Notes under the pieces: generated by a model | Told to the model about the DNA's origin: nothing | Database searches by the model: none | Seen by the model: only the letters and a program-made list of their open reading frames with translations | Position numbers and translations under genes: made by a program | Part shown: positions 1-64,000 of the stretch, one piece after another | How positions within the stretch are numbered: position 1 is the first letter of the stretch | Layout: every line of letters starts with the position of its first letter | Assembly (NCBI GenBank): GCA_038227875.1 | Contig: JBBRPR010000019.1 | Span: forward strand, 79,807 to 143,806 | DNA length: 64,000 nucleotides | From: Planctomycetota bacterium | GTDB lineage: Bacteria > Planctomycetota > SZUA-567 > H5-PLA8 | Direction of reading: 5' to 3'

Positions 1-988
1 CGATGTAGTCGTCGTAGCTGGCGACTTCCGCGCGGATGAAACCTTTTTCGAAGTCGGTGTGAATCACTCCGGCGGCGCGCGGCGCTTTCCAGCCTTTCTG
101 GATCTGCCACGCGCGCACTTCGATTTCACCGGCGGTGAAGTACGTCGCCAGGCCCAGCAGGTCGTACCCGGCGCGGACCAGGCCGTCGACGCCGGCTTCC
201 GTCATGCCCAGCGTTTCCATGAACGATTTGCGTTCATCGGCGCTGAGTTGCACGAGCTCGCTTTCGATCTTGCCGGAGATCATCGTCGCGCGCGCGCCGA
301 CCTTCGCGGCGTGCGCGTAGACGCCTTTACTGTAATCGTTGCCGCCGGCCGCAATGTCGTTCTCGCCGATGTTGCAGACAAAAAGCATCGGTTTGGCGGT
401 GATCAGATGACAGTCGGCGAGGAAAACCATTTCTTCCGGCGTCAGGTTCATCGCGCGGACCGGTTTCAGTTCGTTGAGCAGCCCCATCACCTTCTGCAGG
501 GTCGGCACAGCGGCCAGCGCGTCCTTGTCGTTCTTGCGCTTGATGCAGCGGTCGAGCTTGGTCTTGACGGTCTCTTCGTCCTTGAAGATCAATTCCAAGT
601 CGATGACTTCGATGTCGCGGACCGGGTCGACCTTGCCATCGACATGGACGACGTCGGGGTCATCGAAGCAGCGGACGACGTGAAGCACGGCGTCGACCAT
701 TTTAATCGCGGAGAGGAAGGAGTTGCCCTTGCCCAATCCTTTCGCAGCGCCTTTGACCAGGCCGGCGATGTCGACGAGTTCGATCTTGGTCGGGACGACG
801 CGGTCGGTTTTGACGATCGCCTGGAGCGCCCAGAGCCGATTGTCGGGCACGGTGACCATGCCCGCGTTGGGATCGATGGTGCAGAACGGATAGTTGGCCG
901 CCTGCGCCGCCTGCGTCATCGTCAACGCATTGAAAATGGTGCTCTTGCCCACGTTGGGCAGGCCTACGATACCGCAATTGAAACCCAT
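1..988 (-). CDS. ychF: Redox-regulated ATPase YchF (Obg family), 3' end runs off the window
   Basis: Minus-strand translation from ATG at 988: [23 protein letters not shown]...[11 protein letters not shown]...DIAGLVKGA...[16 protein letters not shown]. Absent from the ORF track because there is no stop in the window. Confidence 0.97.
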
Positions 989-1098
989 GGTAACTCCGGC
1001 TGGACAGTGCAACCCTGTTGCAAATTTGCAACAGGGTTCAAAGTGAAGTGGGGAAGTCTACACGAAGGGAGTGCGGATGCAAATGTGCCGATTGTCTG

Positions 1099-1233
1099 TG
1101 CCACGGATGCGCGAATTTCTGAGCGTAGCGAAGAAATTGGCTCATCCGTGCTTTACGTCTTCCCATTTCCGTGCGTAACGGCACGGATGAACGGACATTT
1201 TCGCTCCGCTCAAATGTCCGCGCATCCGTGGCA
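1099..1233. repeat. Inverted pair of ~53-bp REP-like palindromes (BIME-like)
   Basis: 1099-1151 TGCCACGGATGCGCGAATTTCTGAGCGTAGCGAAGAAATTGGCTCATCCGTGC. The reverse complement of 1181-1233 is TGCCACGGATGCGCGGACATTTGAGCGGAGCGAAAATGTCCGTTCATCCGTGC. Each copy is itself a hairpin. Confidence 0.75.
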
Positions 1234-1264
1234 CCAGATTGGAAAGGGCGGTACACTTCCTCGC

Positions 1265-2137
1265 ATGAGCTCCGTGCTGTCGCGACTTTCGCCCTACGTT
1301 CGCATCGCGCACGATTTTACCACGCCTGCATTCAGCCTCAAACCGCGCTGGATCAACGATCACGCGCTGCTTTACTTCAAACACGGGACGGGCACGTTCT
1401 ATCATCGCGGCGAGCGCTATCCGATTACGCCCGGCACGCTGTTTTTCGTCGGGCCGAGCGTCGAACATGCGTTCGACGGCGCGGGGCAGCCCTTTCACAT
1501 GCTCAATCTGCACGTCGATCTAATCGAACGCCCCGACAGCGCGACGATCGATTACAACCAGCGACCCGGCAGCCATTCACCACCGCCGAAGCGCGACACG
1601 TTCGAGCCGCTGGCCAAAGAACTGGCGCTGCCGGTCTGCATCCGCATCCGCAGGCAGGCGGTCTATGAGCGCCTCTTTTTTCGCGTGCACGGCCTATTTA
1701 CGCTCGGCGACGTCGCCAGCCGCTTGCAGATCAAGGCGGCGGTGATCGATGTGTTCGCGTTTCTTTTCCGGGAGCGGCAGCAGAGCGAAGTCTCTCCGGC
1801 CTTGCGCGCGCAGTTGCCGGCGCTCGAGGATGCCGTCCGCTACCTGCAGGCGAATTTTCGCCGCCGCATCGGCCATGCGGAAGCGGCGGCGAAAGCGGGC
1901 TTGAGTAGTTCGTACTTCGCGCGCTGCTTCAAGGAATACTACGGCGTTTCGCCCATCCGTTTCCTGACGCAGTTGCGGATGGAGAAGGCGAAGACCGAAC
2001 TGACGCTGACGCAACACCCGATCAAGCTGATCGCCGCCGGCGTGGGCTACGGCAGCATCCATCACTTCACGCGCGCGTTCACGCAGCACGTAGGCGTTTC
2101 TCCTGCGGCGTACCGTGAGACGCACGGAGCTTCGTAG
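1265..2137 (+). CDS. AraC-family transcriptional regulator
   Basis: C-terminal part of ORF 59..2137. Cupin-like N-domain (LLYFKHGTGTF, PGTLFFVGPSVEHAF) and AraC HTH (SYFARCFKEYYGVSP...IAAGVGYGSIHHFTRAFTQHVGVSPAAYR). Start set at ATG 1265 because the upstream part is antisense to ychF. Confidence 0.92.
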   Translation: MSSVLSRLSPYVRIAHDFTTPAFSLKPRWINDHALLYFKHGTGTFYHRGERYPITPGTLFFVGPSVEHAFDGAGQPFHMLNLHVDLIERPDSATIDYNQRPGSHSPPPKRDTFEPLAKELALPVCIRIRRQAVYERLFFRVHGLFTLGDVASRLQIKAAVIDVFAFLFRERQQSEVSPALRAQLPALEDAVRYLQANFRRRIGHAEAAAKAGLSSSYFARCFKEYYGVSPIRFLTQLRMEKAKTELTLTQHPIKLIAAGVGYGSIHHFTRAFTQHVGVSPAAYRETHGAS

Positions 2138-2309
2138 TTCGGGCGTCTCGCCCGGTCTAACCAATGCATTAGCAAGCATTGCCTTTGTGCGATGGAATGT
2201 TTCTATACCGCAAGCAACGCGGCTTTGCTGTCGCAAGAGAGATCGAACTTCGGCGGTATCGCACATCTCACATAGGGATTGGTTAGACCGGGCGGGACGC
2301 CCGGTCTAC
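2134..2309. repeat. GTAG-type REP doublet (REPIN-like inverted pair)
   Basis: 2134-2165 GTAGTTCGGGCGTCTCGCCCGGTCTAACCAAT. The reverse complement of 2278-2309 is GTAGACCGGGCGTCCCGCCCGGTCTAACCAAT. Confidence 0.8.
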
Positions 2310-2417
2310 AAAAATAAGAATGTGCAAAAGATGAGGAACCCGCGTCAAAGACGATGCGCTCGCGCGCGTGTATGTTCTCAGCAGAGATAAAACTCATCCC
2401 TGCGGAGAACTGAAAAC

Positions 2418-3263
2418 ATGGACAGCCTGGAACAATACGAATTCGATCGGCTCGGCTACCTGATCATCAAGAACATGCTCAAGCCCGACGAAGTTCGAAC
2501 GCTCAGCCGCACAGTTGATGCGTTGGAAGAGCACGCCGCTCAATGCGTTCATTTGCCGCCACGCAAGGCGTTTCCGTGGGGCAATGGCGATGCGCACCGC
2601 AATCCCGAGCGGGGTTACCACGTCCACGGCTCACAGGCGGAAGGCAGCACCATCGTGGTCGACGACTTCTGGAATTTCTCGCCCGAGTTTGATGTGCTGC
2701 TCAACCACGGCAAGACCATGAGTTACATCAAAACGATCGTGCAGTCGCGGCCGACGATCAACAATTCGGAAGTGCGCATCCGCTATCCGCAGAACGCCAC
2801 CGGCTGCCACATGGGCGGGCCGATCGATCACAAGTACCGCTACAGTTTCACGCAGGGCAAAATCGACTGCATGATGGTGCGGATGATCTATTTCCTTCAC
2901 GACGTCAACCTCGATCAGGGTCCGTTCTCCGTTGTGCCGGCAACGCACAAAACCAATTTCAAGCCACCGTACGGCCACAACCCCGATCAGGAACCGGGCA
3001 TGATTGGATTGGAAGTGAAAGCGGGCGATGCGATTTTGTTTACCGAAAATCTGCGCCACGGCGGACTGACCAATCGCTCAAAGCAGACACGCAAGACGCT
3101 GCATGTCGGCTACGGACCGAATTGGATGATGTCTCAGAACATCGCGACAATGGACGAACCCAATTACATCACCGCCGAAACCCGAGCGCGGCTCACGCCC
3201 GAACAACTGGCGCTGTTCGATGCGTGGCCCGCTCCGAAGGAAGAATTGGCGGCGGCGAAATAA
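2418..3263 (+). CDS. Phytanoyl-CoA dioxygenase (PhyH) family Fe(II)/2OG enzyme, HxG variant
   Basis: FDRLGYLIIKNML, YFLHDV..DQGPFSVVPATHK, KAGDAILFTENLRHGG, RKTL. RBS GGAGA upstream. Confidence 0.88.
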   Translation: MDSLEQYEFDRLGYLIIKNMLKPDEVRTLSRTVDALEEHAAQCVHLPPRKAFPWGNGDAHRNPERGYHVHGSQAEGSTIVVDDFWNFSPEFDVLLNHGKTMSYIKTIVQSRPTINNSEVRIRYPQNATGCHMGGPIDHKYRYSFTQGKIDCMMVRMIYFLHDVNLDQGPFSVVPATHKTNFKPPYGHNPDQEPGMIGLEVKAGDAILFTENLRHGGLTNRSKQTRKTLHVGYGPNWMMSQNIATMDEPNYITAETRARLTPEQLALFDAWPAPKEELAAAK

Positions 3264-3267
3264 AAAA

Positions 3268-5064
3268 CTACAGCGCGTCGATACTGGTGAGCGGATGCCA
3301 GCCCTCGTCGGTGGGACCCTCGATCGCAAACCAGACCTTCGGGTTGTCCTTCTCATCGACGATGCCGAGCGCCACTTTCACTTCGCCTTTCGTGAAGCCG
3401 CTAGGAAAGGCGATGTTCTCCTGGAAGAAATTCTGGCCCGGCATCCAGGTGCGAATGTCTTCCTTGAAGTGCACGACCTTCGCGCGCTTGCCCTGTTTAA
3501 AGCGGATCGCCAGCTTGTAGGGCCGATAGATCGGCGCGCAGCCGACGTTGTCGGTGAAGACTTTGAACTCCATCTTCGCGCCGGGCTTGGCTTCCAGCGG
3601 CAGGCGCATCTGCCGCAGCGTAAATCGGTAGCCGATCTTCTTGTCGAACTCGATGAGTTTCTTCAGGGCGCGTTCGGGGAAGAACGCGTTCTTCGGCATG
3701 AAGACTGACATGTGGTACTTGTAGCCTTCCTGGACGATGTAATCGAGATCGTGGTCGCTCAGCACCCACGTCGCGACGTTGCCGCACGTTTCCATCGTCA
3801 CCGGCGCGGTCTGCCACGCCTCTTTGACGCCGCAAAGCTCGATCTCCTGCGGATAGCTGTCAAAGGTGTGATTGAAGCAGAGATGGCGCGGCACTTCGGG
3901 CACATCCTTGAAGCGCAAGTCGCCGAAGCAGTCCGCGCGCCAGCCAATCGGATGGCCGGTTTTCTTCGACCACTTCGCGGAGTGATGACAGCCGGGTCCA
4001 CCGAGCATGGCCAGTAGCTGCGTTTTCTTGAACGACTTCAAGTAGACGTCAGTCAGCTTGTACGCCGTCTGCGCTGTGGAATTGCCGCCCGATTCGCCCC
4101 AGAATCCGGCATAGGCCATGTCGATGCTCTCGAGGTCCGGATGGCCGTCGTACTTCTTCGCAAAGGCGCGAATGAAATTTCCGAAATGCTTCAAGTAGAG
4201 CGGATCGTTGCTGTCGGGCTCGTGCTTCGCGTATGGTCCGCGGTCGATCCACGCGGCGCCGGTGTCCCAGTACCAATCCGGGAGATTGACTGTCCAGCCG
4301 GGCGGATGGCGCTTGGCCTTCAGCGGTTCCTTGTCAGTGTCCACGCGCGACGTATACGGCTGAAAGCGGAGCTGCGCAGTCTGGCCGCGATCGTGAGCGG
4401 TCTTCAAGGCCGCGTCGACCAGCTTCCAATTGTACTTTCCCTTTTCCGGCTCCAGCCACTTCCACGGCCAGCGGCAATAGGTCAGCGTGGTGCGCGGGAT
4501 GTACTTCACGTTGTCGGGGACTGTTTTTCCGCTCGGGAATTCGAGCGGGCCATGCGTGTCAGACGTAGCCCACGACGGGTATGTGTCTTCGCCCTGAAAA
4601 CGCTGGAACGTGGTCGTGCCGCGGTGCGGGTTGTGGATGTAGTCGAAGTGTTCCTTGGGGCGCACGCGCTGGATGACTTCATCGGGTCCAAATGCGTCGC
4701 GCCAATATACGATCGGCTTGCGCTTCACGGCCTTGCGGTTGGTGTTGGCGTGAATTTCGCGAAGCAGCGCCGGAACCTGTTCCAGGCCCATGTGACGCGA
4801 GAATACTTTTTTCCACGCGGCGGGCGTGTTGGTTTTCGGCGCGTGATTGGTGAAGGCGGGAAGTTCGCGCAACACTTCCATGACGGACTCAGCGTGCTTG
4901 TTCTTCGACGAAAGCGACTGCTCCCAGTGCTTGCGGCTCTTCAGTTCCGGCGGAAGGTCCTGGATGACATCGGGAAGCGCGTTGACCACATCCATGATGC
5001 GGTCGATGACCTGGCGGTCGGACAGTTTACGGTGCGAGGTTACGGGCGTGTGTGATCCTGCCAT
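3268..5064 (-). CDS. Glycoside-hydrolase-like protein (DUF4874/DUF4832-type, GH42-like TIM barrel)
   Basis: NPHRG, YCRWPWKWLEPEKGKYNWKLVD, FAKKYDGHP, GFWGE, KKIGYRFTL, NVGCAPIYRPY. Confidence 0.7.
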   Translation of the reverse strand: MAGSHTPVTSHRKLSDRQVIDRIMDVVNALPDVIQDLPPELKSRKHWEQSLSSKNKHAESVMEVLRELPAFTNHAPKTNTPAAWKKVFSRHMGLEQVPALLREIHANTNRKAVKRKPIVYWRDAFGPDEVIQRVRPKEHFDYIHNPHRGTTTFQRFQGEDTYPSWATSDTHGPLEFPSGKTVPDNVKYIPRTTLTYCRWPWKWLEPEKGKYNWKLVDAALKTAHDRGQTAQLRFQPYTSRVDTDKEPLKAKRHPPGWTVNLPDWYWDTGAAWIDRGPYAKHEPDSNDPLYLKHFGNFIRAFAKKYDGHPDLESIDMAYAGFWGESGGNSTAQTAYKLTDVYLKSFKKTQLLAMLGGPGCHHSAKWSKKTGHPIGWRADCFGDLRFKDVPEVPRHLCFNHTFDSYPQEIELCGVKEAWQTAPVTMETCGNVATWVLSDHDLDYIVQEGYKYHMSVFMPKNAFFPERALKKLIEFDKKIGYRFTLRQMRLPLEAKPGAKMEFKVFTDNVGCAPIYRPYKLAIRFKQGKRAKVVHFKEDIRTWMPGQNFFQENIAFPSGFTKGEVKVALGIVDEKDNPKVWFAIEGPTDEGWHPLTSIDAL

Positions 5065-5184
5065 TACGAGTGGCTCCTTTTCGATGCGGAAATGGATGAA
5101 CTCTTATAGCATACACCGCAGTTGGCGTTGTGTGCGAATGTACACCCTTGAATGAAACTCGCGTCGTGACTACACTCCGGTATT

Positions 5185-8100
5185 GTGGCTGAATTGAATC
5201 CATCGTCTGATCCCATCCGTAATTCCGTGCCGCCTCCGCGTCCGGCTGATGAGCGGCCGTTGTCCCCGCTGGCGCTGGCGGTCTGCGTCGCAGTAATTTG
5301 TGCGGCGGGCATTGCGGCGTACAGCAATTCGTTCTCGTGTCCGTTCATTTTCGACGACACGAGCGCGATCATGACCAATCGGGACATCGTGAATCTGTGG
5401 CCACTGAGCCGCTCGATGTTCGGCTCCGACCAGACCAGCATCGCCGGCCGTCCGCTCGTGGCGTTTTCGCTGGCGATCAACTTTACACTCAGCGGATTGA
5501 AAGTGTGGAGCTACCACGCGCTCAATCTTCTGATTCACATTATCGGCGCGCTGGCGTTGTTCGGAATTCTGCGCCGCACGCTGCTGCGACCGAAATTCAA
5601 AGAGAACTTCGGCGCACACGCGGTGCCGCTGGCGCTGGTCTGCGCCCTGATCTGGCTTGTCCATCCGCTGCAGACGGAGTCGGTGACGTACGTGGTCCAG
5701 CGCTGCGAATCGTTGATGGGCATGTTCTTCCTGCTGACGCTCTATTTCGCGATTCGCGGCTGGGACGCCCCGCGCAACCGTTTGTTGTGGCACGCGCTGG
5801 CCGTGGTCGCGTGCGCGTGCGGCATGGGTTCGAAGGAAGTGATGGTTGGCGCTCCGCTGCTGGTGCTGTTGTACGACGCACTCTTCAATGCGCCACCGCA
5901 GCGGGGTCTGCGTTTCCAGCCGGCATTTTACGTCCCGCTGTTCGCCACGTGGATTGTGCTGGGCCTGCTGCTTGCAGCCGGCGGCCAGATCGGCGCGTCG
6001 AATCTTCATATCAATCCCATTTCGCCGATGGAATACCTGCGCTCGCAAGGCGGCGTGATCTGTCGCTACCTGCAGCTGACATTCTATCCGGGAACACTGT
6101 GTCTCTATTACGCGTGGCCGGTCGCCACGCGGGTCATCGACATTGTGCCGCCGTGCCTGTTCATCGCGGCGCTGGTATGCGTAACGGGCTGGGGTCTGTG
6201 GCGCGGCCGCGCGTGGGCGTATTGCGGCGCGTGGTTTTTTCTGATTCTCGCGCCGACGTCGAGCTTCCTCTCGATTCCCGACATCGCCTTCGAACACCGC
6301 ATGTACCTGCCGCTGGCGGGCGTGATCGTGCTGGTGGTCTTGTGCGTGTACCGCGCCGGGCTGCGCATCACTTCCTCTCCGGCGCTTCAAGTCGCGCTGG
6401 CCGTGGTTGTCGTCGCGGCGCTGGGCGCGCGCACCTACGCGCGCAATTACGACTACCGCTCGGTTGAATCGATCTGGCGCAGCGTCCTGGCCTTCCGTCC
6501 GGACAATCCCGGCGCGCGCAACAATCTCGGCGACGCGCTCTTCAACGCAGGCAAGATCGAAGAAGCGAAGGTCGAGTTCGAAGCGACGTTGAAAATGCAG
6601 CCGAACAACATCGAAGCCATCGACAACATGGGCAACATTCTCAACAAGGAAGGCCTCAACGACGAGGCGATTCAGTACTACCACCGCGCGATCGAACTGC
6701 GACCGGACTACGCGCTGGCTTACAACAACCTCGGCGTGGTCCTGCTCTCCATCAACCGCGACACGGAAGCGATGGAAGCGTTCAAGAAAATTCTGGAGCT
6801 CGAACCCGAGAATCCGACAGCGCACGTCAACTACGGCAGCGTATTGGACAAGATGGGCCATCACACCGAGGCCCTCGCGCAATACAACGAAGCAATCCGC
6901 TTGTCGCCGGATAATCCCGAAGCCTACGCCAATCTCGGCCAGTCCATGGCAAACCAGGGAAAATTCGAAGAGGCGATTGCCTACTATCAGAAGGCCCTCG
7001 ATCTCGAACCCACCATGGCCCTGTCATACCTGAACATGGCCATCGCCAAACTGCGTGTTGGAAAGAAGGACGAAGCGTTGAAGTGCGTCGAGACCACGCT
7101 GCAACTGCAAAGTTACTACCCGGAAGCGTACCTGACCAAGGGCGCAGTGCTGAATGAAATGGGGAAATTCGACGACTCCATCGCGGCCTACAAGAAGGCT
7201 CTGGAGCAAAGCCCTCGCATGCTGCAAGCCGCGGCCACCGCCAGCGATCTGCTCGACGGCGCCGGCCGCACCGACGAAGCGATCGCGATCTGGAATGGCA
7301 TTCTGGAGAAAACGCCCGACGACGGCTTCTCGCAGTTCCGCGTCGCGCTGCTCTACGCCCGTCAGAAGAAATCCAAAGAAGCGCTGGAACACTTGACGCT
7401 GGCCGCGAAGTTCTCGGCCACTCCGGACGCGCACTACGCGCTGGCGGAAGCGTTGCGCCAATCCGGGCGCACCGACGAAGCGCTGTTGGAAATCCGCGAA
7501 GCCTTGCGACTCGCGCCCGAGAACCGGGAGGCCATGAACAATCTCGGCCGCGCCCTGCTTGATGCCGGCCGGCCGGACGAAGCCGTCACACAGCTCAAAA
7601 CCACGGTGGAGAAGTTCCCGACGTTTGCGCCGGCGCTATTGAATCTGGGCTGGGCGTATTTGACAAAGCGAGAATTGACGCTGGCGATTGAAAATTTCGA
7701 GCTGGCCATCAAGCTCGATCCCAAGCTGCCCGATGTCCGGAACTTCCTGCGGCGCGCGTACATTGACCGCGGCGACGAACTGGAGAAGGCAAAAAAAGGC
7801 GACGAAGCCCTGCAGCTTTGGACACGCGCGTCCGCGTCTTCGCTCGACGATCCTTACTTCGAACACCGCGCCGGCCGGCTGCTGCTCAACATGGGGCGTA
7901 TAAATGAAGCTGTGACGCACTTCGAAGCGGAACTTAAATCCGGAAACGCAGACCCCGTGGCCGAAGAAGACCTCGGCTACGCGCTGGGACGTGCCGGGCG
8001 CAAGGACGAGGCGCTCAAGCATCTGAAGGAAGCATTGACGCTGCAGAAGGAAAATGTAACGGGTCTCAACAATATTGCGAGGGCCATGGCCGACCTTGGG

Positions 8101-8724
8101 ATGACGGCCGAAGCCATCGACGTATTCAAGGACGTGATCAAGCAGAATCCCGCTTACACCGACGCCTACAACAACATGGCCGTGGCCTACAGCACGCTGG
8201 GCAAGCACGAGGAAGCGCTGGCCACGTTCAAGGAAGTCCTGCGGCTCCGGCCTGTCTCGGTCGATGCCGAGCGCAACCTGGCCATCTGCTACGGACGATT
8301 GCAGAACCTCCCGGCTGCCATAGAGCATTTCAACCGGGCGATCGCACTGGACCCGAAGAACGCTGACGCACGCGAAGGATTGGCGCGGCTGTATGCCAAG
8401 AATGCGAAGCTCCCCGAGGCAATCGCGCAGTTTCAGGAACTCATCCGCGCTGATCCGGCCTCGCCGCGGGGTTACGTCGGACTGGGAACGCTACTGGCTG
8501 ACAGCGGCAAGCCCGACGAAGCCGCCGCCGCGTTCAAAGATGCGCTGAAAGCCGACCCCACCGACGGACCCGCGCACAACAGCTTCGGCGCACTCCTCGC
8601 CTCGCGCGGCGCCTTTGACGAGGCCGCGTGGCACTTCGACGCCGCTCTGAAAAAGAACCCCAATGACGCCCTGGCGCGGGAGAATATGAGCAAGGTTCTG
8701 CGACACCTGAAGCCCCGGCCGTGA
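5185..8724 (+). CDS. TMTC-like membrane glycosyltransferase (GT-C fold) with long TPR array
   Basis: FIFDD, RPL, YHALNLLIH, HPLQTESVTYVVQR, SKE and EHRMYLP motifs in a multi-TM N-half, followed by many TPR repeats (e.g. AYNNLGVVL, AYANLGQSM). Confidence 0.88.
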   Translation: MAELNPSSDPIRNSVPPPRPADERPLSPLALAVCVAVICAAGIAAYSNSFSCPFIFDDTSAIMTNRDIVNLWPLSRSMFGSDQTSIAGRPLVAFSLAINFTLSGLKVWSYHALNLLIHIIGALALFGILRRTLLRPKFKENFGAHAVPLALVCALIWLVHPLQTESVTYVVQRCESLMGMFFLLTLYFAIRGWDAPRNRLLWHALAVVACACGMGSKEVMVGAPLLVLLYDALFNAPPQRGLRFQPAFYVPLFATWIVLGLLLAAGGQIGASNLHINPISPMEYLRSQGGVICRYLQLTFYPGTLCLYYAWPVATRVIDIVPPCLFIAALVCVTGWGLWRGRAWAYCGAWFFLILAPTSSFLSIPDIAFEHRMYLPLAGVIVLVVLCVYRAGLRITSSPALQVALAVVVVAALGARTYARNYDYRSVESIWRSVLAFRPDNPGARNNLGDALFNAGKIEEAKVEFEATLKMQPNNIEAIDNMGNILNKEGLNDEAIQYYHRAIELRPDYALAYNNLGVVLLSINRDTEAMEAFKKILELEPENPTAHVNYGSVLDKMGHHTEALAQYNEAIRLSPDNPEAYANLGQSMANQGKFEEAIAYYQKALDLEPTMALSYLNMAIAKLRVGKKDEALKCVETTLQLQSYYPEAYLTKGAVLNEMGKFDDSIAAYKKALEQSPRMLQAAATASDLLDGAGRTDEAIAIWNGILEKTPDDGFSQFRVALLYARQKKSKEALEHLTLAAKFSATPDAHYALAEALRQSGRTDEALLEIREALRLAPENREAMNNLGRALLDAGRPDEAVTQLKTTVEKFPTFAPALLNLGWAYLTKRELTLAIENFELAIKLDPKLPDVRNFLRRAYIDRGDELEKAKKGDEALQLWTRASASSLDDPYFEHRAGRLLLNMGRINEAVTHFEAELKSGNADPVAEEDLGYALGRAGRKDEALKHLKEALTLQKENVTGLNNIARAMADLGMTAEAIDVFKDVIKQNPAYTDAYNNMAVAYSTLGKHEEALATFKEVLRLRPVSVDAERNLAICYGRLQNLPAAIEHFNRAIALDPKNADAREGLARLYAKNAKLPEAIAQFQELIRADPASPRGYVGLGTLLADSGKPDEAAAAFKDALKADPTDGPAHNSFGALLASRGAFDEAAWHFDAALKKNPNDALARENMSKVLRHLKPRP

Positions 8725-8773
8725 GCGATAGTTTTAAACTGGGCCCGCTCTGCATTCCTCGTCAAACGACATG

Positions 8774-8800
8774 AAACGCCCCGCTTGCGCGGGGCGTTTT
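8774..8800. terminator. Intrinsic, probably bidirectional, terminator between convergent genes
   Basis: AAACGCCCCGC-TTGC-GCGGGGCGTTTT hairpin with A/T flanks. GCAA tetraloop on the minus strand. Confidence 0.75.
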
Positions 8801-8833
8801 CAGTTCATTCGACATTCACCACTCGACATTCCA

Positions 8834-9544
8834 TTAGTCGTCGCGGTCGTGCTTCTTCTTTTTCTTGAACAGGTCGATGTCAATGTCAATGGCCGGGCGG
8901 CGGTCGCGCTCGACAACCGTGGTCGGCGGCGTGACGATCGTGCGTTCTTCGAAGTGGCCGGGGATCACGACATTTTTGGTCACGTCTTCAAAGCGCGGCG
9001 GGACGCTGTATTCCTTGGTGACGGTTTCGTACTGAGCGGGGACCGTGAATTCCTTGCGCACCACTTCGAAGCGGGGCGGCGTCTGGACTTCGCGTTCGAC
9101 GATCTTGTACTCCGCCGGGAATTCCACATTGCGCCAGTGGCCTTCTTCAACGACGCCCTTGATTCGCACTGGACCAATCTTCGCTTCACCGGTTACTTCA
9201 GCCGGAACCCACTGCCGTTCCACGCGCGCGGGGGCGACCAGAACCTTCTCTTGAATGCGTTCGATGCGGCCGGGGCTGACCATCACGCGCTCTTCGCGGG
9301 TCTCGACGCGCGCCGGCGAAACGAGAACCTGCTCCGAACGCCGTTCGACGCGCGCGGGTGAAACCAGGACATGCTCGGTCTTCGAGATCACCGACTCGGG
9401 AATCCAGACGCGTTCGGTCACGGCCTGACCGGGAATTTGAACCACGCGCGGGGGCGTGCGGCCGGCGTTGATGTCAATGTCGACGTCGACGGCCACAGCA
9501 CTAACCACCGGCAACACCAACAATAAAGGAAACAGAAAACGCAT
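8834..9544 (-). CDS. Secreted Val/Glu/Pro-rich protein with 14-aa repeats
   Basis: Signal peptide MRFLFPLLLVLPVVSAVA. Repeats VSPARVERRSEQVL / VSPARVETREERVM / VPAQYETVTKEYS. RBS GGAGA upstream. Confidence 0.8.
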   Translation of the reverse strand: MRFLFPLLLVLPVVSAVAVDVDIDINAGRTPPRVVQIPGQAVTERVWIPESVISKTEHVLVSPARVERRSEQVLVSPARVETREERVMVSPGRIERIQEKVLVAPARVERQWVPAEVTGEAKIGPVRIKGVVEEGHWRNVEFPAEYKIVEREVQTPPRFEVVRKEFTVPAQYETVTKEYSVPPRFEDVTKNVVIPGHFEERTIVTPPTTVVERDRRPAIDIDIDLFKKKKKHDRDD

Positions 9545-9786
9545 CGGTTTGGATCTCCAGGGAACTTAAGCTGAATGACGGCTCTTGTCCGCGCAGCCTT
9601 CAGACATTTCGGGCCGCAGGCGCACAGTACTTTCGGCAGTCTGCGGACAGAGTGCCAGAATAGTGATCGGTATTTCTAAGCGGAAAATGAAGGATTCAAT
9701 CTCTTTCTTACAAAAAAGTGTCACAAATTAGAGAAATATGCGTGCGTCATCTGGTGCAGCGCAATATCCGATGCATGCACGTTAAT

Positions 9787-11898
9787 TCAGGCCGTCGCAA
9801 TCGAATCCCGGACCGCGGCAAAAGTAGCCGGCGCGGAGTCCGTGGTCACGATGCGGAATTGATTCGGCGCGGAGCGGAGCCTGAAAATCGCACCGGCGAG
9901 CGCGTATTCGCGCTGCACTTCGGCGGCTTCGCGGCGCTCTTTGCGCGAGTTCACGGGATTGATGATCGTCAGCGGCCGCGGTGCCAGACAGGCGGCCACG
10001 TGCGGCAGGTCGAAGTCTCTCAAGCAACCCGGCAGATAGATGGAGAAGTGATGGTTGTGCCGGCGACGTTCGGTGAGGCTTTTGTACGCGTCAAGGCTGC
10101 GCAACATCACGCACTGGGCGACGCTGGTGTCGATCGCGGCGGCGTAAAGGCCCCACAATCCGCCGCGCCCGACGCCGACGATGGAGATCTTGTCTTTCTG
10201 CACGTCCCAACGGCTGCGCAAATATTCGAGCGCACGAAGAACCGTGAAGGTCCGCAATCCGAATAGGCTCTGTCCGGCGTTGAGCGCCCGGCGGCTCCAT
10301 TGAGATTCCGGACCGCAGAGTAGTGTCTCGTAAGCGTCGTGGTCTTCGGCCTTCGGTTGCATGCGCGTTTCGCCGACGCCGCAGACATCGATGGCCATCA
10401 CGTGGCAACCCGCCGCGGCAAAGCCGCTCATCCACGCCGACTGGGAGGAGACGCCGGCTGTGCCGCGTTCGTGGAGAATCAGCACCGCCGGGGCGACTTT
10501 GTGCGAGCCTGGCGTGTCGGCGCTTTCCGGCAGCGCGAAGAAGCTGTACGGCGCGTAGAGCTTCTCGTCCATGATCAAGCGGCCCTTCTCGACGGCATAG
10601 CCCCAATCGCTGGAGCGGCTTTCGAGTTCGCCTTTGATCGGCGTCAGCGGTTCCGGAAGGCGGAGGTGCGGGCGGAAACTATCGCGAACGTCGTTCTGCA
10701 ATTTGATCGCGCCATCGGCATCTTTGGGCACGGCCTTGGAGGGTGGAAGTTCCTGCGCCAGACCTTTCTGATAGTCGAAGAGGCTCAGCGCATTGAGCGA
10801 GTTGCTGACCTGACCGGTTTCGGTGCAGTAGAGCGACTCCGGCGCCTCCGGCGGCGTCTCCGGTTCGCGCGCGCGGGAATCGGGAAGGCGGAAGGCGCGC
10901 GCAAAATGTTCGGCGGCGCGGGAACGGATCAGCTTCAAATATCCAGCCGGGCCGTCGGCTTCGAAGGGAATCAGGTGTTCCGCCGCGTTGAGCAGACCGT
11001 AGAAGCGGATGAGTTCCTCGGTGCGCGCGTGGCTGCCGCCGCGAAAACGGTCCTGCGTGCAGTTGGTGATCAGCAGCGGCTTGGGCGCGAAGGGCAGCAG
11101 CATGTCCTGCGCCGCGACGCCGTAGGCCAGCGCGCTGAAGTGGACGTGGTCTTCGTCGCCACCTTCCAGGTATTCCGCTTCGTAATGGTCAGCGACTGTC
11201 GCGGCCGCCTGGATGCGCGGCTCGACACAGCATAGCACGCGGGCGACCAGCGCACTGCCGCCACACCCGATCACGCCCAATCGCAAGGGATCGGCGTCGC
11301 CGCGGGCGGAGATCAGATCGAGTCCGCGGATGACGTCCCACGCCATCAGGTTGACGAGATTCCCTCCGCTCAGGAGCAGCAGGTTTCCCAGCAGCGCGTG
11401 TTCTGCGGCGACGAGCTTTCCGGCCAGCGAACGGCGCAGCGTGGAGTCGTAAAACTCCAGGCGTTCGCCTTGTCCGGGCAGATCGATGATCAGCGTGGCG
11501 ATGCCGCGGCGAGCGAAGAGCTGGCCGAGGCGCTGGCACTCCGCGTGGCCTTTACCCTGCGTGTTGAGCGCCGGTAGCGCAACGACGGCGGGGAACGGTG
11601 ACGCGCCATCTTCCGGAACGTAAAAATTCGCGGTGGTGATTACGCCCGGCAGGCTTTCGTACGTCAGCACTTCGACGCGGTAGCCTTCGTGCGCGAACGT
11701 TTCGATCGGTTTGACATTAAGCGGCGTGCGTTCGGGAAAAGCGCCGAGATGTTTGGCGCAGACTTCGCGCACCTGCGCCTGTCGCGTCTGCAGAGCTTGA
11801 GCCGTGGTGATCGCAGCCGCACGTTCGTTCCGCACGGCCATGAGCGCGGCGCCGACACCGGCGATGTAGTTCTCTGTCATTCCGCGACTGATGGCCAT
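9787..11898 (-). CDS. Tandem alpha/beta-hydrolase (acetylxylan esterase/Abhydrolase-7-like) protein
   Basis: LGAFPERTPLN, YESLPGVITTANFYVP, DLPGQGER, WDVIRGLDLI, PFAPKPLL, LYCTETGQV, DLPHVAACLAPRPL. Confidence 0.8.
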   Translation of the reverse strand: MAISRGMTENYIAGVGAALMAVRNERAAAITTAQALQTRQAQVREVCAKHLGAFPERTPLNVKPIETFAHEGYRVEVLTYESLPGVITTANFYVPEDGASPFPAVVALPALNTQGKGHAECQRLGQLFARRGIATLIIDLPGQGERLEFYDSTLRRSLAGKLVAAEHALLGNLLLLSGGNLVNLMAWDVIRGLDLISARGDADPLRLGVIGCGGSALVARVLCCVEPRIQAAATVADHYEAEYLEGGDEDHVHFSALAYGVAAQDMLLPFAPKPLLITNCTQDRFRGGSHARTEELIRFYGLLNAAEHLIPFEADGPAGYLKLIRSRAAEHFARAFRLPDSRAREPETPPEAPESLYCTETGQVSNSLNALSLFDYQKGLAQELPPSKAVPKDADGAIKLQNDVRDSFRPHLRLPEPLTPIKGELESRSSDWGYAVEKGRLIMDEKLYAPYSFFALPESADTPGSHKVAPAVLILHERGTAGVSSQSAWMSGFAAAGCHVMAIDVCGVGETRMQPKAEDHDAYETLLCGPESQWSRRALNAGQSLFGLRTFTVLRALEYLRSRWDVQKDKISIVGVGRGGLWGLYAAAIDTSVAQCVMLRSLDAYKSLTERRRHNHHFSIYLPGCLRDFDLPHVAACLAPRPLTIINPVNSRKERREAAEVQREYALAGAIFRLRSAPNQFRIVTTDSAPATFAAVRDSIATA

Positions 11899-11988
11899 GG
11901 CTTTGTCTCTTCAGGTCTGTGTAAGTTTGACGTTACAAGTAGCCCAAAACATTCAACAAATCTGAACGTACTGCCGTCACGTTGCAGG

Positions 11989-13401
11989 CTACAGTTTTAC
12001 CTTTTCACCGGGCTGTATGGTCTTCACTGGTGCACCGGTCAAACCTTCGCCGCACAACCCCCCGCTCGTGCCAATTTCGATCACGCAGTCGAGTGTTCCG
12101 TCCGGCTTGCGTGGTACTTTCGTCCCCGCCGCGCTAAGCCAGCGCGCGTACTCTTCCATCAGATCGCGGCGCGCCGTATGCGGAGAATCTTCGCCTTCGG
12201 CATTTTTCACCGGACTGAAATCATCCTCGCGCGCCGTCTCCATACTGACTGTCGCATTTGCCTGCGATAGCGCGTCGAACACAAACGTCTCAAATTTGAT
12301 GCCGTTCTTCTCGCCGGCTTTTAGTTGCACCGGTTTCCCGTCGGCGCCGATGGCGGGCACGGCTTTTTCCGCTTTATGGTACGGCAGTTGGAAACCGCCT
12401 TTGTTCAGGCGTTCAATGAACGCCGTGTTGAGCACATGAATGGCGATGCTGCCGGCCCACCATTTTAATTGCCCGCTTGAATCGGTTTCCTTCGCCAGAG
12501 TTTCCGGCAGGTCGGAATATTCGATGACATTCAGCTTGCCATCGGAGAGACCCAGCACGCCGACTTTCTCTTTCCAGTCGCGCTTGCGGACGACCTTGGA
12601 GGACATCTCGGCATTGGCTTGGACGTGGTAGCCGACGAACGTCGGGTCGCCGATCTTCGTCAGCACGTTGTCGACCTGGAAGTAGAAGAGCGTGTCGACG
12701 CCCGTGTTCTTCAGCCACGCGATCGAGCCGGAATCCCAGAGCGCCTTGATCGAGCCGCCGTGCCCGTTGGGGCTGAGCGCGATTTCGCCGGGCGCCTGGA
12801 GGAGGATCTTTCCCTCTTTACTCACCGCCGGCATGTTCGCCTGCTTGAAGATGCGGACGGAATCCTGGCCGAGTCCGAAATAATTGTGCTTGGCGAAGAA
12901 CGTCTTGGTTTCGGCGTCGTTAGCGTCGGAGGTCATCACCAGCCACGGCACGGACGCATTATACTTTTTGCGCAGCACCTGAATTTTCTGCGCATGGACT
13001 TCGAACAAAGTCCGGTTGGAGACTGGCCCGATTTCGAACGCGCCCTTCGGGCCTTGCAGGCCGAGCCGGGTCCCCTGCCCTCCCGCGACGAGGAACGTCG
13101 CGACGCGGCCGGAACGGAAGGCCGCTTCGCCGGAAGCGCGCGCGGCGGCGGCCGTTTGCTTTTCGGCCGGCGACTTCGGCAGCGCGATCACGGGCGCGGG
13201 TTCGAGCTTCGCGGCGACGGGCGCTGCTTTGCCTTTCACGAATTCAGCGATGAGCTTGTCGACGACATCGAATTCGATGAGCGCAACCTGGTCGAGAAGT
13301 TTCTGTTGCTGGGCTGCATCGAGCTTATCGTAGAAATCGAAGAGATGGCCTTGGTGGTGGGCTGCTGCTTTTTCTTTGAGTTTCTTCGGGTCGTGCATCA
13401 T
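11989..13401 (-). CDS. UDP-N-acetylglucosamine/UTP-sugar-1-phosphate uridylyltransferase (UDPGP type 1, eukaryote-like UAP)
   Basis: LVAGGQGTRLG..GPKG, SPNGHGG, FQVDN, EKVGV, IEYSD, KFETFVFD, FSPVKN. Confidence 0.93.
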   Translation of the reverse strand: MMHDPKKLKEKAAAHHQGHLFDFYDKLDAAQQQKLLDQVALIEFDVVDKLIAEFVKGKAAPVAAKLEPAPVIALPKSPAEKQTAAAARASGEAAFRSGRVATFLVAGGQGTRLGLQGPKGAFEIGPVSNRTLFEVHAQKIQVLRKKYNASVPWLVMTSDANDAETKTFFAKHNYFGLGQDSVRIFKQANMPAVSKEGKILLQAPGEIALSPNGHGGSIKALWDSGSIAWLKNTGVDTLFYFQVDNVLTKIGDPTFVGYHVQANAEMSSKVVRKRDWKEKVGVLGLSDGKLNVIEYSDLPETLAKETDSSGQLKWWAGSIAIHVLNTAFIERLNKGGFQLPYHKAEKAVPAIGADGKPVQLKAGEKNGIKFETFVFDALSQANATVSMETAREDDFSPVKNAEGEDSPHTARRDLMEEYARWLSAAGTKVPRKPDGTLDCVIEIGTSGGLCGEGLTGAPVKTIQPGEKVKL

Positions 13402-13466
13402 CGTCTCCTCTGGAATTTCAACACGACGACAACTGCCATCAAGGTGCCGAGATTTGAACAGTTTGT

Positions 13467-13492
13467 ACCCTGGTACAATTTTGTACCAGGGT
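13467..13492. promoter_or_regulatory. Perfect 12-bp inverted repeat (operator-like or hairpin)
   Basis: ACCCTGGTACAA-TT-TTGTACCAGGGT between fabI and the pyrophosphorylase gene. Confidence 0.5.
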
Positions 13493-13550
13493 CCCCCTCG
13501 CGCGTTTAAAACTTGCTCTCGGCCCGGCGCTCAGTCCTCAGTCCTTCCGT

Positions 13551-14465
13551 TCACGCCTCCGCTTTCTTCTCCGCTTCCAACCACTCCACGCCCATCCCCA
13601 TGCTGTGGTAGCCGTGGTCGACGTAGACGATCGTGCCCGTGATGCCGGCGGCGAGATTCGAGGCGAGGAAGGCCGCGGTGTGGCCGACTTTTTCGCCGCT
13701 CATCACATCCGGGATCGGGGAGTTCTTGCGGTAGTAGTCGACCATGGCGTCGATGGTGCCGATGGCCTTGGCCGCGCGCGTGGGCATCGGACCGGCGCTG
13801 ATGCAATTGACGCGCGCGCCGTACTTGCGGCCCGCTTCGTAGGCGAGCACTCGCGTGTCGCTTTCCAGCGCCGCCTTGGCGGAGCTCATCCCGCCACCGT
13901 ACTTCGGGATCACCGATTCGGAGGCAAGATACGTCAGGCAGACGAATGAACCGTTGGGCCGCAGCAGCGGAGCGAAGCGCTGGATCATCGAAACGTACGA
14001 GTAGGCGCTGGCGCTGACAGCGGCCAAGTAGCCTTTGCGGCTGGTTTCCAGCAGCGGCTTTTTCACTTCCGGTCCGTTGGCGAGACTGTGGACGACGATG
14101 TCGAGGGGCTTCTCGCCGAAGTCGGCGCGGATCTTGTCGGCGCATTCCTGGACGGTGTAGCCGCTGAGTTCCTTGTAGCGCTTGTCGTCGCGGATTTCCG
14201 GCGGAACGTCTTCGGCCGTGTCGTAGACGGCGTCGAAGGGATAGACCTTTTCGATGCTGAACTTGCCATCGGCGTAGTGCGTGGACTCCTCAAACTTTCC
14301 GCGCTCGAGGCTCTTGGTGAACAGCGTCATCACCGGCGGCCACGTGCCCACGCAGACGGACGCGCCGGCCTGGTGCATGGCCTTAGCGATCGCCCAGCCG
14401 TAGCCGTCGTCGTCGCCCACGCCGCCCACGAATACCCGCTTACCCTTCAAGTCGATCGGAAGCAT
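13551..14465 (-). CDS. fabI: Enoyl-[acyl-carrier-protein] reductase, plant/chlamydial type
   Basis: MLPIDLKGKRVFVGGVGDDDGYGWAIAK, VHSLANGPEVKKPLLETSRKGYLAA, YGGGMSSAKAALESDTRVLA, SAGP..RAAKAIG. RBS GAGG before ATG 14465. Confidence 0.95.
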   Translation of the reverse strand: MLPIDLKGKRVFVGGVGDDDGYGWAIAKAMHQAGASVCVGTWPPVMTLFTKSLERGKFEESTHYADGKFSIEKVYPFDAVYDTAEDVPPEIRDDKRYKELSGYTVQECADKIRADFGEKPLDIVVHSLANGPEVKKPLLETSRKGYLAAVSASAYSYVSMIQRFAPLLRPNGSFVCLTYLASESVIPKYGGGMSSAKAALESDTRVLAYEAGRKYGARVNCISAGPMPTRAAKAIGTIDAMVDYYRKNSPIPDVMSGEKVGHTAAFLASNLAAGITGTIVYVDHGYHSMGMGVEWLEAEKKAEA

Positions 14466-14585
14466 CGTTTCAGTTCCTCGAGTCCAGACTCTACCCATGA
14501 AATTCGTTTCACGGTTTAGTGTAGAGATTGAAAGACGGTTGTGAAGAAAAGATTACTATTGGAATTTCGGACGGGTTTTTAGTCT

Positions 14586-14664
14586 CGCGCAAAGACGCAA
14601 AGTCGCAAAGAACAGCTTGGAGTTGACGTCGCTCGTGATGAATCCCAACTCAAAACTCAAAACT
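14586..14664. repeat. Short octamer and heptamer tandem repeats
   Basis: CGCAAAGACGCAAAGTCGCAAAG near 14588-14610 and CAACTCAAAACTCAAAACT near 14646-14664. Confidence 0.6.
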
Positions 14665-14677
14665 GCCTCAAGCGGCT

Positions 14678-15895
14678 TCACGCCAGTACGCACAGCAGTT
14701 CACGCTGCGGCGAGCCGCCGGTCACGCGGGCTTCCCTTTCGCCGACGTACATATCGATCTCGCTGCGTACGCCGAATCGACCTTCCAGGTAAATGCCGGG
14801 CTCGATGGAAAACAGCGTGCGCGGAATCAGCAGGCGCGAATCCTCCGTCTCCAGGTTGTCGATGTTCGCGCCGTTGCCGTGGATTTCCGTCTGGATGCTG
14901 TGCCCGGTGCGATGGATGAAATGCTCGCCGTAACCCGCCTTCACGATCACGCCGCGACTGACGTCGTCGACCTGCGCGCCGCTGATCGGACGCCCCGCAC
15001 GCACGGCGTCGATCACGAACTGCGCGGCGGCATCGCGAGCATCGCGAACGATGTTGAAGACGCGCGTCATCTCGTCCGGCGCTTGTTTGCCGACAAAACC
15101 GGTCCAGGTGATGTCAGCATAGATCGACGCGGGTTCCATCAGCTTCGCCCACAGATCGATCAGTACGAAATCGCCTTCCTTGATCGGCGCGTTGAGATCG
15201 ATGGTCGGCTCGTAATGTGGCGATGCGGCGTTGCCGTTGACGCCGACAATCGGCGCGTCGTGCGTGACCATGCCGCGGTCGGCGAAGGCGTTCATGATGT
15301 TGCGCTGGATGTCGTACTCCGTGGTCGGCATGCGATTTTTCAGGCGGCGGCCGACTTCATCGAAAGCGTTCTGGACGATTTCATAGAGGTACTTCGCCGC
15401 CGTCTCGTGCGATGCAAGCTGTTCGTCGCTGACCGTCGATTCGAAGGTGGCTACGAGCGTTGCCGAGGTCACGACCTCCACGCCGAACGAGCGGATGAGC
15501 TCAATGGTGCCCGCGTCGACGCGCGAGACATACGGAATCGCGCCGTTGGGCGAATACTGCATCGCCACGCGCGGCGCGCGTCCGGGCGCGAGCGCCAGCA
15601 GTTCATCTTTGATGAAGCCGTGCAGCTGCTTCCACGGCAGGTAGATCAACTTGCGGCCCGGCAGGTGCGCCAGCGTGTCGCGTTCGATCGAATGGACAAT
15701 CTTGACCGGCTCGCCGGTTTGCGGAATCAGGTAGAGCCAGCGGCGCGTCGCCATCGGCCCACCCGGCGCCATCTCCAGAATCTCGCCAGCAATCGGATCG
15801 TTACCGCGAAAGCTGTAAAACAGCCAGCCGTCGATATTGGCTTCTTTGAGTGCGCTTTGAATTTCAGCGATGCGAACCATGAGACCTCGATTCAT
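14678..15895 (-). CDS. M24 family metallopeptidase (aminopeptidase P-like)
   Basis: PHY, LIDLWAK, YADITW, FIHRTGHSI, FSIEPGIY, GVRSE. The start may instead be ATG 15880. Confidence 0.92.
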   Translation of the reverse strand: MNRGLMVRIAEIQSALKEANIDGWLFYSFRGNDPIAGEILEMAPGGPMATRRWLYLIPQTGEPVKIVHSIERDTLAHLPGRKLIYLPWKQLHGFIKDELLALAPGRAPRVAMQYSPNGAIPYVSRVDAGTIELIRSFGVEVVTSATLVATFESTVSDEQLASHETAAKYLYEIVQNAFDEVGRRLKNRMPTTEYDIQRNIMNAFADRGMVTHDAPIVGVNGNAASPHYEPTIDLNAPIKEGDFVLIDLWAKLMEPASIYADITWTGFVGKQAPDEMTRVFNIVRDARDAAAQFVIDAVRAGRPISGAQVDDVSRGVIVKAGYGEHFIHRTGHSIQTEIHGNGANIDNLETEDSRLLIPRTLFSIEPGIYLEGRFGVRSEIDMYVGEREARVTGGSPQRELLCVLA

Positions 15896-15913
15896 GAGCG
15901 GAGGTTACGCACT

Positions 15914-15996
15914 GGCAATTTTGAATTTTGAATTCTTAATTCTGAATTAGATTTACCTTCGCATTCCTAATTAAAAATTAAGAATTCAAAATTGCC
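15914..15996. repeat. AT-rich inverted repeat built of heptamers
   Basis: GGCAATTTTGAATTTTGAATTCTTAATTCTGAATTAG ... CTAATTAAAAATTAAGAATTCAAAATTGCC. Confidence 0.8.
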
Positions 15997-15998
15997 GT

Positions 15999-17753
15999 TC
16001 ATCCGCCGCTCCCGAACTTCTCGCCGCCCGGCAGATCTTCGCCGAGGCGGCTGCGCAGGAATTCCAGGATCGATGCGGTGTCGGTCATGCCCATCACCTT
16101 TTCAGCGACTTCCTTGCAGCGGTCGTAACGAACGTTGCGGATGATCTTTTTGATTTCCGGAATCGACGGCGGCGAAATCGAAATCTCCGTCAGTCCCATG
16201 CCCAGGAGAAGGGACGTGAAAATCGGATCGCCTGCCATTTCTCCGCACATGCTCACGGAGATGTTCGCCTTCTGCGCGCACTCAACGGTATATTTGATCA
16301 GCGACAACACCGCAGGATTGGCCGGGCTGTAAAGATTTGCAATCAGCTCATTGCCTCGGTCCACGGCCAGCGTGTATTGAGTCAAGTCATTGGTGCCGAT
16401 CGAAAAGAAGCTGCACTCCTTGGCCAGCGTATGTGCCTGCAACGCCGCTGAGGGCACTTCAACCATGATGCCGATGTCGATGTTCTTGTCGAAGGCCTGG
16501 TGTTCGCGTTCCAGATCGGCTTTCGTTTCTTCAACGATGCGTTTGACCCAGCGCAGTTCTTCCACCGCGGTGATCATCGGCACCATCATGCGCACTTTGC
16601 CGATCGCCGACGCGCGCAGAATCGCGCGGACCTGCGTGCGGAAGGTTTCCGGGTACTTCATCGAGACACGGATGCTGCGCAGCCCCAGGAACGGATTGCG
16701 TTCATGCAGCGCGTGGTTCGGGTCGATCTTATCGGCGCCCAGATCCATTGTGCGGATCACCAGCGTCCGTCCTTGCAGCATCGAGATGCTCTTACGGTAC
16801 GCGTCGAAGTGCACGTTCTCGTCGGGAATGATGCCGCTGGTCAGGTAGAGGAATTCCGTGCGGAACAGGCCGATGCCGCCCGCGCCGTGCGTCACGGCGT
16901 TCTGGACTTCGTCGGGCAGTTCGATGTTCGCAAGGACTTTGATCTCGCGGCCATCGGTGGTAACGGCGGGCTGGTCCTTTTCCTTCAGCAGCGACTGTTC
17001 GAACGTCTGGAATTCCAATTGCAGCTTGCGGTAGCGGGCCAGCGTCCGTTCGTCGGGGCGCAGGATCACGATGCCGCGGTTGCCGTCGATGATGATCGTT
17101 TCGCCGCCGGAAATATCCGTCGAGATCGACTCCAGTCCCACCACCGCCGGCATTTCATACGCGCGCGCGAGAATCGCCGTGTGACTGGTGCGCCCGCCCA
17201 CATCGATCGCGAAGGCCTTTACTTTCGTGCGATCCAGCGACGCCGCCTGCGACGGTCCCAGATCGTGCGCCACCAGCGCGACGGGACGTTCGAGATGCTT
17301 CAAGTCTTCGCGGCGTTCGCCGAGCAGCACCTTCAGGAGCCGCTTCTGCAGATCGTTGATGTCCGAACCGCGGTGCGCGAAAATCTGATCGCCGTATCCA
17401 GCCAGGCGTTTGGCGAAGTTCTTCAGCGTGACGGAAACAGCGTGCTCCGCAGAGTGTTTGTCGTTGCGGATCTTGTCCGTGATCTGCTTGCGCAGCGTCG
17501 CGTCTTTCAGCAACTGCATCTGCACCGTCAGAATCGCGCTCAGGGTGGGACCAAGCTGTTCTTCAGTCTGCCGGCGGATGGTATCGATCTCTTCCAAAAC
17601 CTTGTCGGCCGCGAGCTCGAACCGTTTCACCTCATCTTCTGTAAGCTCATTGAGAACATACAGTTCCGGGATGCGAGCCTCCTCACTTTCCTGGAGGAAA
17701 GCCTCGCCGATGTAGACACCGGGGGAGACAGGTATGCCTTTCAGAATTTCCAT
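15999..17753 (-). CDS. ptsI: Phosphoenolpyruvate-protein phosphotransferase (PTS enzyme I)
   Basis: GGRTSHTAILAR (phospho-His), GIGLFRTEFLYL, ERNPFLGLRSIR, FSIGTNDLTQYTLAVDR, MCGEMAG. Confidence 0.97.
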   Translation of the reverse strand: MEILKGIPVSPGVYIGEAFLQESEEARIPELYVLNELTEDEVKRFELAADKVLEEIDTIRRQTEEQLGPTLSAILTVQMQLLKDATLRKQITDKIRNDKHSAEHAVSVTLKNFAKRLAGYGDQIFAHRGSDINDLQKRLLKVLLGERREDLKHLERPVALVAHDLGPSQAASLDRTKVKAFAIDVGGRTSHTAILARAYEMPAVVGLESISTDISGGETIIIDGNRGIVILRPDERTLARYRKLQLEFQTFEQSLLKEKDQPAVTTDGREIKVLANIELPDEVQNAVTHGAGGIGLFRTEFLYLTSGIIPDENVHFDAYRKSISMLQGRTLVIRTMDLGADKIDPNHALHERNPFLGLRSIRVSMKYPETFRTQVRAILRASAIGKVRMMVPMITAVEELRWVKRIVEETKADLEREHQAFDKNIDIGIMVEVPSAALQAHTLAKECSFFSIGTNDLTQYTLAVDRGNELIANLYSPANPAVLSLIKYTVECAQKANISVSMCGEMAGDPIFTSLLLGMGLTEISISPPSIPEIKKIIRNVRYDRCKEVAEKVMGMTDTASILEFLRSRLGEDLPGGEKFGSGG

Positions 17754-17802
17754 AGCGCACGTATTAAAAGCGACTTAGCGGGAAACACAAGTGGATTGGC
17801 CG

Positions 17803-18801
17803 TTACGCCTTCTGCGGTGCTGGCGGTGGTGGCGGCGCGGCCCCGGCTTGCGAGGACGATGGAGATGGCGCCGGCGCGGGCGCCGACGAAGCGGCTGCCG
17901 CTGCGGCGGCACTCGAGGCCTGGCCGGCGTGTGTCGTGATGCTGGTTTTCAGGCCAGAACCTTCGCCGCGACTCTCGTCGAATTCCTTGTCGAGGTCCGG
18001 TGCGCGAATGCCGGGCATATCCTGCGTTTCGATCTGCTCTTCGATGTCTTCGATCAGGCGGATGCTCTGCCGCGCTTTGCGATCCAGCGTGACCACCGCG
18101 TCGATGGCCATTTCTTCAATGTCACGGGCGACGTCGCTGGCCTTGCCGCGCAGGTAAAAGTAGAAAATCGCCAGCGGAATCGAGACCAGCAACCCGAAGG
18201 CCAGCGGCACCAGCGCGCGGGCGCCGCCGTTGGCCAGCGCTGCGTAACGGCCGGCTTCCATCGCACCGGTTTCGTCCAGCGCGCGGATCAGTCCCACGCA
18301 CAGACCGAACAGCCCCAGCAGCGGCGTCACGAGGCTCAGCACGCCGATGGGCCGCGAGTTGCGGCGCAGATCGTAGACGACGCGGCGGCCTTCATCGAGA
18401 ATCGCGGCTTCCATTTCCTGGCGCGCGGAGCCGTGCCGCAGCAGCGCGGCGTAGAGCACGCGGCTGAGCGACGACGACTTTTCCAGACACAGCGCGAGCG
18501 CCGCGTCCACACCGCGCATGTCGACGACCTTCACCACGTCTTTATGAAAATTCTTCGGCAGATGCCGCGCGCGGCGCAGGTTGTAGAGACGTTCGACGAT
18601 CATCACCAGCCCGATGATCGCAGAGGCGAGGATCGGCCACATCATCCAGCCGCCCAGTTCGAAGATTGCACTGGCCGTGGGCGAATCGCCGATGACGCGA
18701 AATAGGTCTGGCGGTAATGGCTCATCGGCCCACGCGGCGTTGAAACTCAGTCCGCACGCGAGTAACAGTGCTGGTAATAAAAGTGAGCGTCGCAAATTCA
18801 T
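17803..18801 (-). CDS. MotA/TolQ/ExbB proton-channel family protein (divergent)
   Basis: Signal peptide, GGWMMWPILASAIIGLVMIVER, PLLGLFG, ALVPLAFGLLVSIPLAIFYFYL, then an acidic and Ala/Pro-rich tail. Confidence 0.85.
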   Translation of the reverse strand: MNLRRSLLLPALLLACGLSFNAAWADEPLPPDLFRVIGDSPTASAIFELGGWMMWPILASAIIGLVMIVERLYNLRRARHLPKNFHKDVVKVVDMRGVDAALALCLEKSSSLSRVLYAALLRHGSARQEMEAAILDEGRRVVYDLRRNSRPIGVLSLVTPLLGLFGLCVGLIRALDETGAMEAGRYAALANGGARALVPLAFGLLVSIPLAIFYFYLRGKASDVARDIEEMAIDAVVTLDRKARQSIRLIEDIEEQIETQDMPGIRAPDLDKEFDESRGEGSGLKTSITTHAGQASSAAAAAAASSAPAPAPSPSSSQAGAAPPPPPAPQKA

Positions 18802-18936
18802 GTTCTTTCATGATAAGGACTTAAATTCGAACTTCCACACAAAAGGCCACTGGAAAACCAGTCGGCCTTTCCGTGCGCTTTGCTGCACATACACCGCATA
18901 TTGACCCAAGGATTCTTATAATTGTAGGATTGAAGA

Positions 18937-21195
18937 CTACGCCGTCGCGCCGGCTTGGCGCAACAACTTCGCGATTTCGGTGTGTCCGCGCCGCGTGGCC
19001 CACGCCAGCGGCGTCGCCCACGCGGGGTCGTCGGGAAGATTCGTTTTCGCGCCGCGGCTGAGGAGCAGTTCGACCAGCGCTTTCTGGCCGCAACGCGCGG
19101 CGGTGGCCAGCGGCGTGGAACAGAATTCGTCCTCGCGCGCATTCAGGTCCGCGCCCAGGTTCAGGAACTCGACGGCCTTCTCGACGTTGCCGCTGGACGC
19201 AAAACGGTGCAGCGGCGTGATGCCCAGCCATGTCGGCTTGCTGGGATCCATGCCGTGCTGGTGAAGCATGGCGTTGATCTCCGGCGTCTTGCCGCAGTTC
19301 TCCCACACGTTCCAGACCATGCGTTTGGCCAGATCCGGCTGGTAACGGAGCATCAGCCGGACAATGTGTTCGTGCCCATTTTCCGCGGCGGTGGCCAGAG
19401 ATAACGGGTCGTCGGCCAGCGACGGATCGATCGCGAACATCGCCGCGGCGGTGCGCACGTCGCCGTAGTAGGCCAGGATCTCCAGGTCCTGTGCCGCGCC
19501 GTACGAGCAGAGCAGCTCGACCATTTTCTGATCTTTGTTCGACAACACGCGGCTGAGAATGTCGCCGGAGCTTTCGACTCGGGCATTGGGATTCGCGCCG
19601 CGCTCCAGCAACAGCTGGGCGATCTCAAAGTGGCCGGCGGTAGCGGCGCTATAAAGTGCGAAGCCTTGGGGCGCCATGCCGGGTTCAGGCAGATTCGGTT
19701 CGGCGCCGCGTTCCAGCAGCAGCTTCACGATTTCCAGATGCCCGGCCTCCGCCGCGTTGCGCAGCGCCGTGCCGGAACACGCGTAGTACCCGTAGTAATC
19801 ATCGAGACGATTGGCCAGCGACGGATCCTCATCAAGCAGCGCGCGCACGCGGGCGAGATCGCCTTTCGACAACGCGGTGCAGATGTCCTGATACGCGCCG
19901 AGCTTCAGCAGGTGGCGGTAGACGTCGTCGGGCTTGATTGGATGCTCTTTCGGCACATCGCGCCAGCCGCGGAAATGGTAGTCGCCGTTGGTGAGCTGAA
20001 TGGGCCGCGCGCCGTCGGAGCGCCGGGCGTTGAGGTCCGCGCCGCGCGCAACGAGTTCATCGATCAGCGGAAGTTGGCGGGTCATCACCGCCCAGTGGAT
20101 GGGCAGGTTGGTCCGTTCGTCGCCGGCGTGGAGCAACTCCGGCGACGCATCGAGCAGGGCTGTGACCGCGGACAGATCGCGTTTGCGGATCGCCGCAGCG
20201 ATCTCGGAACCGCGCGGAGAAACGCCGTAGGTTGTGGCCAGTTTCGTTTCCAGCAGCTTCTGCATCTGCGTGTAGCCGCGGTCGCGCGCGATATCCAGCG
20301 GACTGGAATGGAATTTCCCATCGGACGTTCCGGCCGCGTTGGCGCCGTGTTCCAGCAGCAGCGCGGCAACGTCGACGTGGTTCTCGCGCACGGCAAAGTG
20401 CAGGGGCGTGCGGTAGGCGTGCGTGCATTCCACCAGGGTGCGATCTTTGGTCAGCAGATTTTTGACACGTTCCAAATCGCCGACGCGGCACGCGCAGAGC
20501 ATCTCCCAGACGTCAACACCGGTCCCCGTCGACCAGTCGAGCCGCTCGGTAGTCGAGAGTTCCTCGGGACAGACCATGGCTTGAATCCGCGCCGCGAACG
20601 AGGCATCGCGGGATGGACTGCTGTCATGCAATTCCTGGCTCATCGCCTTCCCCACCCATTCCGCCAGTTTCGTTCTGGCATCGTGCAGCCGCTTCTTCAC
20701 CGTGGTCAGTGGCAGACCCAGGATCTCCGCGAGCTGCTCCGTATCGTAACCGCAATAATAATGGAGCACCGTGACCAGGCGGTAGGTTTCCGGCAGCGCG
20801 AGCACCGCCGCCATCGCGCTGCGCTGTTGCGCCGCCTGTTCGCGCTGCTCTTGCGGATCCATGTCCGCTCCCGAAAGTTCCGCCGCCACCGCCGGCGTGA
20901 GCGGCACCGTCTCCACCGCTTTCCGCCGCGTCAGCCGCACACATTGGCGGCGCACGATTGTCTTCAGCCATGCCGGAAAAGCCGCGGGCTGTTCCAACTT
21001 CCCCGCGCGCAATTCCCGATACACCACCACGAACGCCTCCTGCGAGGCATCCTGCGCCCCGTGCGTGTCGCCGAGGTACGCAAACGCGCAGGCGTACGCC
21101 ATGTCCTGATAGCGCACAACCACGCGCCCGAAGGCGTCGTCGTCGCCTTGCGCTGCGGCGTTCAAGTCGTGAATTGCATCATCCGGTGTGACCAT
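18937..21195 (-). CDS. ECF sigma-70 factor fused to an ankyrin-repeat domain
   Basis: Region 2 (AQDASQEAFV..AFPAWLKTIVRR) and region 4 (LPETYR...LGLPLTTVKKRLHDAR), then many ankyrin repeats (TPLHFA, LLLEHGAN, TPLAWA). Confidence 0.92.
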   Translation of the reverse strand: MVTPDDAIHDLNAAAQGDDDAFGRVVVRYQDMAYACAFAYLGDTHGAQDASQEAFVVVYRELRAGKLEQPAAFPAWLKTIVRRQCVRLTRRKAVETVPLTPAVAAELSGADMDPQEQREQAAQQRSAMAAVLALPETYRLVTVLHYYCGYDTEQLAEILGLPLTTVKKRLHDARTKLAEWVGKAMSQELHDSSPSRDASFAARIQAMVCPEELSTTERLDWSTGTGVDVWEMLCACRVGDLERVKNLLTKDRTLVECTHAYRTPLHFAVRENHVDVAALLLEHGANAAGTSDGKFHSSPLDIARDRGYTQMQKLLETKLATTYGVSPRGSEIAAAIRKRDLSAVTALLDASPELLHAGDERTNLPIHWAVMTRQLPLIDELVARGADLNARRSDGARPIQLTNGDYHFRGWRDVPKEHPIKPDDVYRHLLKLGAYQDICTALSKGDLARVRALLDEDPSLANRLDDYYGYYACSGTALRNAAEAGHLEIVKLLLERGAEPNLPEPGMAPQGFALYSAATAGHFEIAQLLLERGANPNARVESSGDILSRVLSNKDQKMVELLCSYGAAQDLEILAYYGDVRTAAAMFAIDPSLADDPLSLATAAENGHEHIVRLMLRYQPDLAKRMVWNVWENCGKTPEINAMLHQHGMDPSKPTWLGITPLHRFASSGNVEKAVEFLNLGADLNAREDEFCSTPLATAARCGQKALVELLLSRGAKTNLPDDPAWATPLAWATRRGHTEIAKLLRQAGATA

Positions 21196-21434
21196 ATGGC
21201 ATGGATTGTCCTCACGGATGAAGTGCCGTCGAGTTGGATTTGGATACGGAGAATTTTTTGATTCTGGCGCTTCTTGCCACCTTCTACACTTCGTCCAGAC
21301 GCTGGATTTGACTTCGAAAACGTGGGAGATACATTTTCTGGCCTAGCCGGGCTACGTTGTTGTTTTCGAAAAACCGATCCCGATTAGTGCTAGCTGGAAA
21401 AGAATTGCTTCTGCAAGGAAGTGGGGAGTTGTAC

Positions 21435-22454
21435 ATGGGCACTCGTGTAGGGATCAATGGATTTGGACGCATCGGCCGGTTGGTTTTCCGCGTGCTGGCA
21501 ACGCGCCCGAACGACTTTACGGTCGTGGGCATCAACGACCTCGGCGACGCCAAGCATCTGGCTCATTTGTTGAAGTACGATTCGGTTCACGGCCGCTTCC
21601 CGGGTGAAGTCGGCGTGGACGGCGACAACCTGGTTGTCAACGGCGTCAAGATTCCGGTCAGCAAGATCCGCGCGCCCAAGGACCTGCCGTGGAAGAAACT
21701 CGAAGTTGAAATCGCGGCCGAATGCACGGGTCTGTTCACCACCCGCGGCGGCGAAAAAGGCGGCTTCGGCGACCACCTCACGGCCGGCGCCAAGAAGGTG
21801 CTGCTCAGCGCGCCCGCCAAGGAAGGCGTCGACGCCACGATCGTTTTCGGTGTCAACGAGAAGTCCTTGAAGGCCACCGACCTGACCTTCTCCAACGCCA
21901 GCTGCACGACCAACTGCACGGCGCCGGTGATGAAGGTGCTCAACGACAGCTTCGGCATCGTCAAGGGCATGGTCACCACGATTCACGCCTACACCAACGA
22001 CCAGCGCATCAACGATCTAATTCACGAAGACATGCGCCGTGCGCGCGCCGCCGCGGTGAACATCATCCCGACGACCACCGGCATGTCCAAGGCGATCAGC
22101 GAAGTCATCCCGGAACTGAAGGGCAAGATCGAAGGCGTCTCGTTCCGCGTGCCGGTCCCGACTGGCTCGCTGATCGACTGCACGCTGGAAGTCGGCCGCG
22201 ACGTGACGGTTCAGGAAATCAACGGCGCCTTGAAGGCCGCCAGCGATGGCCCGATGAAGGGCATCCTCGGTTACACCGACGAACCGATCGTCTCCAGCGA
22301 CATCGTCCACGATCCCCACAGCTCGATCATCGATTCGCTCCTGACCGCCGTGGTCCAGAAGCGCGTCATCAAGGTGGTCAGCTGGTACGACAACGAATGG
22401 GGTTTCTCCAACCGCATGGGTGACTTGATTGCGCTCGCTTCGAAGTTGAAGTAA
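21435..22454 (+). CDS. gap: Type I glyceraldehyde-3-phosphate dehydrogenase
   Basis: MGTRVGINGFGRIGR, NASCTTNC, RRARAAA, SWYDNEWG. RBS GGGAG. Confidence 0.98.
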   Translation: MGTRVGINGFGRIGRLVFRVLATRPNDFTVVGINDLGDAKHLAHLLKYDSVHGRFPGEVGVDGDNLVVNGVKIPVSKIRAPKDLPWKKLEVEIAAECTGLFTTRGGEKGGFGDHLTAGAKKVLLSAPAKEGVDATIVFGVNEKSLKATDLTFSNASCTTNCTAPVMKVLNDSFGIVKGMVTTIHAYTNDQRINDLIHEDMRRARAAAVNIIPTTTGMSKAISEVIPELKGKIEGVSFRVPVPTGSLIDCTLEVGRDVTVQEINGALKAASDGPMKGILGYTDEPIVSSDIVHDPHSSIIDSLLTAVVQKRVIKVVSWYDNEWGFSNRMGDLIALASKLK

Positions 22455-22465
22455 GCGCGGAGGTG

Positions 22466-22653
22466 GTTTTGAGTTATGAGTTTTTAGTTTTGAGTTGCGT
22501 TGCACTTTTCAGTGCGCGCAACTCAAAACTTTTCTTAACTCAGATTTACAGATGTCGGTTAACATGAAATAAAGGTGCCTGCGAAATTTCGGTTTTGAGT
22601 TGCGCGAGTCATTTCAAGCGTAACTCAAAACTTAAAACTCAAAACTCAAAACT
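22466..22653. repeat. Nested inverted heptamer repeats (AACTCAA/TTGAGTT)
   Basis: GTTTTGAGTTATGAGTTTTTAGTTTTGAGTTGCG ... GCGCAACTCAAAACT ... GTTTTGAGTTGCGC ... GCGTAACTCAAAACTTAAAACTCAAAACTCAAAACT. Confidence 0.85.
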
Positions 22654-22665
22654 ATCGGAGGCCTC

Positions 22666-23346
22666 ATGTCCATCGACGTGACCATCAACGAGCTCAAGTC
22701 GGGCAAGAAGAAGCGGCTGATTGCGCCGTCGGTGATTTCCGCGGACTTCACCAGGCTCAAAGATGAGCTCCAGGCGATCGAGGCGGCCGGGGCCGACTGG
22801 CTGCATGTCGACGTCATGGACGGGCAGTTTGTGCCCAATCTGACGCTGGGCATGTTCATCGTCGATGCGTTGAAGAAGATGACCAAGCTGCCGCTGGATT
22901 GCCATCTGATGATGCAGCATCCGGAAAACTATGTGGAACAGTTCATCAAGGCCGGCGCGGAATTCGTGACCGTGCATCCGGAATCCGAAGGCTACATTTT
23001 CGGTGCGCTGGACAAGATCAAAAACGCTGGCTGCCGCGCGGGCATGGCGATCAAGCCGGCGACGCCGGTCTCGGTGATCTCCGACTACATCAAGTTCCTC
23101 GACATGATCCTGGTGATGACCGTCAACCCGGGCTTCAGCGGCCAGACGATGATCCAGTCGGCGCTCCCGAAGTACCAGGAATGCCGGAAGCTCTTCGGCA
23201 ACGACATCCTGCTGGAGATCGACGGCGGCGTGATGCCGGAAAACGCGGCGAAGGTTCATGACGCCGGCGCTCAGGTGATCGTGGCGGCGACGGCGGTGTT
23301 CAAATCCAAGAGCTACAAGGAAGCAATCGGCACGCTGCGGGGCTGA
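22666..23346 (+). CDS. rpe: Ribulose-phosphate 3-epimerase
   Basis: IAPSVISADF, WLHVDVMDGQFVPNLT, DCHLM, MTVNPGFSGQ, EIDGG. Confidence 0.97.
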   Translation: MSIDVTINELKSGKKKRLIAPSVISADFTRLKDELQAIEAAGADWLHVDVMDGQFVPNLTLGMFIVDALKKMTKLPLDCHLMMQHPENYVEQFIKAGAEFVTVHPESEGYIFGALDKIKNAGCRAGMAIKPATPVSVISDYIKFLDMILVMTVNPGFSGQTMIQSALPKYQECRKLFGNDILLEIDGGVMPENAAKVHDAGAQVIVAATAVFKSKSYKEAIGTLRG

Positions 23347-23366
23347 GACGCTTCAGCCAGACCTTT

Positions 23367-23672
23367 GTGCCTTTGGGCACAAAGGTCGGTAGAACTTGCG
23401 GAGTTTGTGGAGCTCGGCGCGTGAATCTGGACGAGCCGGTTGATACTCCGAGTCTATCAACGCGGATCGGGCGTATTGCGGGCCTGTTCGGCTTGGTTGT
23501 GGGCGGAGTTATGATAGTCCTCGGTATGAATGCGTTTTTTGGAACATCGCCCAATCCCGAACTTGGAGGAATCAGCATTATGCTGGGTGTATTGATCGTG
23601 GCGGCTAGTATTGCGATGGATAGCAACAGCCATGAGCCGGACGAGATTAAAAACCAGGAGCCGCACGCTTGA
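23367..23672 (+). CDS. Small two-TM membrane protein, hypothetical
   Basis: Two hydrophobic segments. The start is uncertain (possibly GTG 23421 after GGAG). Confidence 0.55.
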   Translation: MPLGTKVGRTCGVCGARRVNLDEPVDTPSLSTRIGRIAGLFGLVVGGVMIVLGMNAFFGTSPNPELGGISIMLGVLIVAASIAMDSNSHEPDEIKNQEPHA

Positions 23673-23935
23673 GGACTGAACCACCACGCCGCTTCAAGCT
23701 GCCCGTTGCGATGGGCTTGTTTATGCTGGTTTACGGCGGCGTGATCGATGTCTTCGCGGTGGAGAGCCTGGTCGAAGGCGACTTGAGCGGCATCGGAACG
23801 TTCATGCTGGGAATATTTATTGTGGCTCTGGGCACTGTCTGTGACCGTGACCGCCATCGCGACTATGTGGCCGAGGCGCGCCGCGAAGAGCAACTCGAAC
23901 GAGAGGCCGCCGACTCCAATGGAAAAACGACCTGA
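23669..23935 (+). CDS. Small two-TM membrane protein, hypothetical
   Basis: TTGA start/stop overlap with the previous ORF, two hydrophobic segments, overlaps the start of the next gene. Confidence 0.55.
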   Translation: MRTEPPRRFKLPVAMGLFMLVYGGVIDVFAVESLVEGDLSGIGTFMLGIFIVALGTVCDRDRHRDYVAEARREEQLEREAADSNGKTT

Positions 23936-24968
23936 GCTTATTCTGACCCTCCTGGCCCTGGCGCTGATCTCAACGTTGCGCGCCGAAGATTCACCCGCTC
24001 CAAAACCTGGCGATGCCTACCGCGTGATCAAGAAGGTCCCGCTCGGCGGCGACGGCTTCTGGGATTACCTGCTGGCCGACGCGGCGGAACACAAGCTCTA
24101 CATCGCCCGCGGCAACCGCATCATGATTGTCGACATGGACACGGAAAAGCTGACCGGCGAAATCACGGGCATTGACGGCGCGCACGGCATCGCTCTGGTC
24201 CCGGATCTGCAGCGCGCGTTCGCGACCAGTGGCCGCGACGCGACGGTCCGCGTGATCGATCTGAAGACGCTGAAGGAAACCGACCGGCTCAAGGCCGGCC
24301 CGAAAGCCGATGCGATCATTTATGAGCCGGTGACCAAACACGTCTTTGCGTTCAACAATCAGATCACCTCCGTTACCGTCATCGACGCCGCGAAAGCGAA
24401 GGTGGAGTCGGAGTTGGAACTGGGCGGCAACCCGGAATTCGCCGTCGCCGATGGCACGGGGAAGGTCTTCGTCAATCTGGAAGACAAGAACGAGATTGTG
24501 GCGATCGATGCCGCGACGTTAAAGGTCACCGCGCGCTGGCCGCTTGCGCCAGGCGCTTCGCCGACGGGCCTGGCGCTCGACGGTGCGCATCACCGGCTGT
24601 TCTCCGGCTGCCGCGAGAGCAAAACCTTAGTCGTGATGGACTCCGAGAACGGCAAGATTGTCGCCTCCCTTCCCATCGGTGATGGTGTGGACGCCGTCGC
24701 GTTCGATCCGGAATCGCAGAACGCTTTCAGTTCCAACGGCGATGGTACGGTGACGGTGGTTCATGAGGACGACCCGGCGACATTCAAGGTGACGCAGACG
24801 GTACAGACTCTGCCCGGCGCGCGCACGTGTACGCTGGACCCGAAGACACACCGCCTCTGGCTGGTGAGCGCCGAGACCCAACCGGCGCCCAACGACAAAG
24901 TCGAACAGAATCGGCAACATCGCTCACTGATTCCAGATTCGTTTACGGCGATTGTGGTGGGGAAGTAG
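23919..24968 (+). CDS. YncE/YVTN-type secreted beta-propeller protein
   Basis: Signal peptide, GGDGFWDYL, GAHGIAL, GGNPEFAVADG.GKVFVNLED, PTGLALD, IGDGVDAVAFD, GART. Confidence 0.88.
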   Translation: MEKRPELILTLLALALISTLRAEDSPAPKPGDAYRVIKKVPLGGDGFWDYLLADAAEHKLYIARGNRIMIVDMDTEKLTGEITGIDGAHGIALVPDLQRAFATSGRDATVRVIDLKTLKETDRLKAGPKADAIIYEPVTKHVFAFNNQITSVTVIDAAKAKVESELELGGNPEFAVADGTGKVFVNLEDKNEIVAIDAATLKVTARWPLAPGASPTGLALDGAHHRLFSGCRESKTLVVMDSENGKIVASLPIGDGVDAVAFDPESQNAFSSNGDGTVTVVHEDDPATFKVTQTVQTLPGARTCTLDPKTHRLWLVSAETQPAPNDKVEQNRQHRSLIPDSFTAIVVGK

Positions 24969-25000
24969 AGGCGGATATTAGAGTCGTAAACAATCCTGCA

Positions 25001-25372
25001 TTAGGAGCTCGCACACACCGTGTAAAGTTTGTGGACCATTTCCAGCACGGTGAAGGGGTCGAAGGGCTTCTGAATATAGTACGGTATTCCCATTTCAGCG
25101 GCCTTGGACTTCGCGTCCACTCCCGTCATTAAGACGATATGAACGGGATTGTTGACCAGCTTTGCTTTTTGCAGGAAATCCAACGGATCGAAATCGGGCA
25201 GCGTGTAGTCAATAAAAAGAATGCAGGGCTGCGTGCAGGAATGCAATTCGACCAAGGCATGCGCGCCATCGTTGCACGCTTTGACAGGATAACCGTCCGC
25301 GCTGAGCACCATTTCGAGCATTTGGGTCGTATCGACATGGTCATCGAGTATAAATATCGGGTGATTCTTCAT
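25001..25372 (-). CDS. Single-domain response regulator (CheY-like)
   Basis: ILDD, FIDYTLP (phospho-Asp), LMTG, IQKPF. Confidence 0.85.
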   Translation of the reverse strand: MKNHPIFILDDHVDTTQMLEMVLSADGYPVKACNDGAHALVELHSCTQPCILFIDYTLPDFDPLDFLQKAKLVNNPVHIVLMTGVDAKSKAAEMGIPYYIQKPFDPFTVLEMVHKLYTVCASS

Positions 25373-25448
25373 TTCGAGGCTCTCCCAAGTCGAGTCCCTC
25401 GAGTGACAACAATTACCGTTCCAAATTGGCGCTGATTTAAAACATAGT

Positions 25449-26165
25449 TCAGGCCGAGCAGGACACGGGCAGCGCCGCACTTCCTTTCAGCACATCGCAG
25501 TAGGTTTCCAATGCGCGCTCGCCTTGCGCGGTCAGCTGGTACGTGCCTCGACCGAGGCGCTGGAACCAGCCGTAATAATTGTTGAGCAGAATGCTGCCGG
25601 CCTTGGTGCTCTCCGCACCCTTGGCAACGGCGCGCACGAGGCTCGGTCCGAGCACTTTCAGTTGTTGAGCAATGCGCAGCGCTTCTTCGCGGTAGGCGGT
25701 GACGATCTTCCGCCGCGTGCTGCCGCCGATGTTGTAGTCGCCGCTGCGCTTCTCGATTTCGCGGAGGATCAGCCGCCGGCGCTTGCTGTCGATGCGCGGT
25801 TTGTACGGCGCTGGATCGAGGAGGACGTCGGGTATGCCATCCGGCGCCGCACCGCGCTTTTTGCGCTTCATGTGCACGATGATCAAGCCCAGTCCCAGCC
25901 GCTTGCAAAGCCGCAGCATGCCGCGCCGCCGTTTGCGGTCGTAACGTTTGGGCGCTTCAAACGCGAGGTATACGGTTTCGGTGGCGCGCTGACGTTCCAG
26001 GCCTTGGAAGACGAGTTCCAGGTTGAAGGCGCATTTCATTTCCACGATCAACAGATCGTCGCCGCGCCGCGCAGCCAGATCGCAGGCATTCACTTCGCCG
26101 AAGACGGAGAAGCCTTGGGCTTCAAAGGCGCGCTTCAGCGGGAGGTAGAGGTCGGATTCGGGCAT
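25449..26165 (-). CDS. DUF2161 family putative PD-(D/E)XK phosphodiesterase
   Basis: ESDLYLPLK, GEV..CD, VEMK..FNLEL..QGLERQ, LCKRLGLGL, TAYREEAL, NYYGWFQRLGRGTYQLT. Confidence 0.85.
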   Translation of the reverse strand: MPESDLYLPLKRAFEAQGFSVFGEVNACDLAARRGDDLLIVEMKCAFNLELVFQGLERQRATETVYLAFEAPKRYDRKRRRGMLRLCKRLGLGLIIVHMKRKKRGAAPDGIPDVLLDPAPYKPRIDSKRRRLILREIEKRSGDYNIGGSTRRKIVTAYREEALRIAQQLKVLGPSLVRAVAKGAESTKAGSILLNNYYGWFQRLGRGTYQLTAQGERALETYCDVLKGSAALPVSCSA

Positions 26166-26204
26166 ACAGAAGGTTTCGTCAATTTCGCCGGCGAGGTCAA
26201 GCGG

Positions 26205-26266
26205 GAATGTCGAATGTCGAACGTCGCAGGGACCAACTCCCCGCTTGCACGGGGAGTTGGTCCTGC
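26205..26266 (-). terminator. Long hairpin downstream of the DUF4394 gene, adjoining GAATGTC heptamers
   Basis: GGACCAACTCCCCG-CTTGCA-CGGGGAGTTGGTCC plus GAATGTCGAATGTCGAACGTC. No U-tract is evident. Confidence 0.55.
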
Positions 26267-26275
26267 TTGCGCGAC

Positions 26276-28918
26276 TTACTTCTTTACCTTGGCCAGCTGA
26301 GCGTTGCCGCTCTTGCCCTTCTTTGCTGAATAGGTCAGCGACTTGGTGGCTTCGTACTTCACGTTGTTCAGATAGAGATCGAGGGTGATCGTCGCCGCCT
26401 GTTTCGAGGCATCGATGGAGGTCAGGCCGGAGTTGGCCAGGAAGGTGGCGAACGTGTTCTTGGACATCGTCACCGTGTACTTGGCCACGCCGCCGCTCTT
26501 GGACGTCTGGAGCTTGAAGGAGTTCGTGCCGCCGGCCGGGCGGCAGGTGCCCTTCTTGTCGGAGCCAGACTTGTCCAGCGTGAAGCGGCCGAGGACTCCG
26601 CCAACGCCGCCGACATCCACCAGCACCGGCTTGCCCAGCACCGTGCCAGTGAACGGAACCGTGCCGCTGAGGCTGACACTGTCGCCACCGCTCTTGGCGA
26701 AGTTCAACTTCGCGGAGAACTTCGTGACCGTCAGCGTCTGAGCCGTGCCGGCCGGGGCGCCACTGAAGGGCGTCGACGAGGCGCTGGCAGGATCGCTGCC
26801 GAAGAGCGTTTCCAGTTCGTTGGTGAAGCCGTCGCCGTCGATGTCATCCTTGTCGGAGATGATCAGCGTCGCGGTGCTCTGCGCGCCCAGCAGTGCGCCG
26901 ACGGGATTCTTCAGCGTCAGATTCACGGTCTTGAAGAGGTCCAGCGTCTTGTCGTCGAAGGTCGGCACGTTGATCGTGCGCGACGTTTCGCCGTCGAGGA
27001 ACGTCAGCGTTCCGGTCAGCGGCGAATAGTCGGTCACCGGCGTGGCCAACCCGCCGGGCGTCACCGCGGTGCCGCCCGTGCCGATGGCGTAGTCGATCGT
27101 CGCAATGCCCGTGCTGCCACCGGAACGGCTGACGGTGATCTGCGCGACATTCGTCTCGATCACCTGGTAACTGGCGGCCGAGAATTGAATCGCACCGGCG
27201 CCGGAGCCTGTCGTACCGGCCGTCTGGCTGGGGATGGCCAGCAGCCGGACCGTTGTTGCTGGGCTGGTGAGCCCCGGTACGGTGCCGAAGCTCTGCGTCG
27301 CGCCGTTGACGAGATTGACCAACTGCAGAGTGGTTCCGGCGTTGAGGATGAAGCCTCGGCCATCGGGCGCGACTTGGAAGGAGTTGACGTTGGTCAGGGC
27401 AATCGACGATTGAGTTGGGACACCGGCGTTGGTGAACATCTGCGTGTTCAACGTTCCAGCGTCCTGCGGGCTTTGCGTGGTGATCAGGGTTTTGGAACCG
27501 GTCTGATCGAGGAAGAGCAACGTGGTTGAAGCCACCCCGTTGTTCTTGTTGGTGTAGGCGGAACCGGCAAGGACGGGCGTGCGTCCGAAATTGGGATCAC
27601 CGGTGACATAGGCCGGCGCCGGATCGAGATTGATCAGCGTCGCGGTCTTTGGATCGACGCGGGCGTTGAGACCACCGTTGCTGGCGTGGATGCGGAGGAC
27701 GTCGCGGACGGGATCAAAATTCATGCTGTAGCGCAGACCACCCGACGGATTGGGCAGCTTGATCGTCGAACCCACCGCCGTGGCGGCGCCGGTCACTGTG
27801 TCGATGGTGTAGAGCCCGAAATCGTTGCCGTTGCTGGTGAGACCGTAGAGCGAGCCGTTGCTGGGGCGGAAGTCCAGTGCGACCAGGAACGAGCCATTGG
27901 GCAGGCCCGTGATCGGCGACTGAGCCACCAGGACGGCGGGGCTGGCCAGATTGAACTTGGCCAACCCGGGATTCACTTTCGTCACCGTGTTCACCACATC
28001 CTGCGTCGCACCGAAAGCGAACACGACCGGCGGCGGCGGAACGGCGATGCTCACCACCAGGTCCGGCGAGCCGATGGCCGCCAGCAGTGTCGCTGAACCG
28101 GTGGCCAGATCGATGTTGAAGAACGACGACGTCGTGGCGCCGGCTGGCTGGAGCGCGGCGAAGGCCGTCCCACTGAACGGCGAGATGGTGAAGCCCGCGT
28201 TGTCGCCGATGGCCACGCCCAGCTTGCCGATCTGGTTCAGGAAGCCGGAATTTCCCGTATGCGTAGTGAGGATGCCGAGTGTGGAATCGATGGCGTAGAG
28301 CGTCGAACCGGGGGCATTGACGAATTTGTTGGACTGCGTTAGCGCGACGACGTGCGGCGAGGAGGTGGCGTTGGCATCGTTGTAGGTCAGCGAGCTATCC
28401 GTTGCGACCAGCGAGCCGTTGACGGGGCTCACGCGCAAGTTCTGTCCGTTTTCGTTGTCGACGCGGAAGAGATCGCTGGCGAAGGTCGGAACGTAAGTGA
28501 AGCTGTAGTGCGAACCGGTCAGCGTCGTCGAGAAATTGGGCAGCGGGGTCTGCGGCGGCGTCTGCAGCCCGACCAGGGACGCAACGCCGGTGACCGGGTT
28601 GATCTGGTAGAGGCGGCCAGTGAAGTTCGGGACCGGCGGCGGCACGCCACCCGGCGGAGTAGCGGAGATGGCGATGCCGTAGAGTTGGCCGTTGTATGTG
28701 CGGAAGTCGATGGCGACGATCTTCTCACCGGTCTGCAGCCCCGTGATCGGCGTGGTGCTGATCAGCGTCCCCGGCGAACTGGCGTCGAAGCGGATGAGAT
28801 TGTTGGCCGCCGTGACGGCGAGCACATCCTCCGCGTGCACGCAGCTGAGTGAAGCCGACAGGCCGAGCACCAGTGCGCTCAAGACCCCCAACAGACTCCG
28901 AGACGATGACAGACGCAT
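26276..28918 (-). CDS. Secreted protein: 2x DUF4394-like + Calx-beta + DxDGDG motif + conserved C-terminal domain
   Basis: Signal peptide, ITGLQTGEKIVAIDFR..NGQLYGI and ITGL..LVALDFRPSNGSLYGL, IQFSAASYQV.E...GTLTFLDGETSRTINV (Calx-beta), DIDGDGFTNELE..GSDP. Confidence 0.85.
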   Translation of the reverse strand: MRLSSSRSLLGVLSALVLGLSASLSCVHAEDVLAVTAANNLIRFDASSPGTLISTTPITGLQTGEKIVAIDFRTYNGQLYGIAISATPPGGVPPPVPNFTGRLYQINPVTGVASLVGLQTPPQTPLPNFSTTLTGSHYSFTYVPTFASDLFRVDNENGQNLRVSPVNGSLVATDSSLTYNDANATSSPHVVALTQSNKFVNAPGSTLYAIDSTLGILTTHTGNSGFLNQIGKLGVAIGDNAGFTISPFSGTAFAALQPAGATTSSFFNIDLATGSATLLAAIGSPDLVVSIAVPPPPVVFAFGATQDVVNTVTKVNPGLAKFNLASPAVLVAQSPITGLPNGSFLVALDFRPSNGSLYGLTSNGNDFGLYTIDTVTGAATAVGSTIKLPNPSGGLRYSMNFDPVRDVLRIHASNGGLNARVDPKTATLINLDPAPAYVTGDPNFGRTPVLAGSAYTNKNNGVASTTLLFLDQTGSKTLITTQSPQDAGTLNTQMFTNAGVPTQSSIALTNVNSFQVAPDGRGFILNAGTTLQLVNLVNGATQSFGTVPGLTSPATTVRLLAIPSQTAGTTGSGAGAIQFSAASYQVIETNVAQITVSRSGGSTGIATIDYAIGTGGTAVTPGGLATPVTDYSPLTGTLTFLDGETSRTINVPTFDDKTLDLFKTVNLTLKNPVGALLGAQSTATLIISDKDDIDGDGFTNELETLFGSDPASASSTPFSGAPAGTAQTLTVTKFSAKLNFAKSGGDSVSLSGTVPFTGTVLGKPVLVDVGGVGGVLGRFTLDKSGSDKKGTCRPAGGTNSFKLQTSKSGGVAKYTVTMSKNTFATFLANSGLTSIDASKQAATITLDLYLNNVKYEATKSLTYSAKKGKSGNAQLAKVKK

Positions 28919-29680
28919 ACAGCCCCTCCCTCTTTAGTGAATGCTGGTCAGTGACGCTATACATTGTGCAATAACTGCCTGAAGGGTTCAATGAAATCCA
29001 TATTAAGCTTGCTTGGCGACGCTATCTCCATGTGCAATGTTACGGAATGTTACCGAAAGTTACATGGGCGGGGCTTTTTCTTAGGTGCGCGAGGCGAGAG
29101 CGATGTTGCTCGGTGATTGGCGGAGACTGTCCGGCTAAAAGTGGTCGGTGGTCGGTTGGGGGCGTTCGGCGTGTGCATGTCGGCGTCCTTGGAGTGTCCG
29201 CGCTCGCGCGGTCGGGATCAGTCCGGCGAAAAGTTGTCGGTACGGAAGTGCCGATTGCGGATTGCGAGTGTGGGAGTTTTTGAAGCGCGTGGGCATTGTG
29301 TGCGACTCCGGGCGGCTGAGATGAAGTGCAGGCATTTTTCCGGACCGGAAGCCGGCCGATAATAGCAAGGCCTTGGTTGGATTGACGCGTGTGTTTTTTG
29401 AGCCTGATAAAGATCCAGCGGGAAGAACATCGCATATTTCCCATAGTATATAAGCGGTGATTAAACCCAAAAGTCAAGTCTTTTCTTTGAATTTAGTAAA
29501 AAAGATTTTATAATACACGATGTGCAGGCGCAGCAAGCCTGCGCGGCTGGACTGCGAGGGGTTAGGGTCAGTAGAGGCCCTATTTTCGATTGGGCCGCAT
29601 GGACGGCGTGGCTGAGTTCTCGGCGTTCAAGTGTTCCTATTATATAAAGCAATGATCGACCCCGAAAATCAAGTAGAATC

Positions 29681-29800
29681 TGGCGAATGAGCTAATTTGA
29701 GCTGAAATGAGCGTGTTTGATAGCAAATGAGAGCGAATGAGCAGGAATGAGCGTAAATGAGCGTAAATGAGCACGAATGAGCGTGAATGAGCGGAAACGA
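29681..29800. repeat. Tandem array of 12 x 10-bp degenerate units (consensus GCGTRAATGA)
   Basis: tggcgaatga gctaatttga gctgaaatga gcgtgtttga tagcaaatga gagcgaatga gcaggaatga gcgtaaatga gcgtaaatga gcacgaatga gcgtgaatga gcggaaacga. Confidence 0.9.
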
Positions 29801-29887
29801 GCGAGTGGCACGAATATTATTTTTCGTAGCACTGCCAAATCGCAAACGGCCTCGGGTTACACGGGGCGCGAGGTCCATGCAATCCGC

Positions 29888-30994
29888 TCATTCATCCGTG
29901 ACCGTAATTTCCGCGGCATTGTTGGCGTTCATGAAATGCGAAAACCGTTGAGATCCAATTTTAATCCACGTGCGGCATAGGCCAACTACACTGACTTTTC
30001 CCACGAATCGATTCGGCAGGGTCTCGAAACCATAAACAGTAATCGATTCTCCAGCAGCTAATTCTGTTATCTTCAAATCGATAAAGGATTGACCTTCCGT
30101 ATACCCGGGAGACATCGTCATATTACCGCAAGCGAATTCGGCTACTCCGGCGTGGGACGCGCTTTCGACTACGGAAACCGGCGTATCCCCGCTGTTGGTC
30201 AATGTTCCGACCACTCTGATGAACGCACCTTTCGAATAGGTGTCGTAATCGGTGGTGCACGAAAATCGCAATGCCTTTGTCTCCTTATATAACTCCATAT
30301 TTGGACGTATATGAATGTAGAGTTCATTGGAGACCAGTTCGCCTTCCCACAATTTCAATTGATGATCGGCGGCGTGATTTGAGGTCCACGTCGTTCGAAA
30401 TCTGTAAATTCCCGGATCCATTATTCGGAACGTATGCGATTCACTCCGGCTGGAATGGGCTTCCAGTTCCGCTCCGTAGTGACTGTACCTACCCATGTTA
30501 TTTTCGAAGCCGTAGATCGTCATTAATAGTGGAGCGGGTTCGTCGTGAAAGACCAGCGTGGGTTTCGAATCGTCCGGAGCAGGAATCAAGTTCCCCCAGC
30601 GCTGCGATGGCGCATACACGGCCATTTCGTCCTGGTCCCGCGTAACCAATGGAGAATTTTCGATGATTTTGGAGTCGCTGACGTTCGAGACTTTTTCGAC
30701 AACCACTATGTCTTCGCCTTGTACATAAGCAGTTCTGGACGATGACAATTCCAGCCGCAAGCCATTCGTCGCCATGGATTTTGTTCCGGCTGGCAGTAAC
30801 GACAATGGATCGTCGGGATCATGCGGATGATGCGCATCATCCAAATTGGGAGTCGAAACAACATTTTGTTGCAGGGCAACCGGCCAGGAACCCGTGCCTG
30901 CGATGCGGGACTCAAACAATATGCAGCAAAGGATCACACACCCCACCGCGAGTGCGAGCGCGGTCAGTCGAAAGTAAAGGCCAAAGCGTCCCAT
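29888..30994 (-). CDS. Hypothetical membrane-anchored/secreted protein with two Ig-like-looking modules
   Basis: 368-aa ORF with an N-terminal hydrophobic segment. Repeated pattern GLRLELSSSRTAYVQGEDI / ALRFSCTTDYDTYSKGAFI. LWEGELVSNEL. Confidence 0.7.
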   Translation of the reverse strand: MGRFGLYFRLTALALAVGCVILCCILFESRIAGTGSWPVALQQNVVSTPNLDDAHHPHDPDDPLSLLPAGTKSMATNGLRLELSSSRTAYVQGEDIVVVEKVSNVSDSKIIENSPLVTRDQDEMAVYAPSQRWGNLIPAPDDSKPTLVFHDEPAPLLMTIYGFENNMGRYSHYGAELEAHSSRSESHTFRIMDPGIYRFRTTWTSNHAADHQLKLWEGELVSNELYIHIRPNMELYKETKALRFSCTTDYDTYSKGAFIRVVGTLTNSGDTPVSVVESASHAGVAEFACGNMTMSPGYTEGQSFIDLKITELAAGESITVYGFETLPNRFVGKVSVVGLCRTWIKIGSQRFSHFMNANNAAEITVTDE

Positions 30995-31529
30995 GGTTCT
31001 CTAACGGATTGGATGGAAGGAAATTGCACGAGGACTGGCAGCAACTGCACTCGGCTTTTTCGCTGCGACTGCAAAAACGGTGGATCCATCGGTCGTGCGT
31101 CCGGCATCGCGTGAGCGCAACGGCACTGGTCTCAACGGCGAGACCAGTGGCACCCCTTGAACGCAAGCTGCTTAGAGGGCGTCTATCGCGAGGACGGTAT
31201 CCTGCGTCTAAATTGTCCCTACAGGACAATGCCGACCTCACGACACATTTTCCAGGGCTGCGTCGAAACGCCGCATGCGCGTCGGCTCGGCTTGCATTTC
31301 GCTGATGAAAATGGACCCGTTGGGTCCAACGACACGACGGACTTGGTGGCCGCGCGCAACGCATGCGTCTGTGCCGGAGCAAGACGAGCGCGATGGTCCG
31401 CGGCCGGGCTGTACGGGCTGGTTGGCGCGAGCAAACAGGGTGGAAGAAAATTCCATATTTCTTCGCATCGATTTTCGACTTCGGGAGTCCAAGCTTCCGG
31501 CTTAATCGAGGGACTGAGGAGAACGCACT

Positions 31530-32477
31530 ATGTTTGCACGTTGGAAAATGGTGGCCACAATTACGGTTACGCTGCTGCTTCTGGCTCTCGCGAGTCGGCT
31601 GCCTTTGTCGGCGTGCCTGCATATGTCGCACGGCTATTCTGGCAAGATTTCGCAACCGACGCAGGAGGGCGTTATTTTCTTCACTGGCAACCGTGAGGAA
31701 TTGGTGCTGCGCTCGACCTATAAGATCGTCGGTGAAAAACCGCCGGAACAGCTCGCCTGGGTGATGACGGTTCCAACGCTGCCCGACAGTTACCACGTTG
31801 CCGATAAAAAACTGTTCGCGGAGCTCCGCACATGGGCCAGCCAGTGGGAGCCGAAACCGCAAGCCACAAAAGACCTTGCGCTCGCCGCCAATTCAGCGCC
31901 ACTGGAACTGGCGCCCAAGGTCAACGTCGGGCCTTATGAAATTCAGCCGATTAAAGCGCGCGGCGCGGAGGCGCTCACTGCACTGAACGAGTGGTTCACA
32001 CAAAACGGTTTCACGCCAGTGCCCCCCGAACACATGACGTACTTCGTGAACAACAATTTCACGTTTCTGGCTGTGAAGACCAAGCCGAAAGCCGACGATT
32101 TCAAGAGCGGCGAAGTCAGTGAACTGCCGCCGCTACAGATTTCTTTTGCCACGGACAAGCCCTATTATCCGCTCAAGTTTTTTGCCAAGCAGGGCAACAT
32201 TTCCCTGCGGCTGTATTTGTTCACGGCCAGCGAATTGGACCTGAACGCTTCCAAGGAGACGATGACGCTGCTCCACGCCACGCAGAATCACGGCGTGAAC
32301 CGAAAGCTGAAAACGTCCAGCCTGTCCGCATCCCTGACTGCGGTACTTCCACAAGAGAAGAGCGGCGACGGCAAAGGCGCAGCAGAATGGTATTTGAATA
32401 TTCTCGAGGCCAATAACTTCAACACAGACGAAGCGATGATGAAATGGGAGAAGGACGTTTTTTTCAGCGTGAAATGA
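31530..32477 (+). CDS. DUF2330-like secreted protein
   Basis: Signal peptide ending SAC, REELVL, AWVMTVPTLP, VGPYEI, LNEWFTQNGF, FLAVK, LPPLQISF..YYPLK. RBS GAGGAG. Confidence 0.75.
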   Translation: MFARWKMVATITVTLLLLALASRLPLSACLHMSHGYSGKISQPTQEGVIFFTGNREELVLRSTYKIVGEKPPEQLAWVMTVPTLPDSYHVADKKLFAELRTWASQWEPKPQATKDLALAANSAPLELAPKVNVGPYEIQPIKARGAEALTALNEWFTQNGFTPVPPEHMTYFVNNNFTFLAVKTKPKADDFKSGEVSELPPLQISFATDKPYYPLKFFAKQGNISLRLYLFTASELDLNASKETMTLLHATQNHGVNRKLKTSSLSASLTAVLPQEKSGDGKGAAEWYLNILEANNFNTDEAMMKWEKDVFFSVK

Positions 32478-32527
32478 GCAAGCGGCAGTCAACCGCTGTG
32501 CGAGGCGCGGCCATTGCGATAATTGGC

Positions 32528-33379
32528 TTATTGTTTTGGACCCGATCCGGCATCGGCGTTTTTGAGTTGAGTCAATTTTTCCTCCGCGCTTTTGAGCAGG
32601 CGGGCGAAGCGGTCGGCGAAGGCCTTCTCACTCGCGGCATCCGTGCGCCAGTTGCAATATTCACGCAGGCGCTTCATGCGTTCGGATAGTTTTTGGGGAT
32701 CCATGAATGCCCTGGACTGGATCACATTGACGACACTGGAAACTGTGGTGGCCTCGGCAAGCGCAAGTTCGGCGTTGTCCAAGGCCTCGCTGTCCCGGCC
32801 GAGGTTCGAGCAGATCATGGCTCTGGATAGGTAGATCGCAAATTTAGTACTCGAATTACCAGCCGGAACCAACACGATTAATTCACTGCTCTTTTCATAA
32901 GCCAGCTCCAAGTCTGCTTTCATGTTGGCATCGGTTTCAATGTAGGGAATTGCCTGCAAGGAATTGAGTTCGCCCAGGATCGAATCGGCGGGGCTGTTTT
33001 TCGCCACCGATTTTTGAAGTTCTCCCCAGCGCTTGTCGTCGTGCAGGCTGACCAGGTCGGGATCTTCATTCATATATTTTGACTGGAAGAATCCAAATCG
33101 TGCGGCCTTCCAAATATCGACAAATGCATCCTCCTTATTTCCGACCCGGGCTTCGGCGCACGCGAGGTAATAGAAGGCCCAATCGTAGTGCGTCATGCGC
33201 TTGGCGTATTCCTGGCACTTTACGAGCATGACTGGGAAGTCTTTGTTTTCATGGGCGAGGAGAATTTCTTGGAGCAGGGCCGCTTTGGACGGCGTGGCTT
33301 TGGCGTCGTTCTCGGCAAATGCTTTGAACGAAAGTAGGGCCGCGACGAGGAGCGGTATGCTCAAAATCAATTTTGACAT
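32528..33379 (-). CDS. Secreted TPR-like hypothetical protein
   Basis: Signal peptide from MSKLILSIPLL, YYLACAEARVGNKEDAF...GF...DPDLVSLHDDKRW (TPR end-of-group pattern). Confidence 0.7.
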   Translation of the reverse strand: MSKLILSIPLLVAALLSFKAFAENDAKATPSKAALLQEILLAHENKDFPVMLVKCQEYAKRMTHYDWAFYYLACAEARVGNKEDAFVDIWKAARFGFFQSKYMNEDPDLVSLHDDKRWGELQKSVAKNSPADSILGELNSLQAIPYIETDANMKADLELAYEKSSELIVLVPAGNSSTKFAIYLSRAMICSNLGRDSEALDNAELALAEATTVSSVVNVIQSRAFMDPQKLSERMKRLREYCNWRTDAASEKAFADRFARLLKSAEEKLTQLKNADAGSGPKQ

Positions 33380-33422
33380 GTGAGAAATCCCCTCGGAAAC
33401 AGCAATCACTTTGCCCGGCGCA

Positions 33423-35897
33423 TCAATATCCGAAATTTGCAGCGACTGACCAGATGCCGGCGCCGACGGTATTTTCTTTGCCAACCATTACGGCGCCACC
33501 ATTGGCGGAATTCGCCGCTCCATCGGTGCGAGTCCAGACGATCGGCTTGGGATCTATCAACGTGACGCTATCCGCCGCGACCCAGCGATTTTCCTCAAAT
33601 ATCATGTCGAAACTGGAGTTATAGCGCGTAGTACTTTTCTTTCCCGATTCGGCATCCAGCACCTCCGTTTCACACGAATAGACAATCGCAGCCCGGTCGC
33701 CGGACAAGCGAATACCTTCGAGACGCGGCGCATCTTTTGAGAAGTAGTTTGCGCGCCAGGTGCGGTAGCTCAGCGCATCCAGGGGCGTGCCTGCTTTGAG
33801 GTTGTATTGTTCGATGAGGGACGCAATTGCCTTGGGGTTACCGACGGCGGCAGCCTTTTGACTTTCAAACACCTTCGATTGGGTGTCGTAATGAGTGCGC
33901 CGGCTCGCGCACCAGAAGTCACGGTACGCGGTCTCCACATCGCCCGAGCAGCCGGCTTTAAAATAGGCCTCGCAGCGGCTGCGCAAACCGCTGAGCTCCG
34001 CTTCGGCGTAATTGTATTTAATGATTCGATTCGCGCGCTCGCGAAATTCGGAAGTAGTGTGCCCGGCGGCGAGATCGGACAGTACCTTGATGGCAGCGAT
34101 GCCGCCCTTTTGCAGAGCTTTTTCGGCGGCTTCCCGGGCATCGAATTCGGCTGAATCCAGTTCTTTGGCGTGCGCGGTCAACGCCTTCCGCTCGTCATCG
34201 CTGATTTGTGCGGCTTGCACCAGCTGCTGGATCCGCGACTCCAAAAATTTGAGCGCACCCGCGGCCAGTTCCTCGGGAGAAGGAATATCCAAATCCCGGA
34301 TCACCGATGAATTCAGCCGGTCCATGATATAGGGAGTGGCTGTAATGGTCAGCATCCTGGATTGCTCGTTGTAGGAGACATCCATGCCACGCTTCAACGA
34401 CAGGAGTCGCCTGTGGATCACGCCAGGATAATTGGGCAATCTCGCACCTTCGAATTCGCCGATGTACTCGACTTCCGAACGGGCGGCCGGGAGATCTTGA
34501 TCCGTATCGTCGTATTTAGTCTCATCCAAAATCACTTTGGCATAGGTGTCGAGAAGGGAGAGCCGTGCTTCAAATGGAACACTGTTCAATGAATTTTGAT
34601 AGATGCTGCCACACGGATGCTGAAGTTTGAATTGGCGTGTGATCAACATTTCTGGCAACAACTTCAACCGGGTAGAAAGAAAGATGCCGTCCTTTCGATA
34701 ACTGATTTCATATCCACGGTAGTCGTCGACCAATTGACCCAGGATCATTGCCAGAGGCAGCGGCGCGCTGGTTGTAAACGATTTGACCTCGGGGGCCGTT
34801 GAGCCAACTTGACCTGCACCCCTCGTAAGCGAGCCCGTGGCAAGATTAATCTGCGCAATCTGGCCGGGCGTTAAAAACGCCTGAGCGCGGGCCCTTGTGA
34901 GGGCGGAGTTCATCGACATGCTGTACTTTACAGAAATCGCAGAAACGCCATCGGTCCGCAGGTCGGTTTTGCAATCTGGATCGACGTAAATCGCGACCCC
35001 GGTTTGAGACGTAAAATCCGCAAAGACTTCGGCGAGCGTTTTATCGTGGATGTCGACGGTTACGAACTTCTGCCACGCCTGCTTGAGCGTCGCCTCATCC
35101 TGCAATGGCGGGAGATACAGGTCTGCCTTGATTTCTGGAGTGCTCTCGTTGCCTCGCACCATGGCGAAGAGTCCGCCACCCAGCACTGCAAGGATCGCGA
35201 CTTGTGCCGCCCATGATTTTGCGCGCGCCCAGAACATCATCTTGATCGTCGCTTTCGATACGGCGCCCGCGGCGTGAATATCCGCAAGAGCAACCTGGGT
35301 GAGTGCGGCGGCATTTGAGGGCGCGCACGCTTCGCCGATGGACAACATCGCCGGCACGATCGCGATGGGAAGTTTCTCCTCGGCGAAGTGCCGTTGCAGC
35401 TTTTCCAATGCCCGGGAGGCGCGCTTCTCGGCGGCTTCCTCCGAGATTTTCAGGATTGATGCGACCTCTTTGAGTTTGCGTCCTTCCACGATCTTCAGCA
35501 GCACCGCTTTGCGTTCGTCGGACGAAAGCCGCCCGAGGCCTTCATCCAGAATCGCGGCGGTAAGAACGCCGGTGTCGCGTCCAATCTGGACGCCAGCCAG
35601 TTCCGTCGCCTGTCGTTCGGTCCGGCGGCGGCGCGATTCCTGTTTGAGTACATTGGCGCAGGCGAATCTGGCGGTGCGGATCAGCCAACCCGAAAGCACC
35701 GTGTCGGAACTCAGCGAGCGCGCTTTACAGGCCAAGACCACGAACGTGGCCTGCGCGGCGTCCTCGCACAAATGCGCATCCCCGAGTTGCCTGTGGCAGA
35801 GCATCCTCACGAAATTTGCGTAACGACGGACGATCTCCTCAAACGCCTCTTCCGAGCCGTTCCTGACGAACTCCTGCAGCAGGCCCCAATCGTTCAT
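33423..35897 (-). CDS. ECF sigma-70 factor with TM segment and large extracytoplasmic extension
   Basis: MNDWGLLQEF..SEEAFEEIVRRY, EDAAQATFVVLA, LSGWL, region 4 KLKEVASILKISEEAAEKRASRALEKL, TM VAILAVLGGGLFAMV. Confidence 0.88.
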   Translation of the reverse strand: MNDWGLLQEFVRNGSEEAFEEIVRRYANFVRMLCHRQLGDAHLCEDAAQATFVVLACKARSLSSDTVLSGWLIRTARFACANVLKQESRRRRTERQATELAGVQIGRDTGVLTAAILDEGLGRLSSDERKAVLLKIVEGRKLKEVASILKISEEAAEKRASRALEKLQRHFAEEKLPIAIVPAMLSIGEACAPSNAAALTQVALADIHAAGAVSKATIKMMFWARAKSWAAQVAILAVLGGGLFAMVRGNESTPEIKADLYLPPLQDEATLKQAWQKFVTVDIHDKTLAEVFADFTSQTGVAIYVDPDCKTDLRTDGVSAISVKYSMSMNSALTRARAQAFLTPGQIAQINLATGSLTRGAGQVGSTAPEVKSFTTSAPLPLAMILGQLVDDYRGYEISYRKDGIFLSTRLKLLPEMLITRQFKLQHPCGSIYQNSLNSVPFEARLSLLDTYAKVILDETKYDDTDQDLPAARSEVEYIGEFEGARLPNYPGVIHRRLLSLKRGMDVSYNEQSRMLTITATPYIMDRLNSSVIRDLDIPSPEELAAGALKFLESRIQQLVQAAQISDDERKALTAHAKELDSAEFDAREAAEKALQKGGIAAIKVLSDLAAGHTTSEFRERANRIIKYNYAEAELSGLRSRCEAYFKAGCSGDVETAYRDFWCASRRTHYDTQSKVFESQKAAAVGNPKAIASLIEQYNLKAGTPLDALSYRTWRANYFSKDAPRLEGIRLSGDRAAIVYSCETEVLDAESGKKSTTRYNSSFDMIFEENRWVAADSVTLIDPKPIVWTRTDGAANSANGGAVMVGKENTVGAGIWSVAANFGY

Positions 35898-36083
35898 TCC
35901 AACCTCTATGATAAAGCGTACGCCGGGAGGAAAACGGCGACATGATTATAAAATAATTTTCGTTGGGGTCGGCGTGTGATCCCAACAGGCTTTAAATGAG
36001 CGCAGCGGAAGGCGCAGGCGTGGGCGTTGCTGCTCGTACTACTGCACAATCATACGGGCCGTCGCAGTCAACAGCTCCAGATT

Positions 36084-36911
36084 TCAGCGGACGGTGCGCT
36101 GGTAGTACTTGCTTGGGGCGAGGCCGATGCGTTTGCGGAAGATGCGGCTGAAGTAGTAAATGTTTTCGAAGCCGCTCATCGCGGCGACGGTTTTGACGGG
36201 GAGCGTGGTGTTGGTGAGCAGTTCGCGGGCGCGAGAGAGGCGGGCGTCGATCAGGTCGTCGATGGGCGCGACGCCGAAGCTTTCGCGGTAGAGCGCAGCG
36301 AAGCGCGAGGGGCTCAGGTTGGCGCGTTGCGCCATCGCGGGGATCGTCCAACGCTTGCTCAGGTTTTGATGGACGTCGGTGCGCAGCGCGTGCAGGACGT
36401 CGTTCATCTCGGCGCGATGGTGTTTGCGGTTGCCGCTATTCGCTCCAGCGGCAACCGCATTTCTGCCGGCGAGCAGCAGCAGTTCCTCCAGCGCCAGCGA
36501 GGCGCGCGTTTCCCAGAAGCGTTCATGGCCCAGCAATTCCTGACGGATGCGCTCCAGGCAGCGCAGTAACTGCTCGGGATGCCGCGGATACATCAGGCAG
36601 TTGCGCGGGACGCCATAGTGCGCCGCCAGCTGCGGCGCGCGGCGGCCGTGAAAGTGAACGAAGCTGTTATCCAATATTCCCTGCTGCCGATGCGCGTTAA
36701 CACCCCAGTAGAGATGCTGGTGGCCGGGCGTGTAGTAGATGCAGGCGCCCGCGCCGGTGTAATGGACTTCTTCAGAGCCGCCGAAGATGACGGCGACGGG
36801 CGCGTGAAACATGAGGAAAACAAAATCGCCGGAGCCGCGCGGGCGATGGATTTTAAAGTCCGGTCCGGCTCGCGTGTGAACTCCGGCAGATCCAAACTGG
36901 AATGAGACCAT
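36084..36911 (-). CDS. AraC-family transcriptional regulator
   Basis: WTIPAMAQRANLSPSRFAALYRESFGVAP...VAAMSGFENIYYFSRIFRKRIGLAPSKY. Confidence 0.93.
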   Translation of the reverse strand: MVSFQFGSAGVHTRAGPDFKIHRPRGSGDFVFLMFHAPVAVIFGGSEEVHYTGAGACIYYTPGHQHLYWGVNAHRQQGILDNSFVHFHGRRAPQLAAHYGVPRNCLMYPRHPEQLLRCLERIRQELLGHERFWETRASLALEELLLLAGRNAVAAGANSGNRKHHRAEMNDVLHALRTDVHQNLSKRWTIPAMAQRANLSPSRFAALYRESFGVAPIDDLIDARLSRARELLTNTTLPVKTVAAMSGFENIYYFSRIFRKRIGLAPSKYYQRTVR

Positions 36912-37047
36912 CCCGCGTGCTCCTCAAAATCAGTTGAATAGGTCAATTAGTTAGCGGCATCGTCCATTTATCTCATAGTCGTCGATCAGGTATAATCAAT
37001 CAGTGATTGGAGTATAGAACAAAGCATTGATTCTTCGAGGAGATCTC

Positions 37048-37938
37048 ATGTATCTGAATGAAATGCAAGCGTGCTTCGACCGCGATGGCTTTGTGCACTT
37101 AAAAGGCGCAATTGGTGCCGACGAATTGGCGGAGTTGCGAAACGAAACGGGACGCATGATCGAGGAAGGCTGGCGCGGCAAGGAGCCGAAGCAGCACTAT
37201 TTTCATACCGCCGATCCGGGGTCGGGGGAAGACGTGTTTCATCGCATTCAGTTTCTTTTTCCCAAGGCGCAACGCAGCCCCAATCCCTTTCTGGCCTTGC
37301 TGGGACATCCGCGCTTGCTGGACGCGGTCGCCCAATTGCATCGGGGATTCCATTCCTGCATTTCCGGGGAGGCCCTCGTTTTCAAAACGCCGCGCAACGG
37401 GTTGGCGGTGCCCGTCCATTGCGATGGCGCAGAGTGGCAGCCAGGCATCACGCCGCGCGAAATCTTTTTTAATGTCGATGTCTACCTGGACGATGCGACG
37501 CCAGAAAATGGCTGTTTACTCGCCGTGCCGGGAAGTCATCTGCGCCCGGCCAGAGAACTGCTGCGAAAGGGCTTCGACATTCCGTCGCTCATCCCCGTTC
37601 CCACGAAGGCGGGCGATGTGGTCATCCACAACACACGTGTCATTCACGGTTCGCACGCCAGCCGCTCGGCGTCGCTGCGCCGCACGATCTACTATGAATT
37701 CCGAACAGTGGAATGGATGTCGAGCCCCGAGCATGCGGCGCTTATGGGCATGCCAGGCCGGGATATGAGGCCGTGGATCAAGGCGCGGATGAGTCTTTTG
37801 AAGCACGCCATCGCGCTGCGCAAATCCTGTCCATACGGCGCTGGTGAACCGCCGACTGCGTTTCAGATTCCGGAAGATTGGCTCACGAATGCGGGCGAGC
37901 TGAATCTCGCGCCGACATTTGGCGGGAGTCACTTTTGA
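37048..37938 (+). CDS. Phytanoyl-CoA dioxygenase (PhyH) family protein
   Basis: FDRDGFVHL, VHCD (HxD), YLDDATPENGCLLAVPGSH, AGDVVIH..VIHGS, RRTIYYEF. RBS GAGGAG. Confidence 0.9.
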   Translation: MYLNEMQACFDRDGFVHLKGAIGADELAELRNETGRMIEEGWRGKEPKQHYFHTADPGSGEDVFHRIQFLFPKAQRSPNPFLALLGHPRLLDAVAQLHRGFHSCISGEALVFKTPRNGLAVPVHCDGAEWQPGITPREIFFNVDVYLDDATPENGCLLAVPGSHLRPARELLRKGFDIPSLIPVPTKAGDVVIHNTRVIHGSHASRSASLRRTIYYEFRTVEWMSSPEHAALMGMPGRDMRPWIKARMSLLKHAIALRKSCPYGAGEPPTAFQIPEDWLTNAGELNLAPTFGGSHF

Positions 37939-38161
37939 CGCGCTACTTCTTGGCTGCGGCGCCGGGGTCGTAGAGTTCGGTGTGTTCGGCACAGGCGGCG
38001 GACAGTGGAGGGAGTTCGCTGGCGCGCAATGAAAAGGTCGTTGCAAAAATCACCAACGCGAAGCTCAGTGCAGCATGAATTGAACGCGAGAACTTAACGG
38101 TCATGGTGCGAAATCTCCCTGGGCAGGAGCGCAGAATATGACAGCGCTGCCATCCAAACAG

Positions 38162-39793
38162 TTACTTTTTCGCCAGCAGCCGCAAGATGGCCGCGTTGCC
38201 GCGCGCATAATCGGCGACGCTTTTTCCGCTTTTGTTGCGCGCATGCTTGTCGGCGCCGTGTTCGAGCAGCCAGCGCATGGAAGCCACGGAGCCTTTTTTC
38301 GCGACATGCATCAGCAGAGTCGCTTGCATCTCATCGCGCGCATCGAGGTTCGCGCCGCGCGCGGCGAGCAGTTCCATCACGGGAATGGGATCTAGCTTCG
38401 AGCGCGTCTTCGCCAGTTGCAGCAGGGGCGTCAGGCCTTCTTCGTCGAGCGCATCGGGCTTGGCGCCGCGCTCAAGCAGCAACGTGATCAGCGGCAGCTT
38501 GCCGCTGCGCACGGCGTAGTGCAGCGCCGTGTGGCCGTGGCGGTCGCGATCGTCGAGATTCGCGCCATAGCTGAGCAGCACGTTGACGCGATGAAGTTCG
38601 TTGGTGCTCACGTCGGGCCGACAGGCGCGCGGCAGCATCCATTCGGGAACTTTCTTGCCGCTGGCGATCAACAGATCGGCGATCGGTCTCTGCGCATCAT
38701 CGAGTCTGCCGAGGTAACCGGCGCGCTGGACTTCGGCGCCGTGTTCGACGAGCGCCTTCACGAGATCGAAGCGGTTCATCACGACTGCCATGGTCAGCAG
38801 CTTGCCGCTTTGCGCTGCGACTGCGGCGCCGCGTTCGAGCAGCAGATTCACACAATCGATATTCCCGCCGCAGACGGCGTGGACGAGCAGGGATGCCTCC
38901 TGAAAATCGTCGGCGGGGTCGATCGCGTTCAAAAGTTTGGGGTTGCGGTCGAGGAATTTGCGGAGCGAGGCCAAATCGCCGAGCCACGCGCCGGTGAAGA
39001 CATCGTCGATCGCTCCGTGCTCGATCAAGACGGGAACCAGCGCGGGCTGCCACTTCTTCGCCAGCGCCAGGGGCGTGACGGAGACACCCGTTCCCAGGTG
39101 AACCTGGTCGCAGGCCATGGTGGTTTCCATGGGATCGCAGCCAGGCAGATTGGGATTGGCGCCCGCGAGCAGCGCCGTCTGTAGAATCTTGGGGCGGTTG
39201 CGATAGACGGAAATCCAGACCAGCGACTGGCCGTGCAGCCCGCGGCCTTGGGCAAGCGCGGGATTTTTTCGCAGCGCTTTGCAGACGGCCTCGGTTCGTC
39301 CTTTTGCGGCATCGGACAAAACTGACGCCAGCCGCACCAGTGCCGGGTCCTGGACGCCGTCGCAGTGCCGGTTGAGATCGGACTCCTTCGTTTCAGGACT
39401 GTGGATCATGGATTTGGCGATGCGCGCGAGCAGACGCATGATGGGATCGGGATCGGCGCCGCGGGCTGCGAGTGCTTCACGCATGCAGCGCAGCCACGCG
39501 GCGGCCGTTTTCGGGCTGATGTAGCGGGGCTGATGCCGGCGCAACAAGCCGCCGTCGAACTGGTCGGAATACTCGCGCTCACCGCCAAACCACTGCAGAA
39601 AAAATCGTGCAGCTTCAGCGTGGTTGAGATGGCGAAAGGCCAAGCGGAGCACCGGGTCCTCGCCGATGCGCCGATAGAGATCCTCAATCAGCGCCGAGAT
39701 GCCCGTGCGTCCGCCCAGAGCTTCGAACAGCTTCGGGTCGGGGTACTCAACGAGCGCCTCACCACGGTGGCGGAGTTCTTTGTGGTCTGTCAT
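38162..39793 (-). CDS. Truncated (2/2) hemoglobin domain fused to ankyrin repeats
   Basis: LFEALGG..LIEDLYRRI..DPVL, FLQWFGG..YS, LRRHQP, AAWLRCMREAL, followed by ankyrin repeats (GHTALHYAVRSG, GLTPLL). Confidence 0.85.
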   Translation of the reverse strand: MTDHKELRHRGEALVEYPDPKLFEALGGRTGISALIEDLYRRIGEDPVLRLAFRHLNHAEAARFFLQWFGGEREYSDQFDGGLLRRHQPRYISPKTAAAWLRCMREALAARGADPDPIMRLLARIAKSMIHSPETKESDLNRHCDGVQDPALVRLASVLSDAAKGRTEAVCKALRKNPALAQGRGLHGQSLVWISVYRNRPKILQTALLAGANPNLPGCDPMETTMACDQVHLGTGVSVTPLALAKKWQPALVPVLIEHGAIDDVFTGAWLGDLASLRKFLDRNPKLLNAIDPADDFQEASLLVHAVCGGNIDCVNLLLERGAAVAAQSGKLLTMAVVMNRFDLVKALVEHGAEVQRAGYLGRLDDAQRPIADLLIASGKKVPEWMLPRACRPDVSTNELHRVNVLLSYGANLDDRDRHGHTALHYAVRSGKLPLITLLLERGAKPDALDEEGLTPLLQLAKTRSKLDPIPVMELLAARGANLDARDEMQATLLMHVAKKGSVASMRWLLEHGADKHARNKSGKSVADYARGNAAILRLLAKK

Positions 39794-39892
39794 TCAGAAG
39801 TCTCAATCGCTTGCTGACGATCCAGAACGTGCACGCAGCAATGCCGATAACTTCTCTGATGCTACCACGCGCGGCAATTTCCTCCCACGACG

Positions 39893-40672
39893 TTAGATTT
39901 TACGAACTGGAGATTCCGACGTCTCTGTAGGTGACGCCGCGGAACGATCAGCAGCCAGTTGCGGAACAAACATGGGGACGCGCTTTTGGTAGTTCCGGTA
40001 CATGCCGCCGAACGTTTCCACCAGGTCGCGTTCTTCGACACGGGCCGCGAGAATCATGTAGAGCGTCATCGTTCCGGCAAAGATCAAGTGGCCGAGGGAC
40101 ATCGTCGGTGTAGCCCAGAACGCCAGCGCCCATCCCACATATAAAGGATGTCGGATTCGGCTGTAGAGCATCGGTGTGCGGAAGGGCAACGCGGCGTAGG
40201 GCCGCCCTTGAAGATGGAGCCAGACCTGCCGGGTACCGAACAAGTCGAAGTGATTGATCATCAAACTCGCTGAGGGAACCAAGAGCCAACCGGCGGCGAA
40301 AAGCGCCCAAAGAAGCGTGCGCGCCACGGGTTGTTGAACGTCCCAAACGGTCGCGTCGAGACTCCGCCACTGCCACATCAACAACGCGCTGACTGCATTT
40401 GAGACCAGCACATAGGTGCTGCGCTCGATCGGCTGCGGGACGATCCGTGTCCAGTATCGCTTGAACCACGGGCGTGCCATGATGGAATGTTGCAGTCCGA
40501 ACAAGGCGATCAGCAAGATATCGATGACGATCGCGCTGAGGTCATTGAATGGCGCCGAGTCGATGGATTTCGGAACGAGAAAATTGCCCACGAAGCCGGC
40601 CATGTAAGCAAAGATCACGAAGAACAGCAGGTGAGCAAACACACCGTAGAAAAAAAAGCTCCAGCGTCGCAT
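39893..40672 (-). CDS. mddA: Methanethiol S-methyltransferase-like (isoprenylcysteine carboxylmethyltransferase/nurim family)
   Basis: GFVGN..VPKSID, LQHSIMARPWFK..WT..IERSTYVL, WQWR, NHFDLFG.RQV, IRHPLY.G..AFWATPTM..GHL.FA, EERDL. Confidence 0.82.
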   Translation of the reverse strand: MRRWSFFFYGVFAHLLFFVIFAYMAGFVGNFLVPKSIDSAPFNDLSAIVIDILLIALFGLQHSIMARPWFKRYWTRIVPQPIERSTYVLVSNAVSALLMWQWRSLDATVWDVQQPVARTLLWALFAAGWLLVPSASLMINHFDLFGTRQVWLHLQGRPYAALPFRTPMLYSRIRHPLYVGWALAFWATPTMSLGHLIFAGTMTLYMILAARVEERDLVETFGGMYRNYQKRVPMFVPQLAADRSAASPTETSESPVRKI

Positions 40673-40865
40673 GAGTAAGTCTCCTGAATAGGGTTTGAAC
40701 AAGATCAGCCGCGTCCGCGACAACCCGCGTGCCCGCGCTGTGCTTCTTCACATTACGCTGGATGCAAAGCTTGGTAAGTTGACTGCGGGTACACCGGGGG
40801 TTGACTTGAAGTACACCCCATGGACAATTTCAGCTTCCTGCACTTACTTATTGCGAGGTATTCCT

Positions 40866-41453
40866 ATGCCTTCAACGCGCCAGCGATTAACAGAGTCAGC
40901 CCTGCGGCGGTTTTACCGCGACGGTTTTCGTAACGTGGGCCTGGATCAGGTGCTCGACGATGTCGGTATCAGCAAGACCGCGTTCTATAAACATTTTGAA
41001 TGCAAGGAAGACTTGGTGCTCGCCGCCCTGGACATGCAGAACCGCTGGATGCAGGACTCCCTAAGTTCAATGGTTCGCGAGTACGGCGGCGTTACTCCGG
41101 TGGGGCAACTCCGGTCCTTGCTCGATGTGGTGGACAAGATCATCAGCGCTGACGACTACAAGGGCTGTATTTTTGTCAACGTCGCGATGGAGTATCCGCT
41201 GGCGCACGAGCCAGCTCACATCGCGGCCGCAAAACACAAGCAGTCCATCGAATCGATCGTGCGCGAACTGGCCACGCAGGCGGGTGCCGCTGATCCTCAG
41301 CAGATGGCGCGTGAGTTGTGCCTGATCATGGAAGGCGCGTACGTCACGCGGCAGATCACCGGCGACAAGCAGAGCATCAATGTGGCCCGCCGACTTGCGG
41401 ATCTGGTCATCGCCGCGCACCTACCGACCAGCGCCGCCGCCGCGGATGCTTGA
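40866..41453 (+). CDS. TetR/AcrR-family regulator, divergent from mddA
   Basis: FYRDGFRNVGLDQVLDDVGISKTAFYKHFECKEDLV, GCIFVN, LIMEGA. RBS GAGG. Confidence 0.93.
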   Translation: MPSTRQRLTESALRRFYRDGFRNVGLDQVLDDVGISKTAFYKHFECKEDLVLAALDMQNRWMQDSLSSMVREYGGVTPVGQLRSLLDVVDKIISADDYKGCIFVNVAMEYPLAHEPAHIAAAKHKQSIESIVRELATQAGAADPQQMARELCLIMEGAYVTRQITGDKQSINVARRLADLVIAAHLPTSAAAADA

Positions 41454-43430
41454 TTACTTCCCAGCTAATCGCGAGAGCAACAGTCTGGCCAACTCCCCCT
41501 GCCCGCTGGCCGGCGGAATTTTTTCCAGCAGGTCACGCGCATTTGAAATGTCTTTACGGACTTGCTGGGGATCCGCGGCATCGAGTTCCGAAAGCCGGAT
41601 AAACACGCGCGCTTTGGCGGTTACCGCTTGAAAATCGTAAAGATGTGCAGCGATGGATTGATTCGCGGCGTCGAGCGCTTGTTTGCATTTCTGGAGGCGC
41701 TGATCCGCGGTTAAGTTTGCGTCGAAGGACTCCCGCAGATTCGTTTCCGTCATCACCAGCCAGGCGAAAGCGAGCGTTTGCGGCAGGTAGCTGCGCTTGG
41801 GAATTGCGTTGCCGGCTCCGGTTTCGGGGAGTTGCGTCCAGCCTGCCGGCGGCAGCCAGCCATCGAGGCGTTCGCGCGCGGCGTCGAAACGATTCTGGCG
41901 CATCAGCAGGTCGGCGATGGTGGCGCGCAGGTAGAACACTTCGAAAAAATTCTCGACGTCGGGGCACTCGAGCGCCTTTTCGTATTGCGCCAGCAGTGCG
42001 TTGCCGAGCGTCGTGGCGAGTTGGGGATCAGGCGTCGCGCCCTGAGGCGAAGCGCGCTCGTATTCCGTGCGCAGCACCGTGGACGCACAGAGCCGCGCCA
42101 TCGCGGAGCGCGGCTGTTTTTGCACCGCGTCAAAAAAGAGCGTCAGCTCGCTGTTGTAATCGGCGGAGCGAAGCAGGGCTAGATATCCGAGTGCGACGAG
42201 CGCGGCGGTCGCAGCATAGGCTCCAAATCGCGTCACCTGCAGACGTGCCAGCAGTCCTTCAGCGGCCAGCGCGAGCGCCAGAATCAATCCCGCCGATGCG
42301 GCATAGGCGTAGCGGTCCTGCAGAAAGTACGGCAGCGCGATGAGATTCCAATTGGGGCCGAGCATTCCGACAAACCAGAAGAGTCCGAGCAGCGCGAGGC
42401 GTCGTTGAGTGCCTGCCGACACGACGAGCGCGCCGAAAGTCGCGAATACGGCCGCGCCGCAGAGCCACAGTCTCGGATCGGCCAGCGAAACAATGGGATC
42501 GACGGCGTAGAAGAAACTCAACCCAACCGGAACGAAAATGTGTGCGATGTAGCGCAGCGCCAATTGCGAGTCCGTCAAAATTGCGGTCCATACGCTGCCG
42601 CCGGGCGGCTGAACGACGCGATGGATTGAATGAATGCTCAGCGCCATGACTCCGACACTTAAAAACACCGCCGGCGCCAGATGCAGCGCGAGCCGCCTCC
42701 AGGATGCGGCCTGACTGGCTACGAATGCGCGCTCAATTGGGTCGATGATTTCCAAAGCAACAAAAACGGGCAACAGTCCCAGCGCGGTCGGCTTACTGAA
42801 AAGTGCGAGCAGATAAAACGCGCTCACGAGAAGCCAGCGCCAGGATTTATCGCGCGGTAACGTCCACGCCAGCAGCGCGGCGAATCCAAAGAGCGCCGCG
42901 AGCACATTCTTGCGTTCGGCGATCCAACAGACCGATTCGCACGCCATCGGGTGTCCTGTCCACGCCAGCGCCGTGAAGAGCGCTACGCCGGGTGAGGCGC
43001 TGAGTCGCCGGAGCATTTTCCAGAGGAGCCAACCGGCCAGCGTGTGATAGAGCGCGTTCATCAGGCGCACGCCGGGCGCCCACGCGTCCGATGGCTGTGG
43101 ATAGTCGAGCGGCTCATTGACGCTGTCACCAGGAGCAGCGGTCTCCGTCATTCCCGGACGTGGCACGCCGAACAGCGCGTAGTCCAGGCGGTACGACGCT
43201 GTCGCCACGAATTCCAGATAGAGCAGAGGGCGCCAGGAATCCTGCGCGAAGCGCTGCTGCGGTGGAGGCGTCAGCCAGGGTTCTTCGACGGCGAGGTAAA
43301 TGTGGGCGGCATCGTCGTAGTGATAAAACGGCGCGCTCCACGACCGACTGACCACCAAGGCGCTCATAACCAATAGCAGGGCAAAGACAACGCCGGAGTG
43401 CTCGGGCCAAGTCAATTTTGGTGGGGACAT
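41454..43430 (-). CDS. TMTC-like membrane glycosyltransferase (GT-C) with short helical C-terminus
   Basis: FYHYDD, NALYH, HPMACESVCWIAERKNVL, SKP, QDRYAY. Confidence 0.8.
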   Translation of the reverse strand: MSPPKLTWPEHSGVVFALLLVMSALVVSRSWSAPFYHYDDAAHIYLAVEEPWLTPPPQQRFAQDSWRPLLYLEFVATASYRLDYALFGVPRPGMTETAAPGDSVNEPLDYPQPSDAWAPGVRLMNALYHTLAGWLLWKMLRRLSASPGVALFTALAWTGHPMACESVCWIAERKNVLAALFGFAALLAWTLPRDKSWRWLLVSAFYLLALFSKPTALGLLPVFVALEIIDPIERAFVASQAASWRRLALHLAPAVFLSVGVMALSIHSIHRVVQPPGGSVWTAILTDSQLALRYIAHIFVPVGLSFFYAVDPIVSLADPRLWLCGAAVFATFGALVVSAGTQRRLALLGLFWFVGMLGPNWNLIALPYFLQDRYAYAASAGLILALALAAEGLLARLQVTRFGAYAATAALVALGYLALLRSADYNSELTLFFDAVQKQPRSAMARLCASTVLRTEYERASPQGATPDPQLATTLGNALLAQYEKALECPDVENFFEVFYLRATIADLLMRQNRFDAARERLDGWLPPAGWTQLPETGAGNAIPKRSYLPQTLAFAWLVMTETNLRESFDANLTADQRLQKCKQALDAANQSIAAHLYDFQAVTAKARVFIRLSELDAADPQQVRKDISNARDLLEKIPPASGQGELARLLLSRLAGK

Positions 43431-43568
43431 ATCGAGAGACTAATGAGATGGAGCGCGCAACGCAATCGTGCTCGCAGTGGGTAAGCAGCTTGCGCCGCGC
43501 CATTCGTCAAACTGATCGTTGTGCCGGACGTGATTGCGGTATTTAATACGCACGGAGGAAAAAGCGAT

Positions 43569-43979
43569 ATGGATATTCAACGCAGTGGTTCCAAGCCATC
43601 CAACAAAGGCCCGGCTGACTGGTTTACCGGAACGGTGCGGATTGATCCGTTATTTCAAGCTGCCGCTCCGGCACGCGGGGCGGGCAATCATGTCACATTT
43701 GAGCCGGGTGCTAGAACCGCGTGGCACACGCACCCGCTGGGGCAGACGCTGATTGTCACGTCCGGTTTCGGCTGGGCGCAACGGTGGGGCGGCCCGGTCG
43801 AAGAAATTCGTCCCGGCGACGTGGTTTGGTTTCCGGCGGGCGAAAAGCATTGGCACGGCGCGACCTCCACCACGGCCATGACGCATATTGCCATTCAGGA
43901 AAGTCTCGACGGCAAAGCGGTCGACTGGTTGGAGCATGTCAGTGACGAGCAATACCAGGCCCGCAAGACAAACTCATAG
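43569..43979 (+). CDS. Cupin domain protein
   Basis: [69 protein letters not shown]. Confidence 0.93.
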
Positions 43980-43992
43980 GAGCATTAAAACC

Positions 43993-45054
43993 ATGTACAA
44001 AACGAAAGCTTACGCCGCTGGCAGTGCCACATCGAAACTGGCTTCATCCACGATTCCACGTCGCGATCCGAAAGAAAAGGACGTACAGATCGAAATTTTA
44101 TTCTGCGGCGTCTGTCACTCCGACTTGCATCAGGTCCGCAATGAGTGGAGCGAAGTGATGCCGACGGTATACCCGTGCGTTCCGGGCCACGAGATCGTCG
44201 GCCGCGTCGCCAAGGTCGGTTCGGGAGTCACCGCGTTCAAGGTCGGCGATCTCGCTGCGGTGGGATGCATGGTGGATTCGGACCGCACCTGTCCGGCATG
44301 CCGCGATGGCCTCGAGCAATTCTGCCCGAACTTCACGCTCACTTATAATTTTCCAGACAAGCACGGGACGGCTCCGGTGACCTACGGCGGTTACTCCGAC
44401 AGCATCGTCGTCGACGAACGATTCGTGCTGCATGTCCCTTCCAATCTCAATCTCGCCGGCGCGGCGCCCCTGCTCTGCGCGGGAATCACGACGTACTCGC
44501 CGCTGAAACATTGGGGCGTGACCAAGGGTAAAAAAGTCGGCGTGGTGGGGCTCGGTGGCTTGGGCCACATGGGCGTGAAGTTCGCACACGCGCTCGGCGC
44601 TCATGTTGTCGTCTTCACGACCTCGCCAGGAAAGAAAGAGGACGCGTTGCGTCTTGGGGCCGATGAAGTTGTGCTCTCGCGCGACGCCAACGCGATGCAA
44701 AAGCACGCTGGCAGCTTCAATTTCATTCTCGACGCCGTCTCGGCCAACCACGACATCAACGCGTACATCAGTCTGCTCGCGCGCGACGGCAACCTCACGC
44801 TCGTCGGCGCACCGGAGAAGCCGCTGAGTGTTTCGGCGTTCGGGCTGATCATGGGCCGACGCAGTCTTTCCGGCTCGCCCATCGGCGGCATTCCCGAAAC
44901 GCAGGAGATGCTCGACTTCTGCGGAAAGCACAACATCACTTCCGACGTTGAAGTGATTCCGATTCAGAAAGTCAATGAAGCGTACGAGCGGCTGCTGAAG
45001 TCCGATGTGAAGTACCGGTTCAGCATCGACATGGCGTCGCTCAAATCTGAATAG
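43993..45054 (+). CDS. Zn-dependent NAD(P)H alcohol dehydrogenase (YahK/CAD-like)
   Basis: CGVCHSD, GHE, APLLCAGITTYSPL, GLGGLGHMG, DVKYRFSID. Confidence 0.95.
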   Translation: MYKTKAYAAGSATSKLASSTIPRRDPKEKDVQIEILFCGVCHSDLHQVRNEWSEVMPTVYPCVPGHEIVGRVAKVGSGVTAFKVGDLAAVGCMVDSDRTCPACRDGLEQFCPNFTLTYNFPDKHGTAPVTYGGYSDSIVVDERFVLHVPSNLNLAGAAPLLCAGITTYSPLKHWGVTKGKKVGVVGLGGLGHMGVKFAHALGAHVVVFTTSPGKKEDALRLGADEVVLSRDANAMQKHAGSFNFILDAVSANHDINAYISLLARDGNLTLVGAPEKPLSVSAFGLIMGRRSLSGSPIGGIPETQEMLDFCGKHNITSDVEVIPIQKVNEAYERLLKSDVKYRFSIDMASLKSE

Positions 45055-45281
45055 CGATAAGCGCGCCGGAAAATGTTAGTTCCCGCACCGCGATATAATA
45101 ATGTCATGGCGCAAATTTGCGCCCCGATCGTCTCCTTCGAGCTTACGCCGGAGGATCTCCAGCGAGATCGCGAACGCAGCGGCGCAGATTACCGTTCAAC
45201 GCGCGCGGTATCCGGAAAAGTTGGAGCAGATGACAGGGCGTCAACCTCAGCGGAGGGTTGTTGGGCCAGAATAGGACAACT

Positions 45282-47186
45282 TCATTTCACCAGTTGTTCC
45301 GCGACCGTGGCCAAATAGCGCAGCCGTTCCGCGTTGGCTTCGGAAAGGTCTGGATAATCCTTCTTGAGCGTCTCGAGCGTGGAACTCACGCTGCCGGCTC
45401 TTCCGTTTTTCAATGCGGTTTCGAGATCGTTGACGGCGGCTTCGAATTTTAAAAGTCGTTTCTGCGTGGCGCGCGCGTCGACGTATGCGGCCCAGGCCGG
45501 AACTTCGTCCTTCTTGAGCCGCCGGAGTAATTGCTGCGCGCCTTCGGAATTGCCGAGACCGAAAAGATACGCCGCCTTGTCCGCGGCCTCTGCCGGCTTC
45601 GATTCATCGACGCCCAAGGCCTTGACGAAAACGCTTTGAGGTAACGCGGACAGATCGACAGCCAATTCGACGCCTTGTGATTTGACGTAGACTTTGCCAT
45701 CCGTGATTCGCGCGATCTTGCCGCGCATCTTCGGCTTTTCGATCTGTACGTCTTCGGCAGGCGGAGATTTGGCGAGGTTTTCAAGGGCGCGGCTGTGGAG
45801 CGCCTGCGCCTTCTCAAGCACAGTTCCCAGTAATTGCAGCTCGGGAGCGGAAGAACCCTTTGTGATGCGCAGCGCCTGTTCCAACTTCTGTGCGGGGTCG
45901 AAATCCTTCTTCATCATTTCTTCGACGCTGTCACAGGTGCGGATAGCGACGCGTTGAACTTCGCTGACGACCGGCGCAAAGGCGTGGCGCGTCCGGGCAA
46001 TGATCTCCACGCTGTGGATCATGTACCAGAATTCGTGCTCCATCGCGGTCTCGTTCAAATTGCTGATGCGGAATTCGTTCTTTCCGCCCTTCAGCAGCCC
46101 CGCCGCAAGTGGGTAGCGCTGCTCGGTCCAAACATACATTTGCGTGGCGGTATCGTTGCCATTGAAGGCTTCCTGGCCATTGATGGCGAAGACGATGTGC
46201 GACGATGGCTTTTTTCCCTCGAACAAACTCCAGACCACGATTGTTCCGGCATCGTAGAGGTCAGGCTTGAGCTCAAAAGTCGCGATCATGGTATGGCGCG
46301 TGGAGTTCTTGCCCCAGATGGCTTTGGACGCTTTGTCTTTGCCGGCGAATCCATGGTATTCTCCGCCACCCTTAAAGTCGCTCCAGAGCAGCTTGCAGAC
46401 CGAACTTGCGTTGCCCAGGTCCAACTCCTGAGTTCCCGGCGGCAATTCCGGCTTCGCCAGAGGTGCTGGCGCAGTTTCGACAGGGGCAGGCTCGGCGACC
46501 GGCGCCGGTTTCTCCACCGCAACAGGCGGCGTGGCGCGTTCGAGTGGATTGGGCGGCGTGTCCGGCGCGGGTGGAGCGTTTTCGATAATTGTTTTCGCCG
46601 GCGTTGAAGCAACCGGCGGCGTGGGCTTGACGGTCTTCACGTCGGTTGCGCGCGGCACTTCCGGTTTGACGACGTCGTGTGTTCGTACGATTGGCGTCGG
46701 CGATGGGGTGGACGGTTGTACGCTCGGCTGCGTTCGGGATGTGCTTTCGCTGGCCGCCATTTTCTTATCAGCGGCGGTGCCGTGCGATCCAAAAATTAAA
46801 ATGAGAGCGGAAACAATCAGCACCAGTCCGCTTGCGCCGATGAGGACCATCATCTGTCGCCGATTGACTGCGACTTGAGGTGCCGGCGCAAACGCAGGTG
46901 GATGGGACGTCCGCAGATGTCCCTTGCTGGTTCGGGCTTCGGCGAGCTGTGGAAGTGTGGCGCTACCCGTGGCCGGCCGCATGGCGGTGCGGGACTTGTT
47001 TGATCCTGATGGAATTCTTGCGGGCACTTGCGCAGCTGCGGTTGCGGATGCGTCGACTTTTCCAGCCTGGTTCGCAGCGCAACCCGCGCAGAGCGCCCGC
47101 GATTCGTCAATCTGGATGGCGGTATTTGCTTCGAAGTCGGCGGCGGGAATTCGCACACTGCAGATATCACAATAATAAATCAGCAT
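45282..47186 (-). CDS. Hypothetical bitopic membrane protein with N-terminal CxxC..CxxC zinc finger
   Basis: MLIYYCDIC...LCAGC, TM VLIGASGLVLIVSALILIF, Pro-rich linker, beta-rich domain, helical C-terminus. Confidence 0.8.
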   Translation of the reverse strand: MLIYYCDICSVRIPAADFEANTAIQIDESRALCAGCAANQAGKVDASATAAAQVPARIPSGSNKSRTAMRPATGSATLPQLAEARTSKGHLRTSHPPAFAPAPQVAVNRRQMMVLIGASGLVLIVSALILIFGSHGTAADKKMAASESTSRTQPSVQPSTPSPTPIVRTHDVVKPEVPRATDVKTVKPTPPVASTPAKTIIENAPPAPDTPPNPLERATPPVAVEKPAPVAEPAPVETAPAPLAKPELPPGTQELDLGNASSVCKLLWSDFKGGGEYHGFAGKDKASKAIWGKNSTRHTMIATFELKPDLYDAGTIVVWSLFEGKKPSSHIVFAINGQEAFNGNDTATQMYVWTEQRYPLAAGLLKGGKNEFRISNLNETAMEHEFWYMIHSVEIIARTRHAFAPVVSEVQRVAIRTCDSVEEMMKKDFDPAQKLEQALRITKGSSAPELQLLGTVLEKAQALHSRALENLAKSPPAEDVQIEKPKMRGKIARITDGKVYVKSQGVELAVDLSALPQSVFVKALGVDESKPAEAADKAAYLFGLGNSEGAQQLLRRLKKDEVPAWAAYVDARATQKRLLKFEAAVNDLETALKNGRAGSVSSTLETLKKDYPDLSEANAERLRYLATVAEQLVK

Positions 47187-47447
47187 GGAGTACAAATCCG
47201 GCGTTTAATGAGAACTTTCAAACGTTGATTGTAGTGCAATATGCTTGTTTTTATACATGGAAATGAAATCGACTCTGTGGACTCTTCGCCAATGGAGCGC
47301 CGAGCTGTCGAAGAGTGGAAGAATCTTCCAATAAACTACACACGTGCACCATAATTTTTGAACTGATGTATCTTTGACTATTGACACTTATTGATGTCAA
47401 CATACAAGTGGCCGAACATCGATTTTATTTAAATTTGGAGGTTATAC

Positions 47448-50400
47448 ATGCGTTTTCAACCTGCTCATGTTGTTCTGATTGCCCTGTTGACACTCGCCGG
47501 TGGAATTCGCGCGGCAACCACTGATTATCCCACAATGGGTAACAACCCTGCGCACACAGGATATCAACCCGGCCTGACTGCTGCGCCATTGGTCGCGGGA
47601 TGGTCGGTCCAGGTGGATAGTACGACGCCAACGCCACAGGCACTGCAGCAGCCGTCGATCGCCGGGAACTCGTTATTCGTTACGCCGAGGACTTATTTCG
47701 GCGCCACTTATCTTGCTTCATACAACGTCCAGACCGGTGCTCAGCAGTGGCGTTACACGTTCACCGTTGCCGACAATGTCACCAGCCCGACGTACGATAG
47801 CGGCCGAGTCTACGTCATGCGCTGCAATCACTCGACAGACTCGCAGCTTTGGAGCTTTAATTCATCGACCGGGTTGCCGGTGTGGTCGAGTAGTTACCTA
47901 GTCCAGTGGGATGAGGCACATGCCCCCACTGTGGCCAATGGCGGCGTCTTTGTCATGGGCGGCTCTTACGGCGGAACATACTGTTTCAATCAAACAGACG
48001 GATCTCAACGATTCTTCGCACAACCGATAAGTTATCCGGACTGGTGGGACGAGTGGACACCCACATACAGCAACGGGAAAATGTACGAATGGCAGGGCGG
48101 AAAGTTTGCGGAGCACAACGAAACCACGGGTGCGGTCAATTGGAGCATTGATCTCGGATGGACCTGGAACGGCTGGTCCATGGATACCGATGCGGTCATT
48201 GCCAACGGTGTCGCGTACCTCGTCGGCAGCCCGAACCTGTATGCTGTGAATCTCGCCACGCATACCAAACAGTGGCAGGTCAATGGAAACTATTCAGGAA
48301 CGCCCGTCGTGGCTAACGGGGTGGTTTACGCCATCAATGGTCAGCAAGTGCAGGCCTACGACGCGGCGACAGGCGTCTGGCAAACGAGCTACATCGCCGA
48401 CCAGCCGCTGTATTGGCAGCCGATCGTTACCGATAACATGCTCTACGTTTCCTCCATCGACACCAGCGGTTCCAACAAGCCTGCGACGTATCTTTTCAAT
48501 CTGGGCACCACTGTTCCGGTGCAAAAGATTGCCTATGGTGGAAAAATCAGTGTGGCGGGTGGCAAGCTGTTCATCGGCGGAACGGATGGTTACCTGCGGG
48601 AATTTGAAGCGCCCCAAGTGACGGTCACCGCGACCGACGCCGTTGCCACCGAAGGCTCGGCGAGCGACCTCGGCCAGATTACGGTGTCGCTCTCGCGATC
48701 CTCGTCGACCAATCTGACCATCAACTACGCGCTCACCGGCGTGGTCAACGGCGTCGACATCGCTACTCTTTCGGGATCCGTGAGCATCCTGGCGGGCAAC
48801 CTTTCGGGAACGATCAATATCACGGCGCTTCCCACCGCCGCGTCCAACGATCGCACGCTGACGTTGACGCTGTCAACCGGCGCCGGGTACGGTGTGGGGA
48901 CGACCAGTAGCGCAGCCGTGCAGATTCGCAAGCCACGCCTGGTGCTCAGCGGCATCGGCTCGTCCGTGACCGCGGGCGTGCCTCAGAACTTTAACCTCAC
49001 CGTTGTGGACAGCGCCAATGCCACGTTGACGTCCTTTACCGGACCTGTCACGTTCAGCAGTTCGGATGCTCAGGCCATTGTGCCTGCCAACTACACGTTT
49101 GTGGCCGGCGACAACGGCACACATACGTTTACTAATGGAGTCACGCTCAAGACTGCAGGCTCAAAATCACTGACGGCCGGACTGCTGGGCACGGTCATCA
49201 CCGCCACGCAGTCGATCACTGTCAATCCGGCTGCGGCGAGTAGTTATGTATTAAGCGGACCCACTGTGGTCACGCGGGATGTCGCAGCAAATTTCACCCT
49301 TACGGCTAAAGATCCGTTTGGCAACGTGGCCACCGCTTACGTGGGCACCGCGCACTTCAGCAGTTCCGACGGTGCCGCAACGCTTCCAGCCGATTACACA
49401 TTCACTGGCGGCAACGCGGGCGCGCAGACAGTGGCGGTAACGTTTCACACGGAAGATCGCGCCGGACTGACGTACCTCATTGCAACAGATACCGTGACGG
49501 GATCGATCACCAGTACACTCAGCAACATCACGGTTAATCCGCCGAAACCGACAGTCACTCCAGCCACGCTGCAAAGCACGGCGGCCAGCAACTTCAACTA
49601 CGCGATTGTTGCCAACGAGTCGCCAACATCTTATAGCGCCACGAATCTGCCTTCGGGCGTGACGATCACGGGTAATGTGATTTCAGGATCCGTGAATATT
49701 GCCGGTGTGTATTCCATTACAATGACGGCTGTCAATCCGGGCGGAAGTGGATCGGCCATCCTCACTCTGACCATTAATCCGGGGCCGGCCGAAACGCTAA
49801 CGGTCAAGGGATTCCCCTCGCCCACCCCCTCCGGAGTTTCCGGCGGATTTGATGTCTCGGCCTTGGACCACTATGGCAATATTGCCACGGGCTACAACGG
49901 AACGGTTCATATCAGCAGCACCGACAGTGCCGCGGCGCTCCCCGCGGACTACACGTTCGTCGCATCGGACAAAGGAGCGAAGCACTTCACCGCGACGTTC
50001 AACACCGTCGCCACGCAATCGCTGACCGTGACCGACACCGTCACTGCCTCGATCAACGGAACGCAATCCGGTATTTCGATCACCATGCTGCCGCCGGTCA
50101 TCACCAGCGCGCTAAGTGCCACGGCAACCTTGGGCCAGTTGTTCTCGTATACCATCACCGCCAACGGAAAACCCGTCCCCATCTACGACGCGACTCCGTT
50201 GCCGGACGGGTTGGCGCTGGCGAACGGGGTGATCAGCGGTTCGCCGACGGTGAGCGGCGTAATGATGATCACATTGAAAGCGACCAATTTGGCCGGAGGG
50301 GATGTGAAAGTCCTGACTCTTACGATCATCAAACCCTCGGGCAAATCCAACGCGACACCGCAATTCGCTTCGTTGCCGACGGCGACTCCCAATCCCGCGG

Positions 50401-51071
50401 AGGCCGGAGCGCCGGTATCATTGACGGCAGAAGCCAGCGATGACGATTCCATGCTGCTCTACAGTTGGGACTTCGGCGACGGCACGACGGGAAGTGGCGG
50501 CAGCGTCAGCCATGTGTATGCGAAGGCCGGCATTTACGATGCGCGTGTTACCGTAACGGACGGAGTGGCCACTGCGACGGATACTGTGCGCGTGGCGGTG
50601 AATGGCGCAGCGGCCAGCGCATCCACCAATGCGTCCCAATTCACCATCACCAAAGCGTCGCTCAAGCTGAATTTCTTGAAAGCTGACAACGATGCGCTCT
50701 CTCTTTCCGGAACGCTTCCAGTTCCTTCCGGATTCTCACCAGCGGATTCGGAAATCCTGGTGATGATTGGCGCGTTTGAGGACACGCTGACACTGGATGG
50801 CAAGGGTAAGGGTACCACGCCAATTTCAAGCGTGAAGCTTACGGGAAAACTGGTGGCCGGTGCATATACGTCCAGCCCGGTGAAGTTCACTTACGCATGC
50901 AAGAAGACCGTGCTGATCGACGCCCTGTCCGAATTCGGGGCTACGAATGCCAACGTGACCGGCGTCCGAATCACGCTGCCGGTTATGATCAGCGTGAATG
51001 GGATGACCTACCTCAGCAACTCCAAACTGACCTACACGGCCAAGCAGGGCAAGAGCGGCTCGGCCAAGTAG
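47448..51071 (+). CDS. Large secreted protein: PQQ-like beta-propeller, Ig-like repeats, PKD domain and conserved C-terminal domain
   Basis: Signal peptide, GNNPAHTG, TGAQQW/TGAVNW blades, three copies of FSSSD..A.LPADYTF, YSWDFGDG (PKD). RBS GGAGG. Confidence 0.88.
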   Translation: MRFQPAHVVLIALLTLAGGIRAATTDYPTMGNNPAHTGYQPGLTAAPLVAGWSVQVDSTTPTPQALQQPSIAGNSLFVTPRTYFGATYLASYNVQTGAQQWRYTFTVADNVTSPTYDSGRVYVMRCNHSTDSQLWSFNSSTGLPVWSSSYLVQWDEAHAPTVANGGVFVMGGSYGGTYCFNQTDGSQRFFAQPISYPDWWDEWTPTYSNGKMYEWQGGKFAEHNETTGAVNWSIDLGWTWNGWSMDTDAVIANGVAYLVGSPNLYAVNLATHTKQWQVNGNYSGTPVVANGVVYAINGQQVQAYDAATGVWQTSYIADQPLYWQPIVTDNMLYVSSIDTSGSNKPATYLFNLGTTVPVQKIAYGGKISVAGGKLFIGGTDGYLREFEAPQVTVTATDAVATEGSASDLGQITVSLSRSSSTNLTINYALTGVVNGVDIATLSGSVSILAGNLSGTINITALPTAASNDRTLTLTLSTGAGYGVGTTSSAAVQIRKPRLVLSGIGSSVTAGVPQNFNLTVVDSANATLTSFTGPVTFSSSDAQAIVPANYTFVAGDNGTHTFTNGVTLKTAGSKSLTAGLLGTVITATQSITVNPAAASSYVLSGPTVVTRDVAANFTLTAKDPFGNVATAYVGTAHFSSSDGAATLPADYTFTGGNAGAQTVAVTFHTEDRAGLTYLIATDTVTGSITSTLSNITVNPPKPTVTPATLQSTAASNFNYAIVANESPTSYSATNLPSGVTITGNVISGSVNIAGVYSITMTAVNPGGSGSAILTLTINPGPAETLTVKGFPSPTPSGVSGGFDVSALDHYGNIATGYNGTVHISSTDSAAALPADYTFVASDKGAKHFTATFNTVATQSLTVTDTVTASINGTQSGISITMLPPVITSALSATATLGQLFSYTITANGKPVPIYDATPLPDGLALANGVISGSPTVSGVMMITLKATNLAGGDVKVLTLTIIKPSGKSNATPQFASLPTATPNPAEAGAPVSLTAEASDDDSMLLYSWDFGDGTTGSGGSVSHVYAKAGIYDARVTVTDGVATATDTVRVAVNGAAASASTNASQFTITKASLKLNFLKADNDALSLSGTLPVPSGFSPADSEILVMIGAFEDTLTLDGKGKGTTPISSVKLTGKLVAGAYTSSPVKFTYACKKTVLIDALSEFGATNANVTGVRITLPVMISVNGMTYLSNSKLTYTAKQGKSGSAK

Positions 51072-51146
51072 GTGGCCTATCGCATCAATGCCCGTTGCGA
51101 TGTTTAGGACTGACTTTTTGCATGCACACTTTTATGTTGTTTCTGT

Positions 51147-51485
51147 ATGGCTGATCCCCGGAAATCACCGTCCCGCATCGCCACCATTGTCTTGACGCTG
51201 GTGGCCCTCGGCGTTGCCGCCGTGAACGCCTGGCCGCATCCGCGCGGGATTTACGGTACAGATTTTGGTTGGCCGCTGATTTTGGCTACCTTTGGACCCG
51301 CGTCCAATTTCGATCTACTCGCGCTCATCGTCGATTTGTTGCTCGCGATAGACGTGTTGGTTTTCGCGGGTTCGATACTGATTCCACCGTTTCGCAAGGT
51401 GGCGTTGTTTTGGCTCCCTGTGGTCATGATTCAATTGGTCCTTGCCGCTCTGTTCGGATTAATGCTGCTCTTCATTCACAGGTGA
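51147..51485 (+). CDS. Small hypothetical membrane protein (3 TM)
   Basis: Hydrophobic 112-aa ORF with FGWP motif. Confidence 0.6.
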   Translation: MADPRKSPSRIATIVLTLVALGVAAVNAWPHPRGIYGTDFGWPLILATFGPASNFDLLALIVDLLLAIDVLVFAGSILIPPFRKVALFWLPVVMIQLVLAALFGLMLLFIHR

Positions 51486-51863
51486 AGCAGACCCGCAGTA
51501 GTTGTTACTGACAACATTGCCTACGCTGACAACATCGACTTTTTGCACTGACGAAAAGTGCACACAATTCCACAAACAGCGCGAATTGTGCTGCTGGAAG
51601 TGGCACTTCTGTTGTAGTAATTGGAAGAGCCTGAAGCGTCCGTGTGGTAGTTCATTTTTTGATGTTCAGCCGATTGCACGCGTGGAATTTTCGTCAACGG
51701 CTTGCGTCCGCACTTCTTGCAACGCGGTTGAGAATTTCAGGCGTGAACGACTGTCGCGTCAATTACGCGGTGTGGCCATCGATTTGCAATCTCAGATCGA
51801 ATTCTTTGGATGGGGTGGGCACGAGTATTTCGCGACGATTGTCGCACGTGTGAAAAGGTCCGC

Positions 51864-54194
51864 ATGGAAATCTGCTTCTGCTTTGTCTGCACCAGTAGAA
51901 TTCCCGCCGACGCCTTTGCGTCTGGCGCGGCTATCCACACGGATGAAGGTCGGCACTACTGCGCCACCTGTGCGCCCAAAGCGGCCGCAAAAGCAACCCA
52001 GACCGTCGGCAAGGTTCCGTCTGGAAACTTTTCGCCCGTGCGGGAATCTGGACAGAATTCCAGTGTCACCCGCTTCTACTTCTGTGAAACCTGCAACAAA
52101 CGCATCACCGACAAACAAATTCTCGAGGGCCTCGCCCGCGACAAAAAGATGAAGGGCATTTACTGCAACGAATGCTCGGTCGGCGTGACGACCATGGAAT
52201 TCGATGCCATTACCGAACCCGAACCCCCGCGCAAAAACGTACGCCAATCCGGCGGCAACGTGCGACAATCGGGCGGTCACGCGACTCGCATTGGAACTCC
52301 CCCACCCCGATCCTCAACGGCAAACATAACGCCGGTCAAACGCCAGGACGCACAGCCGGTGAAATCCAGCGCGCACGTCGGCGGACCCGCAAAACCCCAG
52401 TCGCTCGTGTTCGCCGGCGTTGTGATTGCCGTTCTGATTCTGGCCGCGATCGCGCCGAGAGTGCTGCGTTCCGGCACTACTCCGAAGCAGGACGCTTTGA
52501 AGAACGGTTCCGAAGTCGCGCTGGTCCACGACAATGCTCCGGCGCAACCCACACCGCCGTTGCCGTTCGCGAAGGGGCAAAGCGATTCGACGCCTATCCT
52601 GCCAGGAGAACTTGCACCAACTGCCGCGAAGATTGAGTCCGACCCGAAACGCGGGACCACCCCACCCAGCCCACCGGTGGAACTGGTCGCGGCGCCGATC
52701 ATTGACACACCGGTGATCGAAAAAACCGCTGTTGAGAAACCTTCTCCCGTTGCTCTGCCGCCGGACACGACGCCCGAACCCAAAATCAAAGCAGCCGCAC
52801 CCGTTCAGCCCTCAGCAATGGCCAGCGCTACAACCAATCCCACCGCGAACGCGGAATTGCTCGGCAAAGTGCTGCGCATGCTCGGTCAGCGTCAGATCGC
52901 CGACGCGATCGCCCTCGTCCGCGAAAACAAGGATGGGTCGGAGGCTTCCCGGCAGGAATTGGCCACTGCGCTCGACGCGATTCAAAAAGAAGACGCCGAA
53001 TTTCAGAAGAGCCTGACAGCGCTCATCGGCAAACGCATCAAGGTTCAGACCACAAAGGAAATCGCCGAAGGCACACTCAAAACTCTCGACTATCCAGTGT
53101 TGCGGATTGAGAAGAGCATCGCCATCGACGGACAGGCGATGGGCAGCACGCTGGTCGTGATCAACGCCACGGATATCAATGAAGCCTCGCGCGCCGCGAT
53201 TTACCGTCCCGATGCCGACGGCGCCAGCGCGACCAGTCGCGCGTTGCTCGCAATGAGTTCCCAACGAATTGAGGAGGCGCAAGCCGTCGTCCCGCAGATC
53301 AAGGAACCCGGCTTGCGCGACGTTCTGGCGGCGGAACTCAGGCGCCAGCAGGACGCCGACACCGAAACGCGCGCCCAGGCGGCGTGGACCGCGATCACGG
53401 CTCACGCCAAAGATGCCAATACACTCACGCGCGCCAAACAAATGCAGACTGATCTGAACGCCTTCGAAAAGGCTTTCGGCTACTCGGAATTTGGCCAGAC
53501 GCCGGCCGTCGCCGCCGCGTTGGTGGAATTGAAGGAACGCATGTCGCGGATTGCGATGGGCCTGGATCCGCGCCTCCAGAGCTTGTTCAAGGGTCGCATT
53601 GCGTCCTATGATGCGGCCAATTGTATTCTGACGCTTGAATACGACCTCATGACCAAGGATCAGACCAGCGATTTCATCGGCTCCACTTGGGCGCCGCCCG
53701 GCGACCACACCGGTTTGACATGGGCCAAAGGTAAACTGAGCACGTTCTGCAAGTATCCGCTCAACAAGATCCTGCAGATGCCACAGTTTGTCTCCAGTAC
53801 CGTGAATTTTCAGATCGATTATTCGAATCCGCGATGTTCTGCAGGGAATTCCCAAATCGATTTTGGTTTTATGGACGAGAAGGCACTCAACGTTTTGATC
53901 AGATGCGATCGGAAGTGCTGCACCGTTCTTGAAAACGATAAAACTGCTGGATCGGCGCCTACGGATTTTCTGGCTCTCAAGCAGGCGCACCTAGAAATTG
54001 CCTGCCGCGACAAAGCCATCAGTGTGAAATTCAACGGCGCCAGCGTGCTCGACTGCAATCTCTCAAAGTCTCCCAAAAACGCCGGCATCTGGTTCGGCGG
54101 CGGCTGGGATTCCGGCGTAACCGTGACCAAGATGCGGGTCAGTGGTCAGTTGGATCCAGCCTGGCTCACTACTGCTCTGAAATCGGCCAAATAG
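51864..54194 (+). CDS. Hypothetical bitopic membrane protein with two N-terminal CxxC..CxxC zinc fingers
   Basis: MEICFCFVC...YCATC and FCETC...YCNEC, TM LVFAGVVIAVLILAAIA, Pro-rich linker, helical and beta-sandwich-like C-terminus. Confidence 0.8.
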   Translation: MEICFCFVCTSRIPADAFASGAAIHTDEGRHYCATCAPKAAAKATQTVGKVPSGNFSPVRESGQNSSVTRFYFCETCNKRITDKQILEGLARDKKMKGIYCNECSVGVTTMEFDAITEPEPPRKNVRQSGGNVRQSGGHATRIGTPPPRSSTANITPVKRQDAQPVKSSAHVGGPAKPQSLVFAGVVIAVLILAAIAPRVLRSGTTPKQDALKNGSEVALVHDNAPAQPTPPLPFAKGQSDSTPILPGELAPTAAKIESDPKRGTTPPSPPVELVAAPIIDTPVIEKTAVEKPSPVALPPDTTPEPKIKAAAPVQPSAMASATTNPTANAELLGKVLRMLGQRQIADAIALVRENKDGSEASRQELATALDAIQKEDAEFQKSLTALIGKRIKVQTTKEIAEGTLKTLDYPVLRIEKSIAIDGQAMGSTLVVINATDINEASRAAIYRPDADGASATSRALLAMSSQRIEEAQAVVPQIKEPGLRDVLAAELRRQQDADTETRAQAAWTAITAHAKDANTLTRAKQMQTDLNAFEKAFGYSEFGQTPAVAAALVELKERMSRIAMGLDPRLQSLFKGRIASYDAANCILTLEYDLMTKDQTSDFIGSTWAPPGDHTGLTWAKGKLSTFCKYPLNKILQMPQFVSSTVNFQIDYSNPRCSAGNSQIDFGFMDEKALNVLIRCDRKCCTVLENDKTAGSAPTDFLALKQAHLEIACRDKAISVKFNGASVLDCNLSKSPKNAGIWFGGGWDSGVTVTKMRVSGQLDPAWLTTALKSAK

Positions 54195-54360
54195 CAGCAA
54201 CTCGAACACGTTGAATGGCCGTTGGCGCGCCGATTGCCATCTACCTCCGGGTACGCCGCTGAAGGCGCGCGTGTGACGGACTTTTCCATCCTGACGTAGC
54301 CAACTGTGGAAGGTTTCGACACGCATGTGTCGTATTTCCACCGCTCACGGAGTTGCTGCC

Positions 54361-55296
54361 ATGAAGCGATTGAATTTTGTTCTGCCGCTCTTTTTCCTTG
54401 TGTTAATTCCCGCGTCTCACGCTGCCGAGCTCACCGCCGGCGATCACGATTGCAGTCTGAAACACGATGGCCTGGACCGCACGTACCTGCTCCATGTTCC
54501 ACCACAATACGACGGCACCCAAGCACTCCCGCTGGTGATGTTTTTCCACGGCGGGATGGGCACGGCCAAACACGGCGCGGCGGCTTATGGCTGGAACGAG
54601 AAGGCGGACAAGGAAGGTTTCCTTGTCGTCTATGCCAACGGTACGGGCACGTTCCAGACCTGGAACTGCATGCACGGCTGCGGCTCGGCCTTCAAGAACA
54701 ACGTCGACGACGTCGGCTTCGTCAAAGCAATCATCGAGGATCTGAAAACCAAAGCGAAGGCCGATCCCAAGCGAATCTACGCCACGGGCATGTCCAACGG
54801 CGCGATGCTCACGTACCGGCTCGCGGCCGAACTGCCGCAGATCTTCGCCGCGGCCGCACCGGTCGCCGGTACCATCGGCGGCAAGGAAAACGCCGGCGCT
54901 CAGGAAAAGCGCATCCCCCAGCCCGCCAGTCCCGTGGCGATGATCATTTTTCACGGCAAAGCCGACCAGAATGTGCTCTACGATGGCGGAGAAACGAAGG
55001 CTGGCGTCGAACGCGGCCGCATTGACTTGTCCGTCGCCGAAGCCGTGAAATTCTGGGTGAAAGCCGACGGCTGCAGTGCCACGCCGAAAAAGGAAGAGCT
55101 GAACAACGGCAACGTCATCAAGGAAACGTACACCAGCGATGCCGGCGCCGACGTGATTCTCTACTCGATCGTTGACGGTGCGCACGCGTGGCCCGGCGGA
55201 CGGAAGCTGCGGCTCAAGGCCGCCGCCGACGCGTCGCCCAGCATTTCCGCAACAGACCTCGCCTGGGATTTCTTCGCGCACCATTCCAGGAAGTGA
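54361..55296 (+). CDS. PHB depolymerase/LpqC-family secreted esterase
   Basis: Signal peptide, RTYLLHVP, HGG, DDVGFV, GMSNGA, FHGKAD, GAHAWPGG. Confidence 0.92.
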   Translation: MKRLNFVLPLFFLVLIPASHAAELTAGDHDCSLKHDGLDRTYLLHVPPQYDGTQALPLVMFFHGGMGTAKHGAAAYGWNEKADKEGFLVVYANGTGTFQTWNCMHGCGSAFKNNVDDVGFVKAIIEDLKTKAKADPKRIYATGMSNGAMLTYRLAAELPQIFAAAAPVAGTIGGKENAGAQEKRIPQPASPVAMIIFHGKADQNVLYDGGETKAGVERGRIDLSVAEAVKFWVKADGCSATPKKEELNNGNVIKETYTSDAGADVILYSIVDGAHAWPGGRKLRLKAAADASPSISATDLAWDFFAHHSRK

Positions 55297-55518
55297 GCGC
55301 TTTTAACGAGTAGTCTAGTGGGATGGATTCGGTATGCAGCCGCGTGGCTTGCGGCAATTGACGTCGTCGCTGGCCGGTGGGCCGGTGGGCCTGCGCGCAA
55401 AGAGCAAGATTTCGTATGTATTGAGCAATATTTCGTACAACCTCGCTGTTTCATTCTATTTAATATATCCGTATATTCTTATCCTATAGTAGGATCACGT
55501 ACTCTGGAGGCATCTTTC

Positions 55519-56477
55519 ATGAACACTCTGACTTCCCGCGAGCGGTTCCAGCGCATGTTCGAGCATCGCGACGCCGACCGCGTCCCGATTCAGGACTCCC
55601 TCCGCGCTATCCCGTCACGACTCTTGAAGAGACCAGCGAATACAAAATCTATACGACCGCCTGGGGTGCGACGATGAAGCAATGGAGTCATGTCACGTCG
55701 ACGCCCGAGTTTATGGATTTCATCATCAAGGATCCCGACACCTGGCGCCAAGCCAAAGCGCGCATGACGCCAACGCGAGACCGCATCAATTGGCAGCACC
55801 TCAAAAAGAATTATCGCCGTTGGCGCGAAGAGGGCTACTGGATCGAAGGCGGTCTCTGGTTCGGCTTCGACGTCACGCACTCCTGGGCCGTCGGTACCGA
55901 GCGAATCCTGATCGCACTGATTGAAGATCCGGAGTGGTGTATCGACATGTTCAATCATTACCTGGACGTACACCTGGCACTTATGGACATGATCTGGGAC
56001 GCAGGCTATCACTTCGATTGCATCAACTGGCCGGACGACATGGGCTACAAGGATAAGCAATTCTTCTCCATCAATACGTACCGTCAGATCTTGAAACCTG
56101 TCCACAAGCGCGCGGTGGACTGGGCTCACAAGAAAGGAATCAAGGTCCGCTTGCACTCCTGCGGCAACATCAATCCATTTATCAATGAACTGATCGATAT
56201 CGGCATCGACGGCCTTAATCCGCTCGAAGTGAAGGCCGGCATGAATCCCGTGGAATTGAAAAAGCAGTTTGGCGACAAATTGCTCTTCCACGGCGGCATC
56301 AACGCGGTGCTCTGGGATGATCGGCAAGCCATCGAAGAGGAGATGCGACGCGTTATTCCGGCCATGAAAGAAAAGGGCGGTTATATCTTCGCGTCCGATC
56401 ACTCGATTCCGTCAAGCGTCAGCCTGCAGGACTTCAAAGGCATCATCAGCCTGATCAAGGAACTCGGAAAGTACTGA
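55519..56477 (+). pseudogene. Uroporphyrinogen decarboxylase-like (URO-D/MtaA family) gene with 5' frameshift
   Basis: RBS GGAGG then MNTLTSRERFQRMFEHRDADRVPIQDS in one frame. PRYPVTTLEETSEYKIYTTAWGATMKQW...DDMGYK...HSCG...NPLEVKAGM...SDHSIP is in another frame. Junction near 55600. Confidence 0.8.
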
Positions 56478-56532
56478 GCCGGTCCCCAGGCTCCATGCGC
56501 TAATTTTCCAAGACTCGTGCCGTCGCCCTGCA

Positions 56533-57627
56533 TCAGCACTGCACTTGCCCGCGCAGCGGGTGCTGCACATTTTCTACCGCCGATTGATTCAGGCCGATCA
56601 GCTTGATGCCCTTGTCAACGGTGTGCTTGAAAATCTTCTCCATGTCGTTCAAGTGCGGTTGTGAGGTATTGATGGCGGTCAAGCCTCGCATCTCGGACAT
56701 TGCAGCGATGAAGTGATCACCGTGTCCGCAGAAGTGAATGGCGCCGCCTCCGAACCGATCAAACAATTGCTGATCGTAAGGCCTGACATATTCGACATAC
56801 ATCTCCGGAGATAGGTTGGTCAGTGAATCATTGCGAATCATCAAGCGCCCCTTGAGCATCAATCCCCAATGAACATGATGCACGGCGCTGGACGGAACCA
56901 ATGCCAGCCACTTTTCCATAAAGCACATGTATGTTTCAGTCACCAATTGGAGCAATTGCTTCAGCAGTTCCGGCTCGTCATAGATGCCGATAAACATCCC
57001 GCTCCCCCAGATAAGTTCAACCAGATCAATCGGTCCTTGCAGGTCTGGGTGGTAAAGCGCGACGTTTCGATTAAGAACTGGGTGACGCTCAAACACCTCT
57101 AGAAAGCGCTCTGCGCACTCAAATACTCTGGCGCCCAGTCCGGCGCTCAGATCCGGCACGCCGGAGTCCACCAGCGCACGGATTGCGTCGAGCGACGCGC
57201 AGGGATGTGTGGTCGGCAAGGTATTGGTTTCGCGCGGCATGATGAACAGTTCGCATCCGAACAACGACGGAATGATGCCGGTGCCAAAATTACTTCTCAC
57301 GCCCAGGCAATCACCGCTACCTGAGGAAAGCGCGGCCGATACCGCGCCAAACTCGCGCAACAGCATCAGATTCGTGTCTTCAAGTGCGTCATTGATGTTG
57401 ATCGACGGCCATTCCACCCTCGCCGGACTGATGCGACGTCGCGGCGGAGTAAAAATTCCATTCGGAACTTCATCGTCCAGAAATCCCTGCCAGGCACGGC
57501 GATGCATTGCTTCCTGCTTCTCGTCAATCTGCTGTTCAAGATCTTCAAGAAGGCGACTGACCGTTGCCGCCGAAGCGGGACTGGAGGTGTTCATGAGCGA
57601 CTGGGCCTGAGTGGCGGAGATACTCAT
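56533..57627 (-). CDS. URO-D-like/methyltransferase-fold hypothetical protein
   Basis: NFGTGIIPSLFG, DLQGPID, IYDEPE, DSLTNLSPEMYVEYVRPYDQ, IHFCG. RBS AGGAG. Confidence 0.78.
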   Translation of the reverse strand: MSISATQAQSLMNTSSPASAATVSRLLEDLEQQIDEKQEAMHRRAWQGFLDDEVPNGIFTPPRRRISPARVEWPSININDALEDTNLMLLREFGAVSAALSSGSGDCLGVRSNFGTGIIPSLFGCELFIMPRETNTLPTTHPCASLDAIRALVDSGVPDLSAGLGARVFECAERFLEVFERHPVLNRNVALYHPDLQGPIDLVELIWGSGMFIGIYDEPELLKQLLQLVTETYMCFMEKWLALVPSSAVHHVHWGLMLKGRLMIRNDSLTNLSPEMYVEYVRPYDQQLFDRFGGGAIHFCGHGDHFIAAMSEMRGLTAINTSQPHLNDMEKIFKHTVDKGIKLIGLNQSAVENVQHPLRGQVQC

Positions 57628-57799
57628 CTTTGGATCTCCTGACTGGAGGGCGAGCACTATTTATGGCAATGAGTGTCGTATGAACTACAGGGAATGAAAT
57701 GGACGATGCTATCTAAGACTTGCACTATTTGATCATTACTCGCGACGATAAAGCGATCTTTGCATCTTTAATGTCATCGGGCGATTGCTTTGAATTGGG

Positions 57800-60763
57800 T
57801 TACTCAACGATGGCATGGCTGTCACGACGTTCGCCAAAGCGTAGCCACTTTTCAATTTCAACAGCCGTAAAAGCCACTACGGCCAAGACCGCGATGCGCA
57901 GCCAGGAGTCGCCGGCAATGGGTGCGGTGTGGAAAAGCTTGTTCATCAGCGGAGCATGCGTGAAGAGGAGTTGCGCACTCAGCATCGCCAATGCGCCGGC
58001 GATGGCCCAGCGATTCGTGAACAGCCCGATAGCGAATACCGAACGCCTGAGAGATCGGCAATTGAAGAGATAGATAGTCTGAACAAGGACGAGGCTGTTC
58101 GCGGCTACGGTACGTGCCGCCGCCAGACTGGCATGCTCGACACGCAGTTCCCAAAGAAATAAACCTAGGCCGCCCGCCACCATGATGAGCGACACCAGCC
58201 CCGTGCGCAATACGAGCGGAAGCGTAAACAACGGGGTCTTTGGATCGCGTGGAGGCCGGAGCATGACATCACTTTCCTTTGCCTCAAATGCGAGAGATAG
58301 ACCGAGCAGTGTGTCGGTCAGGTTGATCCAAAGCAATTGGAGCGGCAGCAGGGGCAGCGGCAGGCCCAGCGTGATGGCGGCAATCAACATAAGTGCTTCG
58401 CCGAGATTGGTCGGAATGATCCAAGCGACGAATTTAGTAAGATTGTCGAACACACCCCGGCCTTCTTCCACCGCCGCTTCGATGCTGGCGAAATTGTCAT
58501 CGGTCAGGATCATCGCCGCTGCGTCTTTGGCAACGTCCGTGCCGCTGATCCCCATCGCTACACCAATATCTGCCTGCTTCAGGGCGGGTGCATCGTTTAC
58601 GCCGTCGCCGGTCATGGCAACAATATGTCCGCGTGCCTGAAGCGCTCTAACAAGGCGGAGTTTTTGCTCCGGCGCAACGCGGGCGAACACAGCGGTGCGG
58701 TCGGCGATGTCCGGCAATTCCGCGTCACTGATTTTTTCCAGCTCGCGACCGGAGAGCGCGACCAGTTTGCCGTGCTCTTCACGGCCTTTTAATCCAATAT
58801 GTTCCGCGATGGCGCGGGCAGTAATAAGGTGATCACCCGTGACCATCTTCACGTTGATCCCGGCGCGCTGGCACTCGCGCACGGCGGTGAGAGCGGCAGT
58901 TCGTGGAGGGTCCATCATCCCTTGCAAACCAAGAAATGTGAAACCTTCAGAGACCTGTGCGTGGTCGAGCTTGACCTCGCACCCGTCCACGTAGCGGCGA
59001 GCGAGGGCCAGCACACGCAGTCCATGTGCGGCCATCGTTTCGGCTGCGCGGATCACAGCGTCTCGATCGAGCAGGACGGGCAAATCGCTTTCGCCTAGTG
59101 CGGAGTTGCAACTTTCGAGCAGGCGTTCAAGTGCGCCAACCTTGTAGATGACGCGACGGCTGGGATCTGCCTCGTGCATCGTGGCGCGAAACATGTGCTC
59201 AGACTCGAATGGAATCATGTCTACCCGCGGCGCCATGCGTTGAGGCTCGGTGAGCATCAACCCGCCCTTCTCTGCGGCGACGATCAACGCGGCTTCGGTG
59301 GGGTCTCCCTGGACTGTGCGCCGTCCATCTTTGCGGACGAGTTGCGACTCGTTGCACAACCCGCCGGCGCGAAGGCACTCGGAGAGCGCACGATGCTCTG
59401 GCACATGCGCAACTGCGCCGTCGACCTGCAGTTCGCCATTGGGTTCGTAACCCACGCCCGTGACGATGTAGAGTTTTCCGCCTGCCCAGATTTCCTGCAC
59501 GGTCATCTGGTTCTCGGTGAGCGTGCCGGTCTTGTCCGAACAAATAACGGTAGTACTTCCAAGCGTTTCCACCGCGAGAAGTTTGCGGATAATAACTTGT
59601 CGATTCGCCATGCGGGAGACGCCAATAGCAAGAACGATGGTAACTGCGGCTGGCAGGCCCTCGGGAATTGCCCCGACCGCCAGCGCCACCGCCGCCATGA
59701 ACATTGACGCCGGTTTTTCGCCGCGCGAGACTCCGAGGACAAACGTGGCTGCCGCCAGCACGAGAATGACCCCGACCACCAGCCGGGTGAAGTGCTCGAT
59801 CTTCTTCGTCAGCGGCGTGGACAACTCGACCGCGCTCGCGATGAGCCGACCAATGCGCCCGGTCTCCGTTCGGTCGCCGATGGCGCAAACGACACCTTCT
59901 GCCTGTCCGCTTGTGATCAGCGTGCCTGCGTAGGCAATATTGCTTCGCTCCGCGAGAATCGCATCCGGCGCGGCCGGGCCACTGTTTTTGACCACAGGCA
60001 ATGACTCGCCGGTGAGGGCCGATTCATCCGCGCGCAGATTGCGGACGTGGAGTAGCCGCACATCAGCGGGCACGCGGTCGCCCGATTGAAGCAGCACCAC
60101 GTCGCCAGCTACAAGTTCTTCGGAGCGGACGCGAAGTGTGCTGCTGTTGCGTCGCACGGTGGTTTCGGTGGCGACCATTTTGGCCAGCGCCGCGATGGCG
60201 TTCTCGGCCCTCGCCTCCTGGAAGTAGCTGGCGATGGCGTTGATGAGCACGACGCTGAAAATCACAGATGAATCCACCCATTCGCCGAGTACTGCCGTGA
60301 CTCCGATGGCGAGAAGCAGGATGTAAACGAGCGGTTGATTGAACTGTTGGAGAAACTTGAGCCACGGCGGTGAGCCCCGCAGCGCAGTCGCCAAGTTCGG
60401 GCCCGATTCCCGCTGGCGACGGCAGACTTCCTCTGCTGTCAGGCCAATGGGAGGGTCCACTCCGAGACACTGTAAGACTTCGTTTTGCGGCAGTTGATGC
60501 CAACGTATATCGGCCGCGCTCGTCGTTGTCGGCGGCGCTCCACTTGCGTTCGTTAACCGTGCCCGCGCCATCTTCAACCAGCGCCTCGCCCAAAGAAACT
60601 CCGTCGCCAGAATCGCCAGTCCGGCTGGAATAACCAGAAAAGCCGGCCCGGGCAGCACAATCATGGCGATACCTGCCAGTACCACTGTGCCGCCAACGAG
60701 TGCGACCACGGGCTTGCGCGCGCGACCCAGGAACAGGCGACATTTGGCGATGAATTTTATCAT
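57800..60763 (-). CDS. P-type IIA cation-transporting ATPase with N-terminal PGPGW-like domain
   Basis: LTGES, IPEGLP, CSDKTGTLT, MVTGD, MTGDGVNDAPAL. N-terminal VLPGPAFLVIPAGLAILATEFLWARRWL. Confidence 0.93.
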   Translation of the reverse strand: MIKFIAKCRLFLGRARKPVVALVGGTVVLAGIAMIVLPGPAFLVIPAGLAILATEFLWARRWLKMARARLTNASGAPPTTTSAADIRWHQLPQNEVLQCLGVDPPIGLTAEEVCRRQRESGPNLATALRGSPPWLKFLQQFNQPLVYILLLAIGVTAVLGEWVDSSVIFSVVLINAIASYFQEARAENAIAALAKMVATETTVRRNSSTLRVRSEELVAGDVVLLQSGDRVPADVRLLHVRNLRADESALTGESLPVVKNSGPAAPDAILAERSNIAYAGTLITSGQAEGVVCAIGDRTETGRIGRLIASAVELSTPLTKKIEHFTRLVVGVILVLAAATFVLGVSRGEKPASMFMAAVALAVGAIPEGLPAAVTIVLAIGVSRMANRQVIIRKLLAVETLGSTTVICSDKTGTLTENQMTVQEIWAGGKLYIVTGVGYEPNGELQVDGAVAHVPEHRALSECLRAGGLCNESQLVRKDGRRTVQGDPTEAALIVAAEKGGLMLTEPQRMAPRVDMIPFESEHMFRATMHEADPSRRVIYKVGALERLLESCNSALGESDLPVLLDRDAVIRAAETMAAHGLRVLALARRYVDGCEVKLDHAQVSEGFTFLGLQGMMDPPRTAALTAVRECQRAGINVKMVTGDHLITARAIAEHIGLKGREEHGKLVALSGRELEKISDAELPDIADRTAVFARVAPEQKLRLVRALQARGHIVAMTGDGVNDAPALKQADIGVAMGISGTDVAKDAAAMILTDDNFASIEAAVEEGRGVFDNLTKFVAWIIPTNLGEALMLIAAITLGLPLPLLPLQLLWINLTDTLLGLSLAFEAKESDVMLRPPRDPKTPLFTLPLVLRTGLVSLIMVAGGLGLFLWELRVEHASLAAARTVAANSLVLVQTIYLFNCRSLRRSVFAIGLFTNRWAIAGALAMLSAQLLFTHAPLMNKLFHTAPIAGDSWLRIAVLAVVAFTAVEIEKWLRFGERRDSHAIVE

Positions 60764-61077
60764 ATGTGTGGGGGGAAGATCTGGATGCAACATTCCACCG
60801 GATAGTTCGCTTTACTAGACACGTGTGTACTGTAGCGGCGAGAGGCTATTGTTCGCAACGCCACGTTGGAAGCCGGCATTGCTTTCCATTCAGAAACCAT
60901 TCACGTTGGGAGGCGTTGCGCAAAGAGTACGGGTAACTTGGATAGGATATTAACGTTTTAGGCAATTGCACTTTAGATGCACACTATCGGCGATTTACTG
61001 TCTTCTAACGAACATCCATCAATGATCGCGTCAAGATCGTCCATCAGGAATGGCCAATGGGCCGGACAAGCACGGTC

Positions 61078-61250
61078 TCACCGTGCGTCAGGCCGGGACA
61101 ACCACGGGCAATTTTGTGTGGCGTCGCCAGGATTGGCGGCCTCGATGATAAAGAAGTCCGTCAGGACTTCCTTGGTCTCGGTGAAGGGCCCGTCGACGAT
61201 TTACCCGTCGGCCACTTGCAGCTTCCGGCCTCCCGCGTTTAGTAAGGACC
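61078..61250 (-). pseudogene. Degraded YciI/DGPFAETKE-family gene fragment
   Basis: The minus strand reads GGRKLQVADG*IVDGPFTETKEVLTDFFIIEAANPGDATQNCP, with an in-frame TAA and no recognisable N-terminus. Confidence 0.7.
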
Positions 61251-61399
61251 GAGATCGTCTAACATGGTTCTCCGCGCACGCGACACGGCTTTCGGTACCC
61301 TTGTCAGAGTGTGACGTAACACGGAAGCAACAATCACTCCGATTGTTTGAAGCGGCAAGTCCTCGTTATTTCGGAGGTTATGCTTTTATGCAAGATTAA

Positions 61400-61448
61400 T
61401 ACCGGCGACTGGATTTGAACCAGTGACCAATGGATTATGATTCCCATG
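61400..61448 (-). tRNA. 3' half of a CAT-anticodon tRNA (fragment, possible att site), not an intact gene
   Basis: Minus strand: GGA-ATCATAA-TCC ATTGGTC ACTGG-TTCAAAT-CCAGT CGCCGGTA. Perfect T-arm, but no matching 5' acceptor strand or D-arm upstream. Confidence 0.7.
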
Positions 61449-62155
61449 TCGTCCTATGATCGTTAAATCTCGATTATATCATTTTTGTATCGTGTCCGGG
61501 CTCATCTGCGGGTCAAAATTCCCCTTACCTGCCCGTTCCCACGGCTTTGATGGCCAGAGGCTTCCAGACGGCCCGGAAACGCCGTAGAACGGCCGTCCAG
61601 AACGCGCAGCCGCCCGTCTGAACCGCGTAAAGTGAGCAACCTGGGCTTTCGGAGCCTTCAGCCGCTCCGAATCGGTTCCAGCCCGGTCTGCGCGGTCAGA
61701 ATCGAAATGATATGTTGCAGAAACGGCGATCTCGGACGAATATCGTTGAAATGAGCATCGCGATCAATTCTGAAACTGAGAGCCAAGACGAGCCAGTTGC
61801 GAAGCGCGTCTCGCGTATTTTGAAGTCATTCGAAAAAGAAATCACCACGCACGGCGAAACCAGCAGACTACTGTTCGATCTCATTCAACCCAATAGTATA
61901 GTCGAAGTGCTCGGGCTGTTGCCGGAAACATACAGAAAGTGAAGGGCTTTATCCAGGTTCCGAAATTTCGGATGTTTTAGTTTTTGAATTGCCCATCAAA
62001 ACGGCAGAACACATCCTGCTTAGTTTATTGTGCAGATTGCACAGGGTGCCTTTTTGTCTCACGGAATTTTCGCAATATTCTCGTAAGTATTTTGCGCGGC
62101 TTCTCGCCCAGAGTAGAAAGGTGTACCCCTTTTTCAGCGCGAGGAAATTTCACCG

Positions 62156-64000
62156 ATGAACCGATGGATTTTGCCGCTCATTTGTGTCTCTTTAATTCCA
62201 TTCACAAGTCATGCGGCCAACCTGGATACTGTTGCCGACCGCGTGCTGGGTCAGGCGGGTTTTACGACGACCGCGGCGGGCACCAGCGCCACGCAGATTT
62301 CAACTGCATACGGCCTGGGCGTGGATCGGCGCACGGGTCGTATTTACATTGCGGACACCACCAACAACCGCGTGATCAGTTGGCTCAACGCCGCGACCTT
62401 CACCAATGGCCAAGCCGCGGACAAAGTTTTTGGCCAGAACAATAGTTTCACATCCAGTCTGGTCAACAACGGCGGCATTTCGGCCTCGTCGCTCAGCGCC
62501 CCGCGCGGTGTTGCCGTCGACGATAACAGCAATCTGTACGTCGCGGACACCGGTAATAATCGCATCCTGGTTTACCGCGATCCCAATACGCTGGACAACG
62601 TCGCCGACTTTGTGATCGGGCAGACCACATTTACCACCAATGCCGCAGGCACTTCGTCGACCGCGCTGAGCGGGCCGCGCGGGATCGCCATCGATTCGTC
62701 GAACAATCTCTATGTTGCCGATACCAACAACAACCGCGTGCTGGAGTACAACACGCCGCTGGGCACGGATGCCGTGGCCAATCGCGTTTTCGGCCAGTTG
62801 GGCAGTTTCACGAGCAGCTTCAGCAACAACATCGGCGGTGCGAGCAGCACGCCGACCGCAACCAATTTGAACAGCCCCTACGGTGTCGGCGTCGATTCGC
62901 AGTCCAACGTGTACATTGCCGACACGTTCAACAACCGCGTGCTGATTTATGTCACGCCGCTGACCACGGACGTTACGGCGGACTATGTGATCGGCTAATC
63001 GAGCTTCACGTCGCTCACCTCTGGTAGCACTTCAACCACCTTGAATGGCCCGTACCGGCTGGTTGTCGACAGTGCTGACAACCTGTACGTCTGCGACGCG
63101 AACAACAATCGCGTGCTCGAATACAACGCGCCCAACACGTCGATTGGCATGGCGGCCAATCGGGTGTTTGGCCAGATCAATTTCACCGCGAATCTCTCCA
63201 ACCAGGGTGGCACGGCATCGGCGAGCACGCTCAATGCCCCCTTCGATGTCGCCGTTGATAGCTCCAACAACGTTTACATCATGGATACCAACAATTTCCG
63301 GCTGCTGGGCTACGATCTGCCGGTTCCCAACACGTTTCCCTCGCAGACATCGTTATTTCCGGATGTGATCGCCGAATCCAGTGCCGCGTTTTCGCTGCGC
63401 GTCGACGGCGCTGGCTTTGTGCAGAACTCCGCGGTGCTGGTCAACGGCATTGCGCGCCCCACGACGTTCATCGGGCCCACACGTCTATCAGCGGCGCTGA
63501 CTCCCGCGGATGTGATCACGTCGGGCACCGCTACGATTACGGTGACGACGCCGGCGCCGGGTGGCGGCACGTCGCAATTGCAGAATCTGAAGATTTACTC
63601 GCGCGCCAATCTCGACACCACCGCCGATCGCATCATCGGCCAGCCGGATTTTGTCACCAACACTGCCAACACCAGAGGCCTGACCGCCCGCACGCTGAAT
63701 TTGGTCATCGACATGGCCGTCGATCCCAAGAGCGGCCGCTTCTGGGTCGCCGACTCGGCGAACAACCGGATGCTGAGTTGGCCCAGCGCCGCTGCGATCA
63801 CCAATGGGCAGCCCGCCGACATTGTGCTGGGCCAGCCCGATTTCACTTCGAAGATTGCGAACTTCGGCGGCCCCGGCGCCACGCCGACGGCCAGCAATTT
63901 GAGTGCTCCGAGCGGTGTCGTGGTGGATCCCGCCGGCAATTTGTACGTTTCAGACTCGATTAATAACCGGGTGTTGCTGTACCTGACGCCGATTGTTTCC
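62156..64000 (+). pseudogene. Secreted NHL-repeat/IPT-domain protein interrupted by a single in-frame TAA (62996-62998), runs off the window
   Basis: Signal peptide and NHL blades (LYVADTGNNRIL). After the TAA the same frame continues SSFTSLTSG...NLYVCDANNNRVLEY, an IPT/TIG-like domain and more NHL blades to the window end. Confidence 0.85.

Follow-up and report, generated by a model that had tools for sequence, protein, structure and literature searches.

Two genes of otherwise different architecture lie in the window, the whole 64,000-nucleotide stretch of DNA analysed, and end in the same type of domain, hereafter the tag. The first (26276-28918, minus strand; called from the ORF list, its translation and Pfam) encodes an 880-aa protein. 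It opens with a putative signal-peptide-like N-terminus of ~29 residues (28832..28918, minus), recognised from the sequence and a hydrophobicity heuristic, and continues with two stretches of DUF4394 (E = 1.9e-85) and a Calx-beta domain (E = 4.3e-9). A TSP3-like, aspartate-rich Ca-binding motif (residues 692-711; 26786..26845, minus; sub-threshold match to Pfam TSP3_bac, E = 0.0067) immediately precedes a Pro/Ser/Ala linker and the tag, after which the protein stops. This tag copy (26279..26734, minus) was delimited by translation, BLASTP and an HMM match; the HMM alignment spans residues 729-872, and the domain extends to residue 880. The second gene (47448-51071, plus strand; same types of evidence) encodes 1207 aa: a putative signal-peptide-like N-terminus of ~22 residues (47448..47513, plus; sequence and the same kind of heuristic), a weak propeller-like region, a long unassigned beta-rich region, a PKD domain (residues 979-1051; 50382..50600, plus; Pfam PKD_4 E = 2.8e-17, PKD E = 5e-17), a short Ala/Ser linker and the tag (residues 1064-1207; 50637..51068, plus; translation, BLASTP, HMM and AlphaFold2), followed by the stop codon. 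Twelve residues separate the end of PKD from the start of the tag.

Judged by sequence, the two C-terminal stretches are homologous, far above chance: BLASTP aligns them colinearly along their entire length with 50/153 identities (33%), 51.2 bits and E = 8e-14. An earlier note on this DNA had proposed a domain shared by the extreme C-termini of two different exported-type proteins, and the translations reproduce the stretches it quotes exactly. Its DUF4394/Calx-beta passenger is likewise confirmed. For the second protein, described there as PQQ/Ig/PKD, the PKD domain stands, whereas the PQQ propeller is reduced to a sub-threshold match to Beta-prop_ACSF4 (E = 6.4e-4; its 19.6 bits fall short of the cut-off, 133), and no Ig family matches in Pfam at E ≤ 1.

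An HMM built from the window pair only matched dozens more ORFs in the 9.3-Mb Planctomycetota genome (G000, 88% complete), and iteration to convergence yielded 113 tag ORFs with a domain length of ~145 residues. The tagged proteins correspond to 110 called genes and make up 4.15% of coding residues. In 106 of the 113 ORFs the tag ends no more than 17 aa before the stop codon; the seven exceptions carry 169-208 extra residues downstream of it. Signal-peptide-like starts were detected in 92 of 107 testable tag ORFs versus 973 of 2461 control ORFs by our own hydrophobicity rule, a crude one under which 40% of controls score positive. These counts agree with the expectation of the earlier note that dozens of C-terminal matches on signal-peptide proteins would be found, although its Sec signal peptides are better described as signal-peptide-like starts, identified by inspection and crude hydrophobicity rules.

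The passengers are diverse: 40 paralogues represent more than 20 different families, including GH44, subtilase, NHL propeller, glucose/sorbosone dehydrogenase, beta-helix, PATR, CBM6/35, cadherin-like, Ig-repeat and DUF4394 proteins, and two NHL proteins of the same genome (L009 and L020) bear a C-terminal tag. The NHL gene of the window starts at 62156, and the contig stops at window base 64000. PKD is present in 32 of the 40 paralogues, usually as the final known domain ahead of the tag, and in 28 of these 32 the best PKD stretch ends within 90 aa of it. The TSP3 motif scores above its cut-off ahead of the tag in 9/40 paralogues, and the pattern D.D.DG occurs in 22 of 91 upstream stretches. 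The linkers are of low complexity, rich in Gly/Thr/Ser/Pro/Ala, and show runs of (GT)n or motifs of the TSP3 type; no conserved cleavage motif was found at the passenger/tag junction of the 91 stretches. The recurrent PKD-linker-tag order suggests cassette duplication and would suit a tag that is merely a structural end-cap or folding aid, devoid of an addressing role and spread by duplication together with PKD. We regard this explanation as quite improbable, because neither the nearly invariable terminal position nor retention on so many passenger families is expected of a passive cap. Instead, one domain closing many unrelated passengers is best understood as a tag that specifies "where" rather than "what".

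The AlphaFold2 model of the tag of the PKD protein (50637..51068) is a beta-sandwich of ten strands and one helix, predicted with high confidence (pLDDT 97.4, pTM 0.90); a homodimer prediction scored 0.41 against a mark of 0.42. A small outer-membrane barrel was rejected, given that the lysines in the strands alternate with core hydrophobic residues and the protein terminates in Lys. The fold brings no named relative. At E ≤ 1 the window tags match no Pfam family, and NCBIfam yields nothing above noise; the 40 paralogues have no Pfam or NCBIfam family in common, 18 Pfam families being matched by one member each (best E = 0.0056). The best match of the tag profile to PDB sequences has E = 0.31. 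Foldseek retrieved nothing from the PDB at E ≤ 1e-3, the top match being an archaellin (E = 3.4e-3, TM 0.43), and among 48,161 chains compared with VIA-align the best Z was 6.2 (SgrA, 93 aligned residues, rmsd 3.1), followed by LEA14, TMEM106B and Ig-like domains, all within the range of common arrangements for this tool. The ESM Atlas returned unnamed clusters only (scores 0.90), with Planctomycetota as the commonest phylum for two and Binatota for one. A protein homologue search with the tag region of the window protein recovered that protein alone, and one with an alignment and longer targets gave 15 proteins, none informatively named; where the source names tagged proteins, the names are "hypothetical protein" or "PKD repeat protein". 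We found no description of the tag domain in the literature, and a passage search of PMC8567305 brought up nothing relevant. Thus, the family is unnamed, as the earlier note had it, and no known catalytic or binding family was recognised in Pfam, NCBIfam, PDB sequences, Foldseek or VIA-align. Collectively, 113 ORFs, mostly terminal and with signal-peptide-like starts, and the lack of a match to any known family define a modular C-terminal tag that is unnamed and borne by diverse passengers.

We considered whether the ~170 residues downstream of the internal tag copies (L001-L004) form a second tag copy. AlphaFold models them (pLDDT 82.5) as a beta-sandwich whose strand order resembles that of the tag; homology is unsupported, with an HMM match in only one of seven (E = 1.6e-4) and an hhalign probability of 2.8%. 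No significant PDB match was obtained for this model (best E = 4.2e-2), and archaellins, DgpB and a LEA protein recur among its weak PDB matches, much as they do for the tag model. The trailing domain is present in 16 of 41 relatives, all 16 of them tag-bearing, and, in the phylum sample of 301 genomes, in only six, each from the window's own family. As a candidate partner of the tag it was rejected, since beyond this order its occurrence does not track that of the tag. At their N-terminal end, the trailing-domain proteins resemble VCBS/FG-GAP/propeller repeats, a lead from the Atlas only.

The tag and its passengers differ sharply in charge. In this genome, tag copies have a median pI of 10.16 and a net charge of +11, with pI > 9 in 97/100, whereas the 600 residues upstream have a median pI of 4.8 (4 of 104 copies, with fewer than 150 passenger residues, were left out of these statistics). 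Lysine accounts for 9.7% of tag residues versus 1.8% in the passengers, which, together with the predicted all-beta sandwich, supports the earlier description of the domain as Lys-rich and free of a transmembrane anchor. Strands 1, 5-8 and 11 show an alternation of basic and hydrophobic columns; basic columns are scarce in the 107-132 hairpin. Conservation is highest at Asp18, at several glycines and at the final Gly, positions that look structural and reveal little of any binding site. That conservation falls mainly on glycines, turns and core hydrophobics is what a structural end-cap would show, but one would not expect such a cap to keep a charge of +11 against acidic passengers in nearly every copy. 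Within the tail, conservation peaks in the final strand and its preceding Gly (Gly140 in 104/104 copies), and 62/100 proteins end in Lys. Among eight copies from eight genomes of other families, net charge reaches at least +10 in two (Arg-rich, from loci of 69-73% GC), is +6 in one and at most +3 in five. The charge is therefore not a family-wide property, and an electrostatic mode of action may be special to the lineage of the window. Lysine-specific chemistry, such as cross-linking via the C-terminal Lys, is disfavoured, as Arg replaces Lys in the high-GC relatives.

Beyond this genome, the tag was found in 2733 clusters world-wide at E ≤ 1e-3. It is C-terminal in 147 of the best 149 representatives, five of which carry tandem tag pairs. 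Thus, the strict C-terminality assumed in the earlier note holds for the large majority here and in this genome, but not for the seven internal copies or the tandem pairs. The tag is carried by 17 of 41 relatives and by 28 of 301 Planctomycetota genomes; its passengers in other genomes include an M10 peptidase and a PhoX/phytase-like protein. High positive charge, a stable beta-sandwich and flexible linkers, as in carbohydrate-binding modules, together with the tandem copies and the many passengers that are polymer-degrading enzymes or adhesin-like repeats, would fit a general sticky module. Such a module would attach not to the envelope of its own cell but to a polyanion or matrix outside (extracellular polysaccharide, DNA, mineral or particle surfaces, prey or plant material) and would gather enzymes and adhesins on substrates or in biofilm. 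We consider this unlikely: peptidases, phosphatases, dehydrogenases, glycosidases and propellers share one tag, which argues against substrate targeting; the tag is almost exclusively terminal, whereas carbohydrate-binding modules occur at either end and internally; and no carbohydrate-binding or lectin family or fold was matched in Pfam or among the fold-search matches listed.

The preferred reading is envelope localisation, and its main rival is a secretion signal that an undiscovered outer-membrane translocon would read in the periplasm and that might then be removed, as are type IX secretion system (T9SS) CTDs in Bacteroidota. The resemblance to type A CTDs (Por_Secre_tail, PF18962/TIGR04183) is considerable: both are beta-sandwiches (predicted, for the tag) at the extreme C-terminus of Sec-exported (here Sec-type) proteins, encoded by tens to more than 100 scattered genes per genome; their passengers vary greatly, and an Ig-like or PKD domain frequently lies immediately upstream. 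The conserved last strand with its preceding Gly140 and the frequent terminal Lys would suit a recognised signal, and the patchy, lineage-restricted occurrence among relatives and across the phylum is that of an accessory system. However, at 145 aa and ten strands the tag is larger than T9SS CTDs (~70-100 aa) and comes from a different phylum; Planctomycetota are not known to possess T9SS. PF18962 has no match in the genome, its controls being silent too, and no T9SS CTD appears among the 50 VIA-align matches listed, of which the best (Z 6.2) are generic Ig-like sandwiches, or among the Foldseek matches listed. The SprA/Sov model TIGR04189 has no match in this 88% complete genome, the control genomes being equally silent. 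No candidate was found for the translocon, processing enzyme or lattice that the earlier note took to be implied. Neighbouring genes gave no candidate either: none is conserved across seven low-copy loci of other families, no barrel-type gene recurs beside tagged genes, and only ECF sigma genes are mildly enriched next to the tagged genes of this genome (17 from a 97-member family; p = 0.002, uncorrected). The junction without a cleavage motif and the tandem copies also count against a secretion signal, translocation signals not being known to occur in tandem, and we rate it as improbable. Tandem copies are usual in avidity-based anchors (SLH, GW, LysM). T9SS CTDs are reported to be linked to anchoring on anionic lipopolysaccharide (PMC12860637; see also PMC8545088 and PMC5562754).

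Other known systems share single traits with the tag. Dockerins, including the GC-type (NF041540), are C-terminal modules on many exported enzymes, joined by flexible linkers, which dock enzymes to a shared partner, and the tag, likewise, often adjoins a Ca-binding motif (TSP3). The dockerin, however, is a small Ca-binding fold as opposed to the beta-sandwich of the tag; no cohesin-like repeated partner was found, and NF041540 has no match in tag domains or anywhere in the genome. With the GW modules of InlB/Ami and the S-layer SLAP domain of Lactobacillus, the tag shares a basic C-terminal character on acidic surface proteins. GW and SLAP modules, with a pI of about 10 and often in tandem, hold non-covalently, by charge, to anionic wall polymers. 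Yet these are Gram-positive anchors of different fold and size, whereas the host of the tag is a diderm planctomycete and charge varies among tag-bearing lineages; the window tags have no Pfam match to SLH, LysM, GW, SLAP or carbohydrate-binding modules at E ≤ 1. PEP-CTERM sequences, too, are lineage-restricted C-terminal tags on many exported proteins, but consist of a short motif, a transmembrane helix and a basic tail, in contrast to a soluble 145-aa sandwich with no hydrophobic helix. The exosortase model PF09721 has no match in the 88% complete genome; the control matched in one genome. In Slam/T11SS, the gene for the Slam outer-membrane protein usually adjoins the cargo gene; the Slam model PF04575 has no match in the genome at this completeness, and the control was silent.

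We put at about even the chance that the tag is an undescribed, lineage-restricted C-terminal localisation module which holds exported proteins at the cell envelope. Tagged proteins would be exported by the Sec route, to which their N-termini point. Joined to a PKD/TSP3 stalk through a flexible linker of Gly/Thr/Ser/Pro, the folded 145-residue beta-sandwich would then keep the acidic passenger at the envelope by binding some component there that all tagged proteins share. For this genome and its close relatives, outward-pointing lysines on part of the sandwich are the most likely binding surface, and candidate anionic partners, probably bound non-covalently, are lipopolysaccharide, a polymer of the capsule or wall, or an acidic receptor protein.

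How proteins are placed on or beyond the unusual envelope of Planctomycetota is poorly understood. It is conceivable, albeit doubtful, that the tag marks substrates of an undiscovered sorting pathway of this phylum, a functional counterpart of T9SS equipped with an outer-membrane translocon or attachment enzyme of its own; if so, each cell would send more than 100 proteins, or 4% of its coding capacity, to the surface by this pathway. The domain merits a family model in Pfam or NCBIfam. Because one unnamed tag closes more than 100 exported-type proteins and recurs in 2733 clusters, it offers a handle on the surface proteome, which could be predicted from sequence in uncultured planctomycetes, and a bait with which the partner or machinery might be fished out, and possibly a display tag for enzymes.

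The two window proteins that share the tag, a 145-residue Lys-rich C-terminal beta-sandwich, are encoded by an 880-aa ORF on the minus strand (26276-28918) and a 1207-aa ORF on the plus strand (47448-51071), as seen in the ORF list and by translation. The final 145-155 residues of both ORFs match exactly the C-terminal sequences quoted in the earlier note, and BLASTP aligns the two domains over their whole length (50/153 identities, 51.2 bits, E 8e-14), which bears out the proposed colinearity. The remaining parts of the two proteins are indeed unrelated to each other: according to Pfam, the passenger of the first contains two stretches of DUF4394, Calx-beta and a weak TSP3 motif, and in the second a PKD domain stops 12 residues short of the shared domain. 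The PKD part of the "PQQ/Ig/PKD" passenger thus stands, and the propeller match is sub-threshold. Both isolated tags also deserve the description "unnamed": neither matched a Pfam family at E <= 1, and NCBIfam returned nothing above noise. The NHL-repeat gene of the window (62156-64000, plus strand), proposed in the earlier note as a test case, is interrupted by an in-frame stop (62996-62998) that separates two ORFs of the same frame, and its C-terminus lies outside the assembly because the contig ends at window base 64000. A further 543-aa ORF (38165-39793, minus strand) fuses a bacterial-globin domain to ankyrin repeats.

An HMM built from the two window domains was searched against all stop-to-stop ORFs of at least 60 aa in the genome (9.34 Mb, 176 contigs, 59.6% GC, 88% completeness). 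Dozens of ORFs matched in the first pass, and iteration converged through 47, 104, 112 and 112 to 113 ORFs genome-wide. The claim of strict C-terminality holds for 106 of these, in which 2-17 residues separate the end of the match from the stop, and fails for seven, which carry 169-208 extra residues after the domain. Two overlapping ORFs, both included in the 113, contain the first and second half of the tag domain (contig C100:8796-10449, minus strand) and probably represent a single gene that a frameshift or sequencing error has split. In terms of coding capacity, the 110 tagged genes recognised by a simple gene call account for 4.15% (116,778/2,811,431 residues). The prediction of dozens of copies on signal-peptide proteins was borne out: signal-peptide-like starts were found in 100 of the 113 ORFs under a first hydrophobicity rule and, under a stricter one, in 92 of 107 tagged ORFs (>= 300 aa, 5' side intact), compared with 973 of 2461 controls (ORFs of >= 400 aa); the rule being crude, it is the enrichment over controls that counts, not the absolute figure. 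On contig C90 (2973-11661, minus strand), three tagged genes (loci L008, L012 and L011) form a same-strand tandem array, which includes two paralogues combining Big_7, PKD and the tag.

No named relative of the domain family exists, by sequence or fold, in the libraries searched. An AlphaFold2 model of the copy from the second window protein, based on an alignment of 40 copies with 20-41% identity to it, displays ten strands and one short helix (pLDDT 97.4, pTM 0.90). Foldseek retrieved no PDB entry for this model at E <= 1e-3, VIA-align against 48,161 chains yielded a flat list of Ig-like sandwiches with a best Z of 6.2, and the domain sequence profile had no match in the PDB. Member-by-member scans of the 40 copies revealed no Pfam or NCBIfam family in common, a search of the ESM Atlas with the domain returned unnamed clusters only, and no description of the domain was found in the literature searched. 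Modular C-terminal sorting or anchoring domains are, as such, an already known kind.

The passengers were surveyed with Pfam in 40 of the 113 ORFs, namely, all seven internal cases and the 33 top-scoring others. They include GH44, subtilase, glucose/sorbosone dehydrogenase, NHL/teneurin-type propellers, right-handed beta-helix/NosD, PATR repeats, LVIVD, CBM6/CBM35, He_PIG, Big_7, Big_9/cadherin-like and I-set Ig domains, as well as InlB B-repeat-like, SdrD_B and DUF5650 families. PKD domains occur in 32 of the 40 ORFs; in 28 of these, the best stretch ends no more than 90 residues upstream of the tag, and bacterial TSP3 repeats separate PKD from the tag in nine ORFs. The 60 residues preceding the domain (91 copies) form a low-complexity linker with a high content of Thr, Gly, Ala, Pro and Ser, in which long stretches of (GT)n occur; 22 of the 91 stretches contain a D.D.DG motif, and no conserved junction motif was found beyond a weak Pro at -1 (37%). 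Very long (Gly-Thr)n or Gly-rich linkers precede the tag in many paralogues, for example, at loci L010 and L033. Judging from this anatomy, a folded domain that nearly always comes last in the protein, carried behind a stalk and a flexible linker by more than 20 kinds of passengers with export signals, would most plausibly serve as an address or anchor; that it would merely form a passive cap appears unlikely.

The seven internal copies fall into four paralogues of ~860-1120 aa, in which PKD is followed by the domain and then by 170 residues, and three of ~550-600 aa with the domain in mid-protein. The former (loci L001-L004, on contigs C51, C20, C124 and C28) make up a conserved low-copy family with an N-terminal hydrophobic anchor-like segment, ~650 residues without a family (VCBS/FG-GAP/propeller-like, an Atlas lead only), PKD, the internal tag and a 170-aa beta-sandwich. 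The model of this tail (pLDDT 82.5) has a hairpin order similar to that of the tag, but profile comparison of the two does not support homology (probability 2.8%), and nothing in the PDB matched it significantly, the weak rows again including archaellins, DgpB and a LEA protein. Matches to the trailing domain, which do not imply whole-protein orthology, occur in 16 of 41 relatives, all tag carriers. We rejected it as a general partner of the tag: in the phylum sample, it is confined to six of 301 genomes, all from the window's family, and is therefore a lineage feature.

Searched against 1.84 billion representatives, the domain profile matched 2733 clusters (50% identity) at E <= 1e-3, 2024 at 1e-10 and 448 at 1e-30. 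Among the 149 best domain-bearing representatives, 147 have the domain within 20 residues of the protein end and five carry two tandem copies; in the two non-terminal cases, the usual terminal tail is followed by unrelated sequence, probably owing to gene-call or frame errors. Where tagged proteins have names at all, these are 'hypothetical protein' or 'PKD repeat protein', and the nearest genomic matches are Planctomycetota bacterium records. The domain is present in 17 of the 41 relatives, including 14 of 16 genomes of the window's own family (its own genome not counted), 2/2 of a second and 0/1 of a third family of the order, and in none of the 21 genomes from the remaining families of the class; relatives have up to at least 90 matches per genome among the best 97 scored. 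Three genomes of the window's family (G002, G007 and G010) contain a single copy or no copy at all. The domain also occurs in 28 of the 301 genomes of an even phylum-wide sample, spread over at least eight families and mostly with 1-10 matches among the best 13 candidates per genome. One 1592-aa tagged protein from another genome (G215, L053:5369-5998, minus strand) continues from the first two thirds of the tag into a conserved motif from the secretin C-terminus (E 3.8e-8 to Pfam Secretin, at profile positions 130-167). Its counterpart in genome G298, an 808-aa homologue, has a normal tag; the longer protein is probably chimeric or the product of an assembly join.

A T9SS-like translocation signal is a less likely reading. 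Models of SprA, Slam and Por_Secre_tail had no match in the 88% complete genome, the controls for these three being silent as well, and neither did exosortase and GC-type dockerin models. A homodimer prediction for the domain scored 0.41 against a mark of 0.42. Nothing suggestive was found among the neighbours around and between the two tagged window genes, which comprise regulatory and metabolic genes, ECF sigma factors with long extensions and ORFs without a family; at seven loci from genomes with one or few copies, no proteins except the tagged ones were similar across loci. We also grouped into families the 551 genes located within three genes of a tagged gene in the window's genome. The strongest signals, an uncharacterised family with 3/3 members near tags (uncorrected p 5e-4) and an ECF sigma family with 17/97 members in the same neighbourhood (uncorrected p 0.002), do not hold after correction for the number of families. 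No cognate translocon, processing enzyme or surface lattice of the kind envisaged earlier was found in the window, at the low-copy loci, among the genomic neighbours or with models of known systems. The ECF-type family of ~97 genes has C-terminal extensions of 300-650 residues, one with ankyrin and others with HEAT repeats; two such factors lie in the window (33426-35897 and 18940-21195, minus strand).

The charge of the tag was analysed in 100 of 104 terminal copies (four with fewer than 150 passenger residues were left out). The domain has a median pI of 10.16 and net charge of +11, with pI > 9 in 97 copies, versus a median pI of 4.8 for the 600 residues upstream. It is Lys-rich, as originally noticed (9.7% versus 1.8% in the passenger), with equal Arg (1.8% versus 1.7%), and Lys is the last residue in 62 of the 100 proteins. 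Basic columns (5, 9, 55, 57, 59, 70, 73, 89, 135, 138 and weaker neighbours) alternate with hydrophobic ones within strands and therefore point outward; the long hairpin 107-132 has few of them, and the top conserved positions are Asp18 (96%) and Gly140 (104/104). Seven of eight copies from two close MAGs are Lys-rich, with net charges of +11 to +17 (the eighth, +4). Of eight copies from as many genomes of other families, two, in loci with 69-73% GC, are Arg-rich (+10 and +11), five do not exceed +3 and the remaining one has +6. High basic charge is thus not universal across families and is strongest where the domain family expanded; the Arg-rich copies, set beside the Lys-rich close MAGs, indicate that the recurring trait is basic charge, not lysine chemistry. 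A general sticky module for external matrices is a further reading, about as likely as the translocation signal. Retention by binding is the reading favoured by the charge contrast together with the tandem copies, and we put at about even the chances that the tag of this lineage attaches non-covalently to an anionic component of the envelope. Judging from its anatomy, the domain, borne on a stalk and flexible linker, would then hold exported enzymes and adhesins at the envelope.
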